DNA from: a virus
DNA length: 64,000 nt
Strand: one strand, 5' to 3'
Virus record (IMG/VR): IMGVR_UViG_3300021962_000066
Span: 1-64,000 of that record
Below the pieces are notes generated by a model that was given only the letters and a program-made list of their open reading frames with translations, did not search any database and was not told the DNA's origin. Numbering within the stretch: the first letter of the stretch is position 1; each line of letters begins with the position of its first letter. The position numbers were made by a program, and so were the translations under genes. Below, piece after piece: positions 1 to 64,000 of the stretch.

Positions 1-67
1 AGAGCCGTATAAACAGTAGAGAACAGTAGAGAGCCGTATAAACAGTAGAGAGCCGTATAAACAGTAG
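1..67. repeat. Tandem repeat of 19-bp unit AGAGCCGTATAAACAGTAG (3 full copies plus one 10-bp partial), may continue left of the window
   Basis: Copies at 1-19, 30-48 and 49-67; partial AGAACAGTAG at 20-29. Confidence 0.9.
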
Positions 68-510
68 CAGATCCCCCCACAATTTTTCTAATTATATCCG
101 GAAATCCCAGTAAAAGCCAGCTTTTTCTTCAGTGAAGCAGTAATCAATCGAGCCGATATATCGTATAACTGGCAAGCAGAAAAGCTAGGAAAACAGTAAT
201 ATGTAGTAGTCTAGTACTGGTTACTGCATATAAGATGGAGTAGTACCGTGTAGGCTACTGTGCCTAGGACCTGGAACTGGTACCTAGGCCTCGCAAAAGA
301 GAAGGAACTGGCGCAGCAGAAGGAGATTTGAGTGGTAATTAGGAGGGAAGGGGGGAGGGCACGTAGTAGAAACCCCGGAATCATTCAATGAAAAGCAATA
401 CCGCCGTAGGGGGAGAGGCTTTTTTTTCTGATTTTTAGTTGAGTTTTTTTGCGGAGCAGCTAAGGTTCTATTGTAGCGGATCAATATAACAACCATACAA
501 TTAATTAGAC

Positions 511-834
511 ATGACAAAATTAGACTGGCGTACAGGTACCGGAGTAAATCTAGGTAAGGTATTAGATGGTGTAAAGAGGCTATACGAAGAGAATACCGTA
601 AGCGATAATGCAAAGGAGAGGGATAAGTCATGGAGTATGAATAAGGCTGACATCTCTATCTATACTGATGTTGATCGTTACGAGGTAGCAAGCGACAGCA
701 ATGGTTACGTCTGGCTCATCAAGTATCATAATGATGAGCAAGAGTACCGGGTGGTTACCTGTTCTTCAAACAAATTTCTGAGTAAGATCTTCGACATAGA
801 CAAAATCGTTAGGACCGACGATTGTATCTATTAA
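511..834 (+). CDS. Hypothetical phage protein
   Basis: 107-aa ORF, ATG start after an A-rich leader, same orientation as the neighbouring cassettes. Confidence 0.7.
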   Translation: MTKLDWRTGTGVNLGKVLDGVKRLYEENTVSDNAKERDKSWSMNKADISIYTDVDRYEVASDSNGYVWLIKYHNDEQEYRVVTCSSNKFLSKIFDIDKIVRTDDCIY

Positions 835-852
835 TCTTGCTCGGTTAGCTCG

Positions 853-963
853 CCCTACTGCAGAAACCGAGTATCCGCATTTACCGATGCATCGGTGAGG
901 TTAATTGGGGAATATACCTTACTGAAGGAACCACGGAGTGATTTCTGCAGTAGGGTTTTTTTT
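853..963 (+). terminator. Long stem-loop element ending in poly-T (terminator or structured RNA)
   Basis: CCCTACTGCAGAAA pairs with TTTCTGCAGTAGGG, followed by a T-run; internal palindrome ACCGATGCATCGGT. Confidence 0.6.
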
Positions 964-966
964 CTT

Positions 967-1029
967 TTGCCATTTAACGGAGGAGGCTCTATTATATCTC
1001 TGGTCGGTAAACAACAAACAAAAAATAAC
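967..1029 (+). promoter_or_regulatory. Early promoter family A, copy 1
   Basis: TTGCCA-17-TATTAT, GTCGGTA at 1003, A-rich leader to ATG 1030. Confidence 0.8.
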
Positions 1030-1326
1030 ATGAAAACAAAATTCGAAGATCCTGAGTTCAAAGTCCTAGATGATACTGGCAAGATTAATTATTTTGTCGA
1101 TAGCTTTGGTAGCGATGGCTTCCAAGATACTGCTGGGCTAAAGAAACTAATACTTGATACGTTTAAAATTACTAAGAGTGAAATGAAAGACTATACAGTT
1201 GAGGAGCATATCCAAATTACCGTTAACTACTTTGCTATGGGCTTGTACGATCTAAAGATGAAGATCCATGCTAAATCCTGGGGACAGTCAACAGCCCATA
1301 CTTTTGCTGCACACCAAAACAATTAG
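1030..1326 (+). CDS. Hypothetical protein (start moved from 895 to ATG 1030)
   Basis: ATG directly follows the family-A promoter/leader. Confidence 0.75.
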   Translation: MKTKFEDPEFKVLDDTGKINYFVDSFGSDGFQDTAGLKKLILDTFKITKSEMKDYTVEEHIQITVNYFAMGLYDLKMKIHAKSWGQSTAHTFAAHQNN

Positions 1327-1335
1327 ACAAAACAG

Positions 1336-1401
1336 TTGCAGTCTATCTCATCAGGAGCTAGACTGTAACTGTCGGTAAACAACAAACAAAAGGTAAACAG
1401 T
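1336..1401 (+). promoter_or_regulatory. Early promoter family A, copy 2
   Basis: TTGCAG-17-TAGACT, GTCGGTAAACAACAAACAAAA leader shared with copy 1. Confidence 0.8.
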
Positions 1402-2202
1402 ATGTCAAAGAAAAATAAAACGGTTAAGCAGGTTAAGCAGGTTAAGGTCGCTGAAGCGATTGTCACGGTACCTGGAGTGGTTAATACTCTGGTACTCGAT
1501 TATTCTCGATCAGCTGCTGAAGAATTGGTTACTCAAGTGGTAGCTGAAGTGGCTCCTGCGGCAGATCAGCCTTATAATAAAGCAGTCGATGTGCTTCAGA
1601 AGGCATTTATCTACTTCAACGAAGCGCTCGCGGAGAAGGAACTCGATAAGGTCCCGGTCATCACGATTCAGTCGAAAGGTCGCCGGTGTGCCTATGGGTG
1701 GTTCTGGGATTCTACTTGGAAGTCAGGTGATGATTATCGCCCGGAGATCAACATCTCCGCTGAGCATCTCTCGCGCTCAGCTCATGCAATCATGGAGACT
1801 TTGATCCATGAGATGGCTCATATGATCAATGCTAAGCGTAAGGTTAAGGACTGCAATGCCTCTCAGTATCATAATAAGAACTTCAAGGCGACCGCTGAAG
1901 CGATCGGGCTCACGGTCTCTAAGATGGGAACGCACGGCTATGCTAAAACCGAGCTCGGCGATAAGGCTCGGGCTGCGGTAACTTCCTTCGTTGCTTCTAA
2001 CGATTGCTCGGTGTTCGATACGTTTAATCGCGTCGATCATAAGCGGACCTGGCGCAAGATCTTTACGATTCCGTGCACCGAGACGGCGAAGAGCTGGTTC
2101 GAGTCCGAAGCTATTGAGCTGGGAATTACGCAGAAAGATCTGGTGGATATGATCATTACCAGCTATAATAAAGAGACGGCAGTCGTGACTGCTGTTGATT
2201 GA
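1402..2202 (+). CDS. SprT-like zinc metalloprotease domain protein
   Basis: TLIHEMAH (HExxH) followed by YHNKNFK, the SprT-family pattern. Confidence 0.8.
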   Translation: MSKKNKTVKQVKQVKVAEAIVTVPGVVNTLVLDYSRSAAEELVTQVVAEVAPAADQPYNKAVDVLQKAFIYFNEALAEKELDKVPVITIQSKGRRCAYGWFWDSTWKSGDDYRPEINISAEHLSRSAHAIMETLIHEMAHMINAKRKVKDCNASQYHNKNFKATAEAIGLTVSKMGTHGYAKTELGDKARAAVTSFVASNDCSVFDTFNRVDHKRTWRKIFTIPCTETAKSWFESEAIELGITQKDLVDMIITSYNKETAVVTAVD

Positions 2203-2214
2203 GTCACCTAAGAG

Positions 2215-2260
2215 GCGTGGTGGGTTACAGAGAATCACCTTATCTGATAACCCACCACGC
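2215..2260 (+). terminator. GC-rich hairpin after the SprT-like gene
   Basis: GCGTGGTGGGTTA / TAACCCACCACGC inverted repeat. Confidence 0.6.
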
Positions 2261-2375
2261 ATAATGATACTAAACGATTATTTTTGTTGAACTATTATTA
2301 TTGTTTGTCTATAATAGCAAACATGAAAGATATTAGCCGATCGCGTATCTACCGAAATTATAGTCACTCTGGTAT

Positions 2376-2636
2376 ATGAAAAACTTAAACAAGTTGAATC
2401 CGTCTATATATAGGCTCCATAAGAGCACGGCTCAGTCAAAGACCTATGAGTGGTATGATGAGGTAAACGAAAGGCTCACCGTAGTTAACACCGTCTCAGA
2501 TGAGTTTACGGTAAATGCTGAGGTACACGAATCACCTCTCTTCTTGAAAAAGGAGGAAGCACGAAAGGAACTAAGGTGTAAGACGACCATACGACTCGGC
2601 AAGGACTTCATCCGAATACTGGCTCAGAGTCTTTAG
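2376..2636 (+). CDS. Hypothetical protein
   Basis: 86-aa ORF; upstream TTGAAC-17-TATAAT promoter at 2287-2315. Confidence 0.65.
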   Translation: MKNLNKLNPSIYRLHKSTAQSKTYEWYDEVNERLTVVNTVSDEFTVNAEVHESPLFLKKEEARKELRCKTTIRLGKDFIRILAQSL

Positions 2637-2639
2637 AAT

Positions 2640-2930
2640 CATGCGCTAGTTAATAACTAGCGCCGCACGACCTTATCATGTGCGTCACAGAGCACGGGGA
2701 ATTGAATCGAGTTTCTCCGCATTTCGTCCTCGACCTTACCGGCTAGAGGGTTATGCTCGTTAATATAAGGCGCCGGTAGAGGGACTGGAACTGGCAACGG
2801 TACTGCAGTGCGCTACGCTCAAGGGTCGATCTGAGGATCGATGTATTGCAGATGGAGACCGCAACTGGAACTGGTCTAGGGATTGCAGAAGGCGAATTAA
2901 ACCCCTCGTCTTCTGCAGTCCGCCTTTTTT
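2640..2930 (+). ncRNA. Candidate structured non-coding RNA ending in an intrinsic terminator
   Basis: GC-richer interval with no ORF in the supplied track, several hairpins, final GATTGCAGAAGGCGA...TCGTCTTCTGCAGTC stem then a T-run. Confidence 0.35.
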
Positions 2931-2940
2931 AAAATAAAGC

Positions 2941-2997
2941 TGGCAACATTCTTAAGAAGAGACTATCATTTGTCAGTCAGTAAAACAAAAAAAAAAA
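2941..2997 (+). promoter_or_regulatory. Early promoter family A, copy 3
   Basis: TGGCAA-17-TATCAT, GTCAGTA at 2976, poly-A leader. Confidence 0.7.
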
Positions 2998-3273
2998 ATG
3001 AAACCATTACTCAAATTCTTAACTCATAATTTTACGGTCGGGGTGCAGGAGAAGGACATCGAGTGTATCGAGATCTGCTCGTGCACCAAGCACGGTATCA
3101 TCTTGCAGGACAAGTGGCATCATCTTGGGCACATGCGGGTAGGCATCGAAGCGACGGAGATCGCTGAGCAGCTGAAAATGACTCCGCTTGAGCTAAGGGA
3201 CTTGCTTCGGGCTCACGGCGCTACGAAAAAGAAGAAGGTAAAGAGAGTGATCAGTTACCCTCTTTACGATTAA
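2998..3273 (+). CDS. Hypothetical protein
   Basis: 91-aa ORF behind a family-A promoter. Confidence 0.75.
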   Translation: MKPLLKFLTHNFTVGVQEKDIECIEICSCTKHGIILQDKWHHLGHMRVGIEATEIAEQLKMTPLELRDLLRAHGATKKKKVKRVISYPLYD

Positions 3274-3277
3274 AACG

Positions 3278-3339
3278 TTGCTGTTTCCTCAATAATAAGC
3301 TATCATCTCTTTGTCGGTAAGATTAACAAAAAAAAAAAA
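3278..3339 (+). promoter_or_regulatory. Early promoter family A, copy 4
   Basis: TTGCTG-17-TATCAT, GTCGGTA at 3313, poly-A leader. Confidence 0.8.
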
Positions 3340-3675
3340 ATGAAATTACAAATTATTACTCACGAAGTTTCTATTCAAGAAATGGTTAAACACATAGTAG
3401 TATCTTTTACTGACCAGATTACAGATGCTACCCTCAGTAAGAATACCAGTGAACTTGAACACTGTCTAGTAGCATATAGCTATATGCTCAAAGTAATGTC
3501 AGAAGGAGACATCAATGCTATCCGCGAGCTCTTTAAAGCTGGTGATACAATGATAATACTGCCGGGTAACATATTCGAGCTTGTGGACGCTCCTGCTGCC
3601 TCCTTACACGAAATCAGGATATTTGATAATGAACTACTCCTAGGAGTCATCATCGACTCTGAGATTAAATACTGA
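3340..3675 (+). CDS. Hypothetical protein
   Basis: 111-aa ORF behind a family-A promoter. Confidence 0.75.
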   Translation: MKLQIITHEVSIQEMVKHIVVSFTDQITDATLSKNTSELEHCLVAYSYMLKVMSEGDINAIRELFKAGDTMIILPGNIFELVDAPAASLHEIRIFDNELLLGVIIDSEIKY

Positions 3676-3679
3676 TACT

Positions 3680-4078
3680 ATGAGTGATACCTATACTCTG
3701 TATAATAACACGGTGATGGACCATTTCTTGAACCCTCGTAATATGGGCGACCTGAAGGATGCCAATGCTATTGGTGAAGTCGGTGCGGCAGCGTGCGGTG
3801 ACATTATGAAGGTCAGCCTCAAGATTACAAACGGCATCATTGAAGATGCACGGTTTAAGACCTTTGGCTGCGGCTCAGCCATCGCTAGCTCTAGCATGGC
3901 GACTGAGCTTATTAAGGGTCGTAGCATTGATGAAGCAATGAAATTCTCGAACCAAGAAGTGGTAGATGCACTCGGAGGCCTACCGCCCGTGAAGATCCAC
4001 TGCTCCGTCCTTGCCGAGGAGGCTTTAAAGGCAGCGCTCGCAGATTACCTGAGAAAACATCCAATTACATCTAAATAA
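3680..4078 (+). CDS. iscU: Fe-S cluster assembly scaffold IscU/NifU-N (auxiliary metabolic gene)
   Basis: DHFLNPRNMG, CGD, FKTFGCGSAIASSS and LPPVKIHC motifs with all three conserved Cys. Confidence 0.95.
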   Translation: MSDTYTLYNNTVMDHFLNPRNMGDLKDANAIGEVGAAACGDIMKVSLKITNGIIEDARFKTFGCGSAIASSSMATELIKGRSIDEAMKFSNQEVVDALGGLPPVKIHCSVLAEEALKAALADYLRKHPITSK

Positions 4079-4281
4079 TGAATAATACTCGCAAACACTT
4101 TATTAAACAGCTCGATCTTCTTTTAGTTAAAAGATGCGGTCTCAGTCGTAATGACCTCCCCGACACGGTGTTCATTGATGATTACTACGAGGAGGATCTC
4201 GATGAGACGGAATTTGATAGTGTACTCAAAGAGTGTGCCTCAGCTATTCTCGAGGGTGCCGACCTCGATGTTTATGATTAA
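4078..4281 (+). CDS. Small acidic hypothetical protein
   Basis: 67-aa ORF coupled to iscU (TAATG overlap). Confidence 0.65.
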   Translation: MNNTRKHFIKQLDLLLVKRCGLSRNDLPDTVFIDDYYEEDLDETEFDSVLKECASAILEGADLDVYD

Positions 4282-4286
4282 TATTA

Positions 4287-4357
4287 TTGCCACTCTGTTA
4301 AGAAGCCTGTATAATCTATTTTGTCGGTATAATCAACAAACAACAATAGTTAAATAT
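4287..4357 (+). promoter_or_regulatory. Early promoter family A, copy 5
   Basis: TTGCCA-17-TATAAT, GTCGGTA at 4323. Confidence 0.8.
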
Positions 4358-4582
4358 ATGCACAACAACCTCGTATCTAAGATTAGTTCCATCAACGACC
4401 TTTACAATCGTGCTATTAAAGATGCACGGTATCTTAAGCTCGCTCTACTCTCTGCAAGCAACCTGGGTGGGTCTCCTCGGACTCTCCTGCAAGCAATTGA
4501 TTGGCTTAAAACCAACGCAATGGAAACCGATGAGCAGGGCGTGGTGGAAGAGATTAATTTCTGTCGCGACTTGGTCAGGTAA
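4358..4582 (+). CDS. Hypothetical protein (start moved to ATG 4358)
   Basis: ATG follows the family-A leader; MHNNLVSK... Confidence 0.7.
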   Translation: MHNNLVSKISSINDLYNRAIKDARYLKLALLSASNLGGSPRTLLQAIDWLKTNAMETDEQGVVEEINFCRDLVR

Positions 4583-4725
4583 ACTAGATAGCTGACTAAC
4601 GAATAGTCGTACCGGACGGCTACCGCGAAACCGTAAAGCTACAGTCCTCCGTTGTCGCAACTACAGCACGAAGCCGACGTCACCATTTAGACCTTTAATA
4701 AAAACTTAGTTATTATTTTAATACT

Positions 4726-4914
4726 ATGACATACAAAGAACTCGCTAATGCAATCAATAGTCTCAGTGAAGAGAGTCAGAATTGCGACGTAACCGTTGCT
4801 TGTGACACTTCCCATGAATGCCTACCTTCAACATTCTTTCACTGTATTGAGGAAGGCGATATGTTGGAGGGTGTTTTGGATATTGGTCATCCTATTATTC
4901 GTATTGATTACTAA
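4726..4914 (+). CDS. Hypothetical protein
   Basis: 62-aa ORF with an MTYKEL...DVTV N-terminus of a type common in phage small proteins; followed by a hairpin at about 4947-4977. Confidence 0.7.
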   Translation: MTYKELANAINSLSEESQNCDVTVACDTSHECLPSTFFHCIEEGDMLEGVLDIGHPIIRIDY

Positions 4915-5016
4915 TTATTCAAAGGGCATTTCGCACCCCCGCTCTCGGAGAGGTGGGGAGCTTATCCCCACCTCTCCCTCTCACTTGACTTAGTTTAATA
5001 AACCCGTTATCATAAT

Positions 5017-5556
5017 ATGATGATAAAGAATCTCTTCATTCACATGGCAGACGAGAGTACGAACTTTCTTGCTGAAATTTATCGTGGGGTACCGGGTAAG
5101 GTAATCCGAGATGATACATCAGTAGAGGAGATGAATCAATTGATTGCTGAGCATGACCGAGTGGTTATGATGGGTCACGGTTCGCCATCTGGTCTTTTCG
5201 GAATTAAAACTGGTTCGGTTATTGGAGTACGCAATGTGGAGGCTCTCAAAAATAAAGATAACATCTACATCTGGTGCCACGCATCAGCCTTCGTACGCAA
5301 TTATAATCTTAAAGGCTTCTCCACGGGCATGTTTATCTCAGAGGTAGGTGAAGCAATCTATTGTGGCATCAAGGAGAGCTCAATACTTCAAGAGAAAGTG
5401 ACTAAATCTAACGATACGTTTGCATCACTGGTACGTGAGTATATTGAACAGCCCACTGCAGAGATTTATGATCACGTTGGTAGCTACTACAATAGCCGGT
5501 ACCACGACCACCCGGTGGTGGCGTACAATAGTAGTCGCCTAGTACTATTTACTTAG
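5017..5556 (+). CDS. Hypothetical protein, possible caspase/gingipain-like His-Cys fold
   Basis: VVMMGHGS and IYIWCHA motifs; TTGACT-17-TATCAT promoter at 4985-5013. Confidence 0.55.
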   Translation: MMIKNLFIHMADESTNFLAEIYRGVPGKVIRDDTSVEEMNQLIAEHDRVVMMGHGSPSGLFGIKTGSVIGVRNVEALKNKDNIYIWCHASAFVRNYNLKGFSTGMFISEVGEAIYCGIKESSILQEKVTKSNDTFASLVREYIEQPTAEIYDHVGSYYNSRYHDHPVVAYNSSRLVLFT

Positions 5557-5563
5557 AATTCTA

Positions 5564-5624
5564 TTGCAAGAGTTAGTGGGAGCAGCTATCATCACTCTGT
5601 CGGTAGAAATAGAATACAAACTAT
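5564..5624 (+). promoter_or_regulatory. Early promoter family A, copy 6
   Basis: TTGCAA-17-TATCAT, GTCGGTA at 5599. Confidence 0.8.
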
Positions 5625-5855
5625 ATGAATGATACAGGAACAATTATAGCAAATACACCGCACCAAATCAGAGCATATCGTATCTTTGCACTTAAGGCTG
5701 CTCTGGGGTTGGAAATTAAAGGTCTCAAACACTCACGGGGTATCTCCGCCTATGCTATTATAAAGAGGGAATTCGGATTCAAAGGCTCTAAGGCTAAGGT
5801 GTTACTGCAGTTGCAGCAGTGGGTTGATATAAACCTCCTCTCACCCAGCGTATAA
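5625..5855 (+). CDS. Hypothetical basic protein
   Basis: 76-aa ORF behind a family-A promoter. Confidence 0.75.
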   Translation: MNDTGTIIANTPHQIRAYRIFALKAALGLEIKGLKHSRGISAYAIIKREFGFKGSKAKVLLQLQQWVDINLLSPSV

Positions 5856-5858
5856 ACT

Positions 5859-6041
5859 ATGAAAGATCTTTGGGCATTACAGCGGTATAGTTCGAGAAGT
5901 GAATGGCCGCTAAAAAAGGGCTGGCAGATTTGGTTAACTTATGAGCACCGGCGTCGCGCAGAAATAGAGTGTGCCCTCCGCGTCGACGAAATCAGGCCAG
6001 AAGACAGGTTTAAAGTAAAATATCGAGTGGTAAAGATCTAA
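5859..6041 (+). CDS. Hypothetical protein
   Basis: 60-aa ORF 3 nt after the previous stop. Confidence 0.6.
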   Translation: MKDLWALQRYSSRSEWPLKKGWQIWLTYEHRRRAEIECALRVDEIRPEDRFKVKYRVVKI

Positions 6042-6214
6042 CTAGGCGTGGTGTTTCAGCGTCGATGAAGACAGGCATAAAGACTACGAGTGTACTAAGA
6101 CTAACCGAGTCACGATCGGGACGGATTACACTACATGTTTTATGCATGTTAAAGGATAGGAGGATCACCTGGCATCTCAAAGGGATCGTACGGGAGCTTA
6201 AAACAAAAAAGTAG

Positions 6215-6282
6215 TAGCATAGTTAGGTAAAAGCGTTTACACTATATTTGTTGGTAATAATAACAATAAACAAAGAAATTAA
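6215..6282 (+). promoter_or_regulatory. Early promoter family A, copy 7 (divergent)
   Basis: TAGCAT-17-TACACT, GTTGGTA at 6250, A-rich leader. Confidence 0.65.
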
Positions 6283-6513
6283 ATGAACAAAATTACAGAT
6301 ATGCTATACCTATTCTTCTACGACCAGGCTGGGTTCATCAGCATCCGGTTCTGGCGAGAGGTAACAATGGATGAGATAGACGTAATTACTGATAAGTACG
6401 GCTCCCTGGAGGATGCTGCATTCGAAGATACAGAACCTAATGAACGTTTTTGGGTCGTAACTGATACAGATTTAGAGCACATGCGCAATAAGATTAACGA
6501 AGTGTTAAAATAG
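6283..6513 (+). CDS. Hypothetical acidic protein
   Basis: 76-aa ORF behind a family-A promoter. Confidence 0.7.
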   Translation: MNKITDMLYLFFYDQAGFISIRFWREVTMDEIDVITDKYGSLEDAAFEDTEPNERFWVVTDTDLEHMRNKINEVLK

Positions 6514-6646
6514 TTGTTGAGAGATACGAAAAAGAAATTATACTAGTAAGTAATTAATGCGGGCTGTCTATCATATAGAATATATAGGGCAAATACTAAA
6601 AGGTTAGGACAACCTCCACCAGATAAGTAATCTGGCATACTGGTAT

Positions 6647-6751
6647 ATGAAATTGAAACACAAACTCAAACTCAAAAACAAAACTAAAAAAGCAATTCGT
6701 AAGCTTAGAAGCTGTCTCGACGCGCTAATTAAGACAGCAGTTAAGCGATAG
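6647..6751 (+). CDS. Possible 34-aa very basic peptide (not in ORF track)
   Basis: Manual translation MKLKHKLKLKNKTKKAIRKLRSCLDALIKTAVKR*. Confidence 0.4.
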   Translation: MKLKHKLKLKNKTKKAIRKLRSCLDALIKTAVKR

Positions 6752-6801
6752 CTCACTGATAAGAGAGTAAAATATTAACCGGTGTAAAAACCAAATTACC
6801 A

Positions 6802-6885
6802 ATGACCACTGCAATTATCATTATCGGGATAGCCACGTGCGTAGGAGTTATCGTACTATGCCTCTGCGCGGTAGCAAAGGACTAA
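6802..6885 (+). CDS. Possible 27-aa single-pass membrane peptide (not in ORF track)
   Basis: Manual translation MTTAIIIIGIATCVGVIVLCLCAVAKD*, A-rich leader. Confidence 0.5.
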   Translation: MTTAIIIIGIATCVGVIVLCLCAVAKD

Positions 6886-6928
6886 CATAGATACGTTGAT
6901 TATTACTCATATCAATATATATACTAAC

Positions 6929-7129
6929 ATGAGCAAACATTATCAGGACATTGAAAAGCAATTGATTGAGCAATTCGGATTGCAGCAGGTTAATCTCTGG
7001 TTGAGTCAGCTTGAGAATACCCACGGTGAGAATGGAATAGCCTCTTATAAGAGCGGTGACTTCAAACTACTCAAAGAGGTAATAGGAGATATTAAGCCGT
7101 CTAAATCCATCGAACTACTTCTAAGTTGA
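6929..7129 (+). CDS. Hypothetical protein (start moved to ATG 6929)
   Basis: MSKHYQDIEKQ...; first ATG of the ORF. Confidence 0.6.
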   Translation: MSKHYQDIEKQLIEQFGLQQVNLWLSQLENTHGENGIASYKSGDFKLLKEVIGDIKPSKSIELLLS

Positions 7130-7179
7130 TTTAATTGTAAGTTAATATAAGCTATATGTGAAAGGAGATATACACACAT

Positions 7180-7395
7180 ATGCCAATACACAATAAATCA
7201 GGCTATGAAATCAGGCTCGAGCTGTTACAAATGGCGATGGGATTGGTCAACGACCAGTACCATACCACATTAGATAATCAGAGAATGCATGCTGAGAAAA
7301 CCGGACTAACGGTTTTCGAAGTACCTTCTGATGATCGGGTGGCTAACGCTATAACGATTGCAACAGAGCTATATGGTTTCGTAGGCACGAAGTAA
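7180..7395 (+). CDS. Conserved T4-like phage hypothetical protein
   Basis: GYEIRLELLQMA...A.ELYGFV pattern recalled from T4-like phages; AGGAG SD; terminator hairpin at about 7427-7452. Confidence 0.75.
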   Translation: MPIHNKSGYEIRLELLQMAMGLVNDQYHTTLDNQRMHAEKTGLTVFEVPSDDRVANAITIATELYGFVGTK

Positions 7396-7473
7396 AAACG
7401 CCTCTTACTAGTTAATTAAATTCATGGAGCCTAGGTTTATTTCTAGGCTCCTTTCTTTTATATAGTCGAACGG

Positions 7474-7582
7474 TTAATTTCCCTACCGAATTCTATTGAT
7501 TGTTCCTTCTCGATATATTATTATAAATAAAGAATTAAGAATGAATCTTAATTAAGAAACAAAAGAAAGAAAAAACAAAATG
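7474..7582 (+). repeat. Promoter/leader repeat family B, copy 1
   Basis: GAATTC-TATTGATT-17-TATTAT, then a purine-rich leader to ATG; 7485-7580 identical to 7909-8004. Confidence 0.95.
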
Positions 7583-7834
7583 AAAATTAAATATAATATT
7601 ATTAGAAATGAAATGGAAGGGCCTAATATTAATGATGTAGGAGAGTTCAAGGTGAGTAAGTGGGAAAGGTATGAGTTGACTGATAAGTTTAATGAAAAAC
7701 TTGGTGAAGAGTATTTATTTAGGGCTAAAAGTGAGAGTGAGTTTAGGAAGCACTATAAGGTAATTACAAAAGATGATTGGATGGTGATGATAGATATGGA
7801 TCACTATGAGGTCATCAACTTTGTAAAAGCTTAA
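7580..7834 (+). CDS. Hypothetical cassette protein (C-poor gene)
   Basis: ATG at the end of repeat B1; followed by a terminator. Confidence 0.8.
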   Translation: MKIKYNIIRNEMEGPNINDVGEFKVSKWERYELTDKFNEKLGEEYLFRAKSESEFRKHYKVITKDDWMVMIDMDHYEVINFVKA

Positions 7835-7847
7835 TGTAAGTCGGAAG

Positions 7848-7882
7848 GAATTCCATCTGGTAATTCAGATGGAACTTTTTTA
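7848..7882 (+). terminator. Intrinsic terminator, repeated at 8838
   Basis: TCCATCTGGTAATTCAGATGGA hairpin plus T-run. Confidence 0.8.
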
Positions 7883-7904
7883 ATTATAATTTCCCTAAGA
7901 TAAT

Positions 7905-8007
7905 CCCGACCGAATTCTATTGATTGTTCCTTCTCGATATATTATTATAAATAAAGAATTAAGAATGAATCTTAATTAAGAAACAAAAGAAAGAAAAAAC
8001 AAAAATG
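7905..8007 (+). repeat. Promoter/leader repeat family B, copy 2
   Basis: 96 nt identical to copy 1. Confidence 0.95.
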
Positions 8008-8163
8008 AAAATCGTAATAGAGGTGAATGATGAATGGCTCAATAAGCAAGTAGAGAAACAAGAGAGACCGCTTAAAGTGATTAAGGATGATGTAAAGAAC
8101 TTCTTTACTGATTATGCAAAGAATCCAGATCTGCTTATTGACCGAGGAGTGTTCAACTACTAA
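8005..8163 (+). CDS. 52-aa cassette protein (not in ORF track)
   Basis: MKIVIEVNDEWLNKQVEKQERPLKVIKDDVKNFFTDYAKNPDLLIDRGVFNY*, begins at the end of repeat B2. Confidence 0.75.
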   Translation: MKIVIEVNDEWLNKQVEKQERPLKVIKDDVKNFFTDYAKNPDLLIDRGVFNY

Positions 8164-8210
8164 GCACCTTACCTGGCACGCAATACTGAATGATTAGCAG
8201 AGGGAAAGCT

Positions 8211-8317
8211 TTAATTTCCCGACCGAATTCTATTGATTGTTCCCTTTGGATATATTATTATATATATTATTAAGAATGAATCTTAATAAAGAAATAAAAG
8301 AAAGAAAAAACAAAATG
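8211..8317 (+). repeat. Promoter/leader repeat family B, copy 3
   Basis: Same GAATTC/TTGATT/TATTAT/AAGAATGAATCTTAAT...CAAAATG layout with some substitutions. Confidence 0.95.
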
Positions 8318-8605
8318 AACAAATACAAGAAAGTGACAGTGTATACGGAATACGCAGAGAATTCCATTCAGGACATTAAAGTGTTTAGGTTGGGGCTCCT
8401 CCTTACGGGACCGAACGAGATTACGGCAAAGGACATGGACTGCGGAACAGGAATCACGATGATGATCCCCGAGGGTGATAAATGGTATGACAAAGTGGAC
8501 TCACAACAGGTAAAGGGAGGATGGGATGCAGAGGCATTCGCAGAATGGGACACATTGTGCAGCAATATTGGCAACTCAAAGGACTTTATGGTAGGACAAA
8601 TGTAA
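8315..8605 (+). CDS. Hypothetical cassette protein (start moved to ATG 8315)
   Basis: ATG at the end of repeat B3. Confidence 0.8.
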   Translation: MNKYKKVTVYTEYAENSIQDIKVFRLGLLLTGPNEITAKDMDCGTGITMMIPEGDKWYDKVDSQQVKGGWDAEAFAEWDTLCSNIGNSKDFMVGQM

Positions 8606-8629
8606 GGTAACTAATAAGGAAACAACAAA

Positions 8630-8824
8630 ATGAATAATAATAAAATTAAGATGGGTGTGGTAGAGGTTGATGGTATTAAGATTGGAGATAATGTGGGAGA
8701 TGGAAGGGTGGTAGGGTTTAGAGAAGTAAATGGAGTGTGGAAGGTAGATATGGTGGAGTGTGGTGATGAGGGCTGGACTTTTGATATTGAAGAGGTAACT
8801 AATATTGGAGATGTAACTATATAA
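8630..8824 (+). CDS. Hypothetical 64-aa protein from an almost cytosine-free gene
   Basis: AAGGA SD-like sequence plus ACAAAATG start; followed by the repeated terminator. Confidence 0.75.
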   Translation: MNNNKIKMGVVEVDGIKIGDNVGDGRVVGFREVNGVWKVDMVECGDEGWTFDIEEVTNIGDVTI

Positions 8825-8837
8825 GATTAATAGAGGG

Positions 8838-8870
8838 AGCTCCATCTGGTAATTCAGATGGAGCTTTTTT
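8838..8870 (+). terminator. Intrinsic terminator, same 22-nt core as 7852-7873
   Basis: AGCTCCATCTGGTAATTCAGATGGAGCT plus T-run. Confidence 0.8.
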
Positions 8871-9007
8871 ATTAGGCACATCGGCGTAGGAGTGCAGAAG
8901 GAAAGCTGATCACCGTATACAAGAGACTTATTGAAACAAACTCAAACATTTAAAATAGTTGTTGCACTTCTAAGATAAACGAGCTATTATCTTAATATTA
9001 ATTAAAT

Positions 9008-9355
9008 ATGAATATAAAAATTCTTCACACCCTTCCGTTAATAGTTGTTATAGTTTGTTTATATATTGTTTTTACTGTAGAGCAAAAAATAAATATAGAC
9101 CAGTCTAATCAAACTGATACAAAAAATCAGAAAGAGTTTAATACCTCGCCAGATGTTACCAAAAAAACATATGAAGTTATTTGGTATACCGATGCAGCTC
9201 CTACCCTCTTTAAGACAGATAAGCTCAGGACAGCTTTAGACTATATCATAACTTATCGTAAGTATCACGAAATGTATCTTAAGATTACAGACGACGAAGC
9301 AAGTTGGACATTGTATGTACCCACGAACGAGGTTGGCCAGCTAGGCTTTGACTGA
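9008..9355 (+). CDS. Membrane-anchored hypothetical protein
   Basis: N-terminal hydrophobic helix LPLIVVIVCLYIVF; TTGCAC...TATTAT promoter upstream. Confidence 0.7.
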   Translation: MNIKILHTLPLIVVIVCLYIVFTVEQKINIDQSNQTDTKNQKEFNTSPDVTKKTYEVIWYTDAAPTLFKTDKLRTALDYIITYRKYHEMYLKITDDEASWTLYVPTNEVGQLGFD

Positions 9356-9367
9356 CTGTAGACTAGT

Positions 9368-9436
9368 AACCCTTTGCAGGGGATGTCTTATATAGGTTTA
9401 TTCTTTTACCCTATTTAAGACTCCTGCAAAGGGTTC
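9368..9436. terminator. Long imperfect hairpin between convergent gene blocks
   Basis: AACCCTTTGCAGG / CCTGCAAAGGGTT outer stem with GTCTTA...TAAGAC inner stem. Confidence 0.65.
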
Positions 9437-9514
9437 CACTTTTCTTTTAAGCAACCGGCTCGACTGTCTGACAGCTTTGACCCTAAACCCTACTGAGGGC
9501 TGCTTCGTATAGGT

Positions 9515-9706
9515 TTAATCTTCCCAGTACGGCTCGTCTAGCTCGCGATAGTCGCCTTCAGGTTGTCCGATTCCGCAGTTGTCTCTAAACTTGCTGCAGC
9601 AATCCAGGCACAGTCTCCCGGCGTATACTCCAAACGAGTACCGCACATCTACGTTCTTCGTTGAGCCGCACGAAGTGCAGTCATCTTGTTCGTTATCAAT
9701 TTTCAT
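9515..9706 (-). CDS. Small Cys-rich (zinc-finger-like) protein
   Basis: CTSC and CLDC pairs; AAGGA SD plus ACAAAATG start. Confidence 0.7.
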   Translation of the reverse strand: MKIDNEQDDCTSCGSTKNVDVRYSFGVYAGRLCLDCCSKFRDNCGIGQPEGDYRELDEPYWED

Positions 9707-9728
9707 TTTGTCTTCCTTTTTATTTAAC

Positions 9729-9926
9729 TCACTCTTTAATCTTAATTAACTTCCTACCGCCACTTAATAAAACTTCCTCTTTAATATTATATACCCAGTC
9801 ACTGCCGTGCACCTCACCCACTATGCCTTTTAGTTTTATAGACTTAATCGGGTATCCATCTCCTCCATAGAAGCCTTCGCACTTAAACTTTCCCTTCACT
9901 ATTAGCCATCCATTTTTTATTTTCAT
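9729..9926 (-). CDS. Hypothetical cassette protein (start moved to 9926)
   Basis: ATG at the end of inverted repeat B4; MKIKNGWL... Confidence 0.75.
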   Translation of the reverse strand: MKIKNGWLIVKGKFKCEGFYGGDGYPIKSIKLKGIVGEVHGSDWVYNIKEEVLLSGGRKLIKIKE

Positions 9927-10016
9927 TTTGTTTTTTCTTTCTTTTATTTCTTTATTAAGATTCATTCTTAATAATATATATAATAATATATTGAGAGGGA
10001 ACAGTCAAGAGAATTC
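9924..10016 (-). repeat. Promoter/leader repeat family B, copy 4 (inverted)
   Basis: Reverse complement reads GAATTC..TTGACT-17-TATTAT...AAGAATGAATCTTAATAAAGAAATAAAAGAAAGAAAAAACAAAATG, leader identical to copy 3. Confidence 0.95.
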
Positions 10017-10145
10017 CATAAGGATATTAAGAGGGATTACAATATTTAATTTAATTCCTTATGTGGTGCAGATCAAATGTCAATATAAAAAACAAAATAA
10101 AATACCCAGCTCGTTTCCAAGCTGGGTACCTTATTATTATTATTA

Positions 10146-10499
10146 TTAAAGTCTAATAATAATATCCATTTCGGGGACCCCATATGTAGCATTATATGTT
10201 ACATATAAGTAATCAACTTCCTCATCTTTTAATTTTTTCATTAACGGGCCCATATACGTTATGCCACTTCCATCTACCATCTCTTGTAGCAATCTCGTTC
10301 TCGCGGCTCTTATCTCTTCGCAGTCCATCTTCATATCCATCATCATTGTATTAATCAGTTCACTTAGCATCCCCCCTCCCTCGTGCTCTCCATTTTTCTC
10401 TAATATTACCTGATCCAATACCGAGTGCATTACCTCACTAAGATGTACCTTCTTAGTTGCCATATCGTAACCTAATTCTTTTCTTATTTCTTTTTTCAT
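10146..10499 (-). CDS. Hypothetical cassette protein
   Basis: ATG at the end of inverted repeat B5; terminator-like hairpin TACCCAGC..GCTGGGTA at about 10103-10128. Confidence 0.8.
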   Translation of the reverse strand: MKKEIRKELGYDMATKKVHLSEVMHSVLDQVILEKNGEHEGGGMLSELINTMMMDMKMDCEEIRAARTRLLQEMVDGSGITYMGPLMKKLKDEEVDYLYVTYNATYGVPEMDIIIRL

Positions 10500-10587
10500 T
10501 TTGTTTTTTCTTTTTGTTTTCTTTATTAAGATTCATTCTTAATAATATATATAATAATATATTAAGAGGGAACAATCGAGAGAATTC
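10497..10587 (-). repeat. Promoter/leader repeat family B, copy 5 (inverted)
   Basis: Same layout as copy 4. Confidence 0.95.
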
Positions 10588-10930
10588 GAGAGGGTTATCA
10601 AGAGGGAATGTCATAAGGGCTAACAGAATGAATAAACTTTTATTAATAGTTCCTTATAGGGTGCATATCAAATGTCAATATACTATAACGTCCTGCGGAA
10701 GGATATATAATTAATATTAAATTATAAAGGGGCATTCGAGAGTGAACTATTAATAAAAAGTTTTTTAATATATATATCCCTCTACGAATCTATGCCGATA
10801 TCCTCCTGCAGAGGGTAGTAGGGTCTAGAAACCAAGAGGGTTCCTAGAAAGCGCGTGGGATAGAGACCCTAAGTACGGAAATTTGTACTATATAGAAAGC
10901 CTTTTTTTTTGCGTAGAGAGCCCATGGCCA

Positions 10931-11030
10931 AATTTTTTAGCGATTTTCCTGACAAAATGCTATAATGGCTTTCCCGTAAAAATTTTTTAGCGATTTTCCT
11001 GACAAAATGCTATAATGGCTTTCTTGTAAA
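10931..11030. repeat. Tandem duplication of a 50-bp unit
   Basis: AATTTTTTAGCGATTTTCCTGACAAAATGCTATAATGGCTTTC.. at 10931 and 10981, 2 mismatches. Confidence 0.9.
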
Positions 11031-11055
11031 AAATTTTTTTTTAGTAATTTTTTTG

Positions 11056-11063
11056 TATAAATA
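11056..11063 (+). promoter_or_regulatory. T4-type late promoter TATAAATA (representative; others at 11909, 15570, 56005 on + and 13405, 15020, 58847, 61263 on -)
   Basis: Exact T4 gp55-dependent late consensus just upstream of ATGs of structural or virion-type genes. Confidence 0.8.
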
Positions 11064-11069
11064 CTATAT

Positions 11070-11855
11070 ATGCTGTCTTACGCCCGATTCTATCTTCAAT
11101 GTGAGGCTTATTCACGTCGCGGGTTTCTTAGCGCATTGACGAGGGGTATGATCGGGTTGAATGTAGCGGCATCTGCTCTCACCCTCCCGACCGCCATTCC
11201 AAGTACTAAGTGGGTAAAGAGTCTATGGGCAGGCTTAGACTTTGAATTTGATGAAGTCGTTCAAACTGGTATACCCGATCTTAGTAAACTGACTAAGATC
11301 GGCGACGGCACTTATATTGATCTCACACAATCTCATGCAGTTTTTTGGCCTATATACTCTCAGCCGGGTGCACCAATAGGGTCTATTTTAGCATCAACTC
11401 GAGGTGGTGAATGGACCGATGCCCACTCCCACCTTGCAGACCTATTACATCGTCAGACTAGCTTAGCATCATTCAATAGCCCCGAGTGGGTTAGGAGGGC
11501 TTTTAGTGCTGAAGGAGTACAGCGAGGAGGCGCCCGAAATACTTTGCGTGAGTTTAGAGCCTTACAACAGAATTACGTTGACATAACCGGTCTACCGGTT
11601 CCACCTGAAGCTCGTAAAATCATCGCGGTCGAGAGAAAGAAGATTATGCAGTTTGTGGCTGATGAGAGAAGTGCTCGTAACAAAAAGTCACAGGATAAAA
11701 AGCGACAGGATAAAAAGCGGACGGTCGGAGTGGGTCGTCTAGCTCTAAAGACTCCTGCTATGCTGAAACAACCGTATCGCTATGACCCTGATGTTTCAGA
11801 CGAACATCGAGAGGATGATATGGTCAGAGATATAGGTGAAGCGGTGAAACAGTGA
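11070..11855 (+). CDS. Late protein with twin-arginine-like motif near the N-terminus
   Basis: Late promoter; SRRGFL followed by a hydrophobic/Ala-rich stretch. Confidence 0.7.
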   Translation: MLSYARFYLQCEAYSRRGFLSALTRGMIGLNVAASALTLPTAIPSTKWVKSLWAGLDFEFDEVVQTGIPDLSKLTKIGDGTYIDLTQSHAVFWPIYSQPGAPIGSILASTRGGEWTDAHSHLADLLHRQTSLASFNSPEWVRRAFSAEGVQRGGARNTLREFRALQQNYVDITGLPVPPEARKIIAVERKKIMQFVADERSARNKKSQDKKRQDKKRTVGVGRLALKTPAMLKQPYRYDPDVSDEHREDDMVRDIGEAVKQ

Positions 11856-11933
11856 GGTACATCCTGGGCCGGAGTTTAAGACTGCTATAGCAAAAAAACT
11901 AGAATCTATATAAATACTTCTACAATAATCCCT

Positions 11934-12854
11934 ATGGATAATTTTAAGACGTTTTATTTAGAGGCGACCAGAGACAATCCGCTGTTAAAACCTATGATTA
12001 CTCCCCCGGACGGTAGTAAGGGGTTTTCATTATACCCTGGTAAGATTACTAATAGAAAGAAAGAGTTTGAGAGCCTGATTAAAACTTTTAAACATTTATC
12101 TAAATCGAGAGGGCGCGAGAATATTAATATAGCATCGTTTCCTTATCAATATGGTTTCGAAAGAGAATATATTAATCAACTCCAAAAACCGGTGACTATA
12201 TGGGTGTTTGAAAGAGCATCAAAAAAATTCAAGCTTAAAGAAGGTGCGAGTTTTATAAAAAACCACCCAGGCTCTAAGGTAATGATGCCTCATAAGCATT
12301 TTTGGAATTATATTCTAGATATAGACCAAATTAAATGGTACTCTTTAAATAATAATAATCAGCAGTCAAACTCCTTTTCGTTACTACGCAAATCAATTGA
12401 CATAATTGACTTAGACTATACTTCCATAATTGATCCAATAAAGTTTACTGAGATAAGTACGATGTGGGATGACTACCTGAGTACTGGTGGGGTAATGCTA
12501 GTTACATTACCTTATAATAGTCGGGGTAGTGATAAAATACCTAAACATATAAATTTCCTTAAGCGTGATTTATCAGCTGATCAGTATAAAAAAATGGTTG
12601 CGGATTTCGATATAAAAAATCTAAAATTATCGCAGAAGAACACTAGAAAACATTATAGCATATCGACCGACCTTGGTCTAGGCGGAACTAAAAATTTTCT
12701 CGCTAAAGCAGAAAATATGACGAATAATATTAATAAAATTATTGAAGACTATACCGGTGTTGAACCGATATATGCTAGTACCTATCGCGGCGCTAAAGGT
12801 ACTCCTCAGAGTACCCTGATGATCAGATTGGCGTACGTGAAGGAGGAAAATTGA
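11934..12854 (+). CDS. Late protein, possible class I SAM-methyltransferase-like fold
   Basis: IDIIDLDY and LSTGGVMLVTL resemble MTase strands 4/5; late promoter; MDNFKTFYLE N-terminus. Confidence 0.5.
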   Translation: MDNFKTFYLEATRDNPLLKPMITPPDGSKGFSLYPGKITNRKKEFESLIKTFKHLSKSRGRENINIASFPYQYGFEREYINQLQKPVTIWVFERASKKFKLKEGASFIKNHPGSKVMMPHKHFWNYILDIDQIKWYSLNNNNQQSNSFSLLRKSIDIIDLDYTSIIDPIKFTEISTMWDDYLSTGGVMLVTLPYNSRGSDKIPKHINFLKRDLSADQYKKMVADFDIKNLKLSQKNTRKHYSISTDLGLGGTKNFLAKAENMTNNINKIIEDYTGVEPIYASTYRGAKGTPQSTLMIRLAYVKEEN

Positions 12855-13395
12855 CTCTACTCAGAATATTCTTTAATGCAAAGACCAGGGCTGCGCCCAC
12901 TACACCTTTGAGTAGATCAGTTATGTTGTCTAGCCCTATACCGGACTTGGCGATATAACTAGTAATAGTATTAACTACAGGTACCATTAACACGGTGTAG
13001 CCTAATACATTAGACAGATCTACGCCTACACCTGCAGCATTCTTTACCAGGCGTCTTACCACCTTTATAAATGTCACACATCTCTTTAGATACTGAAATA
13101 ACTGTTTTTCCTTGACTAATGCTACCAGTTTTTTATAGTCAGGCTGCCGGGTCACATATGCAAGTGACGCTATTATTAATAGAATTACTTCAGTTTTATT
13201 GAGAGATGCATTAGAATTAGACAACAGTTCATTCACGGGTCTGATTAAGGCTGCAACTCCGGTACCGTATGTTGCGGTAAAGAAAGTGTTGATATTTAAA
13301 TCAGCATATATCTGTTTTATGAGCGAACTGTCGTTCTCCGACTGATTCTCCCTTACCAGTAGATACTGTTCAAATATGAGATGTTTATCGGACAT
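12823..13395 (-). CDS. Late hydrophobic protein, putative virion/internal protein
   Basis: Late promoter; D..LIFEQY N-terminal tag; several hydrophobic helices. Confidence 0.7.
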   Translation of the reverse strand: MSDKHLIFEQYLLVRENQSENDSSLIKQIYADLNINTFFTATYGTGVAALIRPVNELLSNSNASLNKTEVILLIIASLAYVTRQPDYKKLVALVKEKQLFQYLKRCVTFIKVVRRLVKNAAGVGVDLSNVLGYTVLMVPVVNTITSYIAKSGIGLDNITDLLKGVVGAALVFALKNILSRVNFPPSRTPI

Positions 13396-13407
13396 GTACG
13401 TGTATAT

Positions 13408-14415
13408 TTATAGATTCTGCGAGTTTCTTAGACCGGCTTGGTAATTCTGGTACTGTACAGGATCTTTTCTTAATAGCGCTTCTGCCTCCGGCCACACACC
13501 ATTAAGAAGCGAACTAGCATAACGTCCTGCGGCATAACCATTTGTCATTATCGTAGACTCTGCTTCCGGCCATCTACCTCCAATCATTTCTATAGCGTAG
13601 TCTACTGCTTCTGCTGGACGCTTTATTATGGTAAGCTCTGCTTCAGGCCATCTATCTCCAATGATGTCTCGAGCATAATCATGTGCAAGTACCGAATGTG
13701 TACTTATCAAATGTTCACCTTCAGGCCATCTACCCTGAATGACGTTTACAGCGTAATCATATGCAGTATAAGGTGACGATAGAGCGAAGACCGACATTTC
13801 CTGCTTAGTATAGGGAACGGATTGGAAAATCCTTTCCGGTAAGCTATATAATGATAATATCTTTTGGATATCTGCATCTTTGTTATCTTTATCTTTTATC
13901 TCTCCGTACTCGCCATCCTTACTCTTTAGAATTGCAAACTTCTCGATACCGGTTTTCGGCAGCACGAAGTATATAGTAAAATCATTATTTACATAGGTAT
14001 AAAACTGATTACCATCACCATTATCATCAATAATGTTTCCTAAATTATCCTTACTATCATCATAAGAGACACACCATTTAGCCTTTCTACCGTGCTTAAT
14101 TGAAGCCTCCTTTGTTCTAATAAGTAGCACTATGGCTTTGTCGTTCTCGAAAACATTAATAGCTCCCTTAGTTACCTTCTCGCGTTCCGTTGTTACTGCT
14201 CCTATTGCAGCTTCTAGCTCTTCTATGTTGTCGTAGGTAAATATATCTTTCTTTGCTAAAGTTCCTTCGACCTCGTTGAAGCGGTTAATGAGGGATCGCG
14301 CTGCAGGCTCATCAACACCGTACTTGGTGATTAAGCGCTGAACGTTTGCTTTTGATACTGCGAGCTCAGTAAGCAGTTTGTATGACTCCCAAATTAATTT
14401 GCAGTCGGTATTCAC
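13408..14415 (-). CDS. Late protein with KWC motif and C-terminal GRWPEAE repeats, putative internal head protein
   Basis: D..LIWESY tag, KAKWCVS, four approx. 26-aa A..YA..(I/V)..GRWPEAE repeats. Confidence 0.75.
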   Translation of the reverse strand: MNTDCKLIWESYKLLTELAVSKANVQRLITKYGVDEPAARSLINRFNEVEGTLAKKDIFTYDNIEELEAAIGAVTTEREKVTKGAINVFENDKAIVLLIRTKEASIKHGRKAKWCVSYDDSKDNLGNIIDDNGDGNQFYTYVNNDFTIYFVLPKTGIEKFAILKSKDGEYGEIKDKDNKDADIQKILSLYSLPERIFQSVPYTKQEMSVFALSSPYTAYDYAVNVIQGRWPEGEHLISTHSVLAHDYARDIIGDRWPEAELTIIKRPAEAVDYAIEMIGGRWPEAESTIMTNGYAAGRYASSLLNGVWPEAEALLRKDPVQYQNYQAGLRNSQNL

Positions 14416-14494
14416 GTACTAATACTTAATAAGAGACACAAAAAAAAAACTAGAACTTATTACAGTTCTAGTTTTTTTTGTCCTTTATATTAAA

Positions 14495-15010
14495 TTAAGC
14501 GAGTATGTCGTCAATGGCATTAGCATTGAGCTCTTTAGCTACTCTAATTGATCTGTGGCCTGAAGTCTTGCTCATGCCCATCTCATCTTTGATGATGTCA
14601 TTGTCGAGAAGTACCCGCTGAAGCACCCGTGCAGTAAAGCCTGCATTAGTCTTACCCATACCGATTCTGACAAGAATCTTAGCGATCTCAGCCTTCATTG
14701 CTTCGCGGTCACCCGGAAATACACTGTTCGGCTGAGCAGTAAGGAAATTAAGTAATGCAGCAGAAACTTTGGTACCTACGTCACCGTGAGATTCTTTGGC
14801 GAAGCCTTTAAGATAATAGTCGCCTACCCCCGCTTCAGCGTCTTTCGTGGCGCCACTTGTAGATTTAGGCTTCTTAAAAATATCAGGGCCCTTGGTCGCA
14901 AGTCCCGCTGCACCACCAGTAATCTCAGTAGGTGGCATATTTTCGGATATAACCTTACCAATCACCTTGGTGTAGGCTTCTGTAAGTGTCGCGCGCTCGT
15001 TATTAGTCAT
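14495..15010 (-). CDS. Late hypothetical protein
   Basis: Late promoter at 15020; LTEAY tag; terminator hairpin at about 14441-14479. Confidence 0.75.
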   Translation of the reverse strand: MTNNERATLTEAYTKVIGKVISENMPPTEITGGAAGLATKGPDIFKKPKSTSGATKDAEAGVGDYYLKGFAKESHGDVGTKVSAALLNFLTAQPNSVFPGDREAMKAEIAKILVRIGMGKTNAGFTARVLQRVLLDNDIIKDEMGMSKTSGHRSIRVAKELNANAIDDILA

Positions 15011-15061
15011 ATATGTAATTATTTATACTTCGATTACTATTTATTTTTGTATAATGTCAAA

Positions 15062-15526
15062 TTAATAATAGGTTTCTATATAGCTAGCAATTACACTACC
15101 TGGAGATATAGCCATAATCGCACCGGTAAAATCAAGCGTAATACTCTGCCCGCCTGAGAGAACCATCCCACTATTTATAGTAAAAGTAGGGGCACTTACA
15201 CCTACTGTCATTGTAGTGCTGGCAGTATCATTATTTCTAATTATTACAGTTTTACGAGTAGATCGAGCTGCAAGAATAACGGATGCTGATGTGCTAACTC
15301 CGACCTGACCGTTGGCCATATAGGGAGCACCGATTGGTGAATTTACCTGGTACGTCAATAAAGCATGCCGATCGTAATATTCGTTGTAAGGGATTATATC
15401 AGGACGAATAACGGTAATTTGTGGGAATTCCGTGTTACCAGCTAAGATTGGTACATACGCCGATGGCTCCGATAAGGCGGGCTGATTAACCTTCCCGACA
15501 TTTAACTGAGATAGATTTAAACTCAT
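15062..15526 (-). CDS. Putative virion structural protein (beta-rich)
   Basis: RKTVIIRNN...G..LSGGQSITLD pattern typical of small phage structural proteins. Confidence 0.65.
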   Translation of the reverse strand: MSLNLSQLNVGKVNQPALSEPSAYVPILAGNTEFPQITVIRPDIIPYNEYYDRHALLTYQVNSPIGAPYMANGQVGVSTSASVILAARSTRKTVIIRNNDTASTTMTVGVSAPTFTINSGMVLSGGQSITLDFTGAIMAISPGSVIASYIETYY

Positions 15527-15586
15527 AAAAGTACTTAATGCATATTATCGATTTTTCGGTAAGGCTATCTATAAATAACTGTATAT

Positions 15587-16219
15587 ATGCTCACCGAGCA
15601 AAAGAATATATGGAGGCTGTACAACGAAGCTCGTCGAGTCGAGGGGGAAAAGGTACAAGGGCTAGAGAGATTTATCGAGTGGATTGACTTGGCAAAGGAG
15701 AGCGAAGTATCACCTGAACTGCTCGGAGACGTAATGTCAATAATAGAGCGTTCCGGTTGTCCGAGTATTAGGTTTGAAAAACTCCGAGGTGCTTTAGGCA
15801 TTAGTCTGACGACCGCATGCATAGTTAATAGTTCGACTCTTAGCGATACTATTCAGCAGCTATTCTATGTAATCTTTCACGAGATCGCTCATCAATACCA
15901 ATACACTAAACATGGTGAAGAATTTGCGGAGGCTGTATATTTTGGTAATGGTGACCCCAGGGTTGGTGCACGATTGCTACTTAAAATAGAAAATACTGCT
16001 GATCGGTATGCTTATAGAATTGTTAAGCATCTTTTCAAAAAGCATGGCTTACCATTCAATGAGAGGACTTTTTATCTATTATATAAACACCAGAGCCCTG
16101 AAAGTTTATCTACATATATTAATAGCCTAAGAAGTGCAATTAGTCAAAATAATTTAACTAATGTTCACGAGGTAAATGATTTGATTTATAATATGGTAAA
16201 GGGTAAATTAAAAGAATAA
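15587..16219 (+). CDS. HExxH metallopeptidase-like late protein
   Basis: IFHEIAHQYQY and E..ADRYA; late promoter at 15570. Confidence 0.7.
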   Translation: MLTEQKNIWRLYNEARRVEGEKVQGLERFIEWIDLAKESEVSPELLGDVMSIIERSGCPSIRFEKLRGALGISLTTACIVNSSTLSDTIQQLFYVIFHEIAHQYQYTKHGEEFAEAVYFGNGDPRVGARLLLKIENTADRYAYRIVKHLFKKHGLPFNERTFYLLYKHQSPESLSTYINSLRSAISQNNLTNVHEVNDLIYNMVKGKLKE

Positions 16220-16223
16220 CTTT

Positions 16224-16679
16224 ATGAGATACACTGATGAACAAATATTTGACACACTACGTCAGCCGACAGGAATATTAACTGAATCTCACGTAGATAA
16301 ACTATATTCTGTAGATGTACCCGCAAGGCAAGTATACATTAAGTTAATAAATATACCGGAGGATGTATATGATGTAATTGTTGAAAATCAGTCGCGGGTA
16401 ATGATGTCGTATAAAATTGAATTTGAAGTAAGTAGCTGGGGCATACAACGGATGTTACTAACGCTGGAAGAGGTGGGCGAGTTTACCCTAGATTACTTAG
16501 TAATAGGTGCTGAGGGTGAGGAAGGCGTTATTGATTCTGAGACTATCGAGCCGGCAGCTAACCTTGCAACTACTATTAGCTTTACAGAGTTACCGGCTTC
16601 TGCTCTATCATTCAACTGGATCTTTACCGTAGACTACTCAACTAATACCGTTACTAGTATTAATGCAAAAAATAAATAG
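16224..16679 (+). CDS. Hypothetical protein
   Basis: 151-aa ORF in an operon-like run. Confidence 0.7.
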   Translation: MRYTDEQIFDTLRQPTGILTESHVDKLYSVDVPARQVYIKLINIPEDVYDVIVENQSRVMMSYKIEFEVSSWGIQRMLLTLEEVGEFTLDYLVIGAEGEEGVIDSETIEPAANLATTISFTELPASALSFNWIFTVDYSTNTVTSINAKNK

Positions 16680-16689
16680 GATCATACCG

Positions 16690-18144
16690 ATGAATTTAAA
16701 CGAATTATGCGATAAATTTGCACCTGATACCAGTAAAATTTTACTTGAATTTTCGCCCGGGAAGACAGAGAGTTTAATAGCTCATTTTCTTGCCAAGAAT
16801 CCTAGTGTTACACGCGACACGATTGCATATGTCGTTAATAAATATAGCGAACTACTTAATGCTAATGATAACACCGGTCAGTCAGTTATATCGAATACAG
16901 ATGGTTCGCGTGATATAGATAATCTTATCGCTAAAAATGGAGGAAATGGGTGGTCGGCGTTACTTGAATTAATATATGATAATGCCTTTCCTACCGATCT
17001 GCCGGAAAGTCTTACCAAAATACCTGGTGGAGTATCTCTTATTATAGATGAAGGAGGAATTAAAGTTTATAGGGCTGAAACTCATAACAAGTGTATGGCC
17101 ATACGGCAAGTCATTTTTGAAATACCCGCCTTTAAGGCAGTATACGATAATCTACTCCCACCTCAGAGAACCAGTCAAGGAAAGCATCCGTTCGGTTGGT
17201 GTGTTACTTTCCCTGAAACTCATTATTATTCTTACAGAAGGGAGGGGAGCGGTGACACCCGATCGTTCTATTTTATAATTGACTCAAATCGCCCTGTAAC
17301 CGATCCCTGGTGTATCAGTGTAGTACAACCGAGACAAATGTATCCTGATCACCCTTTTATCACGGATATGAAAAATAGTTCGACTCCACCGTCTAATGGA
17401 ATTACTACGTGGGATTTTATTTACGACCTTTATCCAATTCTACGTAACCACCCACAGCTCCCGTATGATGAGATGCATCCAGCTGAACGATCAAATGAGG
17501 CGCTTGTGGGTAAGAATTACATATATCTACCTTCTGAAAAAACAAAAAAGGATCCGTATGTATACCGGTGGTATATGGCAAACCCTAATCTACCATTACC
17601 TATTGATAGGTTTTTAAACCTCAGTAGAGACTATCGGGACTCTTATATTAAAAGCAGAGCGTATAATGTGTATACGGGTAACCCTAACAGCGATTCAAAT
17701 TACAATGGCGGTAAACTATTTACCACACCGAGCGGGAACAGGGTTCTAAGTTTAAGAGAGGTTATTAGTGAACTTCGAGCAAAAAATCAACAGGGATTAA
17801 TAAGAAATATTGTAGCTCTATATAGCCACAATATTAATCATTATACACTAGAAATCGATTCAGACGGTTTACCTATAGTAACAGCTATAGGGGAATTGGC
17901 TGTAGTTAATGAACCGATTATTATCGAGAGATTACCTACCTCGCGTAAGTATATTTACGGTAAATTAATAAAGAGCAGCGGCACAGATGGGTTTACGCCA
18001 CTTATATATCATATACTTCAATCTAATATTAAAGTCCCTATCGACCCTGATACCTTAACAGATCCTGCCGATAAAGCTATATATGACGAAATGTTTACAG
18101 TTTTACAAGTATTGGTGCTTTACTATCTAAATAAGTCTATATGA
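16690..18144 (+). CDS. Large hypothetical late protein with WC motif (alternative start 16663)
   Basis: FGWCVT...SFYFIID motif similar to the 13408-14415 protein; TAAATA upstream of 16690. Confidence 0.75.
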   Translation: MNLNELCDKFAPDTSKILLEFSPGKTESLIAHFLAKNPSVTRDTIAYVVNKYSELLNANDNTGQSVISNTDGSRDIDNLIAKNGGNGWSALLELIYDNAFPTDLPESLTKIPGGVSLIIDEGGIKVYRAETHNKCMAIRQVIFEIPAFKAVYDNLLPPQRTSQGKHPFGWCVTFPETHYYSYRREGSGDTRSFYFIIDSNRPVTDPWCISVVQPRQMYPDHPFITDMKNSSTPPSNGITTWDFIYDLYPILRNHPQLPYDEMHPAERSNEALVGKNYIYLPSEKTKKDPYVYRWYMANPNLPLPIDRFLNLSRDYRDSYIKSRAYNVYTGNPNSDSNYNGGKLFTTPSGNRVLSLREVISELRAKNQQGLIRNIVALYSHNINHYTLEIDSDGLPIVTAIGELAVVNEPIIIERLPTSRKYIYGKLIKSSGTDGFTPLIYHILQSNIKVPIDPDTLTDPADKAIYDEMFTVLQVLVLYYLNKSI

Positions 18145-19388
18145 TTACTACCGGATTAAATGTATTAGCTAATTTTTGTGAAAACGTTTACCCTGCAGAT
18201 TCGTTAGTCAATGAATCGTGGCATGGGCTAACGAAGGCTATCTTAAATACGGTATTAGACAGTCGCCTGACTACCCGTCAGGCAGACGCATTTGATGTTG
18301 TTAGTTTTCAAAATGCTCCTGAGGATACTGACTTAAAGACAAAATACCCTGATGGGCTTGTATATATTAATATACCTTATAATATGATCGATAAGGTGGG
18401 AATGCAAAAGTACGGTGCACATCACCCCGGTAAAATCATAGGTTATAATAATGCTAAGCAATATGCTCTAGTAATATTTTTTAATAGATTATATAGCACT
18501 GTAAATGTTAATATTTACAGTTATAAGTACCTATCACCTCTGACCGAGGAATTAATGGCAGCCGGGGCATCATATACAGTAAAAGGTTTGAAACAATTTC
18601 TAACGAGTAATTCTGGCTTACGGTTTACCGCAGGCAGAATTCGATTAGAAGGTAAACAACTCCTAGCTAAGAGTGTAGGTACTGCTGAATTCCCAGATTT
18701 GTATATAACGGTAACGTCTAGTATGACTAGCTTACGGCGGCCAATAGTAGATAAATTAAAAATAAACCTGCCAAATGGCTTTATGTTTGATAGAAATGGA
18801 CGTATTCCAGTTAGAGAGTTAACATTTGATTCTCGTGCAATATCTACCAGTGATATTTTAATTAAAATACAATCGGCTCTAGACAGTTATCATGATATTA
18901 TTGCACAAAGTATGTCGGTTGCAGCAGGTTTGAGGCTAATAAGGAATGCATCTAGTTATTATCCTGGTGAATCTACCGTTATAAATAATTTAGGGTCTCT
19001 GGTAATTACGCGTAGTGCTGGAGATAAATTTACAGGTATACAAGACTTTCTAGGGGATACATATCGGGCCGGAGCAGCTATAGGTATGCAATCATTTAGA
19101 GAGTTGATACCTACTAAGCTTATCAAACCGAAAGGAAAAATGACTACTATAACTGTTGAAGTATATAAAGATGTAAAAACTACTAAAGCCTTTCTTTTAG
19201 TGACGGTTCCCGAAGAAAATCCTATGGTGTTAACTCCATCAAGTACTGCGTATACATACTTGGCTAATATGATTAAGGACGAGGGTAAAGAACCAGAATA
19301 TACGACAAAATTAAAGAAAGCTTATAGCAAACTTACCAGTAACGGTAAAGAGCTATTTATGAAATATCTAGCACACCCTAACGCATAA
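18141..19388 (+). CDS. Hypothetical protein
   Basis: 415-aa ORF, ATGA overlap with the previous gene. Confidence 0.75.
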   Translation: MITTGLNVLANFCENVYPADSLVNESWHGLTKAILNTVLDSRLTTRQADAFDVVSFQNAPEDTDLKTKYPDGLVYINIPYNMIDKVGMQKYGAHHPGKIIGYNNAKQYALVIFFNRLYSTVNVNIYSYKYLSPLTEELMAAGASYTVKGLKQFLTSNSGLRFTAGRIRLEGKQLLAKSVGTAEFPDLYITVTSSMTSLRRPIVDKLKINLPNGFMFDRNGRIPVRELTFDSRAISTSDILIKIQSALDSYHDIIAQSMSVAAGLRLIRNASSYYPGESTVINNLGSLVITRSAGDKFTGIQDFLGDTYRAGAAIGMQSFRELIPTKLIKPKGKMTTITVEVYKDVKTTKAFLLVTVPEENPMVLTPSSTAYTYLANMIKDEGKEPEYTTKLKKAYSKLTSNGKELFMKYLAHPNA

Positions 19389-19396
19389 ATAATTAC

Positions 19397-19642
19397 ATGA
19401 AATTTAAAAAGCTATTTAGACGAGTATTGGAGCAGGCTACGCAACCTGCACCTGCACCTACAAAACCAAGTACGAGGCCTGGTCCTAGCACTATACCCGG
19501 TAGGCCGTCTAAAATACCGCGCCCGGTTCCTCCTTGGAGACCTAAGCCGGGTCATTACCCGAAACCGAACGCACTCGAAGAAAACGAAGAGGGTATGAAC
19601 CCACGAGTTGCAAAATTTTGGGCAAAAAGACAAAAAAAATAA
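19397..19642 (+). CDS. Proline-rich small late protein
   Basis: CATAAATA upstream; MKFKKLFRRVLE then PAPAPTKP...PKP. Confidence 0.7.
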   Translation: MKFKKLFRRVLEQATQPAPAPTKPSTRPGPSTIPGRPSKIPRPVPPWRPKPGHYPKPNALEENEEGMNPRVAKFWAKRQKK

Positions 19643-19645
19643 GTT

Positions 19646-20878
19646 ATGGCTAAGAAACTAACTAGAGAGGCTGTGGAAACGGGTAACGCTGGCCATCTTT
19701 TTGATCCCGAGAAAAAGCGCAATATAGAGCAAGGTGCGCCGGAGCTTGACCCCATTCTTCCTAATCTTGCCCCTGCTACGCAAAGCTACCTAGAAATGTT
19801 AACTACAAAGAGCTACGAAGATGTAATTGCAAAGCTTGAGAAGTATTCTGGTAGACCTGCAGCGCAGATGCGGTTACCGGATGTAATGTCAGGTGTAATA
19901 AACGCTTTGCAGCAAATTGCTACGTTTGAGCGAGGCAATGAGAAGAAATTAACTGCGTTGGCTCTAAAAGAGGTATTGTCTCTTCCTGAATTTGAGCTCG
20001 CTAAAAAGGAAGTTGAGGAAGGTGCTCTGAAGTTCGATCTTAGTCTAGGCGCTGATAAGCCGACTCTTAAAAATGCTCAAGAGGATCTTAGCGACGTTAT
20101 TACGCAATTAGAAATTAATGATCAACCGGATAATCCTGACGAACTGTCTGACACTGAAAAATTAGATCAACAGATGGCGACGGAAATAGACGAGCCGTTT
20201 CTTAGAAGAAAACTCGCACGGGTATTATTTCAAGGTAACGCGGTTAATAAGTTCTATCTGTTTAACATGCTAAAGACAGATCTAGATGAGATTAACCCTA
20301 ATTTAATAAATCTCTACGGAGTCTCTTGTGCATATATTCACGTGCTCTATTACGCAACTCCCGATAGTGTAATGCCAGATAATCCGGATGATGTACCTGA
20401 AGGCGGACTTCAGGGATCTTGCCAGGTAATTACTAATAGAGACGGCAGCAGAACGATTAAAGCTTCAGGTGCTAATCTACCCTATCTCATTCATGAGATT
20501 GTAAAGTGTATTTTTGATTATTTCTCTATGGATATTGCTCCTCAAGAAGTACTTGATAAGCAAACTCTAAGCGACGAAACGGTTGAGTTTTTATCAGGTC
20601 CTCAAGCTTATCTACTATTTAAACGGTTTATACCAGCGGACGATAATAATCAAAGATTGGTACCGTTTATATTTCGTAAGTTTTTACGTCTACCGATAGA
20701 TGAGATTAAGGAAGTAATGGCGGCTGGCGGAGGTGCAAGTAGAATTATGGCTCGTCTGATTAGAGACAGTAATGTCGAATATAACGATTATATACGCGGA
20801 CTCAGTACGAGTGACACAGAGGGCGGAGCCGAGCCTGAAGGTGATGACTCGGGAGATGAGTGGAAGCGGGGAGAATAA
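19646..20878 (+). CDS. Conserved large-phage hypothetical protein
   Basis: 410-aa acidic ORF; IKA.G...P.LIHEIVK motif recalled from large phages. Confidence 0.75.
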   Translation: MAKKLTREAVETGNAGHLFDPEKKRNIEQGAPELDPILPNLAPATQSYLEMLTTKSYEDVIAKLEKYSGRPAAQMRLPDVMSGVINALQQIATFERGNEKKLTALALKEVLSLPEFELAKKEVEEGALKFDLSLGADKPTLKNAQEDLSDVITQLEINDQPDNPDELSDTEKLDQQMATEIDEPFLRRKLARVLFQGNAVNKFYLFNMLKTDLDEINPNLINLYGVSCAYIHVLYYATPDSVMPDNPDDVPEGGLQGSCQVITNRDGSRTIKASGANLPYLIHEIVKCIFDYFSMDIAPQEVLDKQTLSDETVEFLSGPQAYLLFKRFIPADDNNQRLVPFIFRKFLRLPIDEIKEVMAAGGGASRIMARLIRDSNVEYNDYIRGLSTSDTEGGAEPEGDDSGDEWKRGE

Positions 20879-20939
20879 AAAGTAGGCTACAAAATACATC
20901 AGCCGTTGAAATCCTGCACCGGTATTGATAATTATTTAT

Positions 20940-21638
20940 ATGCCGACCGTACTACAGGATTTTAATACCAGTGCCCCTACTATTGCTGCTCTACGTAATA
21001 GTATTAGCAACTTCACTCTTATTACTTCGGGTATCCGTACGGAGATTAATGAGTTTTTATCTGATACGTACGGTGCAGGTAAAACATTAACCAGTTGGAC
21101 GAATGAAATATATAACTCTACTACAGGCGGCTGGATCGCTGATAGAGCGAGATTTTTAACCGCTACAGTCACCTCTTCTCCAATATATTATAGTGTAACA
21201 ACTGCAGTGACTGGTTATGTTTCGGTAGCGCCGCCAGTCTCATCCTTTGGAATTAGGCAGAAGCTTTACGGCAATTTAAGTCAATGGAGCATATCTCAGA
21301 GTATATCAGCCAACCCGGGTGCTAACCCGAACTTACTACCTGCAAGTGCTTTTGAGACTATTGATGTATATGCAAACGGTCCAATGATATTATCCGCGAC
21401 TCGAACTTCCCCCTCTACCCAGACTTATACCAAAGATCGATATGATTTCTATCTAAATGATCAGACCTTCCGGTTCGTCTGTAGCTATCTAAACGAAACA
21501 CCTCTTAACGTTACCCTAGGAGATCATTGCAGAGGTTTAATATACAGCTTAAGCGCTCTAGAAATGGCTAATACTTCTATGACTAACCAGATAGCTTTCG
21601 AAACAACAAAACAGACGCAGCTCTCACGGCTATTATAG
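20940..21638 (+). CDS. Ser/Thr-rich putative structural protein
   Basis: First ATG at 20940; composition like fibre/virion proteins. Confidence 0.65.
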   Translation: MPTVLQDFNTSAPTIAALRNSISNFTLITSGIRTEINEFLSDTYGAGKTLTSWTNEIYNSTTGGWIADRARFLTATVTSSPIYYSVTTAVTGYVSVAPPVSSFGIRQKLYGNLSQWSISQSISANPGANPNLLPASAFETIDVYANGPMILSATRTSPSTQTYTKDRYDFYLNDQTFRFVCSYLNETPLNVTLGDHCRGLIYSLSALEMANTSMTNQIAFETTKQTQLSRLL

Positions 21639-21639
21639 C

Positions 21640-21807
21640 ATGCCTAGTAATAACCAAAATAAATCAGTAATGACTATCACCGCAGATCTCATTATTGATT
21701 TGTACTTGGAAGCAAAGAAACTTCCGCCGAAGCAGAGAGAAATAGCTATAGAAAAGATTAAAATATTGAGTAAGAACTTAGGCAAGACCGCCTACGTTGA
21801 TATGTAA
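21640..21807 (+). CDS. 55-aa hypothetical protein (not in ORF track)
   Basis: MPSNNQNKSVMTITADLIIDLYLEAKKLPPKQREIAIEKIKILSKNLGKTAYVDM* fills the gap between genes. Confidence 0.6.
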   Translation: MPSNNQNKSVMTITADLIIDLYLEAKKLPPKQREIAIEKIKILSKNLGKTAYVDM

Positions 21808-21830
21808 TCTGATTAGTATTATTGTAATAA

Positions 21831-22286
21831 ATGCAGGCTCAATCGAAACATATTATCACTCACGAGACGTTTTTACAGTATGTAGATAAGATCTGTGAAT
21901 CCGTGAGAGGCTACAAGTTTGATACTATAATTGGATTAGGTAGAGGCGGCTATGTACCTAGTGTCTATATTTCTCATAGACTAGGTGTTAGTAAAGTAAT
22001 ATCTCTCGTAGCCAAGTCCTATACTGACGACAACACCAGAGGCAAGCTAAATTTTCTACAGGAACCAGTACTAACAGATAAGTGTAAGAGAGTACTGATA
22101 GTTGACGACATTGTCGATTCAGGAACTACCTTCAGTTTTGTACGAGATTGGCTCACCGCTAACTACCCTACAACAGAGGCGATCTTTGTATCTGTTGTTT
22201 ATAAAAAGCAGCTAATATTTCCTGATGTAATATGCGGTTACGTAGCGCCGTCTGACCAGTGGATCGTCTTTCCTTGGGAGATCTAA
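21831..22286 (+). CDS. Type I phosphoribosyltransferase (xanthine/hypoxanthine PRT-like)
   Basis: GLGRGG, VLIVDDIVDSGTT PRPP-binding motif, C-terminal WIVFPWE. Confidence 0.9.
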   Translation: MQAQSKHIITHETFLQYVDKICESVRGYKFDTIIGLGRGGYVPSVYISHRLGVSKVISLVAKSYTDDNTRGKLNFLQEPVLTDKCKRVLIVDDIVDSGTTFSFVRDWLTANYPTTEAIFVSVVYKKQLIFPDVICGYVAPSDQWIVFPWEI

Positions 22287-22364
22287 TACTTAGTTGACTG
22301 ATTTTGTTATCTACAATTGATAAAAATATATACTGGCATAAGTAATTACGAATTGTAATATAAT

Positions 22365-23639
22365 ATGGCAACAAGCACATCTACGTTCGCTCTTAATATT
22401 TCTGCCATTAGGGCATTATGCCTAGGAGTTTCGGGCATTACACCCCCCGGGCTAAAGCATGGGTATGCAGCGCCTACTGTCACTGACGGTATATCGGGCG
22501 ATTTCTTTTTTAATATAGCGTCTCTTTCATCATATCAGTTATATGGTCCGAAGACGACAACTTGGCCGACCTCGGCAATAACGCTAACAACTTTAAACTA
22601 TCTCACATCCTATACGAACACTCAACTTAATGGCCTCACAGGTGGTAATACTCTGGCAATAGCGTGCTTACAGGATGGTGGAAGTTCTGGCTACGGCTTA
22701 TTGAGCTCACTTAGGATATTGAATCAAGGTGGTGCTGCTGCTAATATAGGTTCACTAAGAATAAATACTAATTCAGGTCCGGGCATGCAGCTCCCGCATA
22801 TCATCTGCAGTGCATTTGGTGTTGAAAATTTTATAGTCGATAGTGATGGCTCATTATCAGCTAACAATATTACGACTGATGGTACGGTTACAGTAAACCC
22901 TAGGTACCAGACAACGGGAGGAGTAAATCGTTTATTCGGTGGCAATATATTCGGTACTAATGAGTGTTTTGTTTCTGCGGAAAAGGTTAGTATTTCTATC
23001 GGTGAGGCTACATCCGCGTACGATGCAAACTGTCTTGTAGGTGGCGGTAATTCGATTGCAACCGGTCAGTATTCATGCGCATTAGGTTGGGCTAATCAAG
23101 CAATTGGCCAGGGAACCTTTATTACCGGTCTTGAATCTAGAGCAGTAGGTAATCTGTCCATAGTACTCGGCGCCTCGGCCGTTGGTTATCATAGTGGTAC
23201 TTTTGTCTGGAACGGTGGTCAAGGAGCTAATATTAGCTCGTCCGTATACCCTGTCGTATACGGACGAGCAGGTACATCAGGCCACACTCAGGCCGTATTC
23301 TACTCTGCCTCTGGTACGCATATCGGTCGTAGACTTAGTGTTAATAATTTTCAAACAGAGACATTTAATATTACCGATCCTGTGCGTGGAACCACTGAGA
23401 CTGTGATACTAACCGTTCCTATCACAGGTAGTAATGATGCCACGTTTACTGTTAATGGTACCATATCGTCGAATAACACTACAACAGCTACAGGTTACTT
23501 CGATGGTAATAACGCACAGTTACTAACAGGCAGACAGACTGCACCGTCACCGTTAGTCGGCGGATCAACACTAAGTGATACAATTGCAGCATTTAATTTA
23601 TTACTGAGTAGTTTAACAGCTCACGGTTTAGTTAGATAA
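22365..23639 (+). CDS. Tail fibre-like structural protein
   Basis: G.AAP....G..GDFF....LYGPK motif and YadA-like A.G..S.A.G repeats; Gly/Thr-rich. Confidence 0.7.
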   Translation: MATSTSTFALNISAIRALCLGVSGITPPGLKHGYAAPTVTDGISGDFFFNIASLSSYQLYGPKTTTWPTSAITLTTLNYLTSYTNTQLNGLTGGNTLAIACLQDGGSSGYGLLSSLRILNQGGAAANIGSLRINTNSGPGMQLPHIICSAFGVENFIVDSDGSLSANNITTDGTVTVNPRYQTTGGVNRLFGGNIFGTNECFVSAEKVSISIGEATSAYDANCLVGGGNSIATGQYSCALGWANQAIGQGTFITGLESRAVGNLSIVLGASAVGYHSGTFVWNGGQGANISSSVYPVVYGRAGTSGHTQAVFYSASGTHIGRRLSVNNFQTETFNITDPVRGTTETVILTVPITGSNDATFTVNGTISSNNTTTATGYFDGNNAQLLTGRQTAPSPLVGGSTLSDTIAAFNLLLSSLTAHGLVR

Positions 23640-24244
23640 TGACATCGATGGCGCGATTTACCGATCGCACCCCTACCATAATGGTTCTGCAAAAATACTC
23701 CCGATACGTCAGTTACTTTTAATGGTAGCAGTACTACATCTGCAAAGTTTTTCAAATGTACGAGATCATCATCACTCGCGCATTTTCCAATCTCGGGGTA
23801 TATCTTACAGGTATCTAACCACCACAGCTGAAAGAATCCTAACGCCGTTCTGCCCTCGAATCCATGTTCTACATAATCATTAACGCTAGTACCGTCTACT
23901 AACGTTCTACTACATCCATATAAAATATCTTTATGTAAGTTAACTAGTTTATCTCTGTAATTAACTGGTAATAAAATATCACTATCTAACTGTAGTATCC
24001 ACCCCGTGTCTTTCAGTCTTTGTATCCCCTCATTAACTGCTTTACCTTTTGCAAAGTTTGCGCCGTTATAATATATGTCTCTAGATAGAATATATTGTAG
24101 CTGATTTTTCTCACATAATTGTATTGTCTTTTTATCAGACTGATGAGTAACGATAATCCAATCGTCTAGTAGATCTCTATTAGGTAGTGTCTTCTCTAGG
24201 TAATCGCTATAGTCTATACATACGGTTACTGCTGATATTTTCAT
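23621..24244 (-). CDS. Glycosyltransferase (GT2/GT-A fold)
   Basis: FAKGKAVNEG, WILQLDSDI (DxD), LGFFQL; ATGA overlap fixes the start at 24244. Confidence 0.8.
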   Translation of the reverse strand: MKISAVTVCIDYSDYLEKTLPNRDLLDDWIIVTHQSDKKTIQLCEKNQLQYILSRDIYYNGANFAKGKAVNEGIQRLKDTGWILQLDSDILLPVNYRDKLVNLHKDILYGCSRTLVDGTSVNDYVEHGFEGRTALGFFQLWWLDTCKIYPEIGKCASDDDLVHLKNFADVVLLPLKVTDVSGVFLQNHYGRGAIGKSRHRCHYLTKP

Positions 24245-24789
24245 AGCCACTCTACAGGAATTCTCTTCTTCGAATAAAATTTTGATATACCATTGCCCTG
24301 TAGGATTCTCATATAGAGCTCATCTGCGTAATTATACGGGAAACAAAACCTATCAGGTACACTGCCTAGTTGTAGCTCAAATGTATTAATCATATTTACG
24401 GTATCCGATAGATACATACGAATCTTTTCAACCATTAATGTATTCTTCCGTAGTTGGAGATGATTATGACCATGACCACCAATAAAACATTGAGGAGAAT
24501 TATATAACGATCTAATCTGTTCCCAGTTCATATAATTACTGACATCGCCTACGCTAAAGAATCGATCATGCGCATCAGTGCACGAAACGCAGTCAGAGTT
24601 CTGTTGGGTATCTTCTAACGCGACAATGTTAGTTGATATAAAAAAGATCTTTGGTGTGTTTATTTTTAGTAATTCGTTTCGAAACTTATACTGAGTATAC
24701 AATCCATCATCAAAGGTAAGTATATAATTCTGCAGAGGAAGTTTTAAAAACTCTTCCTTCATTTCATGAATCATTAGTACTTGTTTCAC
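24241..24789 (-). CDS. Polysaccharide deacetylase (NodB/CE4-like)
   Basis: LTFDDG, IGGHGHNH, FCFPY motifs. Confidence 0.85.
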   Translation of the reverse strand: MKQVLMIHEMKEEFLKLPLQNYILTFDDGLYTQYKFRNELLKINTPKIFFISTNIVALEDTQQNSDCVSCTDAHDRFFSVGDVSNYMNWEQIRSLYNSPQCFIGGHGHNHLQLRKNTLMVEKIRMYLSDTVNMINTFELQLGSVPDRFCFPYNYADELYMRILQGNGISKFYSKKRIPVEWL

Positions 24790-25436
24790 GAAATTGTAAA
24801 TATAGGTTTAAAGCATTCTGCTTTATCGTATCCACACAGACTTCCGATATAACTGTCGCGGTGAGCAATCATGTCTATACTTATAGGGTCAGGTGACTCT
24901 CTTAATTCTGTATCGTAGTTTTTAATACATCGAAGTTTTATATTATGTACTGATGTAATATCATTAAAGGTCGTGAACTCCTCTAATGACTTACCCCATT
25001 CGGTACTACCGGGAATCGAAAAACAGAGTAATTCCTTTATAGAGCTATTATATCTCGGTCTAGTAGTAACTCTAACAGCTTCATATACGATTCTATGGTC
25101 TCTGTGTATATCGTACTGATAGTGCGAATAGATAACTTCAGGTTTATATGAACGTATCTCACTATCAATGTGTGACCGTATATCAGCAAACGGGACAGTA
25201 TCGAGTGAAACGTCGGAGTAATCTAATCTTATAAAATCATCTATGTTTAGTATATTACAGTTTTTTTTTGCGGCCACCTGTCTGCTTCCTGCAACATGTT
25301 CATGCCCTGGTCGATTACCTTTACAGAACGTTAGCAGTCGAATCTTATGACCTTGCTGTTTAAGCTTGGCTACAGTACCGCCCATACCAATTTCCATATC
25401 ATCCAGATGAGCTGTTATAATTAAAATATTTTTCAC
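24786..25436 (-). CDS. PIG-L/LmbE family N-acetyl-sugar deacetylase
   Basis: AHLDDMEIGMGG and DIHRDH motifs. Confidence 0.9.
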   Translation of the reverse strand: MKNILIITAHLDDMEIGMGGTVAKLKQQGHKIRLLTFCKGNRPGHEHVAGSRQVAAKKNCNILNIDDFIRLDYSDVSLDTVPFADIRSHIDSEIRSYKPEVIYSHYQYDIHRDHRIVYEAVRVTTRPRYNSSIKELLCFSIPGSTEWGKSLEEFTTFNDITSVHNIKLRCIKNYDTELRESPDPISIDMIAHRDSYIGSLCGYDKAECFKPIFTIS

Positions 25437-26392
25437 GTATAGAAAGATACACCGCTGTTTATAATTTCCTGCATAGAAATTGTTGGTGTGTAATATTTTC
25501 TAAGTTCCAGAATATTAGGTATTCTGTAACCTATATCAATAAAGTCGTTTTTAAATGAATTACTCAGATCAGAATATACAATTTCTGATTTACTATTTAC
25601 AGCCTTTAAAACGCTATTTGCTAATTGATTAATCGTTGTAATGTTATTGGGGTTGCCTATGTTGTATATATTCCCGTAACATGACTCCGTACAACTAAGA
25701 ATATACAATGCATTAATAGTGTCTCTAACATCGCAAAACGATCTAGACTGTTCACCGGTGCCGTATACCTCAATCGGCTTATTACGTAGTGAGGCTTCAA
25801 TAAAATTCGGTAAAACAGCGCCGCCCTTACTGCATTGACCGTACCCTGTCACATTAAATGGTCTTACTATTATAGACGGGGTATCGTAACTCCTTAAAAG
25901 AAATTCCGATGTCAGTTTACATGACGAGTAACACCATCTACTTGTTCTGGAGGTTCCAATTGTAAGATTGTCAGACTCCACACAATTAGTTGAACTACCA
26001 TATATCTCACTCGTACTGGTGTATATAATCCTCTTATTAGACTTGGCAGCTGCCTCGAATACATTTGCATTTATATTGAGTATGCTTTTAATTGCATGAT
26101 TTGGGTTATTGTCTACAGTTCTAACTCCTACTGTTGATGCAAAGTGATATATAGTATCTTGATCTTTAAAAAAAGAATTGAGGGTTGTAGCAGACGTTTT
26201 AGACAGGTCGACTTTAATAATCTTATACCGATTACGAGCGTGGGACGTCTCCATTAATGTCTGTGATATCAACTTACTACGATGCCCTATATTATCTAAT
26301 ATTGTAATATAGTCAGTACCCTCTGTCAGTAGCTTTTTGAGTAAGGAGGCGCCTATAAAACCTAATCCACCTGTTATTAGTACTTTTTTCAT
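25433..26392 (-). CDS. NAD-dependent nucleotide-sugar epimerase/dehydratase (extended SDR)
   Basis: TGGLGFIG, STSEIYG, YxxxK (YSSCK), RPFNVTG, RSFCDV. Confidence 0.9.
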   Translation of the reverse strand: MKKVLITGGLGFIGASLLKKLLTEGTDYITILDNIGHRSKLISQTLMETSHARNRYKIIKVDLSKTSATTLNSFFKDQDTIYHFASTVGVRTVDNNPNHAIKSILNINANVFEAAAKSNKRIIYTSTSEIYGSSTNCVESDNLTIGTSRTSRWCYSSCKLTSEFLLRSYDTPSIIVRPFNVTGYGQCSKGGAVLPNFIEASLRNKPIEVYGTGEQSRSFCDVRDTINALYILSCTESCYGNIYNIGNPNNITTINQLANSVLKAVNSKSEIVYSDLSNSFKNDFIDIGYRIPNILELRKYYTPTISMQEIINSGVSFYT

Positions 26393-26395
26393 ATG

Positions 26396-26992
26396 TCAGC
26401 AAAATAACTCCTTTATATCTCTGATAGAGTTTGACTGCAACGATGTATAGTCTATAGTGGACTCAATACTGTGTAAACTGTTTATTGTTTGACTAATGAA
26501 ACTATCAATAGTAATATAACTTATAATATTAGACATATCACTGTCACTCACTAAATTTTGTCGTATTTTACGCATTAAACCCTTTGTTCTATGGGTACCA
26601 TACACTCGCGGTATTCGTAATATCATATACTTATTGTAACGCTTTTTAATGTAAACCTCCATAGCGAACTTACACGATTCATAAAGATTTGTAATCTTAT
26701 TAACTCCCTCCGTACTAGCAAATATAAATGTAGCATGATTCTCTATTGCAATATTCAATAGATTGTCTGTACCTATAACAATAGTGCTAACTGTTCGCTC
26801 TATATCTTTAAATTCAAATGTATCGCTAGGAGAGGCTAAATGCATGACCATGTCAATATTACTATATTGACGTCGATCTCTAACATCGCCTTCATACTCC
26901 ACCACGGTATAGATAGCGGAGAGTGCCGGTATAAGCGATGAGCCTAAAAAGCCTTTACTGCCTGTTATTAGTATGCGAGGTTTTCCATTCAC
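26396..26992 (-). CDS. Short NAD-dependent epimerase/reductase
   Basis: TGSKGFLG, HLAS, YESCK, LRIPRVYG. Confidence 0.8.
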   Translation of the reverse strand: MNGKPRILITGSKGFLGSSLIPALSAIYTVVEYEGDVRDRRQYSNIDMVMHLASPSDTFEFKDIERTVSTIVIGTDNLLNIAIENHATFIFASTEGVNKITNLYESCKFAMEVYIKKRYNKYMILRIPRVYGTHRTKGLMRKIRQNLVSDSDMSNIISYITIDSFISQTINSLHSIESTIDYTSLQSNSIRDIKELFC

Positions 26993-27458
26993 AATTATCC
27001 CAACCGAGTCTTATGAGACTTGGTTCCTTTCCTCTGATGCAGTTAGTAAGCGTACTCAGAAATGATTGACGATCGTGAGGTTCATGTAGAGGTATGCCCA
27101 GCGCTGCCATAAGTTGCGCGTCATCGTCTAATATATGACCCTTACCGCCGGCTTTATAACAACCGTTAGCACCTGCGTTAATAAACGTAACGCTTCTACC
27201 GAAGTTTACAACACTGAACTTTATCTGTTCGTATCCGCGGTGTATTACAAACCCTGCAACCCCATACACTATAACTGACTTACCTTGACTAGCTAGCCCA
27301 CCAGCAATGTTCACAAGGTTCGTCTCCTGCACTCCTACATTTATACAACGCTCTGGAAACCGCGACTTAAATCGCTTAAAGCTCCACATATCTGCATGTA
27401 AGAAATACAGATTCGGATTATTGTATTTACTAAGAAATTTGTCTAAGGTATTTCTCAT
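26955..27458 (-). CDS. Transketolase-like protein, pyrimidine-binding (beta) subunit
   Basis: FPERCINVGVQETNLVNIAGGLA, RGYEQIK, IRL motifs. Confidence 0.9.
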   Translation of the reverse strand: MRNTLDKFLSKYNNPNLYFLHADMWSFKRFKSRFPERCINVGVQETNLVNIAGGLASQGKSVIVYGVAGFVIHRGYEQIKFSVVNFGRSVTFINAGANGCYKAGGKGHILDDDAQLMAALGIPLHEPHDRQSFLSTLTNCIRGKEPSLIRLGWDNCEWKTSHTNNRQ

Positions 27459-28143
27459 CTACTTTTTTATAATGCCAGGTTATAGGGTCTGCTTCCATAA
27501 ATGGGACACCGTACCCTTTAATAGTCTTACAAAAGAATACAGTCGGTTTACCGTATTCAGCTCTAAACTCTTTATTGAGCTTAAGGTAATCATGCCCGTC
27601 AACGACAGTAGTAGCCCACCCATTATTGCTAAAGAAGTTAATTACCGGCTCTATAGGTAGAATGTCGCACACTTTACCTGTAACCTGTTGGTTGTTGTAA
27701 TCTACAGTAACAACTATATTTGCCAATTTCTTATGACCGATATACTGTATAGCCTCTAGAGTGCTGCCCATCTGCAATGTAGCATCAGAGAGATTGACCC
27801 ACACTTTCTGAGATGTTGTCATAGCAATGCCACTTGCAACACCTAGAGCATTCCCCATCGTCTCTTCACCGAAATCAACAAAGTCTATTTCAGCGTGTTT
27901 AACTCCAGGAGATAGATTCTCTATATGCTTGATATAGTTAAGTCTTTTCCAGATTAGATAATAGGTTTGTGAACCAAATGGCTTACCTAGAACGATTTTG
28001 TGCTTATATGGTACAACATGCTTCTCTGTAAACAGAACATCCACATAAGTGAGCATAGATAGAGCTGACGGTATGTGCGTCAGCTGCTGCTTGATAGAAT
28101 ACTGTAAAACAGTATTTGGTAAAATAGGATCAACTATATCCAT
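27430..28143 (-). CDS. Transketolase-like protein, TPP-binding (alpha) subunit
   Basis: HIPSALS, G..LG.A.G.A, DYNNQQ, VDGHD, TIKGYG, WH motifs. Confidence 0.85.
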   Translation of the reverse strand: MDIVDPILPNTVLQYSIKQQLTHIPSALSMLTYVDVLFTEKHVVPYKHKIVLGKPFGSQTYYLIWKRLNYIKHIENLSPGVKHAEIDFVDFGEETMGNALGVASGIAMTTSQKVWVNLSDATLQMGSTLEAIQYIGHKKLANIVVTVDYNNQQVTGKVCDILPIEPVINFFSNNGWATTVVDGHDYLKLNKEFRAEYGKPTVFFCKTIKGYGVPFMEADPITWHYKKVDEKYLRQIS

Positions 28144-29389
28144 AATCTTTTAACCATATAGGATATGGTGTACCCCTCAAGACATCAAGTTCTCGTGCTG
28201 CTATTTCTACGAGATTCCTAGGACTAGGTTCCTTTACACCTAGCCCTGTTAATAAACTATTCCAACTCCATTCATCAAATATAGCAGACTCTGAATATAA
28301 GTTAACATCCATCTGTTTATACTGATCCCAATACTCATTACTTCTTTTTGCGTATTTATAGTGTGCTAGTATAAAACTAACTATCGAATTGTATTCCTTA
28401 TTGATCGTACGGTTATATTCATCTGCTGTAATCTTCTCTTCAATATAGTCGCATAATAGCTCAATACTGAACACACTCATAAACAGACTAGTACTTTCCA
28501 TCGGCTCGACAAAGCTTGATGATAGACCTACGGCAGCAACTGGCGGCACTCCTTCAACTATATGTGTCTCACATCTACCAGTTGCGAACTTAATTTTTTT
28601 AATCTTACTCTCATCTATCTTACTGACAGTAGATTGCTCTATAAAGTCTATAAATTCCTGTCGCACGTTGAAATTATCTGAATGCACATATCCAAATGTC
28701 ATCTCGTTTCGTAAAAACAAGTTCCATATCCACCCATATTTCATAGCGGTTGCAATTGAATAGGGTCGTATTTGATTTAGGGAGTTAGTATAACGGTGTC
28801 TATAAATGTAGGCAGAGTTGTTAGGAATTAACTGCTCTATAGATACAAAGTTATTATCAGGCTCTACTGCTCTGAGAATAGTCTTTGACAGGCCTGTACA
28901 ATCTACTACAAGATCTGCAGTACTCTTCACATCATTAAAGCTAACTTCCTTTTTTATAATAGAGAGATTTTTATAAACCTGCAATTTAGATTCTATTAGA
29001 GTTGTTAGAAGGTTAACATTAAAGTGGAATCCTATATTACTCTCCGGATGTAAAACGCCAGCTGTTACACGTTGCTGTCTGCAATGCTCATCATACGACG
29101 GAAATGCATGGAAAAACTTATCTCTTACACCGGAAAACTCATCAAATCTAAATCCAAATTTTATAGTACCGTTACAATGATCGAGAATGTCTTCTGACGA
29201 TATACCTATTTTTCTTAGAAAAATATGTACGTCAGGTACAGTTGCTTCGCCTACACCTATAGGGTTATTAACCTCCGGGTATATCCATCTGATGCTCTTA
29301 TCTGGAAATGCTTTACATAAAAATGCAACCGCTAGGTAGCCTGCTGTACCAGCACCGACAACAGTTAGGTTTTTATACTCTCGGATCAT
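28130..29389 (-). CDS. Flavin-dependent (tryptophan) halogenase family protein
   Basis: GAGTAG, IGVGEAT, TIKFG (PrnA catalytic Lys position), GWIW, FVEPMES. Confidence 0.85.
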   Translation of the reverse strand: MIREYKNLTVVGAGTAGYLAVAFLCKAFPDKSIRWIYPEVNNPIGVGEATVPDVHIFLRKIGISSEDILDHCNGTIKFGFRFDEFSGVRDKFFHAFPSYDEHCRQQRVTAGVLHPESNIGFHFNVNLLTTLIESKLQVYKNLSIIKKEVSFNDVKSTADLVVDCTGLSKTILRAVEPDNNFVSIEQLIPNNSAYIYRHRYTNSLNQIRPYSIATAMKYGWIWNLFLRNEMTFGYVHSDNFNVRQEFIDFIEQSTVSKIDESKIKKIKFATGRCETHIVEGVPPVAAVGLSSSFVEPMESTSLFMSVFSIELLCDYIEEKITADEYNRTINKEYNSIVSFILAHYKYAKRSNEYWDQYKQMDVNLYSESAIFDEWSWNSLLTGLGVKEPSPRNLVEIAARELDVLRGTPYPIWLKDYGYS

Positions 29390-30357
29390 TTTACCTCAAC
29401 TCTCTTGTACTCTAAATCAAAAACGCATTTTTTAAATGGACATATTACATCTGCAACTGTTGTAAAATAATTGTCGTAATTATACGGAGTATTAATGTTG
29501 AATAAAGGTTTAGCAAAAGAGAATATCTCGCTGATACATCTGTAACAATTACCATCCCAATCGATTATTATTCGATCCTTAGCTACGCTGCACTTATAAC
29601 CTAAAAAGTTAGTCTTATTATTTAGCCATAGCTCAAATTTTGATACACTACTAACAGTGTATGGGTCTGTTTGGTATTTAATAGTTTTATCGAAAAAAAG
29701 GCTATGTATAGCTAATTTAGAAATGTCTTCAGTTTTTTGCAGGTAGGCTAATTCACCTACATCACTCTCAACACGGTTCACCTTGCAATCAATAAGCGGA
29801 GATATCTCACAATACTCTATACCGAGTATAGAAACAGCTGTGTTAAAGCTGCCCATAACACATTTACGACTATTGTACATAAATGTAATCTTACCAAGGA
29901 GATTAAGATTCTTAATCATAATACACTTTCTAAGAAATAAAGGCAGCTCAGTTTGAGTGTTGTGAAAGCTGCAGGATATTTTAAAGATATTACTATACTT
30001 CGCATATCTGCTGCAAAATGAAGAGAACCAATCTTCTGATCGTGACAAGTTAGTTAGAAAATCAATGGAGATATTAATCCTATTAGCAGTACAATAGGCT
30101 AGCACACTATCCAAGAAACTGTTTAAATGGGTGTAAAGAGTCGGCTCGCCTCCGTATATAAATAAGTAGATCGGTCTCTTAATGACTTTAGATATTGAGC
30201 CGATCATAGAGCAGACGTTATCTGCATTCAGCTGAGTAATAGGATTCTTATTTTGATGTAGATCGGTACAGTAATAGCAGTCGTAATTACATTTAGTTGT
30301 AAGTCTAACTTCTAAATTAAAGCGTTGCTGTTCCTCTCCTAGCGATACGATCTTTAT
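29386..30357 (-). CDS. Radical SAM protein 5 (extended upstream of 30207 to include CxxxCxxC; probable ATA start)
   Basis: In-frame CNYDCYYC upstream of the annotated start; GGEPT; C-terminal C..IDWDG..YRC..C..C. Confidence 0.85.
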   Translation of the reverse strand: MKIVSLGEEQQRFNLEVRLTTKCNYDCYYCTDLHQNKNPITQLNADNVCSMIGSISKVIKRPIYLFIYGGEPTLYTHLNSFLDSVLAYCTANRINISIDFLTNLSRSEDWFSSFCSRYAKYSNIFKISCSFHNTQTELPLFLRKCIMIKNLNLLGKITFMYNSRKCVMGSFNTAVSILGIEYCEISPLIDCKVNRVESDVGELAYLQKTEDISKLAIHSLFFDKTIKYQTDPYTVSSVSKFELWLNNKTNFLGYKCSVAKDRIIIDWDGNCYRCISEIFSFAKPLFNINTPYNYDNYFTTVADVICPFKKCVFDLEYKRVEVK

Positions 30358-31271
30358 AACCTCTCCTTATAGTATGAGTATTTTATATCACAGCAGCATC
30401 CTGTTTCTACATCGCAAATAACCTGCTTATCAATATTACTTCCGAGAGGCGTCATAGGTGTATGAGTACAGTGGTTTACTATTCGACCATCTGTCTTTAT
30501 ATACCACATTAACGGTGTGCATCGAAAACCCTTAAAAAATCTTAAGCCATGTTTTTGTATGTCATACTCATTTAAATTAGTCATCTTACCGTTGATATTA
30601 AACGGGATATTACCTGTAATACTTTTAGGATTTTCTGCAATTACTGTTTTAAATGTTTCAAAAAACTTGTCAGTATATTTAGGAGACCAGCCTGCTCTCG
30701 TTGGAATTAGAAAATTAAACCCAACTGCAACACCTCGCTCTTTTAAGGTATTAATGAGACTGATAGTGCCTTCCCAATGCTCCTCAGTGTCTGACAGATT
30801 TATATTAGGAAAAATAGTTATATGCTTTGCATCTTTTATAGCAATACACTTATCTATAAAGACTGGCTTAAAGTATTCGGGATGGTAAGAGGGTGTTATT
30901 TGCAGCTTATTACACTCAGGTATATCAAATTGCTGATAATATTCTAATGATCTAGAAAAATTTGTAACAAGTTCTATCTTAAGACAATTTTTAATTGCAT
31001 TTAGTCCCTTTACAATTTCAACCAAATCTGGATGCAATGTAGGTTCCCCGCCTAGCAACTCAACGTTAAACTTAGGTATGCGGTTAAGCGACAACTGCTT
31101 TACGACCTGTTTATACGACTGCAGCTTAGTAGTATCAATCTGCTTCTTCAAAAAGTGCTCTGCACTACAATACGAGCACCTGTAATTACACACGTCAACA
31201 AGGTCCCACGAAAATGTAACCAGCTTACAATTGGGGTCGCCAGCATGCTTAACGTCGTCTATTGTCATCAC
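30354..31271 (-). CDS. Radical SAM protein 4 with twitch-like Cys-rich C-terminus
   Basis: CNYRCSYC, GGEPTLHP, SYHPE, FKGFRC, C-terminal CCC. Confidence 0.9.
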   Translation of the reverse strand: MMTIDDVKHAGDPNCKLVTFSWDLVDVCNYRCSYCSAEHFLKKQIDTTKLQSYKQVVKQLSLNRIPKFNVELLGGEPTLHPDLVEIVKGLNAIKNCLKIELVTNFSRSLEYYQQFDIPECNKLQITPSYHPEYFKPVFIDKCIAIKDAKHITIFPNINLSDTEEHWEGTISLINTLKERGVAVGFNFLIPTRAGWSPKYTDKFFETFKTVIAENPKSITGNIPFNINGKMTNLNEYDIQKHGLRFFKGFRCTPLMWYIKTDGRIVNHCTHTPMTPLGSNIDKQVICDVETGCCCDIKYSYYKERL

Positions 31272-31278
31272 TTATTAC

Positions 31279-32250
31279 TTATTGAGTTTCCGAGTTATTC
31301 AATAATACTACTTTTTCTTTAAAAATCTTTAACAAGCCGTCACAATTGCAGCTACCGTGTGGGCATTTGACAGGCGTAATTGCTGTAATCTTTTTAAAGT
31401 AAAACGGGTCAGTTACAAGATTAACAGGTTGATCAAAGCATACTCTATGAACGACACCATCGTATGAGATCTCGTAATTATTATTCCAGCAACTCCATCC
31501 CTTGAACCCCGTTAGTTCACGTTTAAAGAGATTGTAGTCATTGTACATAACCTTATCGCCCTTAACATCTTCAAAGGTGAAGTAGTTAGGATATGCGTTA
31601 AATCGTTTAAACTCATTATAAAATTCTTCGCTATAGTTCTCAGGCACATGTACGTCGCCGTTAGCATATAGGAAGTGTGGGTGTATCTCGATACCGCTCA
31701 TCTCTTCAAGACTATCTACAAATTTATGAATCTTAGGCCATAATTCCTTTTTTGGATTTAGCATTACATTCACCTTACATCTAAACCCCTTGTCCTTAAT
31801 AACTCTAATATTGTCCAGTAACCGTTTAAAGTCTTCTCCGTATTTGGATTCGTATTCAGTATGGAAACTCCACAAGAAGTACATGTTGTTATAGTACTTG
31901 TGCTTTCTAAAAAAATCCGTATCTTTGGATCCATTTGTAGTAATATACAATCTACCGTCCGGGTGTTTAGAAATAGCAGCATGACAGCCTTCTATTAACT
32001 CCTCGTAGCGAGGGTGGAGAGTAGGCTCTCCGCCTAAGAGACCCAAGAACACTGGTAGGGTTGCTCTACCGATACTGTTGATGACTAGTTGCTGCTTATC
32101 CCACCTATCTATCCTGCCCCACTCATCGCCATACTCCTTCATCGCATAACAATATGAACATTTAAAGTTACACTGGGTACTTACATCCCAATGAATATAT
32201 AGTCGTTGTACCTTATGACCGGAGTCATATTGCTTGATAAAATCTGTCAT
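31279..32250 (-). CDS. Radical SAM protein 3
   Basis: CNFKCSYC, GGEPTLHP, TTNGS, FKGWSC, CPHGSCNC. Confidence 0.9.
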   Translation of the reverse strand: MTDFIKQYDSGHKVQRLYIHWDVSTQCNFKCSYCYAMKEYGDEWGRIDRWDKQQLVINSIGRATLPVFLGLLGGEPTLHPRYEELIEGCHAAISKHPDGRLYITTNGSKDTDFFRKHKYYNNMYFLWSFHTEYESKYGEDFKRLLDNIRVIKDKGFRCKVNVMLNPKKELWPKIHKFVDSLEEMSGIEIHPHFLYANGDVHVPENYSEEFYNEFKRFNAYPNYFTFEDVKGDKVMYNDYNLFKRELTGFKGWSCWNNNYEISYDGVVHRVCFDQPVNLVTDPFYFKKITAITPVKCPHGSCNCDGLLKIFKEKVVLLNNSETQ

Positions 32251-32884
32251 CTTTATTATAGGTATAGAAACTTATATTATCACCACCGCTTGTGGTCTGT
32301 ACCCAGCGCTCACCAATAATATACTTAATAGTTGCCGGTTGAAGGGAATGGAAAAGCTCTATGTCGTTATTAATATTATTACCGACCGGAAACGACTTAA
32401 TTAATGATTTTCTGAACAGTATCTGACCGAGTTGAAAGTCACGTGGGGTATATTCTTTCAGGAATTTCGATAAGTCAGTCACTTCAAATAAATGTCGGTT
32501 TGACTTAGTGACACGCTTATATGCACAATAAGGCCCGATCTCAGCTATCAGCGGTTCCGAGACATATTCCAGATAGTTAACATCCGACTCGAAGTCTAAA
32601 TTATCAAAGAAGTTTCTTTTTATGTAGTCATCATCTTCTAAGAAATACACGAACTCACATAGGGACTGATCAAACAGAAACCTATATAAATTGGAAAGGT
32701 CACTATCTCGTTTGTAGTGATATGATATAGGTATTGCAGTATTATAAATTTCGTCGATATCATTAGAGTCGTTGTTTACTATGACTTCGACACCGGGCGG
32801 CACTTTGCAGGCTAATATACTTTCAATACACCGCTTAAACAGCTTTGGTCTATTGTGGGTTAATATTAAAATGCTAAGTTTCAT
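32225..32884 (-). CDS. Glycosyltransferase family 2
   Basis: LSILILTHNRP...CIESI, VIVNND, YFLEDDD. Confidence 0.85.
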   Translation of the reverse strand: MKLSILILTHNRPKLFKRCIESILACKVPPGVEVIVNNDSNDIDEIYNTAIPISYHYKRDSDLSNLYRFLFDQSLCEFVYFLEDDDYIKRNFFDNLDFESDVNYLEYVSEPLIAEIGPYCAYKRVTKSNRHLFEVTDLSKFLKEYTPRDFQLGQILFRKSLIKSFPVGNNINNDIELFHSLQPATIKYIIGERWVQTTSGGDNISFYTYNKDDRFYQAI

Positions 32885-33888
32885 TTTCTATATTTTACGT
32901 GATCGAGGCCATCATAGCATGTAGTATTGATGCAAACTACATCTGACTTCAAGAATGCATTAACATCAATATCGGCTAAGTTTGCCCCGCGTATTTGTTT
33001 ATTATAGTCATCATTACAGTGATAAACCTGTAAAGTATGGTCAATAACTATATTCTTTTTGCCACACTCACACCACATATGTTTAAATTTCGTATGTATT
33101 TTGCTAGCCTTTACCTCGCTGTAGTTTTTCACAGTACCATCAATATTAAAGTTCCAGCCTTCTTCGAAATATTCTTTAAAGTGTGGATATTTTCTGGTAA
33201 AGTATCTATACTCTAAACTCTTACCATTATCATCTCCTCTTAAATAGTCATCAGTTAGGTGCACCTTATAATCTGGTAAGTTGAGAAAAGTTAAATTTTC
33301 TATCTCAGTAAATTTCAGCTTTATCTTGCCGGGGAATCTACTATTTAAAAGATTAAACTCAGATAGAAATTGATCCTCTCTACCGATTTCTGTACTAAAG
33401 AAGCACAACCCCATAGCATTGTATTTGTTGCTTAGATACAGTTTTTTTGAAAACTCATCGACCGACTGCTTACCTATATGATAGCTACTGCAAATGTCAA
33501 TTTTTGCCGTACAGGTAGTAGCTGTTTGTAGAAATACCTCTAAACGGTCATAAGCAATACTTAAATTTGTCTGGGTTTGTAGGAAGAGTTCTCTATCGGA
33601 AAATATCTTTATAAGTTCAAAGTGTAAATGTTCCCAATATCTGCTTAGCGTTGGCTCTCCGCCATAGAAGTAGAAAAACAACCGCCTTTTGCTCACGGGT
33701 ATTTGAGACAGTTTAGAAATTACTGCTGCACAGTCTGCCTCAGACCACTGCGTAGACGTGTTGTTATACTCATTACAGAACCAGCATGCGTGATTACACT
33801 TGAATGATGGTTTTAAAGTGACTTTCAGATCATACTCAGGGAATTGAGCAGTCTTTATTATCTCAAACTTATGTATTAAAGCAGACAT
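32881..33888 (-). CDS. Radical SAM protein 2
   Basis: CNHACWFC, GGEPTL, SSYH, C..G...VYHC, C....C. Confidence 0.9.
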   Translation of the reverse strand: MSALIHKFEIIKTAQFPEYDLKVTLKPSFKCNHACWFCNEYNNTSTQWSEADCAAVISKLSQIPVSKRRLFFYFYGGEPTLSRYWEHLHFELIKIFSDRELFLQTQTNLSIAYDRLEVFLQTATTCTAKIDICSSYHIGKQSVDEFSKKLYLSNKYNAMGLCFFSTEIGREDQFLSEFNLLNSRFPGKIKLKFTEIENLTFLNLPDYKVHLTDDYLRGDDNGKSLEYRYFTRKYPHFKEYFEEGWNFNIDGTVKNYSEVKASKIHTKFKHMWCECGKKNIVIDHTLQVYHCNDDYNKQIRGANLADIDVNAFLKSDVVCINTTCYDGLDHVKYRK

Positions 33889-34828
33889 TCTGTATAATAT
33901 TAATTATGCTATCATCGCTCTGAAGCGATACCGAACTAATGTCTGTGTCTATATCAAGCTTTCGATATTTTAACCCGGTGTCTATATTTAAATATGCCTC
34001 GTCGATGTTATAATAGATAACATCTTTACCGTAATGCTTACACTCAGCAATAAATCTCGGGCTACAGTCGAACATTGTAGTCGTCGGAGTATATATGTAT
34101 GTTGAAAACTTACTAAACAGATCTAAAACAGGTGCAGATAGAAAACTAACCTCAGTAATATGCTTAAACTTATCGGTGTATGCTTCAGGGAATGATGTTA
34201 TAGCTATAAATTTTTTAAATTGAGGGTAAAGTTGAGACATCTGACAAAGGATTTCGTCAGATATGGCTCTACAGTTCTTAGTACAGTATAGTAATGCAGT
34301 ATCGACCTCTGCTGATACTGCAGACTTAAGCTTAGAGAAGAGTATTTTTTTCCTGTAGTCTATTGCAATATTAATATCTTTTGGCGTGCATTTATATACC
34401 CGGTTATCCTGTAATAGGGTTATATTATTATACCGCAGGTCATGAAACGTATCTAAACGTGAACACTTAAACGCCAACACGTTATCGAATATTAGTTTTA
34501 CACCGAAGTGTTGAAAGTTTCTATTTAAGCCGCCATCAACGAAGAGAATATTCTTGCCCTTTAATATTTTTGGTCTAGATGCAAAGTAAGTATTATTCCT
34601 TATATCGCTAACCTCTCTGCTTGTTACATTATACTTATCAGTAATGATTGACTCAATTTCACTCCAAGTGAAGTCTTCTCCTATGAATATGCCAGTTTTA
34701 TATCGCTGTGAAAGTATGAAGTAGTAGTCAAAAATTTCATAAATATGCCCGCATATTCCGTGATTATTGTCAGGAGGCCAGGTAACTGATAAAAATATAT
34801 CATAGTTTGCATCTAATACTTTAATCAT
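33869..34828 (-). CDS. Hypothetical enzyme, possibly degenerate GT-B glycosyltransferase
   Basis: YIY...FDCSPRFIAECKHYGKDVI resembles the GT-B 'E.F.R...EA...G.PVI' donor-binding segment; embedded in the cluster. Confidence 0.5.
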   Translation of the reverse strand: MIKVLDANYDIFLSVTWPPDNNHGICGHIYEIFDYYFILSQRYKTGIFIGEDFTWSEIESIITDKYNVTSREVSDIRNNTYFASRPKILKGKNILFVDGGLNRNFQHFGVKLIFDNVLAFKCSRLDTFHDLRYNNITLLQDNRVYKCTPKDINIAIDYRKKILFSKLKSAVSAEVDTALLYCTKNCRAISDEILCQMSQLYPQFKKFIAITSFPEAYTDKFKHITEVSFLSAPVLDLFSKFSTYIYTPTTTMFDCSPRFIAECKHYGKDVIYYNIDEAYLNIDTGLKYRKLDIDTDISSVSLQSDDSIINIIQNVCFNT

Positions 34829-35846
34829 ACATACCGGATCTATAGAAGTTAACTCGTCTTATCTTCTTGCCCGAGACGGGGTATACCGGTGCATCTAGCT
34901 TCTTTTCAATCCCGTCACAAATATAGTAAAATTTACAGGTAATACAACTGTTAGGCTTTTTATAATCATTTGATCGATCTTTTGCAGCAACATCATGCGC
35001 TATTAAAATCTTCTCATTCTCAGTATACGCTTTAGATACATCTAGCGTACCACTATACATCTCTTTATTCCAATCATACCTATCGTATATGTGTTGATAC
35101 TGATTACATACGTACTTTTCGTAGCCAATCATATAGCAATACGGGGTATATCGGACATTAATAGTCTTTATATCGTCTTTTATAATGTCGATACACTTCT
35201 TAATATGGGTTGTGAGGGTTAAATAGTCAGCCTGTTCAAAATTTTTATTATCCTCCCAATAGTTAAGAGTAAGAAAATTAATCTCAAGAGGCTTAATTGA
35301 TAATAGAAGCTTACTGTACTCTTCCAACCCTTCGCAGTTCTTTTGATAAACTGTGCAATTTATTCTGACAATAATTTTATGTTTTTTAGCATTGTCGATT
35401 GCTTGGAGTATCTTAATATAAGAACCCTTTCTATCAGTAATCTGATCGTGTACCTGTTCGTTAAATCCATGGAGACTAAATAGTATCTCTTTTAGTCCGT
35501 GTTCTTTCGATTTCTTAAGAAAGGCTTCATTAGCAAATTTATAGCCGTTACTAAGACAGCTAATATGTTCAAATCTTTGATTACAGTAATCTAGGAGCTC
35601 AAACCAATCTTTATGTACACTTGACTCACCACCTGAAAGATCGACCTCAGTAATACCATATCGGTGTAGATAATCGACCCTGTCCTTAATTACCGATAGT
35701 GGGGTATTTACATCAAGACGGTCCTTATAGTAGCAAAACTCGCAATTATAATTGCAGAGTGTACCTGTATCTAATTTTGCTCTGTTACACCGTTTTGTAT
35801 CAAAATCTATATCTATGCCGTGAGTACTAATGACGTTAAGATTCAT
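34821..35846 (-). CDS. Radical SAM protein 1 with SPASM-like CxxCxxxxxC tail
   Basis: CNYNCEFC, SGGE, SLHG, PYC, K..SCITCKFYYICDG. Confidence 0.9.
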   Translation of the reverse strand: MNLNVISTHGIDIDFDTKRCNRAKLDTGTLCNYNCEFCYYKDRLDVNTPLSVIKDRVDYLHRYGITEVDLSGGESSVHKDWFELLDYCNQRFEHISCLSNGYKFANEAFLKKSKEHGLKEILFSLHGFNEQVHDQITDRKGSYIKILQAIDNAKKHKIIVRINCTVYQKNCEGLEEYSKLLLSIKPLEINFLTLNYWEDNKNFEQADYLTLTTHIKKCIDIIKDDIKTINVRYTPYCYMIGYEKYVCNQYQHIYDRYDWNKEMYSGTLDVSKAYTENEKILIAHDVAAKDRSNDYKKPNSCITCKFYYICDGIEKKLDAPVYPVSGKKIRRVNFYRSGMYD

Positions 35847-36549
35847 TGCAAACAAAATCCGGGGCAGGCAATAAAAGCGAAGGCCAGAATGAGGTTAATG
35901 CTTTAACGGTTTTGAATTGGGTTAGATCAACTTCTTGAGGCACATCTCGAAACATTTGCTTGATTATAGCTATATCAGCAATATCGCTCGACAATGAACT
36001 AGTCAATGTCTCCTTCTCTAGGTTATCTAACTCCTGTAGATTCTTATTTCGATGCTCACGTATTAACTTCATCCAGCCTACTCGACACTGATTTAAAGTA
36101 GTCTCGTCAACTGATTCACCCTCTATATCTCGCTTATCATCTATGCCTAGATGCTTGCAGAGTATTAGCGGGGTTCTGTAAGCATTCGGATTTGTTCCGA
36201 ATATATGATTAAACGTATCAATCTGAAATAATCCGGTGTATAGCTTAGCCTCAGTATACCACCTAGTGAAGATCTGTTCGCTCTTTTCGAAAAATTCAGG
36301 GGATTGTTTAGAGTAGAATTTAGCTATGTCCTCACCGAGTAGAGGTACGGTTTGACCACATGACATAAGTATACCGATATTATCACTATTGACCTCCACC
36401 TCACGCTGTAAAATTTCATCAAAAAATCCGTTATTTGAGTTGTTGCCCTTCTTGACGTATATAAAGCGCTCTATATGGTTAGTTCGAACACCAATGACGC
36501 AGTGGGTATTATCATTAACGCCTCTTGCCCAGTTATGAATTGTATGCAT
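35836..36549 (-). CDS. Protein with C-terminal tail-fibre assembly chaperone-like domain
   Basis: IREHRNKNLQELD...KQMFRDVPQ...FWP matches the R..RN..L...D...Q.LRD.P...WP chaperone pattern. Confidence 0.6.
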   Translation of the reverse strand: MHTIHNWARGVNDNTHCVIGVRTNHIERFIYVKKGNNSNNGFFDEILQREVEVNSDNIGILMSCGQTVPLLGEDIAKFYSKQSPEFFEKSEQIFTRWYTEAKLYTGLFQIDTFNHIFGTNPNAYRTPLILCKHLGIDDKRDIEGESVDETTLNQCRVGWMKLIREHRNKNLQELDNLEKETLTSSLSSDIADIAIIKQMFRDVPQEVDLTQFKTVKALTSFWPSLLLPAPDFVCNES

Positions 36550-36552
36550 ATA

Positions 36553-37131
36553 CTAAGATCTTTGTGTACCGTCAATATTAACCCTCTTACCAGTCGCTCC
36601 GCCGTATGGTACCTCGATGGTAGTGGCTTCTTCCGCTCCGGTTTTATTGTCTCTAATCGTAACTGAGTAGGTACCAGCATTTAAAGCAGATTTAGTAAAG
36701 ACGGTTTGTGTATCGGGGTTTATGGTAACCGCCGGATCAGATCCTACTGTGATGACGGCCAGACGTGCACTAGCAAACTGTGCAAACGAAGTTTGCGATA
36801 TAGTGATTACAATCGTCCCATTATTAAGAGTTTTGTATTTCGATGGGGTTTCCGGCGTCGACGTGATCAGCGCCTTCAGTATCTGAGCGCCTTTAAACTC
36901 ACCAAAACTAAACGGTTCACCCGGAGTTAAATTTTCAACTTCACCATATTGAACAAACAAATCGTTAATTTCAGAGATCTTTGAATTAGATCTATTTGTT
37001 TCCCTACTAGCGAGCGAACTTACATCGCTGCCCTGTAACGTCGCATTTAAACTACGCGTAGAGGTGGCCGCAGCACCTACGGAGATGGGTGCTGCGGCGT
37101 CATTTGGTATTGCTGTACCGGCATGTGGCAT
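36553..37131 (-). CDS. Small fibre-tip/adhesin-like virion protein
   Basis: Ala/Ser/Thr-rich; PIS...P.SF.EF.G N-terminal attachment-like motif; Ig-like C-terminus (LNAGTYSVTIRD). Confidence 0.55.
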   Translation of the reverse strand: MPHAGTAIPNDAAAPISVGAAATSTRSLNATLQGSDVSSLASRETNRSNSKISEINDLFVQYGEVENLTPGEPFSFGEFKGAQILKALITSTPETPSKYKTLNNGTIVITISQTSFAQFASARLAVITVGSDPAVTINPDTQTVFTKSALNAGTYSVTIRDNKTGAEEATTIEVPYGGATGKRVNIDGTQRS

Positions 37132-37157
37132 ATTTTAATTATGTATTATTATATTGA

Positions 37158-38042
37158 TTACTCACTATACTCAACTTGTATGTATATATCGTCTGCTACA
37201 TATGGCATACCCGGACCATATTGTGTAGTAATCAGAGCACCAAGACTACTGTATGTAGAGAAGAGTGTTGAGGTAGTGGATAAATAGTTGGCTACGTTTA
37301 TAACATCGCCTTCACTTAAAGTGATAGCTGATATAGGGTATGCGCTAGATGAACTCGAGGATAACCCCATATAGTAAGCACCAGATACGTTATAATCTAT
37401 AGTAACGTCATACCCGTTAATATTAACGTTCTGTACTTGGAATACTTGATTACTTAAACTCGTAGTATAACCGACATAGAATCTCTCGTACGCTATCATA
37501 GCGCTATCCATCTGAACATTCAGATAGTTATTATACTTAGCCTCAGATTTATTCTTTAAGTCGACGATTATTTGACGACCAAAATCTGTTATTCTAATTC
37601 GGGCATTCTTAATCTCTGCTGTAGCACTGTTTGGACTATATAAAGTGAACGGATGAGTAACTGTGCTAAGATTGTCGGTCTTAGTTATAAAGCTATACGC
37701 ATTAGCGGGTCCTCTGAGGCATATAGTGTTAGGGTTTGCAGCGGAAGTACCGCCCGTACCGGTGGAACTTAATGAGAACTGCCCGCTAAAATCGAAGCCG
37801 ATTCCTAATTGAGCATCTTTAATACCAGATACGCCCGAGACCGAGCTATAGCACATGCCTGCAGACAAAGTGTACCCGTCGGGTGCAACTCTATAATACG
37901 GTAAAAATCCCAATACAAAGCCACCGTCTATAACATTATTAGTACTATATGCCTTATAATCAATAGTTATCGTTAGATCTTTACTGTATACGTCAAAGAT
38001 CTTAGTAAAAACTATTGATTCCTGAATTGGTGTAAATGGCAT
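37158..38042 (-). CDS. Legume (L-type) lectin-like domain structural protein
   Basis: GGFVLGF...LGIGFDFSG...PNTICLRG...YVGYT pattern. Confidence 0.6.
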   Translation of the reverse strand: MPFTPIQESIVFTKIFDVYSKDLTITIDYKAYSTNNVIDGGFVLGFLPYYRVAPDGYTLSAGMCYSSVSGVSGIKDAQLGIGFDFSGQFSLSSTGTGGTSAANPNTICLRGPANAYSFITKTDNLSTVTHPFTLYSPNSATAEIKNARIRITDFGRQIIVDLKNKSEAKYNNYLNVQMDSAMIAYERFYVGYTTSLSNQVFQVQNVNINGYDVTIDYNVSGAYYMGLSSSSSSAYPISAITLSEGDVINVANYLSTTSTLFSTYSSLGALITTQYGPGMPYVADDIYIQVEYSE

Positions 38043-38051
38043 ATATATAGA

Positions 38052-41039
38052 CTAATTAAATGTTAAGAAGTCGTTAGCTACAGTAAAGCTTGCAGAGCGG
38101 CTAGGTGTTAATGTCTTGGTAAATATAATATCGCTATAAGCGCTATTACCGAAATTTTCAGAGTGTAAAAACATATCCGGCTTATAAACGTGTGCACTTA
38201 AATTATATAAGGTTGAGCTCAGTTTAAAAGTAAACTCAACATCATAGAACATATTAGACGGATCTTTGCCAATGTACTTTAATATATACTTACCGGTATC
38301 GTATCCATAACTCAATACCGGTCTTTCGATGAGAGTAAAATTAATGAAAGGTATGTAGTTGCCAGGAGAATAGCTGGATAAAGATGATAGCGAGAAGAAT
38401 CCAATATCTGCAGGACCGGAGCTAAGCGGTGGGTATACTCTCTGTATACTCTCGCCAGTATACTTGTATATATCAAAGTAAATCGCTCGTGAATTGGTCG
38501 CGCTCGCAGCAGGTAGTATATTAGTTTTTGCAACATAAAGTGAATCCTTTACTTCATCGTACCAGGTGTTCGAAAAGTGATTATACTGGTTATTATCCCC
38601 TCTAACTAAATAATTTATCTCCCCGCCAAACGGCAGGTACTTCTCGGTGGTGATATTATACTTTAACTTATTAAAGGTTAAATAATTCTCCGTCTCTATA
38701 ATTAGAATATTATTAACCACGTCAAAGTGCTTAACCTTTACGCGAAGCTCGTTCGCCACGGCGATCGGGTACTTGGTAAAGATATCGTTGAGTACAGTCG
38801 ACGCGTGAGCTACGATGGTATCTCCTGCATTTCTGAAGTACATGGTACCGTAGACATTATACTGATCGTGAAAGGAGATACTTGCTGATAGTTGCCCGGA
38901 GGCAGATGAGAACGTAGTAGTGGCTGAGGGAAGCGTATTATCTAAATACACGTTTTGATTAAAGTAATCTCTAGTAATAATGATCGGCGAAGCATCTTCA
39001 CCGCGGTTTAAGAAAGGACCGCAATCATTATAGCCAAATCCTGATAGAGGGAACGCGCTATAAATATATGCCCCTGATACCTGGCATTCTGTAGTATCGT
39101 TATCGATATAAGCAGAAGCATACGAGTAATCAACGAAGTTATAGGAACGTAGGGTTACTAGCGGAGTAGTTGCATTAAATAGTAAGCTATCGCTGACTAC
39201 GAAAGTGAAGCTTAGATCAGCCTTACAGAATTCTAATTCAGGAAAGAATCTAGCTCCCTTTACTATATAGCTTACACTTAAGCCAGTGAAGCCGGCTGTA
39301 TTCGTATCGAGCTCTATTATACCTGAAGCAGGTAGGTTCCAAGTACCGCCTGATATAGTCATGAATTCGTTACCATTTAACTCAAGACAATAAGAAGTCG
39401 GGCCTAACTCGATCTGTCTAATACTTTCAGGGTCCTTTGCCTTATATATCTCTTTATATAATCCAAAACTATTACCATGTAGATCCTGCCTAAATTGTAC
39501 CTGTGTTTGATTGTCAGTGAATAATAAGTAATCTGTTCGACTACCTATCGGCTGAAAGTTACTCGAAGTCTTGGGGAATACATCGTTATTATCCCATATT
39601 GTTTTCTTGGGACCCGCGAAGAAATCGTAACTATCAAAAGCTCTCGATATACCGGTAGGATCGTGATTTAGTGATTCAGATCGAGATTGGTATCCCTTAA
39701 ACTTGGTTATAAAATCGGTAATCGCGTTACCAAACCCGGCTGTATTAGTTATAGAGTTCTTAAATTGAGATACTATCTCAGTGTAACTGAAAGGATTATC
39801 AATTAAGGTTCTGCTTAATCCGGCAATATTGCCATACTTATTTGGATCCGGAAAAACGTATATTTTACTTTTTTCGAGATCATTAATTGAACCTTCGATA
39901 TCAAAGGCAATAAAATTTTGTATGCCCTGTTTATCTGCCTTAAAGAAGCCGCCGATACTCTGTAACGTTGCGAGTTTCTCACTTTCGATCTGTAAGATCG
40001 TTGGAAATCTTCTATTTAGATAATTACTGAATTCGTTTGCTTCAAATAGCTTACCGTAGGTAAATTGTAGTTGATCGTTAGTAGAGAGATAGTAGAAGGT
40101 AGTGCCTGAAAATGTTTCAAGCGTATCTTTCAGGATATTCAGGTTTAAATTACCGGTATCGAGATTATTAATTAGACTAGTAAAATTCTGATCCTTTAAG
40201 AACTGTAAGTCATCACTAGTAAACTTAAAGTCAATAGCAAAATTAGTACCCAACGACTCGAGTATGATCGGGTACTTCTCGATCTCTTTGATAATACTAT
40301 TATCGAAATCTAAGAATAATTCCGGGTCAAATTCGTAACTATTACCGTCAAAATATGTCTTGCGATCGCCCGTAGCATCATAGGCAGATACAGACAATGC
40401 AGGATTTATGTCATAATAGTTGGTCTCAGTATCATACAGCTCATCAAACGATACAGAGAAAGTATTCTTTATATCAGCTTTAGTTATCCCCTCTTCTTTA
40501 AAAAGCTTATTAATCTTTGGGTCGAGAAAACTACTCTCAATAGTCTCGCGAATAATTTTATCAAATGAGTAATTAGAGCTCTTAAGATTATGTCTATAAG
40601 GGGTAGACTTAATCTCATCACGTGCCGACGCATAATACAAGCATATATCTTTTATCTTGCGAACAAAGAGAGGTATAATTGCAGCTACTTGCTGTGGGTC
40701 CGTATAGTCAGCATTGGTTACAAATCGCTTTTCATCTGCAGTTAGAAAGTTAACAGCAATATTTCTAAACAGCGATACGTATAAGTCTTTTATGGTGTCG
40801 CTGTTTACTGCCTGTGTATCGATGTTAACCTTTTGCCAGTCTAAGATATACTCCTTATATTCTCGAAGAAGAGTACGAGGATCATTCTCTATATTGACAA
40901 AGTACTGAACCCATTGTAAAAAGGCGAGAGGCGACAACTTATCAACAGCGTTAGGGTTATTCCTATCCACCACTATTGATTGTTGTACCGTTAGATCTCT
41001 AAGATCAAGATTTCCAGAGTTTGCGATGCCGACTTCCAT
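38052..41039 (-). CDS. Large baseplate/tail structural protein
   Basis: 995-aa ORF downstream of the baseplate wedge genes. Confidence 0.7.
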   Translation of the reverse strand: MEVGIANSGNLDLRDLTVQQSIVVDRNNPNAVDKLSPLAFLQWVQYFVNIENDPRTLLREYKEYILDWQKVNIDTQAVNSDTIKDLYVSLFRNIAVNFLTADEKRFVTNADYTDPQQVAAIIPLFVRKIKDICLYYASARDEIKSTPYRHNLKSSNYSFDKIIRETIESSFLDPKINKLFKEEGITKADIKNTFSVSFDELYDTETNYYDINPALSVSAYDATGDRKTYFDGNSYEFDPELFLDFDNSIIKEIEKYPIILESLGTNFAIDFKFTSDDLQFLKDQNFTSLINNLDTGNLNLNILKDTLETFSGTTFYYLSTNDQLQFTYGKLFEANEFSNYLNRRFPTILQIESEKLATLQSIGGFFKADKQGIQNFIAFDIEGSINDLEKSKIYVFPDPNKYGNIAGLSRTLIDNPFSYTEIVSQFKNSITNTAGFGNAITDFITKFKGYQSRSESLNHDPTGISRAFDSYDFFAGPKKTIWDNNDVFPKTSSNFQPIGSRTDYLLFTDNQTQVQFRQDLHGNSFGLYKEIYKAKDPESIRQIELGPTSYCLELNGNEFMTISGGTWNLPASGIIELDTNTAGFTGLSVSYIVKGARFFPELEFCKADLSFTFVVSDSLLFNATTPLVTLRSYNFVDYSYASAYIDNDTTECQVSGAYIYSAFPLSGFGYNDCGPFLNRGEDASPIIITRDYFNQNVYLDNTLPSATTTFSSASGQLSASISFHDQYNVYGTMYFRNAGDTIVAHASTVLNDIFTKYPIAVANELRVKVKHFDVVNNILIIETENYLTFNKLKYNITTEKYLPFGGEINYLVRGDNNQYNHFSNTWYDEVKDSLYVAKTNILPAASATNSRAIYFDIYKYTGESIQRVYPPLSSGPADIGFFSLSSLSSYSPGNYIPFINFTLIERPVLSYGYDTGKYILKYIGKDPSNMFYDVEFTFKLSSTLYNLSAHVYKPDMFLHSENFGNSAYSDIIFTKTLTPSRSASFTVANDFLTFN

Positions 41040-41052
41040 AGTACTTTAATAC

Positions 41053-43233
41053 TTAATTGTTGTATGTTATATCAGTAGCGCTAGAGAACAATCTCAAGCC
41101 TTTTGTCAATTCGTAATTGATAATATTATCCATAATCCCATCATCTTTAGACCAATCGACATATGAGCTGGTATAGAAACTTAATGTTGTAGTCGAATCG
41201 CTCCAGTCAATTACTGAATTTTTAATACTACCCTCAGATGTTGGAATATAGGTATAGAATCTAAAATAATCTCCGATTTGAGCTCCGGTAATAGAAGTTG
41301 CTACCGGTATTGCCCAGCCCCAGGTACTGTTAAATGTAGATAACGGTAATATATCAGTAAGATCGATACCCGACAGCTTAGCAGTATATACCAATCGATT
41401 AGCTCCGCTAAATTTCTCATATACTACTATACCCGCACTTACCGGGAAGGTGCTGGATAATATATTTAACTCGGTTCCGATATTGACGGCGAAACTGCTA
41501 CTCGTACTATTACGTCTATTAAAATCTGAGTTAAAGTTATTAATACTACCGAATAGTCCTTTGTGGTTAATACTTAAAATGTCTACTACTCGTTTTACTT
41601 GTGGTGGGTATTCATAGTTTACCGGCTCCAACAGGTGACCTACCTGGTTACTCATCGATACTAATCCTTGAACGTTGGCTGTATCGATATTGCTGTTATT
41701 ATCGGTAAAGTTTGCAATCTTCTCATATACCGTCTTACCAAATTCATACGGCTTACTCGAACCATGACCTAGACCAGCTGATAGTAGTAATAGAAAATTA
41801 TCGAAGTACTTGCTACCGTACTGATACTCCGCATATCTCTGATTACCGAGAAAGTTACCGAAATCGAACCCTTCGTTTACTTTAGCAATACCGTACTTAC
41901 CACTAAACGGGAATACATCGAATAGATTGCTTTCTCCGGTAACTGTCCGTACTATAGCTGAAACATTAAAACCGGATACACTGTAATATAGGGGATCATT
42001 TACTCGAGTATTAGCGACAATTTTTACGTTGACTGCTGTCGCTGAGGGCACAAAATACCCCCTAAAATATCCGCCCACGTCTGTAGGCGCTGCGGAGGTA
42101 AAATCAGAGTAAAATGTGCCAGGCAGTATGGCGTTACTGGCAATTGCAGATAGCGATATGATATAATCCGAACCAAATGTACCTGCTGTTAGAGTAGGGT
42201 AGAACTTCGTAGAGAAATTATCACTGTCTTCGAGTTTTACAATAAAAGGAATTTTAGTATTCTGCCAGCTTATTGCCGGTATATTAAAGGTAGAAAGTAT
42301 AGCATCTCCCTGAGTGTCAATACCGTTAGTTGAAAACGATAGTTTTGTTGCAGGATTATACCTGATTCTAGTATCAGCTATAACTGCAGGAGAAGAATTA
42401 AAGTAATTGGTACCGGTAAAGTTTGATAAATCCCTATCTAGAGTAATATCGTCAACTATCTTACGATTATCTAGAGTGGTGAATATAATAACTGGTGAAC
42501 TACCACTCGATAAGTAATTTTTAGGTTTATCGCTAGTAAAGTATGGGGTTGCATAGCCGGTGCTACCAGCAATTACTGCATCAGTATCTGTAGATAGACA
42601 TTGAATATATTCGCCCGCAGCGTTCTGATTAACGTATATAAGTGTAGAAGTAGTAGCTATAGATGTTATCGGTATATATTCATAGGAATACCCCGCTACT
42701 ACCTTCTCTAAGAACTTACTATTTTGAATTAGATGCGACCATTGACTCGAATTATAACTATCAATATTTATAAAAGGATCGAGGGTACCTGATACGTACA
42801 GGTTAACAGTATAATCGCTACTGTTATTGGCGGGCACAGTTCTCCAGGAACTCTGTCTCAGTATATCGAAGCTTTCAAAGTGACCTGCTTTTACTTCAAA
42901 TGTCGAGGGGGCATCGTTAATGAGATTATCGTATATAAAATCGTGTGCGGTTAATCCGGGGATGTAGCTACCTACAATCGCTTCGCCTTGGCGATTATAT
43001 ACGATAAGACGTACCCCATAGACTCCGGGAAACTTATAATTATGTACTCCAGTTAACCCATCTGAAGTAGTACCGTCACCGAAATCCCACAGCACTTGCT
43101 TACTAGATACTACAATATCTACCTCATCAAGATTGGGTATAAAGGTGAAATTGCAACCCGGCAGAGTGTAACCGGAGAGAGATGCTTCCCCTCGGTAGTT
43201 TAGGGTCTGTATATCTACATAAATATCACTCAT
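41053..43233 (-). CDS. PKD-domain baseplate/tail structural protein
   Basis: WDFGDGT...H.YKFPGVY.V.L PKD signature; follows gp6. Confidence 0.8.
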   Translation of the reverse strand: MSDIYVDIQTLNYRGEASLSGYTLPGCNFTFIPNLDEVDIVVSSKQVLWDFGDGTTSDGLTGVHNYKFPGVYGVRLIVYNRQGEAIVGSYIPGLTAHDFIYDNLINDAPSTFEVKAGHFESFDILRQSSWRTVPANNSSDYTVNLYVSGTLDPFINIDSYNSSQWSHLIQNSKFLEKVVAGYSYEYIPITSIATTSTLIYVNQNAAGEYIQCLSTDTDAVIAGSTGYATPYFTSDKPKNYLSSGSSPVIIFTTLDNRKIVDDITLDRDLSNFTGTNYFNSSPAVIADTRIRYNPATKLSFSTNGIDTQGDAILSTFNIPAISWQNTKIPFIVKLEDSDNFSTKFYPTLTAGTFGSDYIISLSAIASNAILPGTFYSDFTSAAPTDVGGYFRGYFVPSATAVNVKIVANTRVNDPLYYSVSGFNVSAIVRTVTGESNLFDVFPFSGKYGIAKVNEGFDFGNFLGNQRYAEYQYGSKYFDNFLLLLSAGLGHGSSKPYEFGKTVYEKIANFTDNNSNIDTANVQGLVSMSNQVGHLLEPVNYEYPPQVKRVVDILSINHKGLFGSINNFNSDFNRRNSTSSSFAVNIGTELNILSSTFPVSAGIVVYEKFSGANRLVYTAKLSGIDLTDILPLSTFNSTWGWAIPVATSITGAQIGDYFRFYTYIPTSEGSIKNSVIDWSDSTTTLSFYTSSYVDWSKDDGIMDNIINYELTKGLRLFSSATDITYNN

Positions 43234-45053
43234 TCTGATGCAAGAACAATCTTATTAATAAAGTCGATTGAATTACTTAAGTATGGAAATTTAAAGTAGG
43301 GCAGAGTCAGATTTTGCTGCACTACTGCTATATCAGTTTCTGGATATACTGGGTTAAAGATTAACAAGCTAATACCGGGAAACTGTATCCTACCGCCACT
43401 ACTAGTTCTTACTGTTCTAAAGTTGCTCACCCCTTCAATATTAATTATCTTAGATGATAGGTCAGTTAAATTAATGAGTACCCCTAAATTATCGTTAGTA
43501 GTCTTAAAGAAGTCGGTAAGGATTTTCGCTACTTGTGCCTGAATCGAACTAAAATTTCGTCTGAGGGCACCATTAACTATAACCTCTAGGGTCGTCTCAT
43601 CAGCTATACTCGGTGTAAGTGCTTCGCCAACATTACCGAGACCGAAGCCTACCTCTACGTAAACTGGATCTACCGGAACTATTTCAGATGTACTGATCTT
43701 ATACGGGTTTAGTTTATCGATGATAAATTGCTTTTGTGCGCCATTTAAATAGTTAACCCGCGTAGTAAGAGAGGTAACTAGATCAATTTTTGGTACAGCG
43801 TAGACGTAGGTATTATTAAAGTTGCAGCTAGAGCTAAACTTAACCTGATTAAACATTAATCTACTCGCTATCGACGGTCTTTCTACCCCTAGATCGAAAT
43901 AATATTTTAAATGGCCGCTGATATAATCTGCATTATTCACTACTCGAGAGCTACTAATAATATTGCCGAAATTCTTCTTTACATAGGTCTCTACGTCTCC
44001 AGTAGTCGATAGCCGATATTGTGCTCTATAGGTATTTAGTGCATTTTCCTTAATACTAGCTACCCCCTCTGCTTCTGAGGATTTAGTAGATGGTGATATA
44101 TTTATAAATTGTAATGAACCTGCTTCTTCTGATGTAACAACTACAAGATTCTGCGCGAGCGTATCTGTCAGAATATTTTGAAACTGCTCGGAGTTGTATA
44201 ATACCAGCTGTCTATCATCAATTCCGCCAGCCGGTATTTCTCCAGTCGGACCGTCTGTCTTTAAAAAATAAATCGCGATCTCATCACCTTGATTAAGCTG
44301 CTTACCAAAGGTACCGTTACCGAACTTAATATCATATCTACCGTTCTCATTGAGTCTAATTTGATATACGAGACTATCGGATTGCTCTAGGAATAATGAT
44401 TCAGTAGGCCGGTACTGAGTATATACCGGATTGAGTACGGAGTTATCTCTTACATATACATCAATGTTGAAGTGGTCGATCTGTACGTTATTAATACCAT
44501 CTACAGATGTTATCGTCAGCAGTTCGTAAGGCTCACCAGTAGCTACTGCTACTGGGTATTCGACGTAGGTACCTTGATATAATAGATTGTTATCTGAAAA
44601 CTCAGTTAGATTCTCCGCAGCAGTCAATGTTTTAGTAAAGGTTGCATCTTTAGTAAAGGCGTACTGTATACCGTTAGTAACAAAGTATGAATATCTAGGT
44701 ATAGTATAGCTATTAGCAGCCAGATTATCAGGAGCAGTAACATTAAAATTAAGAGTAGCAGACTGAACACCAATCGGATTATAGTTAAGTAATTTAACTA
44801 TTTTATTAATATTCTCATTGAGTGTTGCTTGCGAATACAGGCTCTCGCTAGAGGTTTGATTGAGGTAGAATAGTAGCGTATGATACGAATATGATATAAT
44901 ATCTAGTACCTGATTAATATTACTGCCTTCAAAATTTTGATCTGTAAATACGCCCGAGTTGTTGAGTCGGTCAATAATAAGAGTTTTTAGGCTAGTCGCA
45001 TCGAAAGCCGCGTAACTATTATTATCTATCTTAAATGTATTGTCGTTAGCCAT
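43230..45053 (-). CDS. gp6: Baseplate wedge subunit (T4 gp6-like)
   Basis: FD..SLK...FTDQNFEGSN, LLNY.P, I.FGNG.FGK, RLST..D motifs. Confidence 0.9.
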   Translation of the reverse strand: MANDNTFKIDNNSYAAFDATSLKTLIIDRLNNSGVFTDQNFEGSNINQVLDIISYSYHTLLFYLNQTSSESLYSQATLNENINKIVKLLNYNPIGVQSATLNFNVTAPDNLAANSYTIPRYSYFVTNGIQYAFTKDATFTKTLTAAENLTEFSDNNLLYQGTYVEYPVAVATGEPYELLTITSVDGINNVQIDHFNIDVYVRDNSVLNPVYTQYRPTESLFLEQSDSLVYQIRLNENGRYDIKFGNGTFGKQLNQGDEIAIYFLKTDGPTGEIPAGGIDDRQLVLYNSEQFQNILTDTLAQNLVVVTSEEAGSLQFINISPSTKSSEAEGVASIKENALNTYRAQYRLSTTGDVETYVKKNFGNIISSSRVVNNADYISGHLKYYFDLGVERPSIASRLMFNQVKFSSSCNFNNTYVYAVPKIDLVTSLTTRVNYLNGAQKQFIIDKLNPYKISTSEIVPVDPVYVEVGFGLGNVGEALTPSIADETTLEVIVNGALRRNFSSIQAQVAKILTDFFKTTNDNLGVLINLTDLSSKIINIEGVSNFRTVRTSSGGRIQFPGISLLIFNPVYPETDIAVVQQNLTLPYFKFPYLSNSIDFINKIVLASE

Positions 45054-45529
45054 TATATAAATGTAAAGCCTGAATTATTTAAGCTACCTACTAATAGTAT
45101 CATGTTATTTTTAAGTGCCGGTACATTTAAAATGATGTCAATTTCGTATCGGTTGTTGTCTTCGTCTTTATACACGGTTACCTTATCTGGTATAACTCGT
45201 GGTTCGTATCGTCTGATACCATCTATAACTGCGTCACCTAATAGTTCACCATTATCATTACTTACAGGTAAAAATAAGAATCTTTGTAAACCGGAGCCGT
45301 ACTCAGGATTTAATATTTTCTGACCTTTTGTAGTGTTAAATAGAGTTATAAGAGAATTTCTAATAGCTTGCTCATCAAAATCAGCAAGCGCATCACTACT
45401 TACGTTGTCGTCAAAATACGCTATACCTCTGGGTATACCAAATTGTAGGTCTAAATGTAGATCTTTAAATACTTTGCCAGTATCGACATTTTTTACCTGA
45501 CTTAGAGATGTTAGCGTGATATTAGCCAT
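45053..45529 (-). CDS. gp25: Baseplate wedge subunit (T4 gp25-like)
   Basis: AIRNSL..LFNT.KG.K.LNPEYGS.L...LF, YEPRV. Confidence 0.9.
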   Translation of the reverse strand: MANITLTSLSQVKNVDTGKVFKDLHLDLQFGIPRGIAYFDDNVSSDALADFDEQAIRNSLITLFNTTKGQKILNPEYGSGLQRFLFLPVSNDNGELLGDAVIDGIRRYEPRVIPDKVTVYKDEDNNRYEIDIILNVPALKNNMILLVGSLNNSGFTFI

Positions 45530-45578
45530 TATTAAGTATTTATTGTGTAAAATTGAAACCTAGAGGATAAATAATTCT

Positions 45579-46091
45579 GTGAAGAAAAGGTTTATACGGT
45601 TATACGAAAATAACATCGATCGCTTTACTAATGGTGGATTTTTAGTCGGCGATGTCGTCAAAATTAAACCAGGTTCCTATAACCATAAAGCTTTCGAAGG
45701 CCGAGAGGAGATAAAAGCTCAGATCAAGTCTCTTATAGACTCCGATCTCAATATTCGCATTATAAACATTAAAAACAAATATCCTGGGGTGATGGGCGCG
45801 AATAACACCGACTATATTAACCCATTTAATCGAACAGTAGATATAGGCCAAGAAATAATGCCGGGTAGATATTACAACACTACGAGTGTTCCCGGCGAAA
45901 TACTCGAACGTGTACCTACTTATCCCAACCTACCGCCGATTCCTGACTCAATGAAGCGAGCAGATAAGTCTCACATTGATACTAAAGAGGTTGAAAATAC
46001 CGACAAAAATAGAAGTCTTCATAATACAAATATAAAGATACCTTCTGTTGATGCAAAGCCTACTACGGCAATGTATTTGCCGAAGAAGTAG
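45579..46091 (+). CDS. Late hypothetical protein
   Basis: GATAAATA upstream; GTG start; KRFIRLYE tag. Confidence 0.7.
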   Translation: MKKRFIRLYENNIDRFTNGGFLVGDVVKIKPGSYNHKAFEGREEIKAQIKSLIDSDLNIRIINIKNKYPGVMGANNTDYINPFNRTVDIGQEIMPGRYYNTTSVPGEILERVPTYPNLPPIPDSMKRADKSHIDTKEVENTDKNRSLHNTNIKIPSVDAKPTTAMYLPKK

Positions 46092-47004
46092 CATTCTGCG
46101 TTAAACAGATAAAGCAAGCATAGCTATTGATCTCCTGATCAACTACAAATGCCGATCGGTAGAGATACTCAGAGATTATAAGCAGATATACTTTCTTTGT
46201 CTCTATATTCGTCTCCACCCTATCTACATATTTGAAGGTCTCTCTCAGCAAGTTTACATAATCGCTATTAAACTTTATCTCATTATTAATCAAGTAACGC
46301 CGTAGTTCAGTTATATTCTTTTTAACTACAAATTCGTACAGCTCTGGAATTACACTCTGTACCGTGCAGGTATCTAGTACTAGTTCACCGTTGATCGAAT
46401 TTTTTTGCAGCTCGTTAATACAGCGTCTAACATCTGGGTAGATTCCTCTAACAAACTGTACAAATTGCTTAGGATCAGTCACCTTAATACCCTCGCTCTT
46501 AATAATTTTAAAACATCTCTTTACGACTGCATCGAGCGGTGGGGTCAAGTCAAGAGTCTGACAGCGACTAATTAGTGCAGGTATGATCTTGTATTTGTAG
46601 TTACCGGTAAGAATGAATCGGGTATAACCTGAATATTCTTCCATGGTATTACGTAGAGCTCGCTGTGCATCTACAGATAATGCATCAGCCTCGTCAAGGA
46701 TGATTACCTTAATCTTACCGTCAAAACTCTTTGTCTTCGAAAAGGTAATTACTTTGTTTCTAATAGTATCAATACCATTTTCGTCAGATGCATTAATATA
46801 CATATACTGACAATTCAATACATCAGTAACTAGAACTTTTGATAGGGTACTCTTACCGATGCCCGGGCTACCTATTAAAAGTAGATTAGGTATCTCTTTC
46901 TTTTTATTGAACTCTTCAATAATAGATAAGTTATTAGGCGATAGAATAATATCCGCCAGTACCCTTGGTCGATATTTCTCGACGTATAGATTATCGAAGT
47001 TCAT
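46063..47004 (-). CDS. gp44: Clamp loader AAA+ subunit (T4 gp44/RFC-like)
   Basis: VEKYRP, GSPGIGKS, INASDENG, ILDEAD, AQRALR, SRC motifs. Confidence 0.95.
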   Translation of the reverse strand: MNFDNLYVEKYRPRVLADIILSPNNLSIIEEFNKKKEIPNLLLIGSPGIGKSTLSKVLVTDVLNCQYMYINASDENGIDTIRNKVITFSKTKSFDGKIKVIILDEADALSVDAQRALRNTMEEYSGYTRFILTGNYKYKIIPALISRCQTLDLTPPLDAVVKRCFKIIKSEGIKVTDPKQFVQFVRGIYPDVRRCINELQKNSINGELVLDTCTVQSVIPELYEFVVKKNITELRRYLINNEIKFNSDYVNLLRETFKYVDRVETNIETKKVYLLIISEYLYRSAFVVDQEINSYACFICLTQNATSSANTLP

Positions 47005-47453
47005 TTGCCTGAAGATCCGAGTCCTTTATCACCGCGAGCAGTTTTTTCAGCGGTGCCCCACTCAACTTCAATATCGAGATTTAGATAAAAAGTAATCTGA
47101 GCACAACGATCACCAACATTAACGGTATAGTCTACATCAGAGAAGTTATATAATTTAACTGCACAGTCGCCGCGGTACTCGCTGTCTACAATGCCAGGGT
47201 GGGTCATAAGACTATGTTTAAAACCTAGACCTGATCTGGATTCAATTTTAAACCAGTAGCCCTTTGGAATGTAACCGACTGTTATACCGACAGGTACTAT
47301 AGCAGAACCTTTCGCCGGAATTAATACCGACTCTGTTGAATATAGGTCGAATCCGGTATCAGTAGCGTTATTTTTTGTAGGTAACTTAGCGTTTTCAGCT
47401 ACTTTTACAAATTTAACCTTAGGCATATAATTTAAATTGCTTATGTTTTCCAT
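47001..47453 (-). CDS. dut: Trimeric dUTPase
   Basis: GFDL, SRSGLG, GIVDSEYRG, GDRCAQ, RGDKGLGSSG motifs; start could be 47426 or 47477. Confidence 0.95.
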   Translation of the reverse strand: MENISNLNYMPKVKFVKVAENAKLPTKNNATDTGFDLYSTESVLIPAKGSAIVPVGITVGYIPKGYWFKIESRSGLGFKHSLMTHPGIVDSEYRGDCAVKLYNFSDVDYTVNVGDRCAQITFYLNLDIEVEWGTAEKTARGDKGLGSSGK

Positions 47454-47526
47454 ATAGTAAATATATGTTAAACTCATTATTGATCAACTTATATTGATTT
47501 GACCGAATAAATAGATAAGTATTGAC

Positions 47527-48006
47527 ATGGATGATGATATAGATCCTGAAATCGGATCCTTGATAGATCAGTTAAGAAATAACAGTATAGCTATTAAAGC
47601 AGTACAGCGTGAACCTGACCTGCTTAAAAAGGAAGACATAGAGATGTTTGTAATTCAAAAAGCTGGTGCACTCGTTGAAGACTCTCTCGAGATGATTCGC
47701 ACAGTTAAAGATTATATTATATCAGCGCCTGATCCAAAAGGTGTTGAATCACTAGCCGGATTAATAACTGCAACCTCATCTGCCATCGAAACTCTTAATA
47801 AATTAATTGTAACTGATAAAAAAACTGCAGCTATGTTTAGGCTAAAAGAGATGGATGCAGATCTCAAGCGGCAGCTAATTGAGGATCAAACAAATTCTAA
47901 AATTAAACTTACCCGGGAGGAGATGCTGAGGCATATAGCGATAGCAGTACAGGAGAAGCAAGTTACCAGCATCGATATTACTTCTGCACCGGTAAAGGAA
48001 TCCTAA
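47527..48006 (+). CDS. Putative terminase small subunit (T4 gp16-like)
   Basis: P..VE.LA.LI......E.L.KL helix pattern and C-terminal TREEML as in gp16-family proteins. Confidence 0.5.
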   Translation: MDDDIDPEIGSLIDQLRNNSIAIKAVQREPDLLKKEDIEMFVIQKAGALVEDSLEMIRTVKDYIISAPDPKGVESLAGLITATSSAIETLNKLIVTDKKTAAMFRLKEMDADLKRQLIEDQTNSKIKLTREEMLRHIAIAVQEKQVTSIDITSAPVKES

Positions 48007-49627
48007 TTTTTGTCCCCGGGTTGCAGGTGAACAAGTCTCTAATTTCCTGTGCCAGCTTTTGAATCTTTTTCTTAATTGCTTTAATAATTGCTGCGATGTC
48101 GGGGATTTTAGGTATAAGAGATAGAATAAATTTAATTATACGTATCTGAACTTCGAGTGCCAACTTAGCAAGTAATTTTTTAATCTTGAAGTTCTTAAAG
48201 AACGGAGGCCATACTGGCGGCCATTGTATCTGAGCAAGCTTTCCTAGTTCGAAAGTCTTCGCAAAATCAATAGCTTTACATACTAGGTCTCGTATTTTAC
48301 GAGCGGTACCAAGAGGAGATTGAATTGCCTGTGCGAAGTTTATACGCGAGAATTCAGGTACCGCCTTACTGATCATTCCGACAAAGCCGAGTAAGCCTTT
48401 AATACCTACTGGCTTCGCTGTTACTGAAGTCTTTGCTTGCGCGCTAACCATAGCCTTACCTTTCGCCGCTTGCTCAGGTGGTACTACTGCTGGTTCCGGT
48501 AGGATGCTTGGTTTTATTGTGCCCTCAGATAGCAGGGCAGATGTATTAATCGGGATTACCTTACCGGATCTAACATTTGTAACTGTTTTAGCAGTATATT
48601 GGGTATTAATATTTTTTTGGTTAATACTTACTACCGGCACTGCGTTACCAGATACTAGCGACTTAGCTATAGTTAAAGAGCTACGAGCAATTTTTAATTT
48701 CTTACCCAGTAGATCTACTAAAACCGGGTTACCCTGAACTTTAATTGTAAATTGATATCTACCAACTGCTGCCGTATTGACCTCATAATCTCGTGAATTA
48801 AATCCGGTGTGGTCATTTATGTTAGAGACGTACGTTACTAATTTAAATACTGCTTGAAATTCATCATCGAGCTTATTAACTATTCCTTCAATATAATTGC
48901 GTGCAAGTGAGTAGGACTGAATATCTGTTATTAAATTCGAGCCATGTGCTTCAGTGCTAGTTGCATATGCTTTCTGTATATTAATAACGTTTTGCCGGAA
49001 CATTGTAGTAGTTAACCTACTTAGCTTATCGGCCACTGCTATAGATGCAGGGCTTAGTTTATTAGCTAGGGTGGCTGGGTATGTTTTAGGGGGTTGATAG
49101 AGAGCACAATTAATATCATTAAACGGTATAACTGAATCCGTTAGCAGGTAGCCGGTATTAGCATAGAGACCTATACTATCACTAAACTTCTCGTAAATAT
49201 TATTTGAGGCTAATGCCAACTCGACTACCTTCTTTACCTCATCCACACTCTGATTATATTTTTTTATCCAAGGAATTAAAAACTGATTGTCTATACTGTA
49301 TACATTAGAGTTAATATTGGTAAAGATATCTGCAGTCGAATTTACAAAATCACTTGAATTCAACGCTCTGTTATATTGGATGTACCTATCAATATGCGAA
49401 GTAAAGTCAGTAAGATTGTCGAGATACGAGGTATATGCTTTTAAGAATTCTATGCTGCTTGTATAATTAGCTTCAGTGAATTCCGGTATAACTGTATACA
49501 CACCGGTATTACTCTCCTCTGCAACTAAAGGATCAACTTTAATGACCTTTACTATATCCTTAGCAGTATTAATACTAAGGACTTTTTTAATACTTTTAGC
49601 AACGTCGATTTTAACAGGAATGCTCAT
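47978..49627 (-). CDS. Hypothetical tail/baseplate protein
   Basis: 549-aa ORF coupled to the hub gene; basic amphipathic C-terminus. Confidence 0.7.
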   Translation of the reverse strand: MSIPVKIDVAKSIKKVLSINTAKDIVKVIKVDPLVAEESNTGVYTVIPEFTEANYTSSIEFLKAYTSYLDNLTDFTSHIDRYIQYNRALNSSDFVNSTADIFTNINSNVYSIDNQFLIPWIKKYNQSVDEVKKVVELALASNNIYEKFSDSIGLYANTGYLLTDSVIPFNDINCALYQPPKTYPATLANKLSPASIAVADKLSRLTTTMFRQNVINIQKAYATSTEAHGSNLITDIQSYSLARNYIEGIVNKLDDEFQAVFKLVTYVSNINDHTGFNSRDYEVNTAAVGRYQFTIKVQGNPVLVDLLGKKLKIARSSLTIAKSLVSGNAVPVVSINQKNINTQYTAKTVTNVRSGKVIPINTSALLSEGTIKPSILPEPAVVPPEQAAKGKAMVSAQAKTSVTAKPVGIKGLLGFVGMISKAVPEFSRINFAQAIQSPLGTARKIRDLVCKAIDFAKTFELGKLAQIQWPPVWPPFFKNFKIKKLLAKLALEVQIRIIKFILSLIPKIPDIAAIIKAIKKKIQKLAQEIRDLFTCNPGTKIRIPLPVQK

Positions 49628-51132
49628 AGTACCAGCTCCGTCTGGTTTAAGTCTTTATAATTATAAGTCTTTACTGCAACCACTTCATTATGATAGTCAC
49701 CAGCTGAGAATATATGATTAACTTTAACTATCATGTAGATGCCTAATAACTTATCATCAAAAGCAGAATCTCTAGTACTATCAGTTCGATCAATCGATAT
49801 AAACTTCCCAGCTTGTCTATATGTAGCACCCGGCAATTTAAAGCTAATAGAGTTATTAAGCATTATCGCATTATATAGAGCCTCATTTCTGCCTACTCCT
49901 AAACGTTGCTTCTTATTATCTTGTGATGTAGAATATACGTTAGATATATTTTGATTAGTATTGCGATAAACGTTGCCTACGAGGTTAGACTGTGGTGCGC
50001 CTCGCTGCCCAAGCATTTTATTAACGTAATTAGAGCTATATACCTTCTTAATATTATCGAAGCTATTAGACTCAGTGTCTACTGCGAAGTCTTTATTACC
50101 GTGCGAGTATGAGTGAACATTATGAGTATTAATACGAGTCTGAGTGAGATTACCGGGCGGCGGTACAAAGCTAAAATTATTAACCGTACCTGCATTACTA
50201 AAGTAAACTGATACTGCTGGTGATCGAGATATAATAGTATTTAACACATTCGGATCAGATCCCTTAAGACCGCCGAGTAGTAGCTTCTCTAAAAATAACG
50301 GGCCACCTGCATTATTAGCAGCATTATATGCATTATCAAAATACTCCTTCATGCTTATTAGGGACCATGCTTTCGGGTACCTGTCAATAGCTAACCAGCA
50401 CTGATCAAAATTATTTGCAGCTGTACTTACGTGCTTCGATAGTAGGTATTCTAGGCAATCGCCAGCCTTGTAGCCTGTAGGCGAACTAAAGAATATATCG
50501 GTCCCGCCTGCATCAAATTTACCGAAAGCGAGTTTAAATCCGTCACTAAGTGGAAAAGTTTGCTTTAATACCTCCTGAATAGCAACACCGGTAGATACAG
50601 TACCAACCTCTTTATTGTTACTAAACGCGCCCTTACCCAGCTTGGCAGTTGAAAAATTAATGTTCTTTTCTAACAGAATCTGGTGATATAAGTCCCAGAA
50701 GTATAGTTTTTTAAATTTCAGAGAGGGGTTATCTGTCTCTATTTCCTCAATATTATAGACAATAAAATCATAATTTAAGGAAAACATAGCCTTTGTTTTT
50801 TCGTTTGCCTGCGAGCTATTTTTGGTGTTAATCTTAGGCGTTATAGATATTCTCAAGGCATCGCGTGAGTCTCCTCTAAATAGATAACTCTTACCGTCTT
50901 GACCTGGCCTCTCGAGTAGATCGTGGTCATTCTTAACTACAATATAACCAGATACGTAATATTCATTCATCGAGTCTTCGATCTGAAGAGCCTCGATGCC
51001 TTCAGATCTAAATACAAACGCTTTACCCTCAGGATTATGTAGGGTCACATAGAAATCATATAGATCGCTTCCGTACTGTACGGTACCGAAATCTGCAGAC
51101 TGCGCGCTACTCTTAAGAAGTCCATCAATCAT
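49624..51132 (-). CDS. Baseplate hub protein (gp27-like)
   Basis: L.IEDS...YVSG.I, C-terminal LPG...RQAG.FI...G.Y.I.KV.H.F. Confidence 0.7.
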   Translation of the reverse strand: MIDGLLKSSAQSADFGTVQYGSDLYDFYVTLHNPEGKAFVFRSEGIEALQIEDSMNEYYVSGYIVVKNDHDLLERPGQDGKSYLFRGDSRDALRISITPKINTKNSSQANEKTKAMFSLNYDFIVYNIEEIETDNPSLKFKKLYFWDLYHQILLEKNINFSTAKLGKGAFSNNKEVGTVSTGVAIQEVLKQTFPLSDGFKLAFGKFDAGGTDIFFSSPTGYKAGDCLEYLLSKHVSTAANNFDQCWLAIDRYPKAWSLISMKEYFDNAYNAANNAGGPLFLEKLLLGGLKGSDPNVLNTIISRSPAVSVYFSNAGTVNNFSFVPPPGNLTQTRINTHNVHSYSHGNKDFAVDTESNSFDNIKKVYSSNYVNKMLGQRGAPQSNLVGNVYRNTNQNISNVYSTSQDNKKQRLGVGRNEALYNAIMLNNSISFKLPGATYRQAGKFISIDRTDSTRDSAFDDKLLGIYMIVKVNHIFSAGDYHNEVVAVKTYNYKDLNQTELVL

Positions 51133-51482
51133 AGAGTGTTTAATATGTCACTAATAACTAGCCTTATATATTCCGGTTTAAGTATCTTAATTGTACCTGA
51201 AGGTACTTGGGTAGGGTCTTTAATCTTATTTAGTATAACAATGAGCCACCACAAGTCTATCGTACCGTATGCGGTATAGCTAACTGTTGTCCAGGGCATC
51301 TTTTCATTTACTACAATTGTATAATATACGTTCTTATCTATATTGTCAGGAATGGTAACCTTATTTAAAATGTTATAGTAGTATCCACCATTTTTCTGCT
51401 GATACATTTTAAATATGTTTTCATATCTATAATCCGTTAAGGACGGTAGAGCAGCTATATTATTTTGATATTCGCCAGGCAT
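51129..51482 (-). CDS. gp53: Baseplate wedge subunit (gp53-like, LysM-like)
   Basis: VSY.AYG..DLWWLI..LN.I.DP motif. Confidence 0.85.
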   Translation of the reverse strand: MPGEYQNNIAALPSLTDYRYENIFKMYQQKNGGYYYNILNKVTIPDNIDKNVYYTIVVNEKMPWTTVSYTAYGTIDLWWLIVILNKIKDPTQVPSGTIKILKPEYIRLVISDILNTL

Positions 51483-51486
51483 AAAG

Positions 51487-52803
51487 TTAAGCTATACCGT
51501 TTACTCTATTAACAATCTCCTGTGCATTGTCAGGGAGGATATTTTTAAGAACAGCCTGGTTTATTTTATTTTTTATGTCGTCTACTTGTACTGGTTGATC
51601 GTTTACTAGAGAATACATAAAGTTTTTACTGTCTGTAACTAACCCCTGCAATGTTATTGATATCTCGTATGCCTCGGGTACGATTGTCTGAAAGTTAGTA
51701 GTGATATTAGATATCCCACCGCCGCTTTTTATCGAAGCTGGTACGTTAATTTTCATCATTCTCCGGGTACCTTTGTAGGCAACTCCCAATGACGATATAA
51801 AACTGAAGGGCATATATTTTACGCCAGGAATAGTCACTTCATAGAGAGGAGGTGGCTCAATAAGATTGCGATTAATTCTTTCCGGCTTATTGTTATAGAG
51901 TAGTAGAAATATAAACTGCCAGTTACGTACGACGTCCTCGTAAGTTGCACTACCGGTATTAATGAGAGGAAATTTTAAAGTAATACTCTCTCCAGTTTTG
52001 GAGTACTGATAGTACTGACTATTCTCAACATAGGTCCCTAAACCGATCACCGATCCTGCAATATCGTTCACTAGGCTTTGTACACCTTGAGTAAATCCGA
52101 GTATATTACTAGCCAGTAATCCGCCTGCAATAGTAGTATCAGATGACGCTCCCCAGCCATTAGTAGCACTTTGATTATAATCCTCAAAGTATGGTAGGAC
52201 AAACTGCCACCCGGTTGGTTCAGTTATATATAACCCCCTATACCAGTGTAAATAGTTTTGATTTAAAAAGTTAGGATCGTCACCTATAACTGCCTCTAAC
52301 TCCCCTCTTATTCTATCAGATAGAGATTCGGAATTTATACTTGTGCTGCCTAATCCAAGCTGTTGAGCTGTCTGGGTCTTGCTAAACGCACTAATAGCTT
52401 GACCTACACCGCCTGCTACTTTAGTAAATAATTCGGTTGTTAATTTACCTACATCCACCGGATTAGTTGATGAACTTATTCCAAAAAGTCGTGCAAGATC
52501 CTTACCACCGTCAGCAGCGCCACCTACAGAATATAAAGCCTGTGCAATTAATGAATTAACCTTTAGTCGTCTTTCCTTTAACTTAACATAGGGAGCTTGA
52601 TCTCTACCAGTATCACTAGTACGCTTCTTTGAGTTTGTCCATAAGAAACCATTTAGTACGTTAACGATATCGCCGCCACCACCGCCGGAGCCGGCGAACT
52701 GACCTATATTTTGATAGGTATTACCGTTTGGCGAAGTTATCGTGGGCAGTGTAAACTTTGACGAACTTCTTTCAAACGCAAATTGCCATAGATTTGAGGC
52801 CAT
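51487..52803 (-). CDS. Baseplate tail-tube cap (gp48-like)
   Basis: F.L.N..., PPPLY.V.IPG, .I.SL.V.Y.G, VPEAY.I.I.L motifs; position upstream of gp53. Confidence 0.6.
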   Translation of the reverse strand: MASNLWQFAFERSSSKFTLPTITSPNGNTYQNIGQFAGSGGGGGDIVNVLNGFLWTNSKKRTSDTGRDQAPYVKLKERRLKVNSLIAQALYSVGGAADGGKDLARLFGISSSTNPVDVGKLTTELFTKVAGGVGQAISAFSKTQTAQQLGLGSTSINSESLSDRIRGELEAVIGDDPNFLNQNYLHWYRGLYITEPTGWQFVLPYFEDYNQSATNGWGASSDTTIAGGLLASNILGFTQGVQSLVNDIAGSVIGLGTYVENSQYYQYSKTGESITLKFPLINTGSATYEDVVRNWQFIFLLLYNNKPERINRNLIEPPPLYEVTIPGVKYMPFSFISSLGVAYKGTRRMMKINVPASIKSGGGISNITTNFQTIVPEAYEISITLQGLVTDSKNFMYSLVNDQPVQVDDIKNKINQAVLKNILPDNAQEIVNRVNGIA

Positions 52804-52814
52804 ATAGTTATTTA

Positions 52815-54404
52815 TTATCCTACGCCCTGTCTAAAAAGAGACTGTAGAGGAGATGTACTATACGATAACGATGTAGTCTTAGGTGCATTAACTATTGTAG
52901 TATTGCCGGGTTTCTGCATAGCACTACAACCTAGCTCAACTAGTAATTTGTTGGTACCGACAAGTAGTTCTATGATCCTTGTATTCTGAGTAACAGATGT
53001 TTTCTGTAGAGCAAGAGACTCCTTCGATACAAAATTGATCGGTCCATCAGACTTATAACCTAATACATCATCAGTACTATCAAACCGCTGTGTAGGCTGA
53101 CCCGGTCTACTTATAAAGTCATTTGCGGTATCTGTCGGCTGAGGGCTGGGGACAAGCTTTTGATCCTCAAGCTTTTTATCCTTACGGGCAGCAAGTATAC
53201 CCTTCAGACGCTTAATATTTTCATTTGCCTCAGCCTGATCCTCACCACCGTTTTTAGCCTTACGAGCAGCATCTATACCCATCAGACGCTTCATATTTTT
53301 ATCTGCCTCATCCTGGTCCTTACCACCGGCCCTCTCTACCCCCAATCTCCCATGAAGAAACTTGGGTATCACGCTTCTCACAATACCCTTTGCAAGGTCT
53401 TCAAGTGACTCTATAAAGGATATATAGATGTCCCCAATCATTGCTTCGAATTGTAGTTTCTTTTTTTCAAAAGCATTTTTTATAGGTTCAACTACATACT
53501 CTTTCCATATACACTCAAAAAACGGTGCTACATTGTTCTTCCAAAACTCGACAAGTTCTGGTTTAATATCTGTTTTCCAGGTATCCGTTATGGATTTCCA
53601 AACGCCTTTAAAAAAACAAACTAAACCACCCCAGATCTTAAGTATATCTGTCTTCCACTCAGGCCAGTTATCCGTTATGGATTTCCAAACGCCTTTAAAA
53701 AAACAAACTAAACCACCCCAGATCTTAAGTATATTTGTCTTCCACTTAGGCCAGTTATCCGCTATGGATTTCCAAACGCCTTTAAAAAAACAAACTAAAC
53801 CACCCCAGATCTTAAGTATATTTGTCTTCCACTTAGGCCAGTTATCCGCTATGGATTTCCAAACGCCTTTAAAAAAAAAAACTGCAGACTTAAAAAACTT
53901 TCCGACTACGTCAGGTAGTGTTTTAGTAAGAAATTTGACTATACTTTTCAGTGCAGGTCCGAGGAGAGGGGTAATATACTTGGTTATAAACCCAGTAACC
54001 GTCTTAAACATATCAATTAGAAACGGGAATACCTTATCCTTTATAAAAGGTAAGAGAAACTTTAATAATACTGCGCCAATAGCAATGCCTCCCAGAATTT
54101 TTAAAAGCTTACCAAAGAAACTGCCTCCATCTTCCTTTTTTTCAGCTACCGCTTTATCTGTCTTTGTACTAGAGGCCTTATTGGAGAGGTCGCTCAAGAA
54201 TTTTTTACCTTCATTACTGTAGCTCTCTATCCGAACCGATGTTACTTTCTTGACGATTTCGCGCGGCTCTTTTGGCTTTGTCTCAGCAAATTGCTCTTTA
54301 CTGTCATCAGATAGTTTTTTCCGCTGAGGCTCCGCTTCAGAGCTAGGCAGCTTTGAAAGGAGCTGTATTACTTTGTCTAACCTTGCTACTACTGCATCAT
54401 TCAT
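52815..54404 (-). CDS. Putative tape measure/baseplate hub (gp29-like) protein with internal repeats
   Basis: Hydrophobic segment plus Trp/Phe-periodic helical repeats; C-terminal NTTIVN; position between gp26-like and gp48-like genes. Confidence 0.65.
   Translation of the reverse strand: MNDAVVARLDKVIQLLSKLPSSEAEPQRKKLSDDSKEQFAETKPKEPREIVKKVTSVRIESYSNEGKKFLSDLSNKASSTKTDKAVAEKKEDGGSFFGKLLKILGGIAIGAVLLKFLLPFIKDKVFPFLIDMFKTVTGFITKYITPLLGPALKSIVKFLTKTLPDVVGKFFKSAVFFFKGVWKSIADNWPKWKTNILKIWGGLVCFFKGVWKSIADNWPKWKTNILKIWGGLVCFFKGVWKSITDNWPEWKTDILKIWGGLVCFFKGVWKSITDTWKTDIKPELVEFWKNNVAPFFECIWKEYVVEPIKNAFEKKKLQFEAMIGDIYISFIESLEDLAKGIVRSVIPKFLHGRLGVERAGGKDQDEADKNMKRLMGIDAARKAKNGGEDQAEANENIKRLKGILAARKDKKLEDQKLVPSPQPTDTANDFISRPGQPTQRFDSTDDVLGYKSDGPINFVSKESLALQKTSVTQNTRIIELLVGTNKLLVELGCSAMQKPGNTTIVNAPKTTSLSYSTSPLQSLFRQGVG
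53584..53877. repeat. 87-bp intragenic tandem repeat (about 3.4 copies)
   Basis: Units start at 53584, 53671, 53758, 53845; encode FFKGVWKSI(A/T)DNWP(K/E)WKT(N/D)ILKIWGGLVC. Confidence 0.95.
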
Positions 54405-54429
54405 CACTATTATTTAATAGTGACACGGA

Positions 54430-55167
54430 CTATGTAGTAAAGAACCCCTGATTAATGTCGATTTCGATAGTATCGTCGTCAATTTTCAGTAGAGTTGCTT
54501 CAAATTCCTTGACTTTATTAATATATTCAACAATTTTATTGTACAAACTAGCAGGCAAACTCTCTAAGAGTTGAAACTGCTGCTTAACAGCGAGATCTGA
54601 CATAATAATATCTACACCCAAAGCAGGGCTGTGTATTTTTTGTACATACTTTAATACTTCATAGATAAACAGTTCACCAAGTAAATCTGACGATTTTTTA
54701 GTATCATCTGCTGATTTAAGTAGAACTGTGTTGTATACTGTGTCTAGTTGAAGGTTAGGTATCTTACAATATACAGTTAAATCTGTAGTTTCAATTGTTT
54801 GCTGTTTTAACGAATCAGCAATAATTACTCTATTTTTTGCTAGTTGGAGAAGGTTATACGTCTTTTCTTTGTATATATACGTAGGCGATATAGTAGCCGC
54901 ACGTAGTTGAGCAATAATATAGTTTCTATCAGAGACTAGAAACTCACACTTAGTGATACTATTAGTAAGCAGGATGCTATTAATAGTATCGAGAAGCGAT
55001 ACCATATTCAGTTTATTATCTGCTGCTGTCTTTATTAAGTCTTTCTGTTGTTTAGCAGTAAGGGATTTAAAGACTACAGAAACATTAGCAGAGGGTACAA
55101 ACAACTCTGTTCGTTGATTGTCAGTAATGGCCTTAACAGACGTTAAAATTTGATTAAAATCGTTCAT
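54430..55167 (-). CDS. Baseplate hub assembly protein (gp26-like)
   Basis: LFVPS....V.FK.LT.KQQK.L, D..YI..QLRA motif. Confidence 0.7.
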   Translation of the reverse strand: MNDFNQILTSVKAITDNQRTELFVPSANVSVVFKSLTAKQQKDLIKTAADNKLNMVSLLDTINSILLTNSITKCEFLVSDRNYIIAQLRAATISPTYIYKEKTYNLLQLAKNRVIIADSLKQQTIETTDLTVYCKIPNLQLDTVYNTVLLKSADDTKKSSDLLGELFIYEVLKYVQKIHSPALGVDIIMSDLAVKQQFQLLESLPASLYNKIVEYINKVKEFEATLLKIDDDTIEIDINQGFFTT

Positions 55168-55199
55168 TTGTTTTTACTTATTAATATAAATCGGTTAAA

Positions 55200-55997
55200 T
55201 CAAGCAGGTCGAATCGGTATACTCGACTGAGGCTCTTGATTAGCACTACGCTGCTCTTCGACAAAGCTACTGAACATATCAACCTCTGCAGGCGGTAGAT
55301 CTACGATATAGCTCGTATCCACCTCCAAGCTATTGGAGATATTAACGACCTTCTTAAAGCAATTAATAATGTTTGCAGTATATAATACCTTAACTAACTC
55401 GAACAGAGAACCACCCATATAGCTGCATTCAATCTTAGTGCCAGCTATACTAAATTGTATTTTACTCAACTCTTCCTCTATCACGGTAATATACTGAGCG
55501 ACTAGCTCGTTAGTATTAGCTGGCAGGCTATTATATAGCTGACATCTTTCGTCTGGAAGAAGAGTACGACTAATACCGTCAATAATGATAGCGTGTATAA
55601 AATCCTCTTTATTAATATCAATAAATTTAGCAGGGGTTTTGATAATAATACTAATATTATCAGATATTAATATTACTTGAGGAGTTACATTTAGAGTAGA
55701 CAATGACTGCAACAATCCATATAAATCTATCTCAGTTACAGTGTTACCTGAAGTAAGCTTGAGGGTACCTCCCACTGACAGTACTCTCATAAAAATAAGA
55801 ACTACGAGAGCATCTAAACCTGCAAGATTAAGACTATTAGAATACTTTGCAGCCAGTTCTATATAACAATCTTGTATATGGGCGTTTACTCCATTCTGTA
55901 TAAACTTATTAGCCGTGATATAATCAGCAAACGTAAACTGTCTGACCTTAGCAGCAGTCTTACTCTCCGGCAGTGCTATCTCACTATAAAACTTCAT
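55200..55997 (-). CDS. Baseplate hub assembly protein (gp26/gp51-like)
   Basis: D...L..MR.LSVG..L motif and C-terminal YI..L.P.E...F; start moved to MKFYSE. Confidence 0.55.
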   Translation of the reverse strand: MKFYSEIALPESKTAAKVRQFTFADYITANKFIQNGVNAHIQDCYIELAAKYSNSLNLAGLDALVVLIFMRVLSVGGTLKLTSGNTVTEIDLYGLLQSLSTLNVTPQVILISDNISIIIKTPAKFIDINKEDFIHAIIIDGISRTLLPDERCQLYNSLPANTNELVAQYITVIEEELSKIQFSIAGTKIECSYMGGSLFELVKVLYTANIINCFKKVVNISNSLEVDTSYIVDLPPAEVDMFSSFVEEQRSANQEPQSSIPIRPA

Positions 55998-56019
55998 ACA
56001 GCAATATAAATATATACAC

Positions 56020-56580
56020 ATGAATAGCGATAGTCAACTTATCTGGGAGGCTTACACAACTGCAAACGAAGGCATCCTCAACACAGCAGGCCACATTGCA
56101 TTGGATGTAGGCGGAGCAGTAGCTGGTCCGATAGGTGGCTTAATCGGTAGCGCAACTGGCGCGGCTGTCGGTGAGACTATAGGAGCAGGTTTTGATCTTA
56201 CAAACGCGATATGGTATGCAACGGAGGGCGAGTATCTAAATGCTGCTTTATCGGTAATTTCGTTGATACCTGTAGTAGGCGATGCTGTCGGTAAAGGTGG
56301 CAGGCTTGCAATTTATCTTGCAAAAGCAGCTAAGACAGTTAAACCTCTGGGAGCTGCCGGTAGAGTAGCAGCTAAAGGTATTATTAAAGGCAGGCGGGCT
56401 GTTGTAACAGTAAGTCCTAAGATAGCAAAAATACAGCAGGTTATTAAAACTAACAAAGTTCTCATAGACGGAGCTCTCGACCAAGCTAGTAAAAATGAAA
56501 AACTCCGGCCGTACGTAGGAAAAATAAAATCCGCTTTACAAGCATTTACAGGGGAATCGGTACATACTTTGGAAAAATGA
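56020..56580 (+). CDS. Late protein with pre-toxin (PT-TG)-like hydrophobic hairpin, paralog 1
   Basis: LDVGG...FDLTNAIWY..EG.Y.NAALS.ISLIPVVGD; TATAAATA promoter; DSQLIWEAY tag. Confidence 0.75.
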   Translation: MNSDSQLIWEAYTTANEGILNTAGHIALDVGGAVAGPIGGLIGSATGAAVGETIGAGFDLTNAIWYATEGEYLNAALSVISLIPVVGDAVGKGGRLAIYLAKAAKTVKPLGAAGRVAAKGIIKGRRAVVTVSPKIAKIQQVIKTNKVLIDGALDQASKNEKLRPYVGKIKSALQAFTGESVHTLEK

Positions 56581-56732
56581 CAGAAATAATAGAAAAAGAA
56601 CGTAATCAAACTATTTATACGTTAATGGGAGAAGGGGGTTGTTGTTTTGCAGGATCTGACCATCTTATTGAACTCAAACAACAGTTTCCGAGATTAAGCA
56701 CAATCGACATAAATAATATTATATATGAATAG
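56577..56732 (+). CDS. Possible 51-aa protein between the paralogs (not in ORF track)
   Basis: ATGA overlap; MTEIIEKERNQTIYTLMGEGGCCFAGSDHLIELKQQFPRLSTIDINNIIYE*. Confidence 0.35.
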   Translation: MTEIIEKERNQTIYTLMGEGGCCFAGSDHLIELKQQFPRLSTIDINNIIYE

Positions 56733-57324
56733 CGATAGTCAACTTATCTGGGAGGCTTACACAACTGCAAACGAAGGCATCCTCAACACAGCAGGCCACA
56801 TTGCATTGGATGTAGGTGGAGTCGTAGCAGATGCTGGATTCGGTGCTGGAGCAGCCTTTGATCTTACTAACGCGATATGGTATGCAACAGAGGGCGAATA
56901 TCTAAATGCAGCTTTATCGTTAATTTCGATGATACCTGTAGTAGGCGATGCTGTCGGTAAAGGTGGCAGGCTTGCAATTTATCTTGCAAAAGCAGCTAAG
57001 ACAGTTAAACCTCTGGGAGCTACTGGTAGAGTAGCAGCTAAAGGTATTATTAAAGGCAGGCGGGCTGTTGTAACAGTAAGTCCTAAGATAACCAAAATAC
57101 AACAGGCTATTAAATCTAACAAAGGTCTCATAGACGGAGCTCTCGACCAAGCTAGTAAAAATGAAAAACTCCGGCCGTACGTAGGAAAAATAAAATCCGC
57201 TTTACAAGCATTTACAGGGGAATCGGTACCTCCTATGCCGACTCCTCCTCAGACTCCTATCCAATCTCCAGCGCAGGCACAGGTTGCTACTCAAATGCCT
57301 GCACCTGCGCAGGCAGCTGCTTAA
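56725..57324 (+). CDS. Late protein with pre-toxin (PT-TG)-like hydrophobic hairpin, paralog 2
   Basis: Near-identical DNA to 56020-56580, with a different Gly/Ala segment and a Pro/Gln/Ala tail. Confidence 0.75.
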   Translation: MNSDSQLIWEAYTTANEGILNTAGHIALDVGGVVADAGFGAGAAFDLTNAIWYATEGEYLNAALSLISMIPVVGDAVGKGGRLAIYLAKAAKTVKPLGATGRVAAKGIIKGRRAVVTVSPKITKIQQAIKSNKGLIDGALDQASKNEKLRPYVGKIKSALQAFTGESVPPMPTPPQTPIQSPAQAQVATQMPAPAQAAA

Positions 57325-58232
57325 AATATTCCTCTAATATCGAGGTTTTTGCTGAGAGGAGCTAGTATACTTGGTAGGGTGCCTTTAGAAATTCTATCTA
57401 TTATGCTTACTAGAGGAAAGTAGAAATTTGTTTCTAATGTATAGTGTGAGTATACCCACTTAGTAGACATTAATCCGCGCCCCTCAGTTAATGATGATGC
57501 ATCATCATACCCCATACTACGACTACCTATCTCAATCGGGCAGCAATTATAAAATCTCCATATCTTTCGAGGTATCATTGCAATGCCTCGAAAGGTACGA
57601 GTAAATTGTAAGATAGTTACGTTCGCTTTTACATTCTTAATTGATTCACTACGGTTAGCAGGATCCCGTGCAACAAACCCAAAATGTGATGCTGCTATTA
57701 CCCACGGTCTAAGTACAAAATCGGTAAAGGAGGTATTAGTTTCTAGAAACTGCATGGTGAGCTGATTAGGGTATACTCGATCACCTGCTATCGGAGCAGG
57801 AGTATAGCCTGCATGGTTTTGTATGTTAACCGAACCAACAGTTAAGCTATCAGTCGGTATATCTACCCCCTGCGCGAAGATGCATCCTGTTATGTTTTGA
57901 AGGGGGTATGATGTTAGGATACTCACCGCGCGGTTAATATCAAATCCCTTCTTATCGCCGTCAACTCGCTCTAGACCCTGTAAAATAGCTGTATTAATAC
58001 ATTTTGGATACTTATCTATTATTACTATCCACTGCGTATTAATAGGAATAGAAGTATTCCAAGACTCCATTTGCGTTAGAAAGTAATCTCGTGCACTTAC
58101 GATAGGTACACCGGGGAGATTGAAGCCGAATAAATTAGCAAGCTGCGGCGCAAATAGAGGATTTTCGCCGCCTGCAATCTTACTTATATTTTGTCCGATC
58201 GACCTAATCGCACTAGTAAACGGGTCGTTCAT
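57321..58232 (-). CDS. Tail tube-like/baseplate tube initiator (gp54-like)
   Basis: V.IP...L...L.MQFLETN....DF..RPW...YNC.P..I tube-fold pattern; follows the tube gene. Confidence 0.6.
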   Translation of the reverse strand: MNDPFTSAIRSIGQNISKIAGGENPLFAPQLANLFGFNLPGVPIVSARDYFLTQMESWNTSIPINTQWIVIIDKYPKCINTAILQGLERVDGDKKGFDINRAVSILTSYPLQNITGCIFAQGVDIPTDSLTVGSVNIQNHAGYTPAPIAGDRVYPNQLTMQFLETNTSFTDFVLRPWVIAASHFGFVARDPANRSESIKNVKANVTILQFTRTFRGIAMIPRKIWRFYNCCPIEIGSRSMGYDDASSLTEGRGLMSTKWVYSHYTLETNFYFPLVSIIDRISKGTLPSILAPLSKNLDIRGIF

Positions 58233-58249
58233 TATACCATTACTTATAA

Positions 58250-58283
58250 AAATAGCCTGCTATTTGCATAGCAGGCTATTTTG
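58250..58283 (-). terminator. Terminator after the tail tube gene
   Basis: AAAATAGCCTGCTA / TAGCAGGCTATTTT inverted repeat. Confidence 0.75.
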
Positions 58284-58298
58284 TGTATAGTTTTAATA

Positions 58299-58841
58299 CT
58301 AGCTGCGTGTCCAGTAATGGTAAGATACTGTTGCATCAAACTCTATCGCACTACCCCCACCGGTCATATCGTAACCAAGGGCGCCACAGGTAATAATACT
58401 AACACCAACTAATTTATATTGTGCGATTTTCGTAAGCTGATTGTCTAGCTGAACCATGTTAATAGTTGACGTTGCGCGCGGAGTAAAGTAATTACCGGTG
58501 CTGTTTGCATCATCAAAAACGTCACGCGACCACTGCTCGAACTTCTGCCGAATCTTGGACTGAGCATCAGCATAGAATTTAAGAGAATACGCCGCACTAC
58601 CCGGGTAAGTAGCACCACCTGGTACGTTAAACGTTAATCCCATGTACGGTATTGGTACGTTTGTAATGTCACGCGCAGGTAAAGTAGCTGACTTTAGATA
58701 TACTAAATCATCCTCATCATATGTTGCAGAAGTTGCGCCGCCTGTGTCGATTGAGAGTAGTCTAAAGTTAAAATCACGCGCAAAGTCGCGATTCTGCGCT
58801 ACTCGGTAGAAATCTGTGATTGATTGTTTTACGTCAGCCAT
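58299..58841 (-). CDS. gp19: Tail tube protein (gp19)
   Basis: KSATLP...I.IPYMG...PG, IRQKFEQW, V.QLD, EF.AT.SY.YW; directly after the sheath gene. Confidence 0.9.
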   Translation of the reverse strand: MADVKQSITDFYRVAQNRDFARDFNFRLLSIDTGGATSATYDEDDLVYLKSATLPARDITNVPIPYMGLTFNVPGGATYPGSAAYSLKFYADAQSKIRQKFEQWSRDVFDDANSTGNYFTPRATSTINMVQLDNQLTKIAQYKLVGVSIITCGALGYDMTGGGSAIEFDATVSYHYWTRS

Positions 58842-58912
58842 GTAATTATTTATAGCTAGCAGCTAATCTTCTTAGGAATTAGATTGCAGATTTTTATATT
58901 AAAATAGAATAA

Positions 58913-61255
58913 CTAACCAACTATCTCTTGAAAGTCAACGCTGGTTCTAGTTGCATAGAAGTTACAGAGAATAAACTCTGCAGTTCTAACCGGCTTAAGG
59001 TAAATATCGACTACCAATTCATTAGCGTCGATTATATCAGGGGTATTATTTCTCTCATCGCAGATGATCAAGTAATCATAAACGCCTTCGGTATTCTTAG
59101 CATTTTCGAAGATTGGTGTTAAAGTATTAATAACCCGAGTCCTGGTAAGTAGGGTGTTTGGTTCAAATACGAAGAATTTGAGAGTTTCTTTCGTGACCTT
59201 TTCTAGTGCAATAAACAATCTACGAACATTAATTCTATCGAACGCAGACGGCTTCTTGAGTAGTGTCTTTTGACCGTATATAACGAATCCTTCGTTCGGA
59301 AAGAATGCAACCGGGTTAAAGGAACTCTTGTATAAAGTATCACGATCCTTCTGTCTCGGGTATATCGCAATATCGAGTGCATTACCTACAATCCCTCGGG
59401 TAAACCCGGCAGGAGCATACCACGGTTGGAAGTTGGCGTCCGTATTTGCCATAATACTCGCAGCATAACCAGAGAACGGCACCCACGTAAACATACCGGA
59501 CGACGGGTCGCTTACCTTTACACAGGTTGCATATGTAGTAATATAGCTCGTATTATATGAAGCATATAGATTCCTGAGCGGATAGTAGATATCCTTACTA
59601 ATAGTTGCACTTTCCTTATTAATATTTTTAAATGTGCCGCCTTGTATAAAGATGTTAATAATAGGATCTGCGATTATAATAAAATCTTTTCTAGAAACAT
59701 CGTCTACTAGTGCCTGGAATGTATTGAGCACAGCCCTATAGTTACTAGTACTGGGATCAGTACTATCAGGCTGACTTTGTTTATATAACTTAGTAGCTGC
59801 ACCAGTTGAGGAAGCTGCGGAGCCTATATCGAAATATGTAAAGTCATCAAACGACCCGTCGTTAGCACAGGCCGCGGCAAATATAGTACCAAGACCAGCC
59901 TCGACAGCTATATCAAACGGAAATACATCTGAATTCTTAAAAGTATCGAAAATTTTAGTTAACTTAGTAGGAACATTACCAATTATTTTAACGCTGAGAT
60001 CGACCGGATTATATACGCCAGCCGGGTATAGGGCATCGGCTGGGCCAATTGCTGCGACTGCGTCTTGAATACTAGCGGTACCGGATAACCCAATAAAATC
60101 GCATCTATTTTGCGCGTTAGCCGCACTAGTAAACTGATTTATAGTATCTAGATTAGGACTATCGGTCAACCCGGGGCTAGCTATTCTTATCTTGACAGTT
60201 GGTAAACCGTTGTTACCGAGATACGTATTCCCTTGAATTATTCTACTGAGATACGGATTCGTCTTAACAATTATATTAGGAGACTTTGATGCGATAGTAT
60301 CTATAAAGTAGCTCGTAGCAGGTCCTCCTTGATCGCTGTTTTGCTGCCTATGAGAATCAAGGGAACCTTGATATACTTCGTTTAAGTTTACACTTAATTG
60401 AATACTATTCTTACTGAAAACAGATTGGCTCAGTTTAAATACACAAATTGATAATATATCATCATACGATCTATCCTGAGTCAGATCAAACGACGATGCT
60501 CCGGATTCGATTATCTGTGATACACTGCCTTCTTCCGTATCACCACCAGTTAGCGCGGACCCGATTCGGTCGGTGCTTAAAATTTCAAAACTATCTTCAC
60601 TAGATAGAGTATATATTCTACGAATTGATTTATTCTCGAGCCCCGGAGATAAGGTTGTATTATCTACAATACCGATGTAGTACCCCTCCTTTTGAGAGCT
60701 TACATCTGATTGAGACTGATTTGCAATTATTAGTGCAGCATGCTTTAGAGAGGAGATGTTACTGTTTAACGTGCTTTGACCGCATGCTGTACTGTAGGCA
60801 AATAGACTGCCCTGTAACCAGCTGTCATACTGTGGCCGAGTTAGAGTATAATGCGTAGGTGCACCGAGCATATAAACACCGCTTGTTTGAATATAGTGCT
60901 GTGCTGTTAAGGCCGCGACGCCACCGGTACAATCACCAGCAGACAGATATATTGCAGGAAAACCTAAGACGCTATAATTATCGACAGCAGTACCATAAGG
61001 TAGTCTAGTAACTAATACATCTGCAGGACTCTGAAGAGCTGCATAGACAGTGTGATAGAAATATCTTTCTGCACCGTTTGTCGGCTTACCGTAAATTTGT
61101 TCAAATTCAGATATGCTGGCGATCTTAATAGCGTCATCTGTCGGTCCCTTCTGAGCAAAACCAGGAATGAAGATAGTAGTCGCAGCAGATCGTATTGGAC
61201 GTAACGAAAGATCAACTTCGTTAATCGATACCCCAGGAGATTCAAGTCGTGCCAT
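58913..61255 (-). CDS. gp18: Tail sheath protein (gp18)
   Basis: SPGVSINEVDLS, WYAPAGFTRG, GQKTL, SAFDRINVRRL, FEPN, CDERNNT, KPVRTAEFI. Confidence 0.97.
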   Translation of the reverse strand: MARLESPGVSINEVDLSLRPIRSAATTIFIPGFAQKGPTDDAIKIASISEFEQIYGKPTNGAERYFYHTVYAALQSPADVLVTRLPYGTAVDNYSVLGFPAIYLSAGDCTGGVAALTAQHYIQTSGVYMLGAPTHYTLTRPQYDSWLQGSLFAYSTACGQSTLNSNISSLKHAALIIANQSQSDVSSQKEGYYIGIVDNTTLSPGLENKSIRRIYTLSSEDSFEILSTDRIGSALTGGDTEEGSVSQIIESGASSFDLTQDRSYDDILSICVFKLSQSVFSKNSIQLSVNLNEVYQGSLDSHRQQNSDQGGPATSYFIDTIASKSPNIIVKTNPYLSRIIQGNTYLGNNGLPTVKIRIASPGLTDSPNLDTINQFTSAANAQNRCDFIGLSGTASIQDAVAAIGPADALYPAGVYNPVDLSVKIIGNVPTKLTKIFDTFKNSDVFPFDIAVEAGLGTIFAAACANDGSFDDFTYFDIGSAASSTGAATKLYKQSQPDSTDPSTSNYRAVLNTFQALVDDVSRKDFIIIADPIINIFIQGGTFKNINKESATISKDIYYPLRNLYASYNTSYITTYATCVKVSDPSSGMFTWVPFSGYAASIMANTDANFQPWYAPAGFTRGIVGNALDIAIYPRQKDRDTLYKSSFNPVAFFPNEGFVIYGQKTLLKKPSAFDRINVRRLFIALEKVTKETLKFFVFEPNTLLTRTRVINTLTPIFENAKNTEGVYDYLIICDERNNTPDIIDANELVVDIYLKPVRTAEFILCNFYATRTSVDFQEIVG

Positions 61256-61304
61256 ATATAATTATTTATAGTTGCAAAAAATATTTTTCATCATTATTCA
61301 CTTA

Positions 61305-61946
61305 TTATATAGAATCAACTTGCTCTATTAAAGAAACAGCAAATTGACTATATTCAAATTCCGCTGTTATATCGATTTCGCTGCCATCTCTATAAGATAG
61401 ATCAATTCCTCCTAAAGTACTCGGGAAAGCCCCAGTATAAACGAACTCTGCTACCCTTTTTTCGTATTCGTCTAAAGCGAATATTGATATATCAGTCGAG
61501 TAGTATTGCAGTTGCTTACTATATGTACCTACATGAACATCGGCACCATTTACCAATTTACTCGGCAAATTAGTTACATCGACAATATCATTGCTGTCGT
61601 ATATTGATTTTTTATCGTCGTTTAATATATCTAACCACTTATATATGAACCAGTAATTATTAAATCTGTTATCAACTGTAAAGTTAACAGTTAAGGTCGG
61701 ATACGTTAAACGACTATGGCTTGAAACTTTTACGGATTGTCCTGCATATTTATTATCAATAGAGGGGACTTTAATAGCCGGGGCTATCACCCCATACACC
61801 GACATGGTAAATGTATCAGGGTCTGCATATAAATCATTATGTGCAAATTTACGAATCATTCCTTTAAGCCCTTTAGGGACTGGTATGACCATTATAAACT
61901 TATCCTTACGTACTTTATTGAACGGCGATTGAATATAATCACTCAT
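61305..61946 (-). CDS. Tail completion/tube-like protein (gp3-like)
   Basis: P.I......Y..L.VNFTVDN.F.NY..IY.W...F..AFP..L.GI...F.YS motif. Confidence 0.7.
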   Translation of the reverse strand: MSDYIQSPFNKVRKDKFIMVIPVPKGLKGMIRKFAHNDLYADPDTFTMSVYGVIAPAIKVPSIDNKYAGQSVKVSSHSRLTYPTLTVNFTVDNRFNNYWFIYKWLDILNDDKKSIYDSNDIVDVTNLPSKLVNGADVHVGTYSKQLQYYSTDISIFALDEYEKRVAEFVYTGAFPSTLGGIDLSYRDGSEIDITAEFEYSQFAVSLIEQVDSI

Positions 61947-64000
61947 AGCGACTATTAGTATTTAATGTTCTCCATCCCGAATCATGGGGCTCATCGGGCA
62001 TTCTCCAACCATCACTGCGTAATTGTTCTATATCTACATCGTATGGTGAGGTATAATTATCACCACTTATGAGTATAGGTAGATCCAACTCCGTTTTCGT
62101 TTTCAAATTTATTAATGTTTGCGTAGGATCTATAAACTCTCTTATACCGTAATCAAACCGCTTTATTAATAGTGGTCGTTCGTTTGCATCTTTATCTATT
62201 ATTTCGAAGTACTTGTCGGCTAATTCATTTTCTAAAATTATGAGTGCCCATATTAAACTCATCACTCTATCATCCCAGCTATCAGAACCTGCAGCAGCAC
62301 CCCACGTACCATTAGCACTTCTTACAAAGTTTCTAAGTTCTGTAAGCGTACGAATATCTCGTATCTTAACGGCCCTAAGTTCGTTTAAATAATATCTCAT
62401 ATTCATAACACCCTTATATTTGGTGTTAGTATGAGCTAATATACCTAGACGGGCATAGACGTTACTCCCAATCTTTGGTCCGTATGATACTATGTTTTGA
62501 TAACTGTGTTGAGCTCTCAGTTGATCTACTACCTGCGAACCGCAGTTGTTTCTCTCTATGCACGCAGGTGGGTTGCCCCAGTTTTGAAACACCTCTAAAC
62601 ACTTGGCTATAAATTGTATAGGATTAATAGTGTTGTTGTGATATACAGCAACTTGCTCGATATTTTTAAGATCTGTTATATCGAAAATTTGAATAACTGA
62701 CGCAGCTTGACCTACGCCTTCGCTTACATCTACTCCTGCAACATAGATTTTATCCTGAGACGGCGGCTCCCACACCAGATAATGACCATCATCAAATATA
62801 AACGCAGGCTCTTTAATATCCTCTTTAAGCTTCTCGAAAAGTGATTCATCAACTACGCTCTCACCTGTTTTTAGAAATACATTACAAAACTCTTGCGAAA
62901 ATGCTTCTGAACTTCCTAGAGATTTTATAGTATTGGCCTTCCAATCCTCATCTCTACCCGGGACTTCCCACCAATCGACGCGCTCACCGGTCCAGCCGTT
63001 ATTATTTTTTTCAGCGCCTTTATATAAATCATAAAATAAATTGTCTGATCCGTTCGGTGTTGATGCTATAAAGATCTTCGACTTCTGTGAAGACGAAATA
63101 ATGGGGTATACGGATCGCCAAAACTCAGTTACCATGTGGTTATCGATAAAAGCAAGCTCGTCCAAAATCAAAACATTACACGAATCACCACGGCCAGCGT
63201 CACTTGATGTAGTTGAGATACCTATACTAGAGCCGTTAGCAAGAGTCATGGAAGTCTTGCCATATTCAATAACACCCGGTTTTAGGTAGTTAGGTAACTG
63301 TTCATACGCCATTCGAATACGCTTAAAGATATTAATTGCAGTTAGCTCTTTATTAGCAACAACAAGAATACGCTGATCTTCCTGGAAGCATGCTATCCAT
63401 AAAGCGTATATCGTCATAATTGTAGTATTGTGGGTCGGAATGTATTGATTTCCACATAGATACAGATTACCCGGGCTATCGACAGTTATACACCTTACAG
63501 GTACGGACTCTACTTTCTTAACGCTTTTAATATAATGCCATTGCGACCTGAGACTGGTGTCATTGATAAATTCTCTGCACTTAATTCTGTTCCGCTTGAA
63601 CGCAAGCTTGCATACATACTCAATCGGCTTGAAGCATAATACACCTGACTCCTTGCATTCAACACCATTGAGTTTAGGAATATAGGTTTTATATGTGACC
63701 TTATAACCGAGACTCTCTACTAGTTTTTTTGTTTGTAAAACAAGACCTTGATTAGTGTTATAGAAATTCGCATTACCTCTATCATCGATATAACCGTCAC
63801 TATCGATTAATCCTCTGAGTAATTCTAGTCTCTGCTCCCTACTAGCTAATAGGTACTCAGGTGGTATGTGTTTATTACCTAATAGGTTAGTACTACGCAG
63901 TAGGGTGTTAAGACTATTAGATTTAACCTTTTCTTTTACAGTAATCCTCAAGCTATATACCCCGTCCTTATATTCATGTAGGACGAGCTTATCAAACTGC
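61939..64000 (-). CDS. gp17: Terminase large subunit (gp17), 5'-truncated by the window, contains an intein
   Basis: ILDELAF Walker B, ASTPNG, FSQEF, GVDVSEG, IERNN, DDRVMS nuclease motifs; frame open to the window edge. Confidence 0.95.
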   Translation of the reverse strand, partial: QFDKLVLHEYKDGVYSLRITVKEKVKSNSLNTLLRSTNLLGNKHIPPEYLLASREQRLELLRGLIDSDGYIDDRGNANFYNTNQGLVLQTKKLVESLGYKVTYKTYIPKLNGVECKESGVLCFKPIEYVCKLAFKRNRIKCREFINDTSLRSQWHYIKSVKKVESVPVRCITVDSPGNLYLCGNQYIPTHNTTIMTIYALWIACFQEDQRILVVANKELTAINIFKRIRMAYEQLPNYLKPGVIEYGKTSMTLANGSSIGISTTSSDAGRGDSCNVLILDELAFIDNHMVTEFWRSVYPIISSSQKSKIFIASTPNGSDNLFYDLYKGAEKNNNGWTGERVDWWEVPGRDEDWKANTIKSLGSSEAFSQEFCNVFLKTGESVVDESLFEKLKEDIKEPAFIFDDGHYLVWEPPSQDKIYVAGVDVSEGVGQAASVIQIFDITDLKNIEQVAVYHNNTINPIQFIAKCLEVFQNWGNPPACIERNNCGSQVVDQLRAQHSYQNIVSYGPKIGSNVYARLGILAHTNTKYKGVMNMRYYLNELRAVKIRDIRTLTELRNFVRSANGTWGAAAGSDSWDDRVMSLIWALIILENELADKYFEIIDKDANERPLLIKRFDYGIREFIDPTQTLINLKTKTELDLPILISGDNYTSPYDVDIEQLRSDGWRMPDEPHDSGWRTLNTNSRYE
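63427..64000 (-). mobile_element. Intein with LAGLIDADG homing endonuclease in the terminase (C-terminal part)
   Basis: LLRGLIDSDG block, VRCITVD..LYLCG block F, terminal THN followed by Thr. Confidence 0.92.

What the first reader, a model, noticed from the sequence alone, without database searches (positions are those of the whole stretch)
8627..8824. An almost cytosine-free gene, with C-depletion across several family-B cassettes
Seen (hand counts): 8630-8824 has only 4 C in 195 nt on the coding strand and none in its first 143 nt, while G is abundant. The protein therefore has no Ala, Pro, Ser, Leu, Gln or His. Other cassette genes are also C-poor on their coding strands: about 15/255 for 7580-7834, about 15/198 for 9729-9926 and about 36/354 for 10146-10499. 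The bias flips with gene orientation, so it follows the transcript and not the replication strand. Inference: selection on the mRNA itself. Options are expression under CTP depletion or C-analogue terminators (viperin ddhCTP), avoidance of C-containing RNase sites such as MazF ACA, or structure-free messages for immediate-early translation. These may be anti-defence genes whose nucleotide composition is part of their function.
Basis: partly seen in the sequence, partly recalled or inferred. Interest (0 to 1): 0.78.

Follow-up and report, generated by a model that had tools for sequence, protein, structure and literature searches.

The report
Phage early gene nearly without cytosine
A small early gene of an uncultured water phage is written almost without the letter C, and its relatives in other phages lie in stretches of over 600 bases with no C at all, a strong and apparently undescribed constraint whose cause is still open.

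Summary
8630-8824 has 4 C in 195 nt and is the most C-poor of 104 genes I called on this 83.8-kb phage contig. That is far below what its protein and the contig's codon usage predict (14.7 expected, P = 2e-5).

It is a real, conserved 64-codon gene. It is the second gene of one of five promoter-leader cassettes and ends at a strong terminator. The two relatives for which I could get DNA have zero C. They lie in C-free runs of at least 643 and 693 nt that cover three small genes each, plus spacers. 39 of 49 family proteins contain none of the five amino acids whose codons need C. A second cassette gene family (9729-9926) shows the same pattern.

The window's copy is therefore a relaxed member of a class of "three-letter" early genes. 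Selection on the transcribed unit is well supported; the agent is not identified. Lack of RNA structure is shown, but it follows from any loss of C.

Earlier agents of this scan noted the same phenomenon on other phage DNA. I found no published description.

The parts
8630..8824 (+). 64-codon gene, 4 C in 195 nt. It is a relaxed member of a family that most relatives write without C.
   Evidence: Homologs. Predicted small beta-barrel, pLDDT 76.
8627..8772 (+). Longest C-free run of the contig (146 nt).
   Evidence: The next longest run is 51 nt; the maximum in simulations was 85.
8828..8874 (+). Intrinsic terminator: GC-rich hairpin 8838-8865 followed by a U run. It ends the operon.
   Evidence: MFE -26.2 kcal/mol, z = -7.35, 0 of 200 shuffles fold as well.
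8215..8314 (+). Cassette copy 3 (TTGATT-17-TATTAT promoter-like site plus A-rich leader with a small hairpin). It heads the operon that holds the gene.
8315..8605 (+). First gene of the same operon, 96 codons, with ordinary C content (49 C, not depleted).
   Evidence: P = 0.99.
7480..7579 (+). Cassette copy 1.
7580..7834 (+). 84-codon cassette gene with 15 C in 255 nt; moderately depleted at synonymous sites.
   Evidence: P = 5.8e-4. Terminator-like site 7851-7874.
7904..8004 (+). Cassette copy 2.
8005..8163 (+). 52-codon cassette gene, not C-depleted (21 C in 159 nt).
   Evidence: P = 0.79.
9927..10036 (-). Cassette copy 4.
9729..9926 (-). 65-codon cassette gene with 15 C in 198 nt. Its more distant homologs almost lack the amino acids whose codons need C.
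10500..10607 (-). Cassette copy 5.
   Evidence: In lake RNA-library contigs its leader is joined to many unlike sequences.
10146..10499 (-). 117-codon cassette gene with 36 C in 354 nt; mildly depleted.
   Evidence: P = 4.6e-3. Terminator-like site 10135-10096.

Best explanation
SHOWN:
- 8630-8824 is a real, conserved small early gene of an uncultured aquatic T4-like phage.
- It sits in an array of swappable promoter-leader cassettes.
- It belongs to a family that most relatives write with only A, G and T on the coding strand. This restricts the protein to 15 amino acids.
- In the two relatives with DNA in hand, the C-free state covers several neighbouring small genes, their spacers and their promoter-like sites.
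- The window's copy and its sub-clade have let a few C back in (three Thr codons and one GGC).

INFERRED, about 0.85: C is kept out by natural selection on the transcribed unit, that is, on the message or on the strand it is copied from. Protein function, chance, regional mutation bias and double-strand DNA features are less likely causes.

INFERRED, my leading mechanism, about 1 in 3: a C-less message cannot form G-C pairs, and it offers no YC dinucleotides to the termination factor Rho (Rho's C preference is recalled knowledge). Host RNA polymerase could then run through arrays of tiny genes with long untranslated spacers without being stopped. Ribosomes that use A-rich leaders without a Shine-Dalgarno site could start at once on open RNA, in the first minutes of infection. 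The C-rich, G-poor 40 nt just upstream of each -10 element would then be the opposite signal, acting on read-through from upstream.

The confidence figure below is for this mechanism, not for the shown facts.
For: Gene reality:
- Codon-usage score of 16.6 for 64 codons.
- 49 family proteins from many metagenomes.
- L001 and L002 homologs differ by 7 synonymous against 4 amino-acid-changing codon differences.
- Stop-free frames in the C-free runs are longer than in nearly all of 2,000 shuffles (fraction reaching the observed length 0.0005 and 0.0025).
- A strong terminator follows the gene.

Selection against C:
- Window copy has 4 C against 14.7 expected from its protein (P = 2.3e-5). L001 and L002 copies have 0 C against 12 expected (P about 3e-7).
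- At codons with an NNC synonym, third positions read 1 C of 47, 0 of 40 and 0 of 41, against 22.6% C in long genes.
- All synonymous differences between copies are among A, G and T, except the window's GGC.
- 30 of 3,178 family residues (0.94%) are A, P, T, H or Q, against 21.5% in the contig's long genes. 39 of 49 proteins have none.
- The second family (9729-9926) has 4 such residues in 324 among its five distant members.
- C-free runs span 643 and 693 nt with sharp edges, next to same-strand genes with about 20% C.

Transcript level:
- In 5 of 5 cassettes C drops at the -10 element.
- The bias flips with gene orientation.

Mechanism:
- The four cassette genes give the four weakest predicted folds among 97 genes.
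- C-free arrays fold at -11 to -17 kcal/mol per 200 nt, against -42 to -47 for their flanks.
- Leaders are A-rich with no clear Shine-Dalgarno site.
Against: - Nothing here measures Rho, translation or timing, and the host is unknown. If the host is a cyanobacterium it would lack Rho (recalled).
- Rho and RNA folding should tolerate a few C. Zero C in about 1.3 kb, at the price of five amino acids, suggests a cost for every single C, which fits a 'one hit' agent better.
- In this window, genes behind the same promoter (8005, 8315) have ordinary C.
- The C-poor gene lies downstream of a C-containing gene. Its composition may therefore be a relic rather than a working feature in this phage.
- Its one synonymous C, among roughly 8-10 synonymous differences from relatives, is compatible with relaxed selection.
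If true, that speaks against a simple ban on C and so against Rho, although not against the 'no G-C pairing' part.
Confidence: 0.33

Rival explanations
1. One-hit agent at every C. The earliest messages must be finished and kept intact while something acts at each C. Candidates are a chain-terminating CTP analogue (viperin ddhCTP), a lack of CTP, a C-specific endoribonuclease, or an RNA or single-strand-DNA cytidine deaminase. The C-less genes would encode the countermeasure or the first takeover functions.
For: - Strict zero C over 643 and 693 nt, spacers included.
- Loss of five amino acids in 39 of 49 proteins.
Both are what a per-site lethal hit predicts. The depletion starts at the -10 element. 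That viperins make ddhCTP and stop phage transcription is recalled knowledge (Bernheim et al. 2021, not read here).
Against: - In this window the gene follows a cistron with 49 C and a leader with 2 C, with no promoter predicted between them. A processive block would therefore hit before the gene is reached.
- No ACA-specific avoidance: 6 of 70 remaining C sit in ACA, against 8% background.
- I know of no C-specific defence RNase or RNA cytidine deaminase (recalled).
- T4-like phages use host RNA polymerase, whose sensitivity to ddhCTP is uncertain (recalled).
- No function was found for the proteins.
Confidence: 0.25
2. G-less template. The phage replaces G in its DNA by a 7-deazaguanine derivative. 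The first genes are written so that the strand copied by unprepared host RNA polymerase holds no modified G.
For: - The contig encodes QueC at 80668-81366(-) (TIGR00364, 187 bits against a cut-off of 150).
- QueC is also present in 4 of 5 distant relatives.
- Unchecked earlier notes of this scan (e1-5834759, e1-5726457) report G-replacement genes in other phages with C-free genes.
Against: - No TGT/DpdA, QueD or FolE was found on this contig at E <= 1. No TGT was found in 5 relatives. All of these are fragments of about 31-40% completeness.
- The four QueC-bearing relatives that I read in full (G001-G004) show no C-poor genes. I found no ORF of 45 aa or more with 4% C or less apart from a repeat shadow, and the longest C-free run was 109 nt.
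- Other early genes here, and 8315-8605 behind the same promoter type, contain ordinary amounts of C.
- Small 7-deazapurine changes are tolerated by bacterial RNA polymerases in vitro (recalled, Raindlova et al. 2016, not read here).
Confidence: 0.15
3. DNA-level avoidance. A strand without C cannot contain any palindrome that includes G or C, so the segment escapes nearly all type II restriction sites, for example as first-entering DNA.
For: It follows from the sequence that no G/C-containing palindrome can exist in a C-free run. C is the only base that a complete ORF can do without, since start and stop codons need A, T and G. The coding-strand orientation therefore does not by itself exclude a DNA-level cause.
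Against: - Every cassette carries a conserved GAATTC, and a C-rich stretch lies right beside the C-poor part.
- The switch sits at the -10 element, which is a transcription landmark.
- Protecting 0.2-0.7 kb does not protect a genome.
- The T4-like terminase suggests headful packaging without a fixed first-entering end (inference).
- An earlier unchecked note (e1-5785062) reached the same negative view on other DNA.
Confidence: 0.05
4. Mutation bias without selection, for example deamination of C on the displaced coding strand of very heavily transcribed genes; or simply a compositional relic of the source of the cassette.
For: - The depletion is bounded by the transcription unit.
- The window's sub-clade shows signs of relaxation: 3-6 residues needing C, and a related DNA contig reads GAC and GCA in this gene (loose end at 8692).
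Against: - The lost C is replaced mainly by A and G, not by T. The window gene has G 35% and T 29%, against 21% and 29% in long genes. L002's run is 50-60% A.
- Five amino acids are missing over family divergence down to below 50% identity.
- Genes in one operon differ: 8315-8605 has 16.9% C and 8630 has 2.1%.
Confidence: 0.05
5. Not a gene: a chance ORF or a non-coding G-rich element.
For: No Pfam or PHROG family. RNA-library contigs cover the gene, but this does not prove transcription.
Against: A conserved protein family with purifying selection, an ORF longer than shuffles give, and a terminator.
Confidence: 0.02

Closest known systems
PeSL (promoter-early stem-loop) cassettes of T4-type phages RB49 and phi1 (Arbiol et al. 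2010, PMC2839356; search listing and passages read)
   Same: Repeated short modules with a sigma-70-like early promoter and hairpin terminators flank small orphan genes in a variable region. The same gene occurs behind different modules in different phages (window against L001 and L002). The same leader is joined to many unlike sequences in environmental contigs.
   Different: No sequence relation to PeSLs was tested or seen. The module here includes a roughly 50-nt A-rich leader that ends at the ATG. The paper's main text holds neither 'cytosine' nor 'GC content', so exclusion of C is not part of the PeSL description.
ACA-less, MazF-resistant messages (natural site-free genes and the single-protein-production system; recalled, not read here)
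   Same: A message is made immune to an agent by removing its recognition element through synonymous and amino-acid choice.
   Different: Here every C is removed, not a trinucleotide. Remaining C in the C-poor genes sit in ACA at the background rate (6 of 70 against 8%).
Rho utilisation (rut) logic: C-rich, G-poor unstructured RNA loads Rho (recalled)
   Same: It is a cellular machine known to read the C content of nascent RNA. The genes here are the compositional opposite (G far above C), and the 40 nt before each -10 element are C-rich and G-poor.
   Different: No Rho dependence was tested. Rho needs several YC, so it does not obviously demand zero C. The host is unknown.
Synthetic G-less and C-less cassettes for in vitro transcription (recalled; the hits for 'C-less' are laboratory templates or unrelated uses)
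   Same: A transcription unit that can be completed with three nucleotides.
   Different: Those are engineered and non-coding. Here the units are natural protein-coding genes kept so by selection.
Purine loading of messages / Szybalski's transcription-direction rule (recalled)
   Same: Coding strands here are generally richer in purines (A 32%, G 21%, C 18%, T 29% in long genes).
   Different: That general skew is mild. This gene has a GC skew of 0.89 and is the extreme outlier of the contig.

Membership tests
'Three-letter' (C-free) phage early genes: a class noted by this scan, with no publication found | Coding-strand C far below what the protein and codon usage predict | tested here: met
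   4 C against 14.7 expected, P = 2.3e-5; the lowest of 104 genes.
'Three-letter' (C-free) phage early genes: a class noted by this scan, with no publication found | No C at all over the whole unit: leader, gene, spacers and neighbouring genes | tested here: not met
   The window has 4 C in the gene, 2 C in the leader, and an upstream cistron with 49 C. The feature is met in relatives L001 (643 nt) and L002 (693 nt).
'Three-letter' (C-free) phage early genes: a class noted by this scan, with no publication found | Protein built from the 15 amino acids that have C-free codons | tested here: not met
   The window protein has 3 Thr. 39 of 49 family proteins meet it.
'Three-letter' (C-free) phage early genes: a class noted by this scan, with no publication found | State kept through sequence divergence, with synonymous turnover among A, G and T | tested here: met
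   Remote representatives carry 0-3 residues that need C.
PeSL-type mobile regulatory cassettes | Repeated module with a sigma-70-like early promoter next to small orphan genes | tested here: met
   Five copies. TTGATT-17-TATTAT (copies 1-3) and TTGACT-17-TATTAT (copy 4) came from the consensus scan; copy 5 (TCGATT) was read from the sequence. Promoter activity was not measured.
PeSL-type mobile regulatory cassettes | Stem-loop terminator as part of the module | tested here: inconclusive
   Hairpins lie at 7851-7874, 8838-8865 and 10135-10096, but none was found after 8163 or after 9515. They lie 30-350 nt from the next promoter.
PeSL-type mobile regulatory cassettes | Recombination between modules shuffles genes | tested here: inconclusive
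   Indirect only. The homolog sits behind unrelated upstream sequences in L001 and L002, and only the gene is shared with the contig. Leader 10487-10524 is joined to many unlike sequences.
ACA-less MazF-resistant messages | The specific trinucleotide is absent while other C remain | tested here: not met
   All C are avoided. ACA makes up 9% of the remaining C contexts, against 8% background.
Phage 7-deazaguanine DNA modification (que genes plus DpdA) | preQ0 pathway gene present | tested here: met
   QueC at contig 80668-81366(-), 187-209 bits.
Phage 7-deazaguanine DNA modification (que genes plus DpdA) | DNA transglycosylase (DpdA/TGT) present | tested here: not met
   No PF01702 match at E <= 1 on this contig, nor at E <= 0.1 in 5 relatives. 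All are fragments (31-40% complete), so absence is not proven.
Phage 7-deazaguanine DNA modification (que genes plus DpdA) | Modified base in virion DNA | not testable with these tools
   Needs nucleoside mass spectrometry.
Tudor/SH3-like RNA-polymerase-binding domains (PcrA C-terminal Tudor, CarD) | Significant fold or sequence match | tested here: not met
   Best Foldseek E-values are 0.4 (PDB) and 0.13 (BFVD). That 8hvr chain H is CarD is my guess from its length, not a call result.

The most novel reading that the evidence does not exclude
C-less early genes are a bootstrapping device. At the moment of entry something makes each C of a message, or each G of its template, a potential dead end: a chain-terminating nucleotide, a C-directed nuclease or deaminase, or a modified G in the phage's own DNA. 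The tiny 15-amino-acid-alphabet proteins, such as this Tudor-like barrel, would be the factors that neutralise that agent or refit the host polymerase, so that the rest of the genome can use all four letters. The window's phage would be a lineage in which the pressure has eased and C is creeping back.
Probability: 0.35. Interest if true: 0.92.

Novelty: categorically new. Interest (0 to 1): 0.8.

Why it matters
If selection can forbid one of the four letters across whole genes, promoters and spacers, at the price of giving up five amino acids, then a strong and so far unnamed force acts on phage early messages or their templates in widespread freshwater, estuarine and marine phages.

Identifying that force would reveal one of three things: a new host defence, a new phage take-over trick, or a functional cost of modified DNA. 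It would also supply natural proteins built from a 15-letter alphabet.

This window adds three points:
- The state can relax. A few C return first at Thr codons and at one synonymous site.
- Two unrelated cassette gene families share the state.
- The C-poor zone starts at the -10 element of the cassette promoter.

In practice, a simple scan for C-free runs would flag this gene class in metagenomes.

Tried and rejected
Searches that found nothing useful:
- No nucleotide or protein match for the region or the 64-aa protein in the 50,697 phage records.
- No relative in IMG/VR viral contigs with the protein, its alignment, or the second family's alignment.
- The only genome contigs match was a 23-residue stretch in a Streptomyces contig, which I treat as chance.
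- No PHROG or Pfam family for any of the eight small proteins. Hexapep scored 16 bits against a cut-off of 27.
- No significant fold match. The protein atlas gave only unnamed clusters at 0.86 or below.

Distant relatives:
- Five large relatives reached through the sheath gene (G001-G005, 40-48% sheath identity) have no homolog of the gene and no C-free gene.
- The G-free runs in G002 at 51.6-54.7 kb are shadows of a repetitive gene, which is a different thing.

Relatives with DNA:
- L001 and L002 share only this gene with the contig, so synteny gave nothing.
- Their other ORFs are small orphans and I did not annotate them.

Modified-G lead:
- The 362-aa protein next to QueC has no family and no phage match, so I could not call it DpdA.

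Context of remaining C:
- A YC context is rarer (27% against 44%), but this mostly reflects the low pyrimidine content of these genes, so I draw nothing from it.

Reads and runs:
- Lake RNA-library contigs cover parts of the cassette genes, including 8668-8836 with 14 differences. They are contigs, DNA carry-over cannot be excluded, and uncovered parts mean nothing. I do not count this as proof of expression.
- Habitat labels rest on coded run records. 8 runs hold half or more of the sampled words, and 3 of them may be the source sample.

Literature:
- Full-text searches: 'cytosine-free' + phage (2 papers, unrelated); 'devoid of cytosine' + bacteriophage (2, unrelated); six spellings of C-less or cytosine-less (182 papers, the 30 listed unrelated to natural phage genes); 'C-free' + bacteriophage + 'coding strand' (0); six spellings of cytosine-poor in bioRxiv (52, the 15 listed unrelated).
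- I therefore found no description. Subscription journals and supplements were not searched.
- PMC4122927 was seen only in the search listing.

Host: it could not be determined. The best cultured-phage matches are 36% (terminase, Synechococcus phages B3 and B23) and 46% over 28% of the sheath.
Full report
WHAT IS THERE. The window is the first 64 kb of an 83,783-nt virus contig. IMG/VR classes the contig as linear, and CheckV estimates it at about 40% complete, so 'genome-wide' below means contig-wide. It is a distant T4-like myovirus:
- tail sheath and large terminase;
- gp32-like, DnaB-like and RecA/UvsX-like proteins and a primase;
- best cultured matches of only 36% for the terminase (Synechococcus phages B3 and B23) and 46% over 28% of the sheath.

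Public runs that hold the 7400-10700 stretch are labelled estuary, freshwater, aquatic and marine metagenomes. The host is unknown.

THE OBSERVATION. The segment 8630-8824 has A65 C4 G69 T57, and its first C is at nt 144. For the two minus-strand genes the depletion is on their own coding strand.

How rare this is:
- The run 8627-8772 (146 nt) is the longest C-free run on the contig. The next is 51 nt, and no G-free run reaches 50 nt. In 200 Markov simulations the longest C- or G-free run averaged 50 nt with a maximum of 85.
- I called 104 genes with a simple codon-usage score. The four lowest C fractions are 0.021 (this gene), 0.059, 0.072 and 0.102, all in the cassette region. Every other gene lies between 0.125 and 0.25.
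- In 4,552 ORFs of 45 aa or more from 1.36 Mb of this contig plus related phage DNA, only this gene and one repeat-shadow ORF have 4% C or less.

CONTROL FOR THE PROTEIN. Given the amino-acid sequence and the synonymous usage of the contig's 54 long genes, the gene should hold 14.7 C. It holds 4, and 3 is the minimum possible (three Thr codons). The exact probability is 2.3e-5.

Of 47 codons with an NNC synonym, 1 ends in C, against 22.6% in long genes. The protein itself has 3 residues whose codons need C (A, P, T, H, Q) out of 63. Long genes have 21.5%, so the probability is 2.3e-4.

The same test on the other genes:
- 7580-7834: P = 5.8e-4.
- 10146-10499: P = 4.6e-3.
- 9729-9926: P = 0.21.
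- 8005-8163 and 8315-8605: no depletion.

The claim for 'several cassettes' is thus true for raw composition. After the control it is firm only for 8630.

ANATOMY. Five copies of a roughly 100-nt module lie at 7480, 7904 and 8215 on the plus strand, and at 10036-9927 and 10607-10500 on the minus strand. Each module has a promoter-like TTGA(T/C)T-17-TATTAT site, which reads TCGATT in copy 5, and an A-rich leader with a small hairpin that ends at an ATG.

The C-poor gene is not first behind its module. It is the second cistron after 8315-8605 (96 codons, 49 C), separated by 24 nt, and the scan found no promoter-like site between them. A strong terminator follows the gene (hairpin 8838-8865 plus U run, -26.2 kcal/mol, z = -7.35).

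In all five modules the 42 nt that carry the -35 element and spacer have 9-12 C. The 58 nt from the -10 element to the ATG have 2-3 C. The C-poor zone therefore begins at a transcription landmark.

RELATIVES. The protein has a family in metagenomes:
- 7 further cluster representatives at 58-88% identity, standing for about 155 member sequences on contigs of up to 112 kb;
- more distant representatives found by a profile search of 1.84 billion proteins, with 10 hits at E <= 1e-3, two of which are long unrelated-looking proteins that I set aside.

Of the 49 family proteins I hold, 39 contain no A, P, T, H or Q at all. Only 30 of 3,178 residues (0.94%) are of these five kinds. The window's sub-clade (P0001, P0002, P0003, P0009, P0010) is the exception, with 3-6 such residues each.

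A pattern scan of JGI metagenomes gave two loci, and in both the homolog has zero C. Each homolog lies in a run with no C at all:
- L001 1-643 and L002 2066-2758, each reaching the end of its contig, so the true lengths are unknown.
- Each run holds three small ORFs, with repeated AT-rich spacers that carry promoter-like hexamers.
- The same-strand genes next to the runs have about 20% C.

In about 950 kb of 80 related loci around the sheath gene, the longest C-free run is 89 nt.

The copies are diverging under purifying selection on the protein. L001 and L002 differ by 7 synonymous and 4 amino-acid-changing codons. All synonymous differences among the three copies are exchanges among A, G and T, except the window's GGC. 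Because C-free sequence is rich in stop codons, the open frames in the runs are longer than in nearly all of 2,000 shuffles.

A second, unrelated cassette gene (9729-9926) shows the same pattern at protein level. Its five more distant homologs have 4 C-requiring residues in 324, and two of them have none. The window's close group has 3-4 each. The gene 7580-7834 has only one near-identical relative, which is uninformative.

WHAT THIS MEANS. Chance, protein need and regional mutation bias do not explain the following:
- zero C at synonymous sites through turnover;
- the loss of five amino acids over wide divergence;
- sharp edges at promoters;
- different C content of two genes in one operon.

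Deamination of C to T is also a poor fit, because the missing C is made up by G and A, not T.

A point worth stating: C is the only base that a complete ORF can do without, since start codons need G and stop codons need T and A. The fact that the coding strand is the C-free one therefore does not by itself separate RNA-level from DNA-level causes. The switch at the -10 element does speak against a restriction-site explanation, and so does the conserved GAATTC plus the C-rich stretch inside every module.

I conclude that selection acts on the transcribed unit, and that the window's copy is a relaxed descendant of a strictly C-free gene. Whether its composition still matters in this phage is doubtful. 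The gene sits behind a C-containing cistron, and its single synonymous C is about what neutral drift since divergence would give.

MECHANISM. Nothing in the tools can identify the agent.
- A C-less message is almost structure-free. The four cassette genes are the four weakest-folding of 97 genes. The window gene folds at -20.2 kcal/mol against -31.5 +/- 5.5 for synonymous resamples. The C-free arrays fold at -11 to -17 kcal/mol per 200 nt against -42 to -47 for their flanks. This follows from any loss of C.
- My leading reading, at about one in three, is a message that can neither fold nor load Rho. It would suit arrays of tiny genes with long untranslated, Shine-Dalgarno-less spacers.
- The strictness of the ban argues for a per-C hit instead, such as a chain terminator, nuclease or deaminase. 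I put that at about one in four.
- A G-less template in a phage with modified G gets about 0.15. QueC is present. However, no DpdA/TGT, QueD or FolE was found, and QueC-bearing distant relatives lack C-poor genes in the parts sampled.
- MazF-type ACA avoidance is not seen.

THE PROTEIN. AlphaFold on the 8-row alignment gives a small beta-barrel (pLDDT 76, pTM 0.60). The best fold matches are chromo-, Tudor- and SH3-like domains, including the PcrA C-terminal Tudor domain. Their E-values are 0.1-0.5 and not significant. Function is unknown.

KNOWN SYSTEMS AND NOVELTY. The cassette layout resembles the PeSL cassettes of T4-type phages. The main text of that paper mentions neither cytosine nor GC content. 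Five full-text searches found no description of natural C-free phage genes.

Earlier agents of this scan have noted the same phenomenon on other phage DNA. Those are unchecked AI notes. I used them as leads only, testing the QueC/DpdA lead and comparing with PeSLs, and they are not evidence here.

VERDICT. The phenomenon is real, strongly selected in relatives, apparently undescribed, and of unknown cause. This window holds a relaxed example.

Noticed in passing
contig 80668-81366 (-), outside the window (L003 16668-17366): A QueC (7-cyano-7-deazaguanine synthase) gene. It is also present in 4 of 5 distant relatives. No TGT/DpdA, QueD or FolE was found on these fragments.
   Followed up: partly
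window 10487-10524 (and the same leader in the other four cassettes): In three lake RNA-library runs, many short contigs match only this 38-nt leader and then run on into unlike sequence on both sides. The leader seems to be shared by many different genes in the environment.
   Followed up: partly
window 7535-7552, 7959-7976, 8270-8287, 9954-9971, 10525-10542: Each leader holds a conserved small hairpin (TTAAGA-ATGAA-TCTTAA) with an ATG in its loop. One of the few C of the leader pairs with a G in this stem.
   Followed up: no
window 7580, 8005, 8315, 8630, 9926, 10499; L001 162 and 426; L002 2167 and 2430: Unrelated cassette proteins begin alike (MKIK, MKNKIK, MNNNKIK). The shared module, or a translation-start preference, may extend into the first codons.
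   Followed up: no
window 10930-11029: Two tandem 50-nt copies of a different promoter-like unit (CTGACA-17-TATAAT), just before the gene at 11070.
   Followed up: no
window 9515-9706 (-): A 63-aa protein with two Cys pairs (CxxC ... CxxC), zinc-ribbon-like, second gene behind cassette 4, with ordinary C content (20%).
   Followed up: no
G002 (IMG/VR relative, L092) about 51.6-54.7 kb: A cluster of G-free runs up to 156 nt on the plus strand. The minus-strand 'ORFs' read as VGV/GVL repeats, which probably shadow a repetitive plus-strand gene. This is not the same phenomenon.
   Followed up: partly
window 1402-2202 (+): An early-region protein with a SprT-like metalloprotease domain (Pfam E = 7e-8). 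It was the only Pfam match among ten larger proteins of the 1-18 kb region that I scanned.
   Followed up: no
L001 644-682: The C-free run ends exactly at a TTGCCA-17-TATTAT promoter-like site of the next, ordinary gene. This is the same -35 variant as in sites the window scan lists at 967 and 4287.
   Followed up: no

Follow-up and report, generated by a model that had tools for sequence, protein, structure and literature searches.

The DNA analysed here (the window: 64,000 nt, positions 1 to 64,000 of IMG/VR record IMGVR_UViG_3300021962_000066) comes from an uncultured water phage, in which an island of enzyme genes lies directly behind the baseplate and fibre-type genes. This arrangement raises the question of what the enzymes produce and on which molecule they act. 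As the best explanation, to which we would assign a probability of roughly 0.4, enzymes expressed late and acting in the cytoplasm would make an unusual sugar and edit it by radical chemistry on a virion protein associated with the fibre.

Composition of the enzyme island

The minus strand between positions 23621 and 37131 is filled by 17 consecutive ORFs, and 15 tightly packed enzyme genes occupy 23621-35855 (Table 1): five for radical SAM enzymes, a flavin halogenase, a split transketolase, two SDRs, a PIG-L and a CE4 protein, two GT2s, and U319. The first-pass annotation had listed 14 enzyme-like genes on this strand; the total becomes 15 when the transketolase halves are counted separately. 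The overlapping or near-abutting arrangement described there was borne out, since adjacent ORFs overlap by 4-38 nt or are spaced by 3-7 nt, and they look like one transcription unit. The second GT2 gene and a convergent 424-aa gene (22365-23639) share their last 19 nt. None of the 19 proteins of the run has a 19-residue stretch of mean hydropathy of at least 1.6, and all island products look soluble.

Table 1. Upstream and enzyme genes of the run, in order of transcription
Feature	Position	Strand	Match or property
gp25-like	45053-45529	-	PHROG baseplate wedge match
gp6-like	43230-45053	-	PHROG baseplate wedge match
PKD protein	41053-43233	-	Pfam PKD
995-aa protein	38052-41039	-	no match
294-aa protein	37158-38042	-	no match
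192-aa Ser/Thr/Ala-rich protein	36553-37131	-	without Cys or Trp; no Pfam, NCBIfam, PHROG match
237-aa chaperone-like protein	35836-36549	-	variable N-terminus, conserved C-terminal motif
rA, radical SAM, 344 aa	34821-35855	-	PF04055 1.1e-21; motif CNYNCEFC
U319, 319 aa, virus-only, possible GT-B-type glycosyltransferase	33869-34828	-	ESM Atlas lead
rB2, radical SAM, 335 aa, twitch/SPASM-type paralogue	32881-33888	-	PF04055 30.1 bits
GT2a, GT2 (GT-A) glycosyltransferase, 219 aa	32225-32884	-	DDD motif; PF00535 25.5 bits (cut-off 23.3)
rB3, radical SAM, 323 aa	31279-32250	-	PF04055 4.9e-13
rB4, radical SAM, 305 aa	30354-31271	-	PF04055 1.4e-10
rB5, fifth radical SAM	29386-30357	-	CNYDCYYC; PF04055 25.4 bits (below cut-off 29.5)
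Flavin-dependent halogenase, short, 419 aa	28130-29389	-	PF04820 Trp_halogenase 3.2e-56
TKn, transketolase N-terminal (ThDP-binding) subunit	27430-28143	-	PF00456 2.7e-12; NCBIfam transketolase 1.6e-22
TKc, transketolase pyrimidine-binding subunit, 167 aa	26955-27458	-	PF02779 27.6 bits (cut-off 27)
sSDR, short SDR, 198 aa	26396-26992	-	PF01370 3.6e-10; Rossmann motif and YxxxK
Extended SDR, 319 aa	25433-26392	-	PF01370 Epimerase 5.9e-38
PIG-L/LmbE-family de-N-acetylase	24786-25436	-	PF02585 3.4e-26
CE4 polysaccharide deacetylase-type protein	24241-24789	-	PF01522 Polysacc_deac_1 25.5 bits (cut-off 23.1)
Second GT2-like transferase, 209 aa, last island gene	23621-24250	-	DSD motif; PF00535 21.3 bits

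Pfam profile searches upheld the earlier family calls (radical SAMs, halogenase, split transketolase, SDRs, deacetylases, GT2s), the SDR, deacetylase and GT2 assignments being at superfamily level only and far under NCBIfam cut-offs. The motifs Rossmann/YxxxK, AHxDD/HxDH, TFDD and DxD, read in the translations and taken by us to be the catalytic ones, are intact.

The PF04055 cut-off (29.5 bits) was exceeded by rA, rB2, rB3 and rB4; the fifth radical SAM enzyme, rB5, is real too. Its CNYDCYYC motif lies upstream of the start given by the ORF caller (ATG 30207) and of any ATG, GTG or TTG, in a reading frame open up to 30366. ATG 30207 is disfavoured because the CxxxCxxC motif would be cut off, and the start is likely ATA 30357-30355, which lies behind AAGGAGAGG and overlaps the TAA stop of rB4, or alternatively ATC 30351-30349. 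Contigs of runs X4 and X5 confirmed the sequence at 29516-30403 with 0 differences, and rB5 orthologues at two related loci (L001 and L002) have 339 aa and are 41-43% identical.

The most conserved island gene is rA, with a core like those of SkfB, viperin-like enzymes, MoaA and BlsE in sequence comparison, followed by a unique C-terminus of about 140 aa with three conserved Cys. Its constant partner U319 had no Pfam, NCBIfam or PDB match; the nearest named ESM Atlas clusters are Glycos_transf_1 (0.92), a lead by which the "possible GT-B" of the first-pass annotation is kept as such, without a family match. Homologues in Campylobacter phages show 46% identity for rA and 27-29% for U319 (15 records). 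Among 185,579 cellular species the pair was found on only 2 short MAG contigs; it is virtually virus-only.

The 165 rB proteins form 63 clusters at 55% identity; in an alignment of the 63 representatives CxxxCxxC is invariant, and GGEP and four auxiliary Cys are present in at least 90%. Orthologues in relatives are 45-57% identical for rB2 and 39-66% for rB3, the best conserved paralogue, and none above 39% identity was found for rB4 in the 57 loci described below. The rB profile aligned over full length to the peptide maturases SuiB and SkfB, with MoaA scoring as well as these. The island radical SAMs have no RRE domain, and neither a precursor-like peptide nor a Cys-repeat protein was found in this contig; no particular acceptor is indicated.

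For the halogenase, matches were obtained to tryptophan halogenases of the PDB and to VirX1 of a cyanophage; its Lys77 and the EPMES Glu fall on K75 and E354 of PyrH in the alignment, and its motifs, including this Lys and Glu, are conserved among 10 distinct phage homologues. TKn has 531 relatives among metagenome proteins (E at most 1e-10), while TKc lacks a Transketolase_C domain and the short SDR a C-terminal substrate domain. The extended SDR resembles, by sequence, enzymes that form 4-keto nucleotide sugars (UDP-xylose synthase, ArnA or 4,6-dehydratase; NCBIfam PRK11908 3.2e-31 and ArnA 6.5e-29, both far under cut-offs). The second GT2 is a weak assignment, under the PF00535 cut-off of 23.3 bits, with a homologue of 43% identity on another contig (G001).

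Genomic position, recurrence and timing

PHROG and Pfam matches agree with the gp25, gp6 and PKD labels proposed before. The labels "large structural", "lectin" and "adhesin-like" found no support in homology: the 995-aa, 294-aa and 192-aa proteins gave no match in Pfam, PHROGs, NCBIfam, PDB or among GenBank phages. Since these three have no relatives of known role, a fibre or adhesin role is positional in this window. The 192-aa protein is a candidate small adhesin or acceptor; its family comprises proteins of about 190-260 aa that are encoded, in relatives, between a fibre gene and the gene of the chaperone-like protein, with 7 invariant columns in an alignment of 10. In run X8, from another water body, the C-terminal part of the 294-aa gene (37171-37532) occurs as a 15%-divergent allele, unlike the enzyme genes, which differ little; this fits the pattern of a receptor-binding protein. 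The 237-aa protein, whose gene overlaps rA by 20 nt, weakly resembles a tail assembly chaperone (Phage_tail_APC, PF16778): its nearest ESM Atlas clusters carry PF16778 (0.91, 172 features), and the Pfam match of the family was sub-threshold (E 0.021, residues 161-208, 2 of 13 members).

Relatives of rA were found at 57 IMG/VR loci, most of which share the module order of the window. Counted by module, rA is present in 55 of these loci, rB in 50, U319 in 49, GT2a in 37, TKn in 33, TKc in 29, sSDR in 23 and the halogenase in 19. A fibre-like protein is encoded upstream on the same strand in 39 of 55 related loci, "fibre-like" standing for the PHROG names of C-terminal domains and the fibre-type seeds being drawn from the same loci. 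Among the 16 loci without seed relatives upstream are three that have short flanks, the three records from Campylobacter phages and seven that belong to the subgroup of the window. The large upstream protein gave PHROG long-tail-fibre matches in 4 of 10 cases tested, weaker in 1. In the complete genome G003 the island is preceded by fibre-like proteins of 491 and 437 aa and a strong Phage_tail_APC gene, and at another locus (L068) a Peptidase_S74 fibre-chaperone domain lies directly upstream. The island is conserved as a module, recurrently behind fibre-type genes. A chaperone-like gene directly before the first radical SAM, the synteny suggested for checking, is found in 11 of 57 loci, the window's own subgroup keeping the order fibre, protein of about 200 aa, chaperone-like protein, first radical SAM.

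This conservation bears on the original proposal for phages CP220 and CPt10 (Timms et al. 2010, PMC2853527), by which the radical SAMs would enhance the metabolism of the host when oxygen is low, the sugar genes being unrelated passengers. The module order kept across 57 loci and the translational overlap of the genes argue against passengers, and carriers have been sampled not only in the gut but also in oxic surface waters. No island enzyme exceeded an NCBIfam cut-off for housekeeping equivalogs, and we consider this explanation highly improbable.

The hexamer TATAAATA lies 6-16 nt before the starts of the sheath, tube and other late genes and directly before no island gene; the late-like hexamer nearest to the island precedes the 995-aa gene. 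In relatives TATAAATA occurs within 40 nt upstream of 2 of 345 island ORFs versus 27 of 699 other ORFs. An early-promoter signature was looked for inside the island and none was seen, the sole minus-strand GTCGGTA having no -10 element. The placement among late tail genes claimed in the first-pass annotation is supported: the island lies last in a structural operon of late type, from which we infer late timing.

Such timing is one of several points against DNA hypermodification, in which the phage would make sugars to decorate a modified base of its own genome and so evade restriction; this reading seems very doubtful. In T4 infection, precursors for DNA must be supplied early. No TGT/DpdA-type or thymidylate-synthase-family gene was found in the 84 kb of the record; the earlier remark that DNA-modification markers are missing holds for 83,783 bases of a record with a CheckV completeness of only 40%. 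G003 encodes a T4 gp42-like dCMP hydroxymethylase (E 2.5e-71) adjoining a kinase and a sugar kinase/nucleotidyltransferase fusion, but this module is 95 kb away from the island and has its own sugar-activating gene. A close homologue occurs in 1 of 6 records at least 90% complete and in 1 of 17 carriers searched, three others giving just thymidylate-synthase-like matches of 24-28% identity; the hydroxymethylcytosine alternative does not track the island. In favour of a DNA target, Pyle et al. describe phage glycosyltransferases that are able to hypermodify DNA with a range of glycans, and the CP220 homologues are located among nucleotide-metabolism genes; the account of CP220 DNA in PMC10516641, however, gives full ADG substitution and mentions no sugar-bearing base.

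A possible sugar pathway and its target

In the preferred explanation, a virion sugar, the enzymes would draw on nucleotide sugars of the host, since no nucleotidyltransferase is present in the island. The extended SDR would make a 4-keto sugar nucleotide, to which the two-subunit ThDP enzyme could add a two-carbon unit; reduction by the short SDR would yield a branched or chain-extended sugar. Transfer onto an acceptor may be due to the two GT2s and the GT-B-like rA partner U319, after which the PIG-L and CE4 proteins could remove acyl groups from the already attached amino sugars. The radical SAM enzymes, one with a viperin/MoaA/SkfB-like core and four twitch/SPASM-type paralogues, would act on C-H bonds of the product by oxidation, epimerisation or cross-linking, and the halogenase would put Cl or Br on an aromatic group. 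The acceptor would most likely be a fibre-associated virion protein encoded just upstream, e.g., the 192-aa or 294-aa protein. In favour of this explanation count the intact motifs, the layout as one transcription unit without an early-promoter signature, the conserved module and its place behind fibre-type genes, the soluble products, the full-length alignment of rB with peptide maturases, the near absence of rA/U319 from cellular genomes and the divergent allele of the 294-aa gene. We infer every chemical step, as well as timing and target; of the glycan or PTM pathway first proposed, the soluble tailoring set at the end of the late operon stands, while fibre or baseplate as target is suggested by position only.

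The host envelope is another conceivable target: host nucleotide sugars could be diverted and LPS, capsule or another surface glycan altered or stripped, so that superinfection by competing phages would be blocked or release eased. The SDR, CE4 and GT2 genes are reminiscent of the Arn-type pathway, a lipid A sugar pathway, and glycosyltransferases of the peripheral kind need no membrane helices to act on lipid-linked glycans. O-chain modification was proposed for pelagimyophages, whose host recognition cluster holds glycosyltransferases, LPS-type genes and radical SAM cassettes (Zaragoza-Solas et al. 2020, PMC7029224), and capsule degradation for a Campylobacter phage deacetylase pair (Carvalho et al. 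2012, PMC3322345). However, no initiating phosphoglycosyltransferase, flippase, polymerase or transporter was found among the island proteins, nor any predicted membrane segment, and rA/U319 have almost no cellular relatives, unlike the usual host-derived surface-glycan genes. Five radical SAMs and a halogenase are, to our knowledge, not usual in LPS pathways, and late expression in a lytic phage would leave little time for surface conversion; envelope remodelling is fairly unlikely.

We judge it unlikely that the island is a biosynthetic gene cluster that combines GT, PIG-L deacetylase, radical SAM and SDR after the logic of aminoglycoside or tunicamycin pathways, yielding a halogenated amino-sugar or nucleoside-type small molecule, diffusible or intracellular, for use against the host, competitors or defence systems. 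In its favour, the PIG-L protein matches BshB1 over full length (1.2e-20, under cut-off), and PIG-L enzymes such as MshB, BtrD and TunE act on GlcNAc glycosides of small aglycones. The likeness of the rA core to enzymes for nucleotides and nucleoside sugars (viperin-like, MoaA, BlsE) and the missing RRE domain and precursor peptide point the same way, as do the amidinotransferase in each CP220 radical SAM cluster (PMC2853527) and the aminotransferase, amidinotransferase and radical SAM genes of the T4-like cyanophage S-SCSM2R, called "antibiotic synthesis genes" (PMC12801897). On the other hand, the island contains no scaffold-forming enzyme (cyclitol synthase, NRPS/PKS), exporter or self-resistance gene, nor would this reading explain why it repeatedly lies behind genes for fibres and their chaperones; the fast turnover of rB would better suit a diversifying surface structure than a fixed metabolite.

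Comparison with known systems

The island belongs to an uncharacterised type that is widespread in T4-like phages. The first-pass annotation knew of no characterised pathway of this composition, which is correct as to function; papers of 2010 and 2020 already describe such a gene set, as radical SAM cassettes with unsolved product (Timms et al. 2010, PMC2853527; Zaragoza-Solas et al. 2020, PMC7029224). Besides the MoaA score and the missing RRE domain and precursor peptide, further observations speak against a virion target. The island lies in the "host recognition cluster", described as a plastic region that gathers accessory genes whatever their role (PMC7029224). In cultured Campylobacter group II phages, relatives of the island genes are scattered among nucleotide-metabolism genes. 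The link to tail and fibre genes holds as a recurrent position, but not for CP220, in which the homologues lie beside the genes for NrdA, NrdB, ThyX and thymidine kinase, unlike those of the window, which continue the tail operon.

Late region and enzyme content of the island

The source record is linear, comprises 83,783 bases, of which the window takes the first 64,000, and is about 40% complete according to CheckV. The phage is a distant T4-like myovirus, with its main late genes on the minus strand (see the table). Even its nearest cultured relatives are remote: for the sheath, identity was 45%, limited to the final 28% of the protein, and for the terminase it was 36%, to Synechococcus phages. 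Behind the gene for the PKD-domain protein follow proteins of 995, 294, 192 and 237 aa and then, down to position 23621, 15 enzyme genes. The first-pass annotation had listed 14 enzyme-like genes; this gene observation was confirmed. Junctions in the island are overlaps of 4–38 nt or gaps of 3–7 nt, with an ATGA-type overlap at many of them, and the last gene and a convergent gene (424 aa) overlap at their ends by 19 nt. The GC content of the island (0.34–0.42) is similar to that of the remaining phage. A megablast search with the whole island against GenBank phages gave no match.

Clamp loader and dUTPase genes are located between baseplate genes of the window, and three short plus-strand genes form islands within the minus-strand structural operons, with their own late-type octamer or hexamer. 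A gene resembling xanthine/hypoxanthine phosphoribosyltransferases has late-type genes of unknown role on one side and, on the other, the convergent gene, whose Ser/Thr-rich product had no match in GenBank phages; the ten plus-strand neighbours at 11070–21638 had no Pfam match.

Table. Features of the window; island genes are in order of transcription and were assigned with Pfam and NCBIfam. The last column gives the number of related loci with a homologue (BLAST of the ORFs of the loci against the window, 1e-5, ±10 kb around rA, n = 57).
Feature	Position	Strand	Assignment	Loci
Large terminase	61939-63951	minus
Sheath	58913-61255	minus
Three tube paralogues, tape-measure-like gene, two gp25-like genes		minus
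gp6-like gene	43230-45053	minus
PKD-domain protein	41053-43233	minus
995-aa protein	38052-41039	minus
294-aa protein	37158-38042	minus
192-aa protein	36553-37131	minus
237-aa protein	35836-36549	minus	chaperone-like	11/57
rA	34821-35855	minus	radical SAM, PF04055 1.1e-21	55/57
U319 (319 aa)	33869-34828	minus	no Pfam/NCBIfam family	49/57
rB2		minus	radical SAM	50/57 (rB-type proteins)
GT2a	32225-32884	minus	GT2, 25.5 bits (cut-off 23.3)	37/57
rB3, rB4, rB5		minus	radical SAM
HAL	28130-29389	minus	tryptophan-halogenase family, PF04820 3.2e-56	19/57
TKn	27430-28143	minus	transketolase N subunit	33/57
TKc	26955-27458	minus	transketolase Pyr subunit	29/57
sSDR (198 aa)	26396-26992	minus	short SDR	23/57
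SDR (319 aa)		minus	extended SDR; best NCBIfam: UDP-xylose/4-keto-pentose synthase, dTDP-glucose 4,6-dehydratase, ArnA, 3e-31 to 7e-29, far below cut-off	11/57, often outside the flank
PIG-L deacetylase		minus	3.4e-26; BshB1 1.2e-20	10/57, often outside the flank
CE4 deacetylase		minus	25.5 (cut-off 23.1)	10/57, often outside the flank
Second GT2-like protein (last gene)		minus	21.3, under cut-off 23.3
Phosphoribosyltransferase-like gene	21831-22286		6.6e-19, below cut-off
Short plus-strand genes	45579-46091, 47527-48006, 56020-57324	plus
Octamer sites	58847-58854, 61263-61270, 56005-56012, 11056-11063, 15570-15577 and others

All five radical SAM proteins, i.e., the lead enzyme rA and the twitch/SPASM-type paralogues rB2 to rB5, contain CxxxCxxC near the N-terminus and a GGE motif; four passed the Pfam cut-off and the fifth reached 25.4 bits. 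Signatures of the SDR, PIG-L, CE4, GT2 and ThDP enzymes were read from the translations against the motifs of these families, and on this basis the catalytic signatures of the sugar enzymes look intact: both SDRs contain GxxGxxG and YxxxK, the PIG-L protein has AHLDD and HRDH, the CE4 protein TFDD, and the two GT2 proteins DDD and DSD. Read by eye, the transketolase N subunit seems to keep the Asp and Asn of the ThDP/Mg signature (SDA...DYNN), and the Pyr subunit seems to have VQE at the place expected for the activating Glu; both subunits exceeded the Pfam cut-off, with no Transketolase_C domain. For U319, a possible GT-B protein, a profile search of the PDB gave nothing below E 0.05, and the ESM Atlas neighbours were 94–100% viral.

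The halogenase-like protein contains GAGTAGY; in an alignment with PyrH, Lys77 and the EPMES Glu occupy the positions of K75 and E354, the catalytic Lys and the conserved Glu. GxGxxG, Lys and Glu, shared with tryptophan halogenases, are conserved in all ten distinct phage homologues, and the cyanophage enzyme VirX1 matched with 1.1e-28. The WxWxIP site, which is kept in 8 of the 10 distinct homologues, reads WIWNLF in the window. Tryptophan halogenases have 511–550 aa, whereas the window enzyme has 419 (about 90 fewer), with about 60 residues missing between 98 and 155 and a shorter C-terminal substrate module. Despite the altered WxWxIP we place it in the flavin-dependent halogenase superfamily, and halogenase activity is predicted. 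Exact peptide patterns of the halogenase found nothing in viral contigs; the method is evidently limited here, as homologues did surface within the rA loci.

The rB family is very diverse: 165 proteins formed 63 clusters at 55% identity. In their alignment CxxxCxxC never varies, while at least 90% also contain GGEP, an Asn, SxH and four additional Cys. Judged by best-hit identities, orthologues of rB2, rB3 and rB5 were found at 41–66%, and none above 39% for rB4. Over its full length, the rB profile matched SuiB (chain residues 127–448) and SkfB (110–393) in the PDB, with the auxiliary-cluster domain included; MoaA matched equally well, and the core of rA was closest to SkfB, viperin-like enzymes, MoaA and BlsE. 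Matches to NCBIfam NF033640 (N_Twi_rSAM) ranged from 8.1e-4 to 3.7e-9, far below the family cut-offs. The auxiliary-cluster domain is common to rB and the SPASM/twitch maturases SuiB and SkfB, but the window proteins are without the N-terminal RRE domain: no PqqD-type Pfam match occurred in the island, the PDB alignments start past the RRE of SuiB and SkfB, and there is no space for such a domain, because CxxxCxxC starts at residue 27–38. A gene for a precursor peptide was not found either; between 23621 and 38051 no unassigned gap exceeds 26 nt (with rB5 extended), and no Cys-rich small ORF is present there on the minus strand.

The frame of rB5 has its first ATG, GTG or TTG at 30207, is open to 30366 and encodes CNYDCYYC upstream of ATG 30207. 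At the junction with rB4 (minus strand, 30346–30368) the DNA reads AAGGAGAGG-TT-ATA-AAG-ATC, and the ATA at 30357 overlaps the TAA stop of rB4 (ATAA). The junction is thus of the ATGA type with ATA replacing ATG, and it suggests coupled initiation at a non-canonical codon. An assembly error is unlikely, because contigs of the sequencing runs X4 and X5, from other years and samples than the likely source, match 29516–30403 with 0 differences, X4 and X5 being perhaps one data set filed twice. The rB5 orthologues in two related loci (L001 and L002) have 339 aa.

Related loci and their linkage to tail fibre genes

A search with rB3 yielded three viral contigs, and a search with an rA alignment yielded 57 IMG/VR loci. 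The order common to them is U319/rA, GT2a, rB genes, TKn-(halogenase)-TKc, short SDR, SDR, PIG-L, CE4. rA and U319 are adjacent, either gene being first among the loci (in the window, both lie within 33869–35855). The four rB genes and GT2a of the window follow the family pattern of several rB genes around a GT2 gene. The order split transketolase > sSDR > SDR > PIG-L > CE4 is shared with L001, L003, L029, L040, L057, L069 and Campylobacter phage CP220, and in relatives the halogenase gene often sits within the TKn/TKc pair. When rA patterns were compared with 185,579 cellular species, only two contigs were found (11 kb and 8 kb), both in MAGs and one of them with the island itself; since both resemble binned phage sequence, rA and U319 are practically confined to viruses. 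The transketolase subunit had 531 metagenome relatives at E ≤ 1e-10, of which the best 120 were all at least 56% identical. DNA of the window phage was seen in runs of 12 studies, with at least half of the sampled words in 5, of which 3 are possibly the source.

Small proteins with CxCNCNY heptads were present in 21 of the 57 loci, about 3 kb before rA and next to phrog_1802-type radical SAM genes (e.g., L006:3872-4492, L047:6673-7281 and 19 further loci, with, for example, CTCNCNY three to five times). In G003, a complete related genome of 205,555 bases, PHROG profiles showed a fibre-type C-terminal domain behind the repeat. The repeat was absent from the window, from the other 19.8 kb of its contig and from all loci of the window's subgroup, and no Cys-rich ORF was found on the coding strand near the window island. 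The Cys-repeat part is therefore optional, the window represents a reduced variant of the island, and the rB enzymes do not need a Cys-repeat protein, as the sugar/rA/rB part is found without it. In one subgroup, a 665-aa upstream protein (L016:4696-6693) consists of an unnamed PHROG family fused to a cytidylyltransferase-like domain, which would be a sugar-activating enzyme missing from the window island.

A linkage to fibre-type genes is seen in G003. On one strand, the sheath gene is followed by a long gene run across the record's end, a 491-aa protein with tail-fibre PHROG matches, a 75-codon Phage_tail_APC gene (5e-21), a 437-aa fibre-like protein, three phrog_1802 radical SAMs, a 206-aa protein with a fibre-type C-terminus and then the island. 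Among ten large upstream proteins of the loci, four had strong matches to long-tail-fibre-distal PHROGs (L020, L025, L027, L018) and one a weak match (L054); L042 matched only an unnamed PHROG common to the G003 fibre-like protein, and four were without a match. The ORF immediately ahead of rA in L068 contains a Peptidase_S74 fibre-chaperone domain; apart from this and one weak fn3 match, Pfam detected nothing in upstream ORFs of other subgroups. With nine seeds (phmmer), 39 of the 55 rA loci had a fibre-type relative upstream and in the same orientation, and 41 of 55 had one at any position; the count of 39/55 is to be read as recurrence and not as an independent test, because the seeds were drawn from the same loci. 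Among the 16 loci that lacked an upstream match, three have short flanks, three are the Campylobacter records and seven belong to the window's subgroup; the others are L031, L041 and L045.

Within the window's subgroup the order is a fibre gene, a 190–260-aa protein, a 237–372-aa protein and rA. The 190–260-aa proteins can be aligned, with seven invariant columns, and the 237-aa protein has a conserved acidic motif ending in WPxLLLPxP. In the ESM Atlas the latter lay beside cyanophage Phage_tail_APC clusters (0.91, 172 shared features), and matches of its family to Phage_tail_APC in Pfam were sub-threshold (E 0.021, 2 of 13 members; E 0.009 in the L025 genome). The first-pass annotation had placed the enzymes behind baseplate and fibre genes and had asked whether they always follow an adhesin/chaperone pair. 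The placement recurs in relatives, and the upstream proteins of the window do follow the gp6-like and PKD genes, but no fibre domain could be recognised in them; the order of the pair is kept in the window's subgroup, but the 237-aa protein occurs in only 11 of 57 loci. The names large structural, lectin and adhesin-like found no homology support for the 995-, 294- and 192-aa proteins, in which no recognisable domain was detected. The 995-aa and 294-aa proteins had no match in the PDB, nor had the 995-aa protein any in GenBank phages. A gp6-like protein was not found in the first three relatives. A contig of a 2023 freshwater run had 54 differences in 362 bases over 37171–37532, so that its allele of the 294-aa protein diverges by 15% in the C-terminal part, and the long enzyme-gene pieces listed from this run differ by at most about 2%. 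This hints at a receptor-binding protein under diversifying selection, whose pattern it would resemble.

Expression and possible function

The late-type octamer TATAAATA was not enriched overall (19 matches, 13.6 expected), and 8 of the 19 matches lie 6–16 nt ahead of start codons, those of sheath and tube included. A position so close to the start leaves no space for a Shine-Dalgarno sequence, and late mRNAs may thus be nearly leaderless. No octamer precedes any island gene; as for late-like hexamers, the closest ones precede the 995-aa gene and, in a weak form, rB4. In relatives, the octamer was found within 40 nt upstream of 2 of 345 island ORFs, versus 27 of 699 other ORFs. The early-promoter heptamer GTCGGTA was enriched (15 copies against 5.5 expected; none of 100 shuffles gave as many), with five plus-strand copies in the first 6 kb (1003–5605), 6–7 nt past TAnnnT. 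Its single copy on the island strand was rejected as an early promoter, being a chance match without a -10 element. Scans for sigma-70 promoter and terminator consensus sequences gave chance level. Transcription of the island by read-through from late structural promoters would fit these data.

As our main reading, to which we give a probability of about 0.4, the island would encode a late pathway in the cytoplasm that tailors a sugar-bearing product on a macromolecular acceptor; this acceptor would most likely be a virion protein associated with the fibre. The chemical scheme follows from known activities of the families, and every step is proposed. A 4-keto sugar nucleotide would be formed, a two-carbon unit transferred by the ThDP enzyme and the product reduced; up to three transferases could then transfer glycosyl groups, and de-N-acetylation on the acceptor, radical oxidation, epimerisation or cross-linking, and finally halogenation might follow. 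The virion-protein modification proposed by the first-pass annotation is partly supported: the recurrent fibre linkage and the independence from hydroxymethylcytosine (hmC) genes speak in its favour, but the acceptor is one that we infer.

A more daring version, which we regard as doubtful, is a new virion modification: a radical-SAM-edited, partly deacetylated, two-carbon-branched, halogenated glycan on a small fibre-tip protein. The rB set, with 63 clusters among 165 proteins, could then be a generator of chemical diversity for host recognition or for evading receptor-masking or anti-phage lectins. If true, host range would vary at a second, enzymatic level alongside the variation of fibre sequences.

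Remodelling of the host envelope is a rival reading. Zaragoza-Solas et al. (2020) proposed a change of the host O-chain for the hypervariable "host recognition cluster" (HRC) of pelagimyophages and cyanomyophages, which carries fibres, glycosyltransferases, LPS-type genes and radical SAM cassettes, and the available sections of that paper do not describe the cassette gene by gene (PMC7029224). Similarly, phage deacetylases were taken as capsule-degrading in the text available of Carvalho et al. (2012; PMC3322345). In the window island no Pfam family of the membrane proteins of Und-P-linked O-antigen or capsule synthesis (initiating transferase, flippase or ABC transporter, polymerase) was present, and none of the 19 proteins of the run has a 19-residue stretch with a mean hydropathy of at least 1.6. 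We consider envelope remodelling unlikely.

The island could also serve for a small halogenated amino-sugar or nucleoside-type product, which would then be a phage-made halogenated natural product; in the accessible text of a 2025 cyanophage paper, a trio of radical SAM, aminotransferase and amidinotransferase genes was named "antibiotic synthesis genes" (PMC12801897). Beside the recurrent fibre linkage such a product seems quite improbable.

For a hypermodification of DNA, G003 is a pertinent genome. It encodes a T4 gp42-like dCMP hydroxymethylase (2.5e-71 to 1B49), 95 kb from the island and beside a P-loop kinase, a small HAD-like protein, a nucleotidyltransferase/APH-kinase fusion and a 466-aa unknown protein (L072, i.e., G003:84000-94000, ORFs 1011–6064). 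This set is likely a DNA module of the hmC-sugar type, distinct from the radical SAM island. A close homologue of the hydroxymethylase was present in 1 of 17 large carriers, namely G003, and in 1 of 6 carriers that are at least 90% complete; none was found in the 83,783 bases of the window record, which is about 40% complete. A link between island and hmC pathway as a rule was therefore rejected, and the island does not travel with that pathway. The DNA of CP220 is reported to be fully substituted with 7-amido-7-deazaguanine (PMC10516641). This substitution would account for one radical SAM enzyme and for no sugar enzyme. We take QueE to be that one enzyme. DNA hypermodification is accordingly given little credence as the role of the island.

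Should the tailoring pathway act on the virion, a new type of phage protein modification would be at hand, relevant to host range and to phage therapy. Islands of this kind are common (57 IMG/VR loci from one gene, 531 metagenome proteins for the transketolase subunit), and their lead enzymes are virtually virus-only and therefore new biochemistry.

Comparison with known systems

Relatives of island genes occur in cultured phages. By tblastn against GenBank phages, rA had homologues of 44–50% identity (46%) in 15 Campylobacter phage records, with 18 matching records and 13 of them with at least 80% coverage; U319 had homologues (27–29%) in 15 records, the transketolase N-subunit in 11 Campylobacter records, and rB3 had a match in CP21. 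Campylobacter group II phages (Firehammervirus CP220, CPt10, CP21, IBB_35) are, like the window phage, T4-like myoviruses with the trio SDR > PIG-L > CE4 in the same order. They possess 11–12 radical SAMs, the deazaguanine pathway among them, and the homologues lie dispersed among IS elements and the genes for NrdA, NrdB, ThyX, thymidine kinase and helicase, whereas the window has one compact operon behind baseplate genes. A halogenase match did not turn up among the homologues listed from these phages, which may nevertheless have one. In CP220 (L011/L012, 112–154 kb) the rA homologue is flanked by phosphoesterase and thymidine kinase genes, the trio is directly ahead of ThyX and NrdB, and the U319 homologue and a further radical SAM immediately follow an NrdA that contains an intein. 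IS200/IS605 elements separate the pieces, and transposition may have split up the island there. Timms et al. (2010), in the text available, put the radical SAM genes of CP220 and CPt10 at 11 and 12, considered a five-gene set an interchangeable module, and guessed that the role of the radical SAM enzymes was help for host metabolism (PMC2853527). Such general metabolic help is hardly credible as the role of the island. The question why some T4-like phages have as many as a dozen radical SAM genes dates from 2010.

A published solution of the function was not found by full-text searches of the literature, which gave descriptive mentions only, and the part of Iyer et al. (2021) on jumbo phages that was available contains nothing on this gene set (PMC7824862). 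The statement of the first-pass annotation that no characterised pathway has this full composition holds insofar as no function has been solved, but such cassettes had been in print in 2010 and 2020. One island relative is on a Mediterranean MAG contig (L014); the window phage is only distantly related to cultured cyanophages.

Mycobacteriophages decorate their own structural proteins with phage-encoded glycosyltransferases, as stated in the available text of a recent source (PMC12619734). In having phage-encoded glycosyltransferases, they resemble the window phage. A few GT genes, acting on the C-termini of capsid and tail-tube proteins, are said to suffice there (Freeman et al., 2023, reportedly). 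To our knowledge, those systems include no radical SAM, transketolase, deacetylase or halogenase genes.

The window island is a compact variant, with a halogenase, of a kind of phage island that is known but has not been solved, a kind which is common, virus-specific, chemically rich and, since its core genes are present in cultured Campylobacter phages, testable at the bench. To this kind the window adds a halogenase-bearing version without the Cys-repeat protein, so that the sugar/rA/rB part stands alone, evidence that island and hmC pathway do not go together, and a radical SAM gene seemingly starting at ATA.
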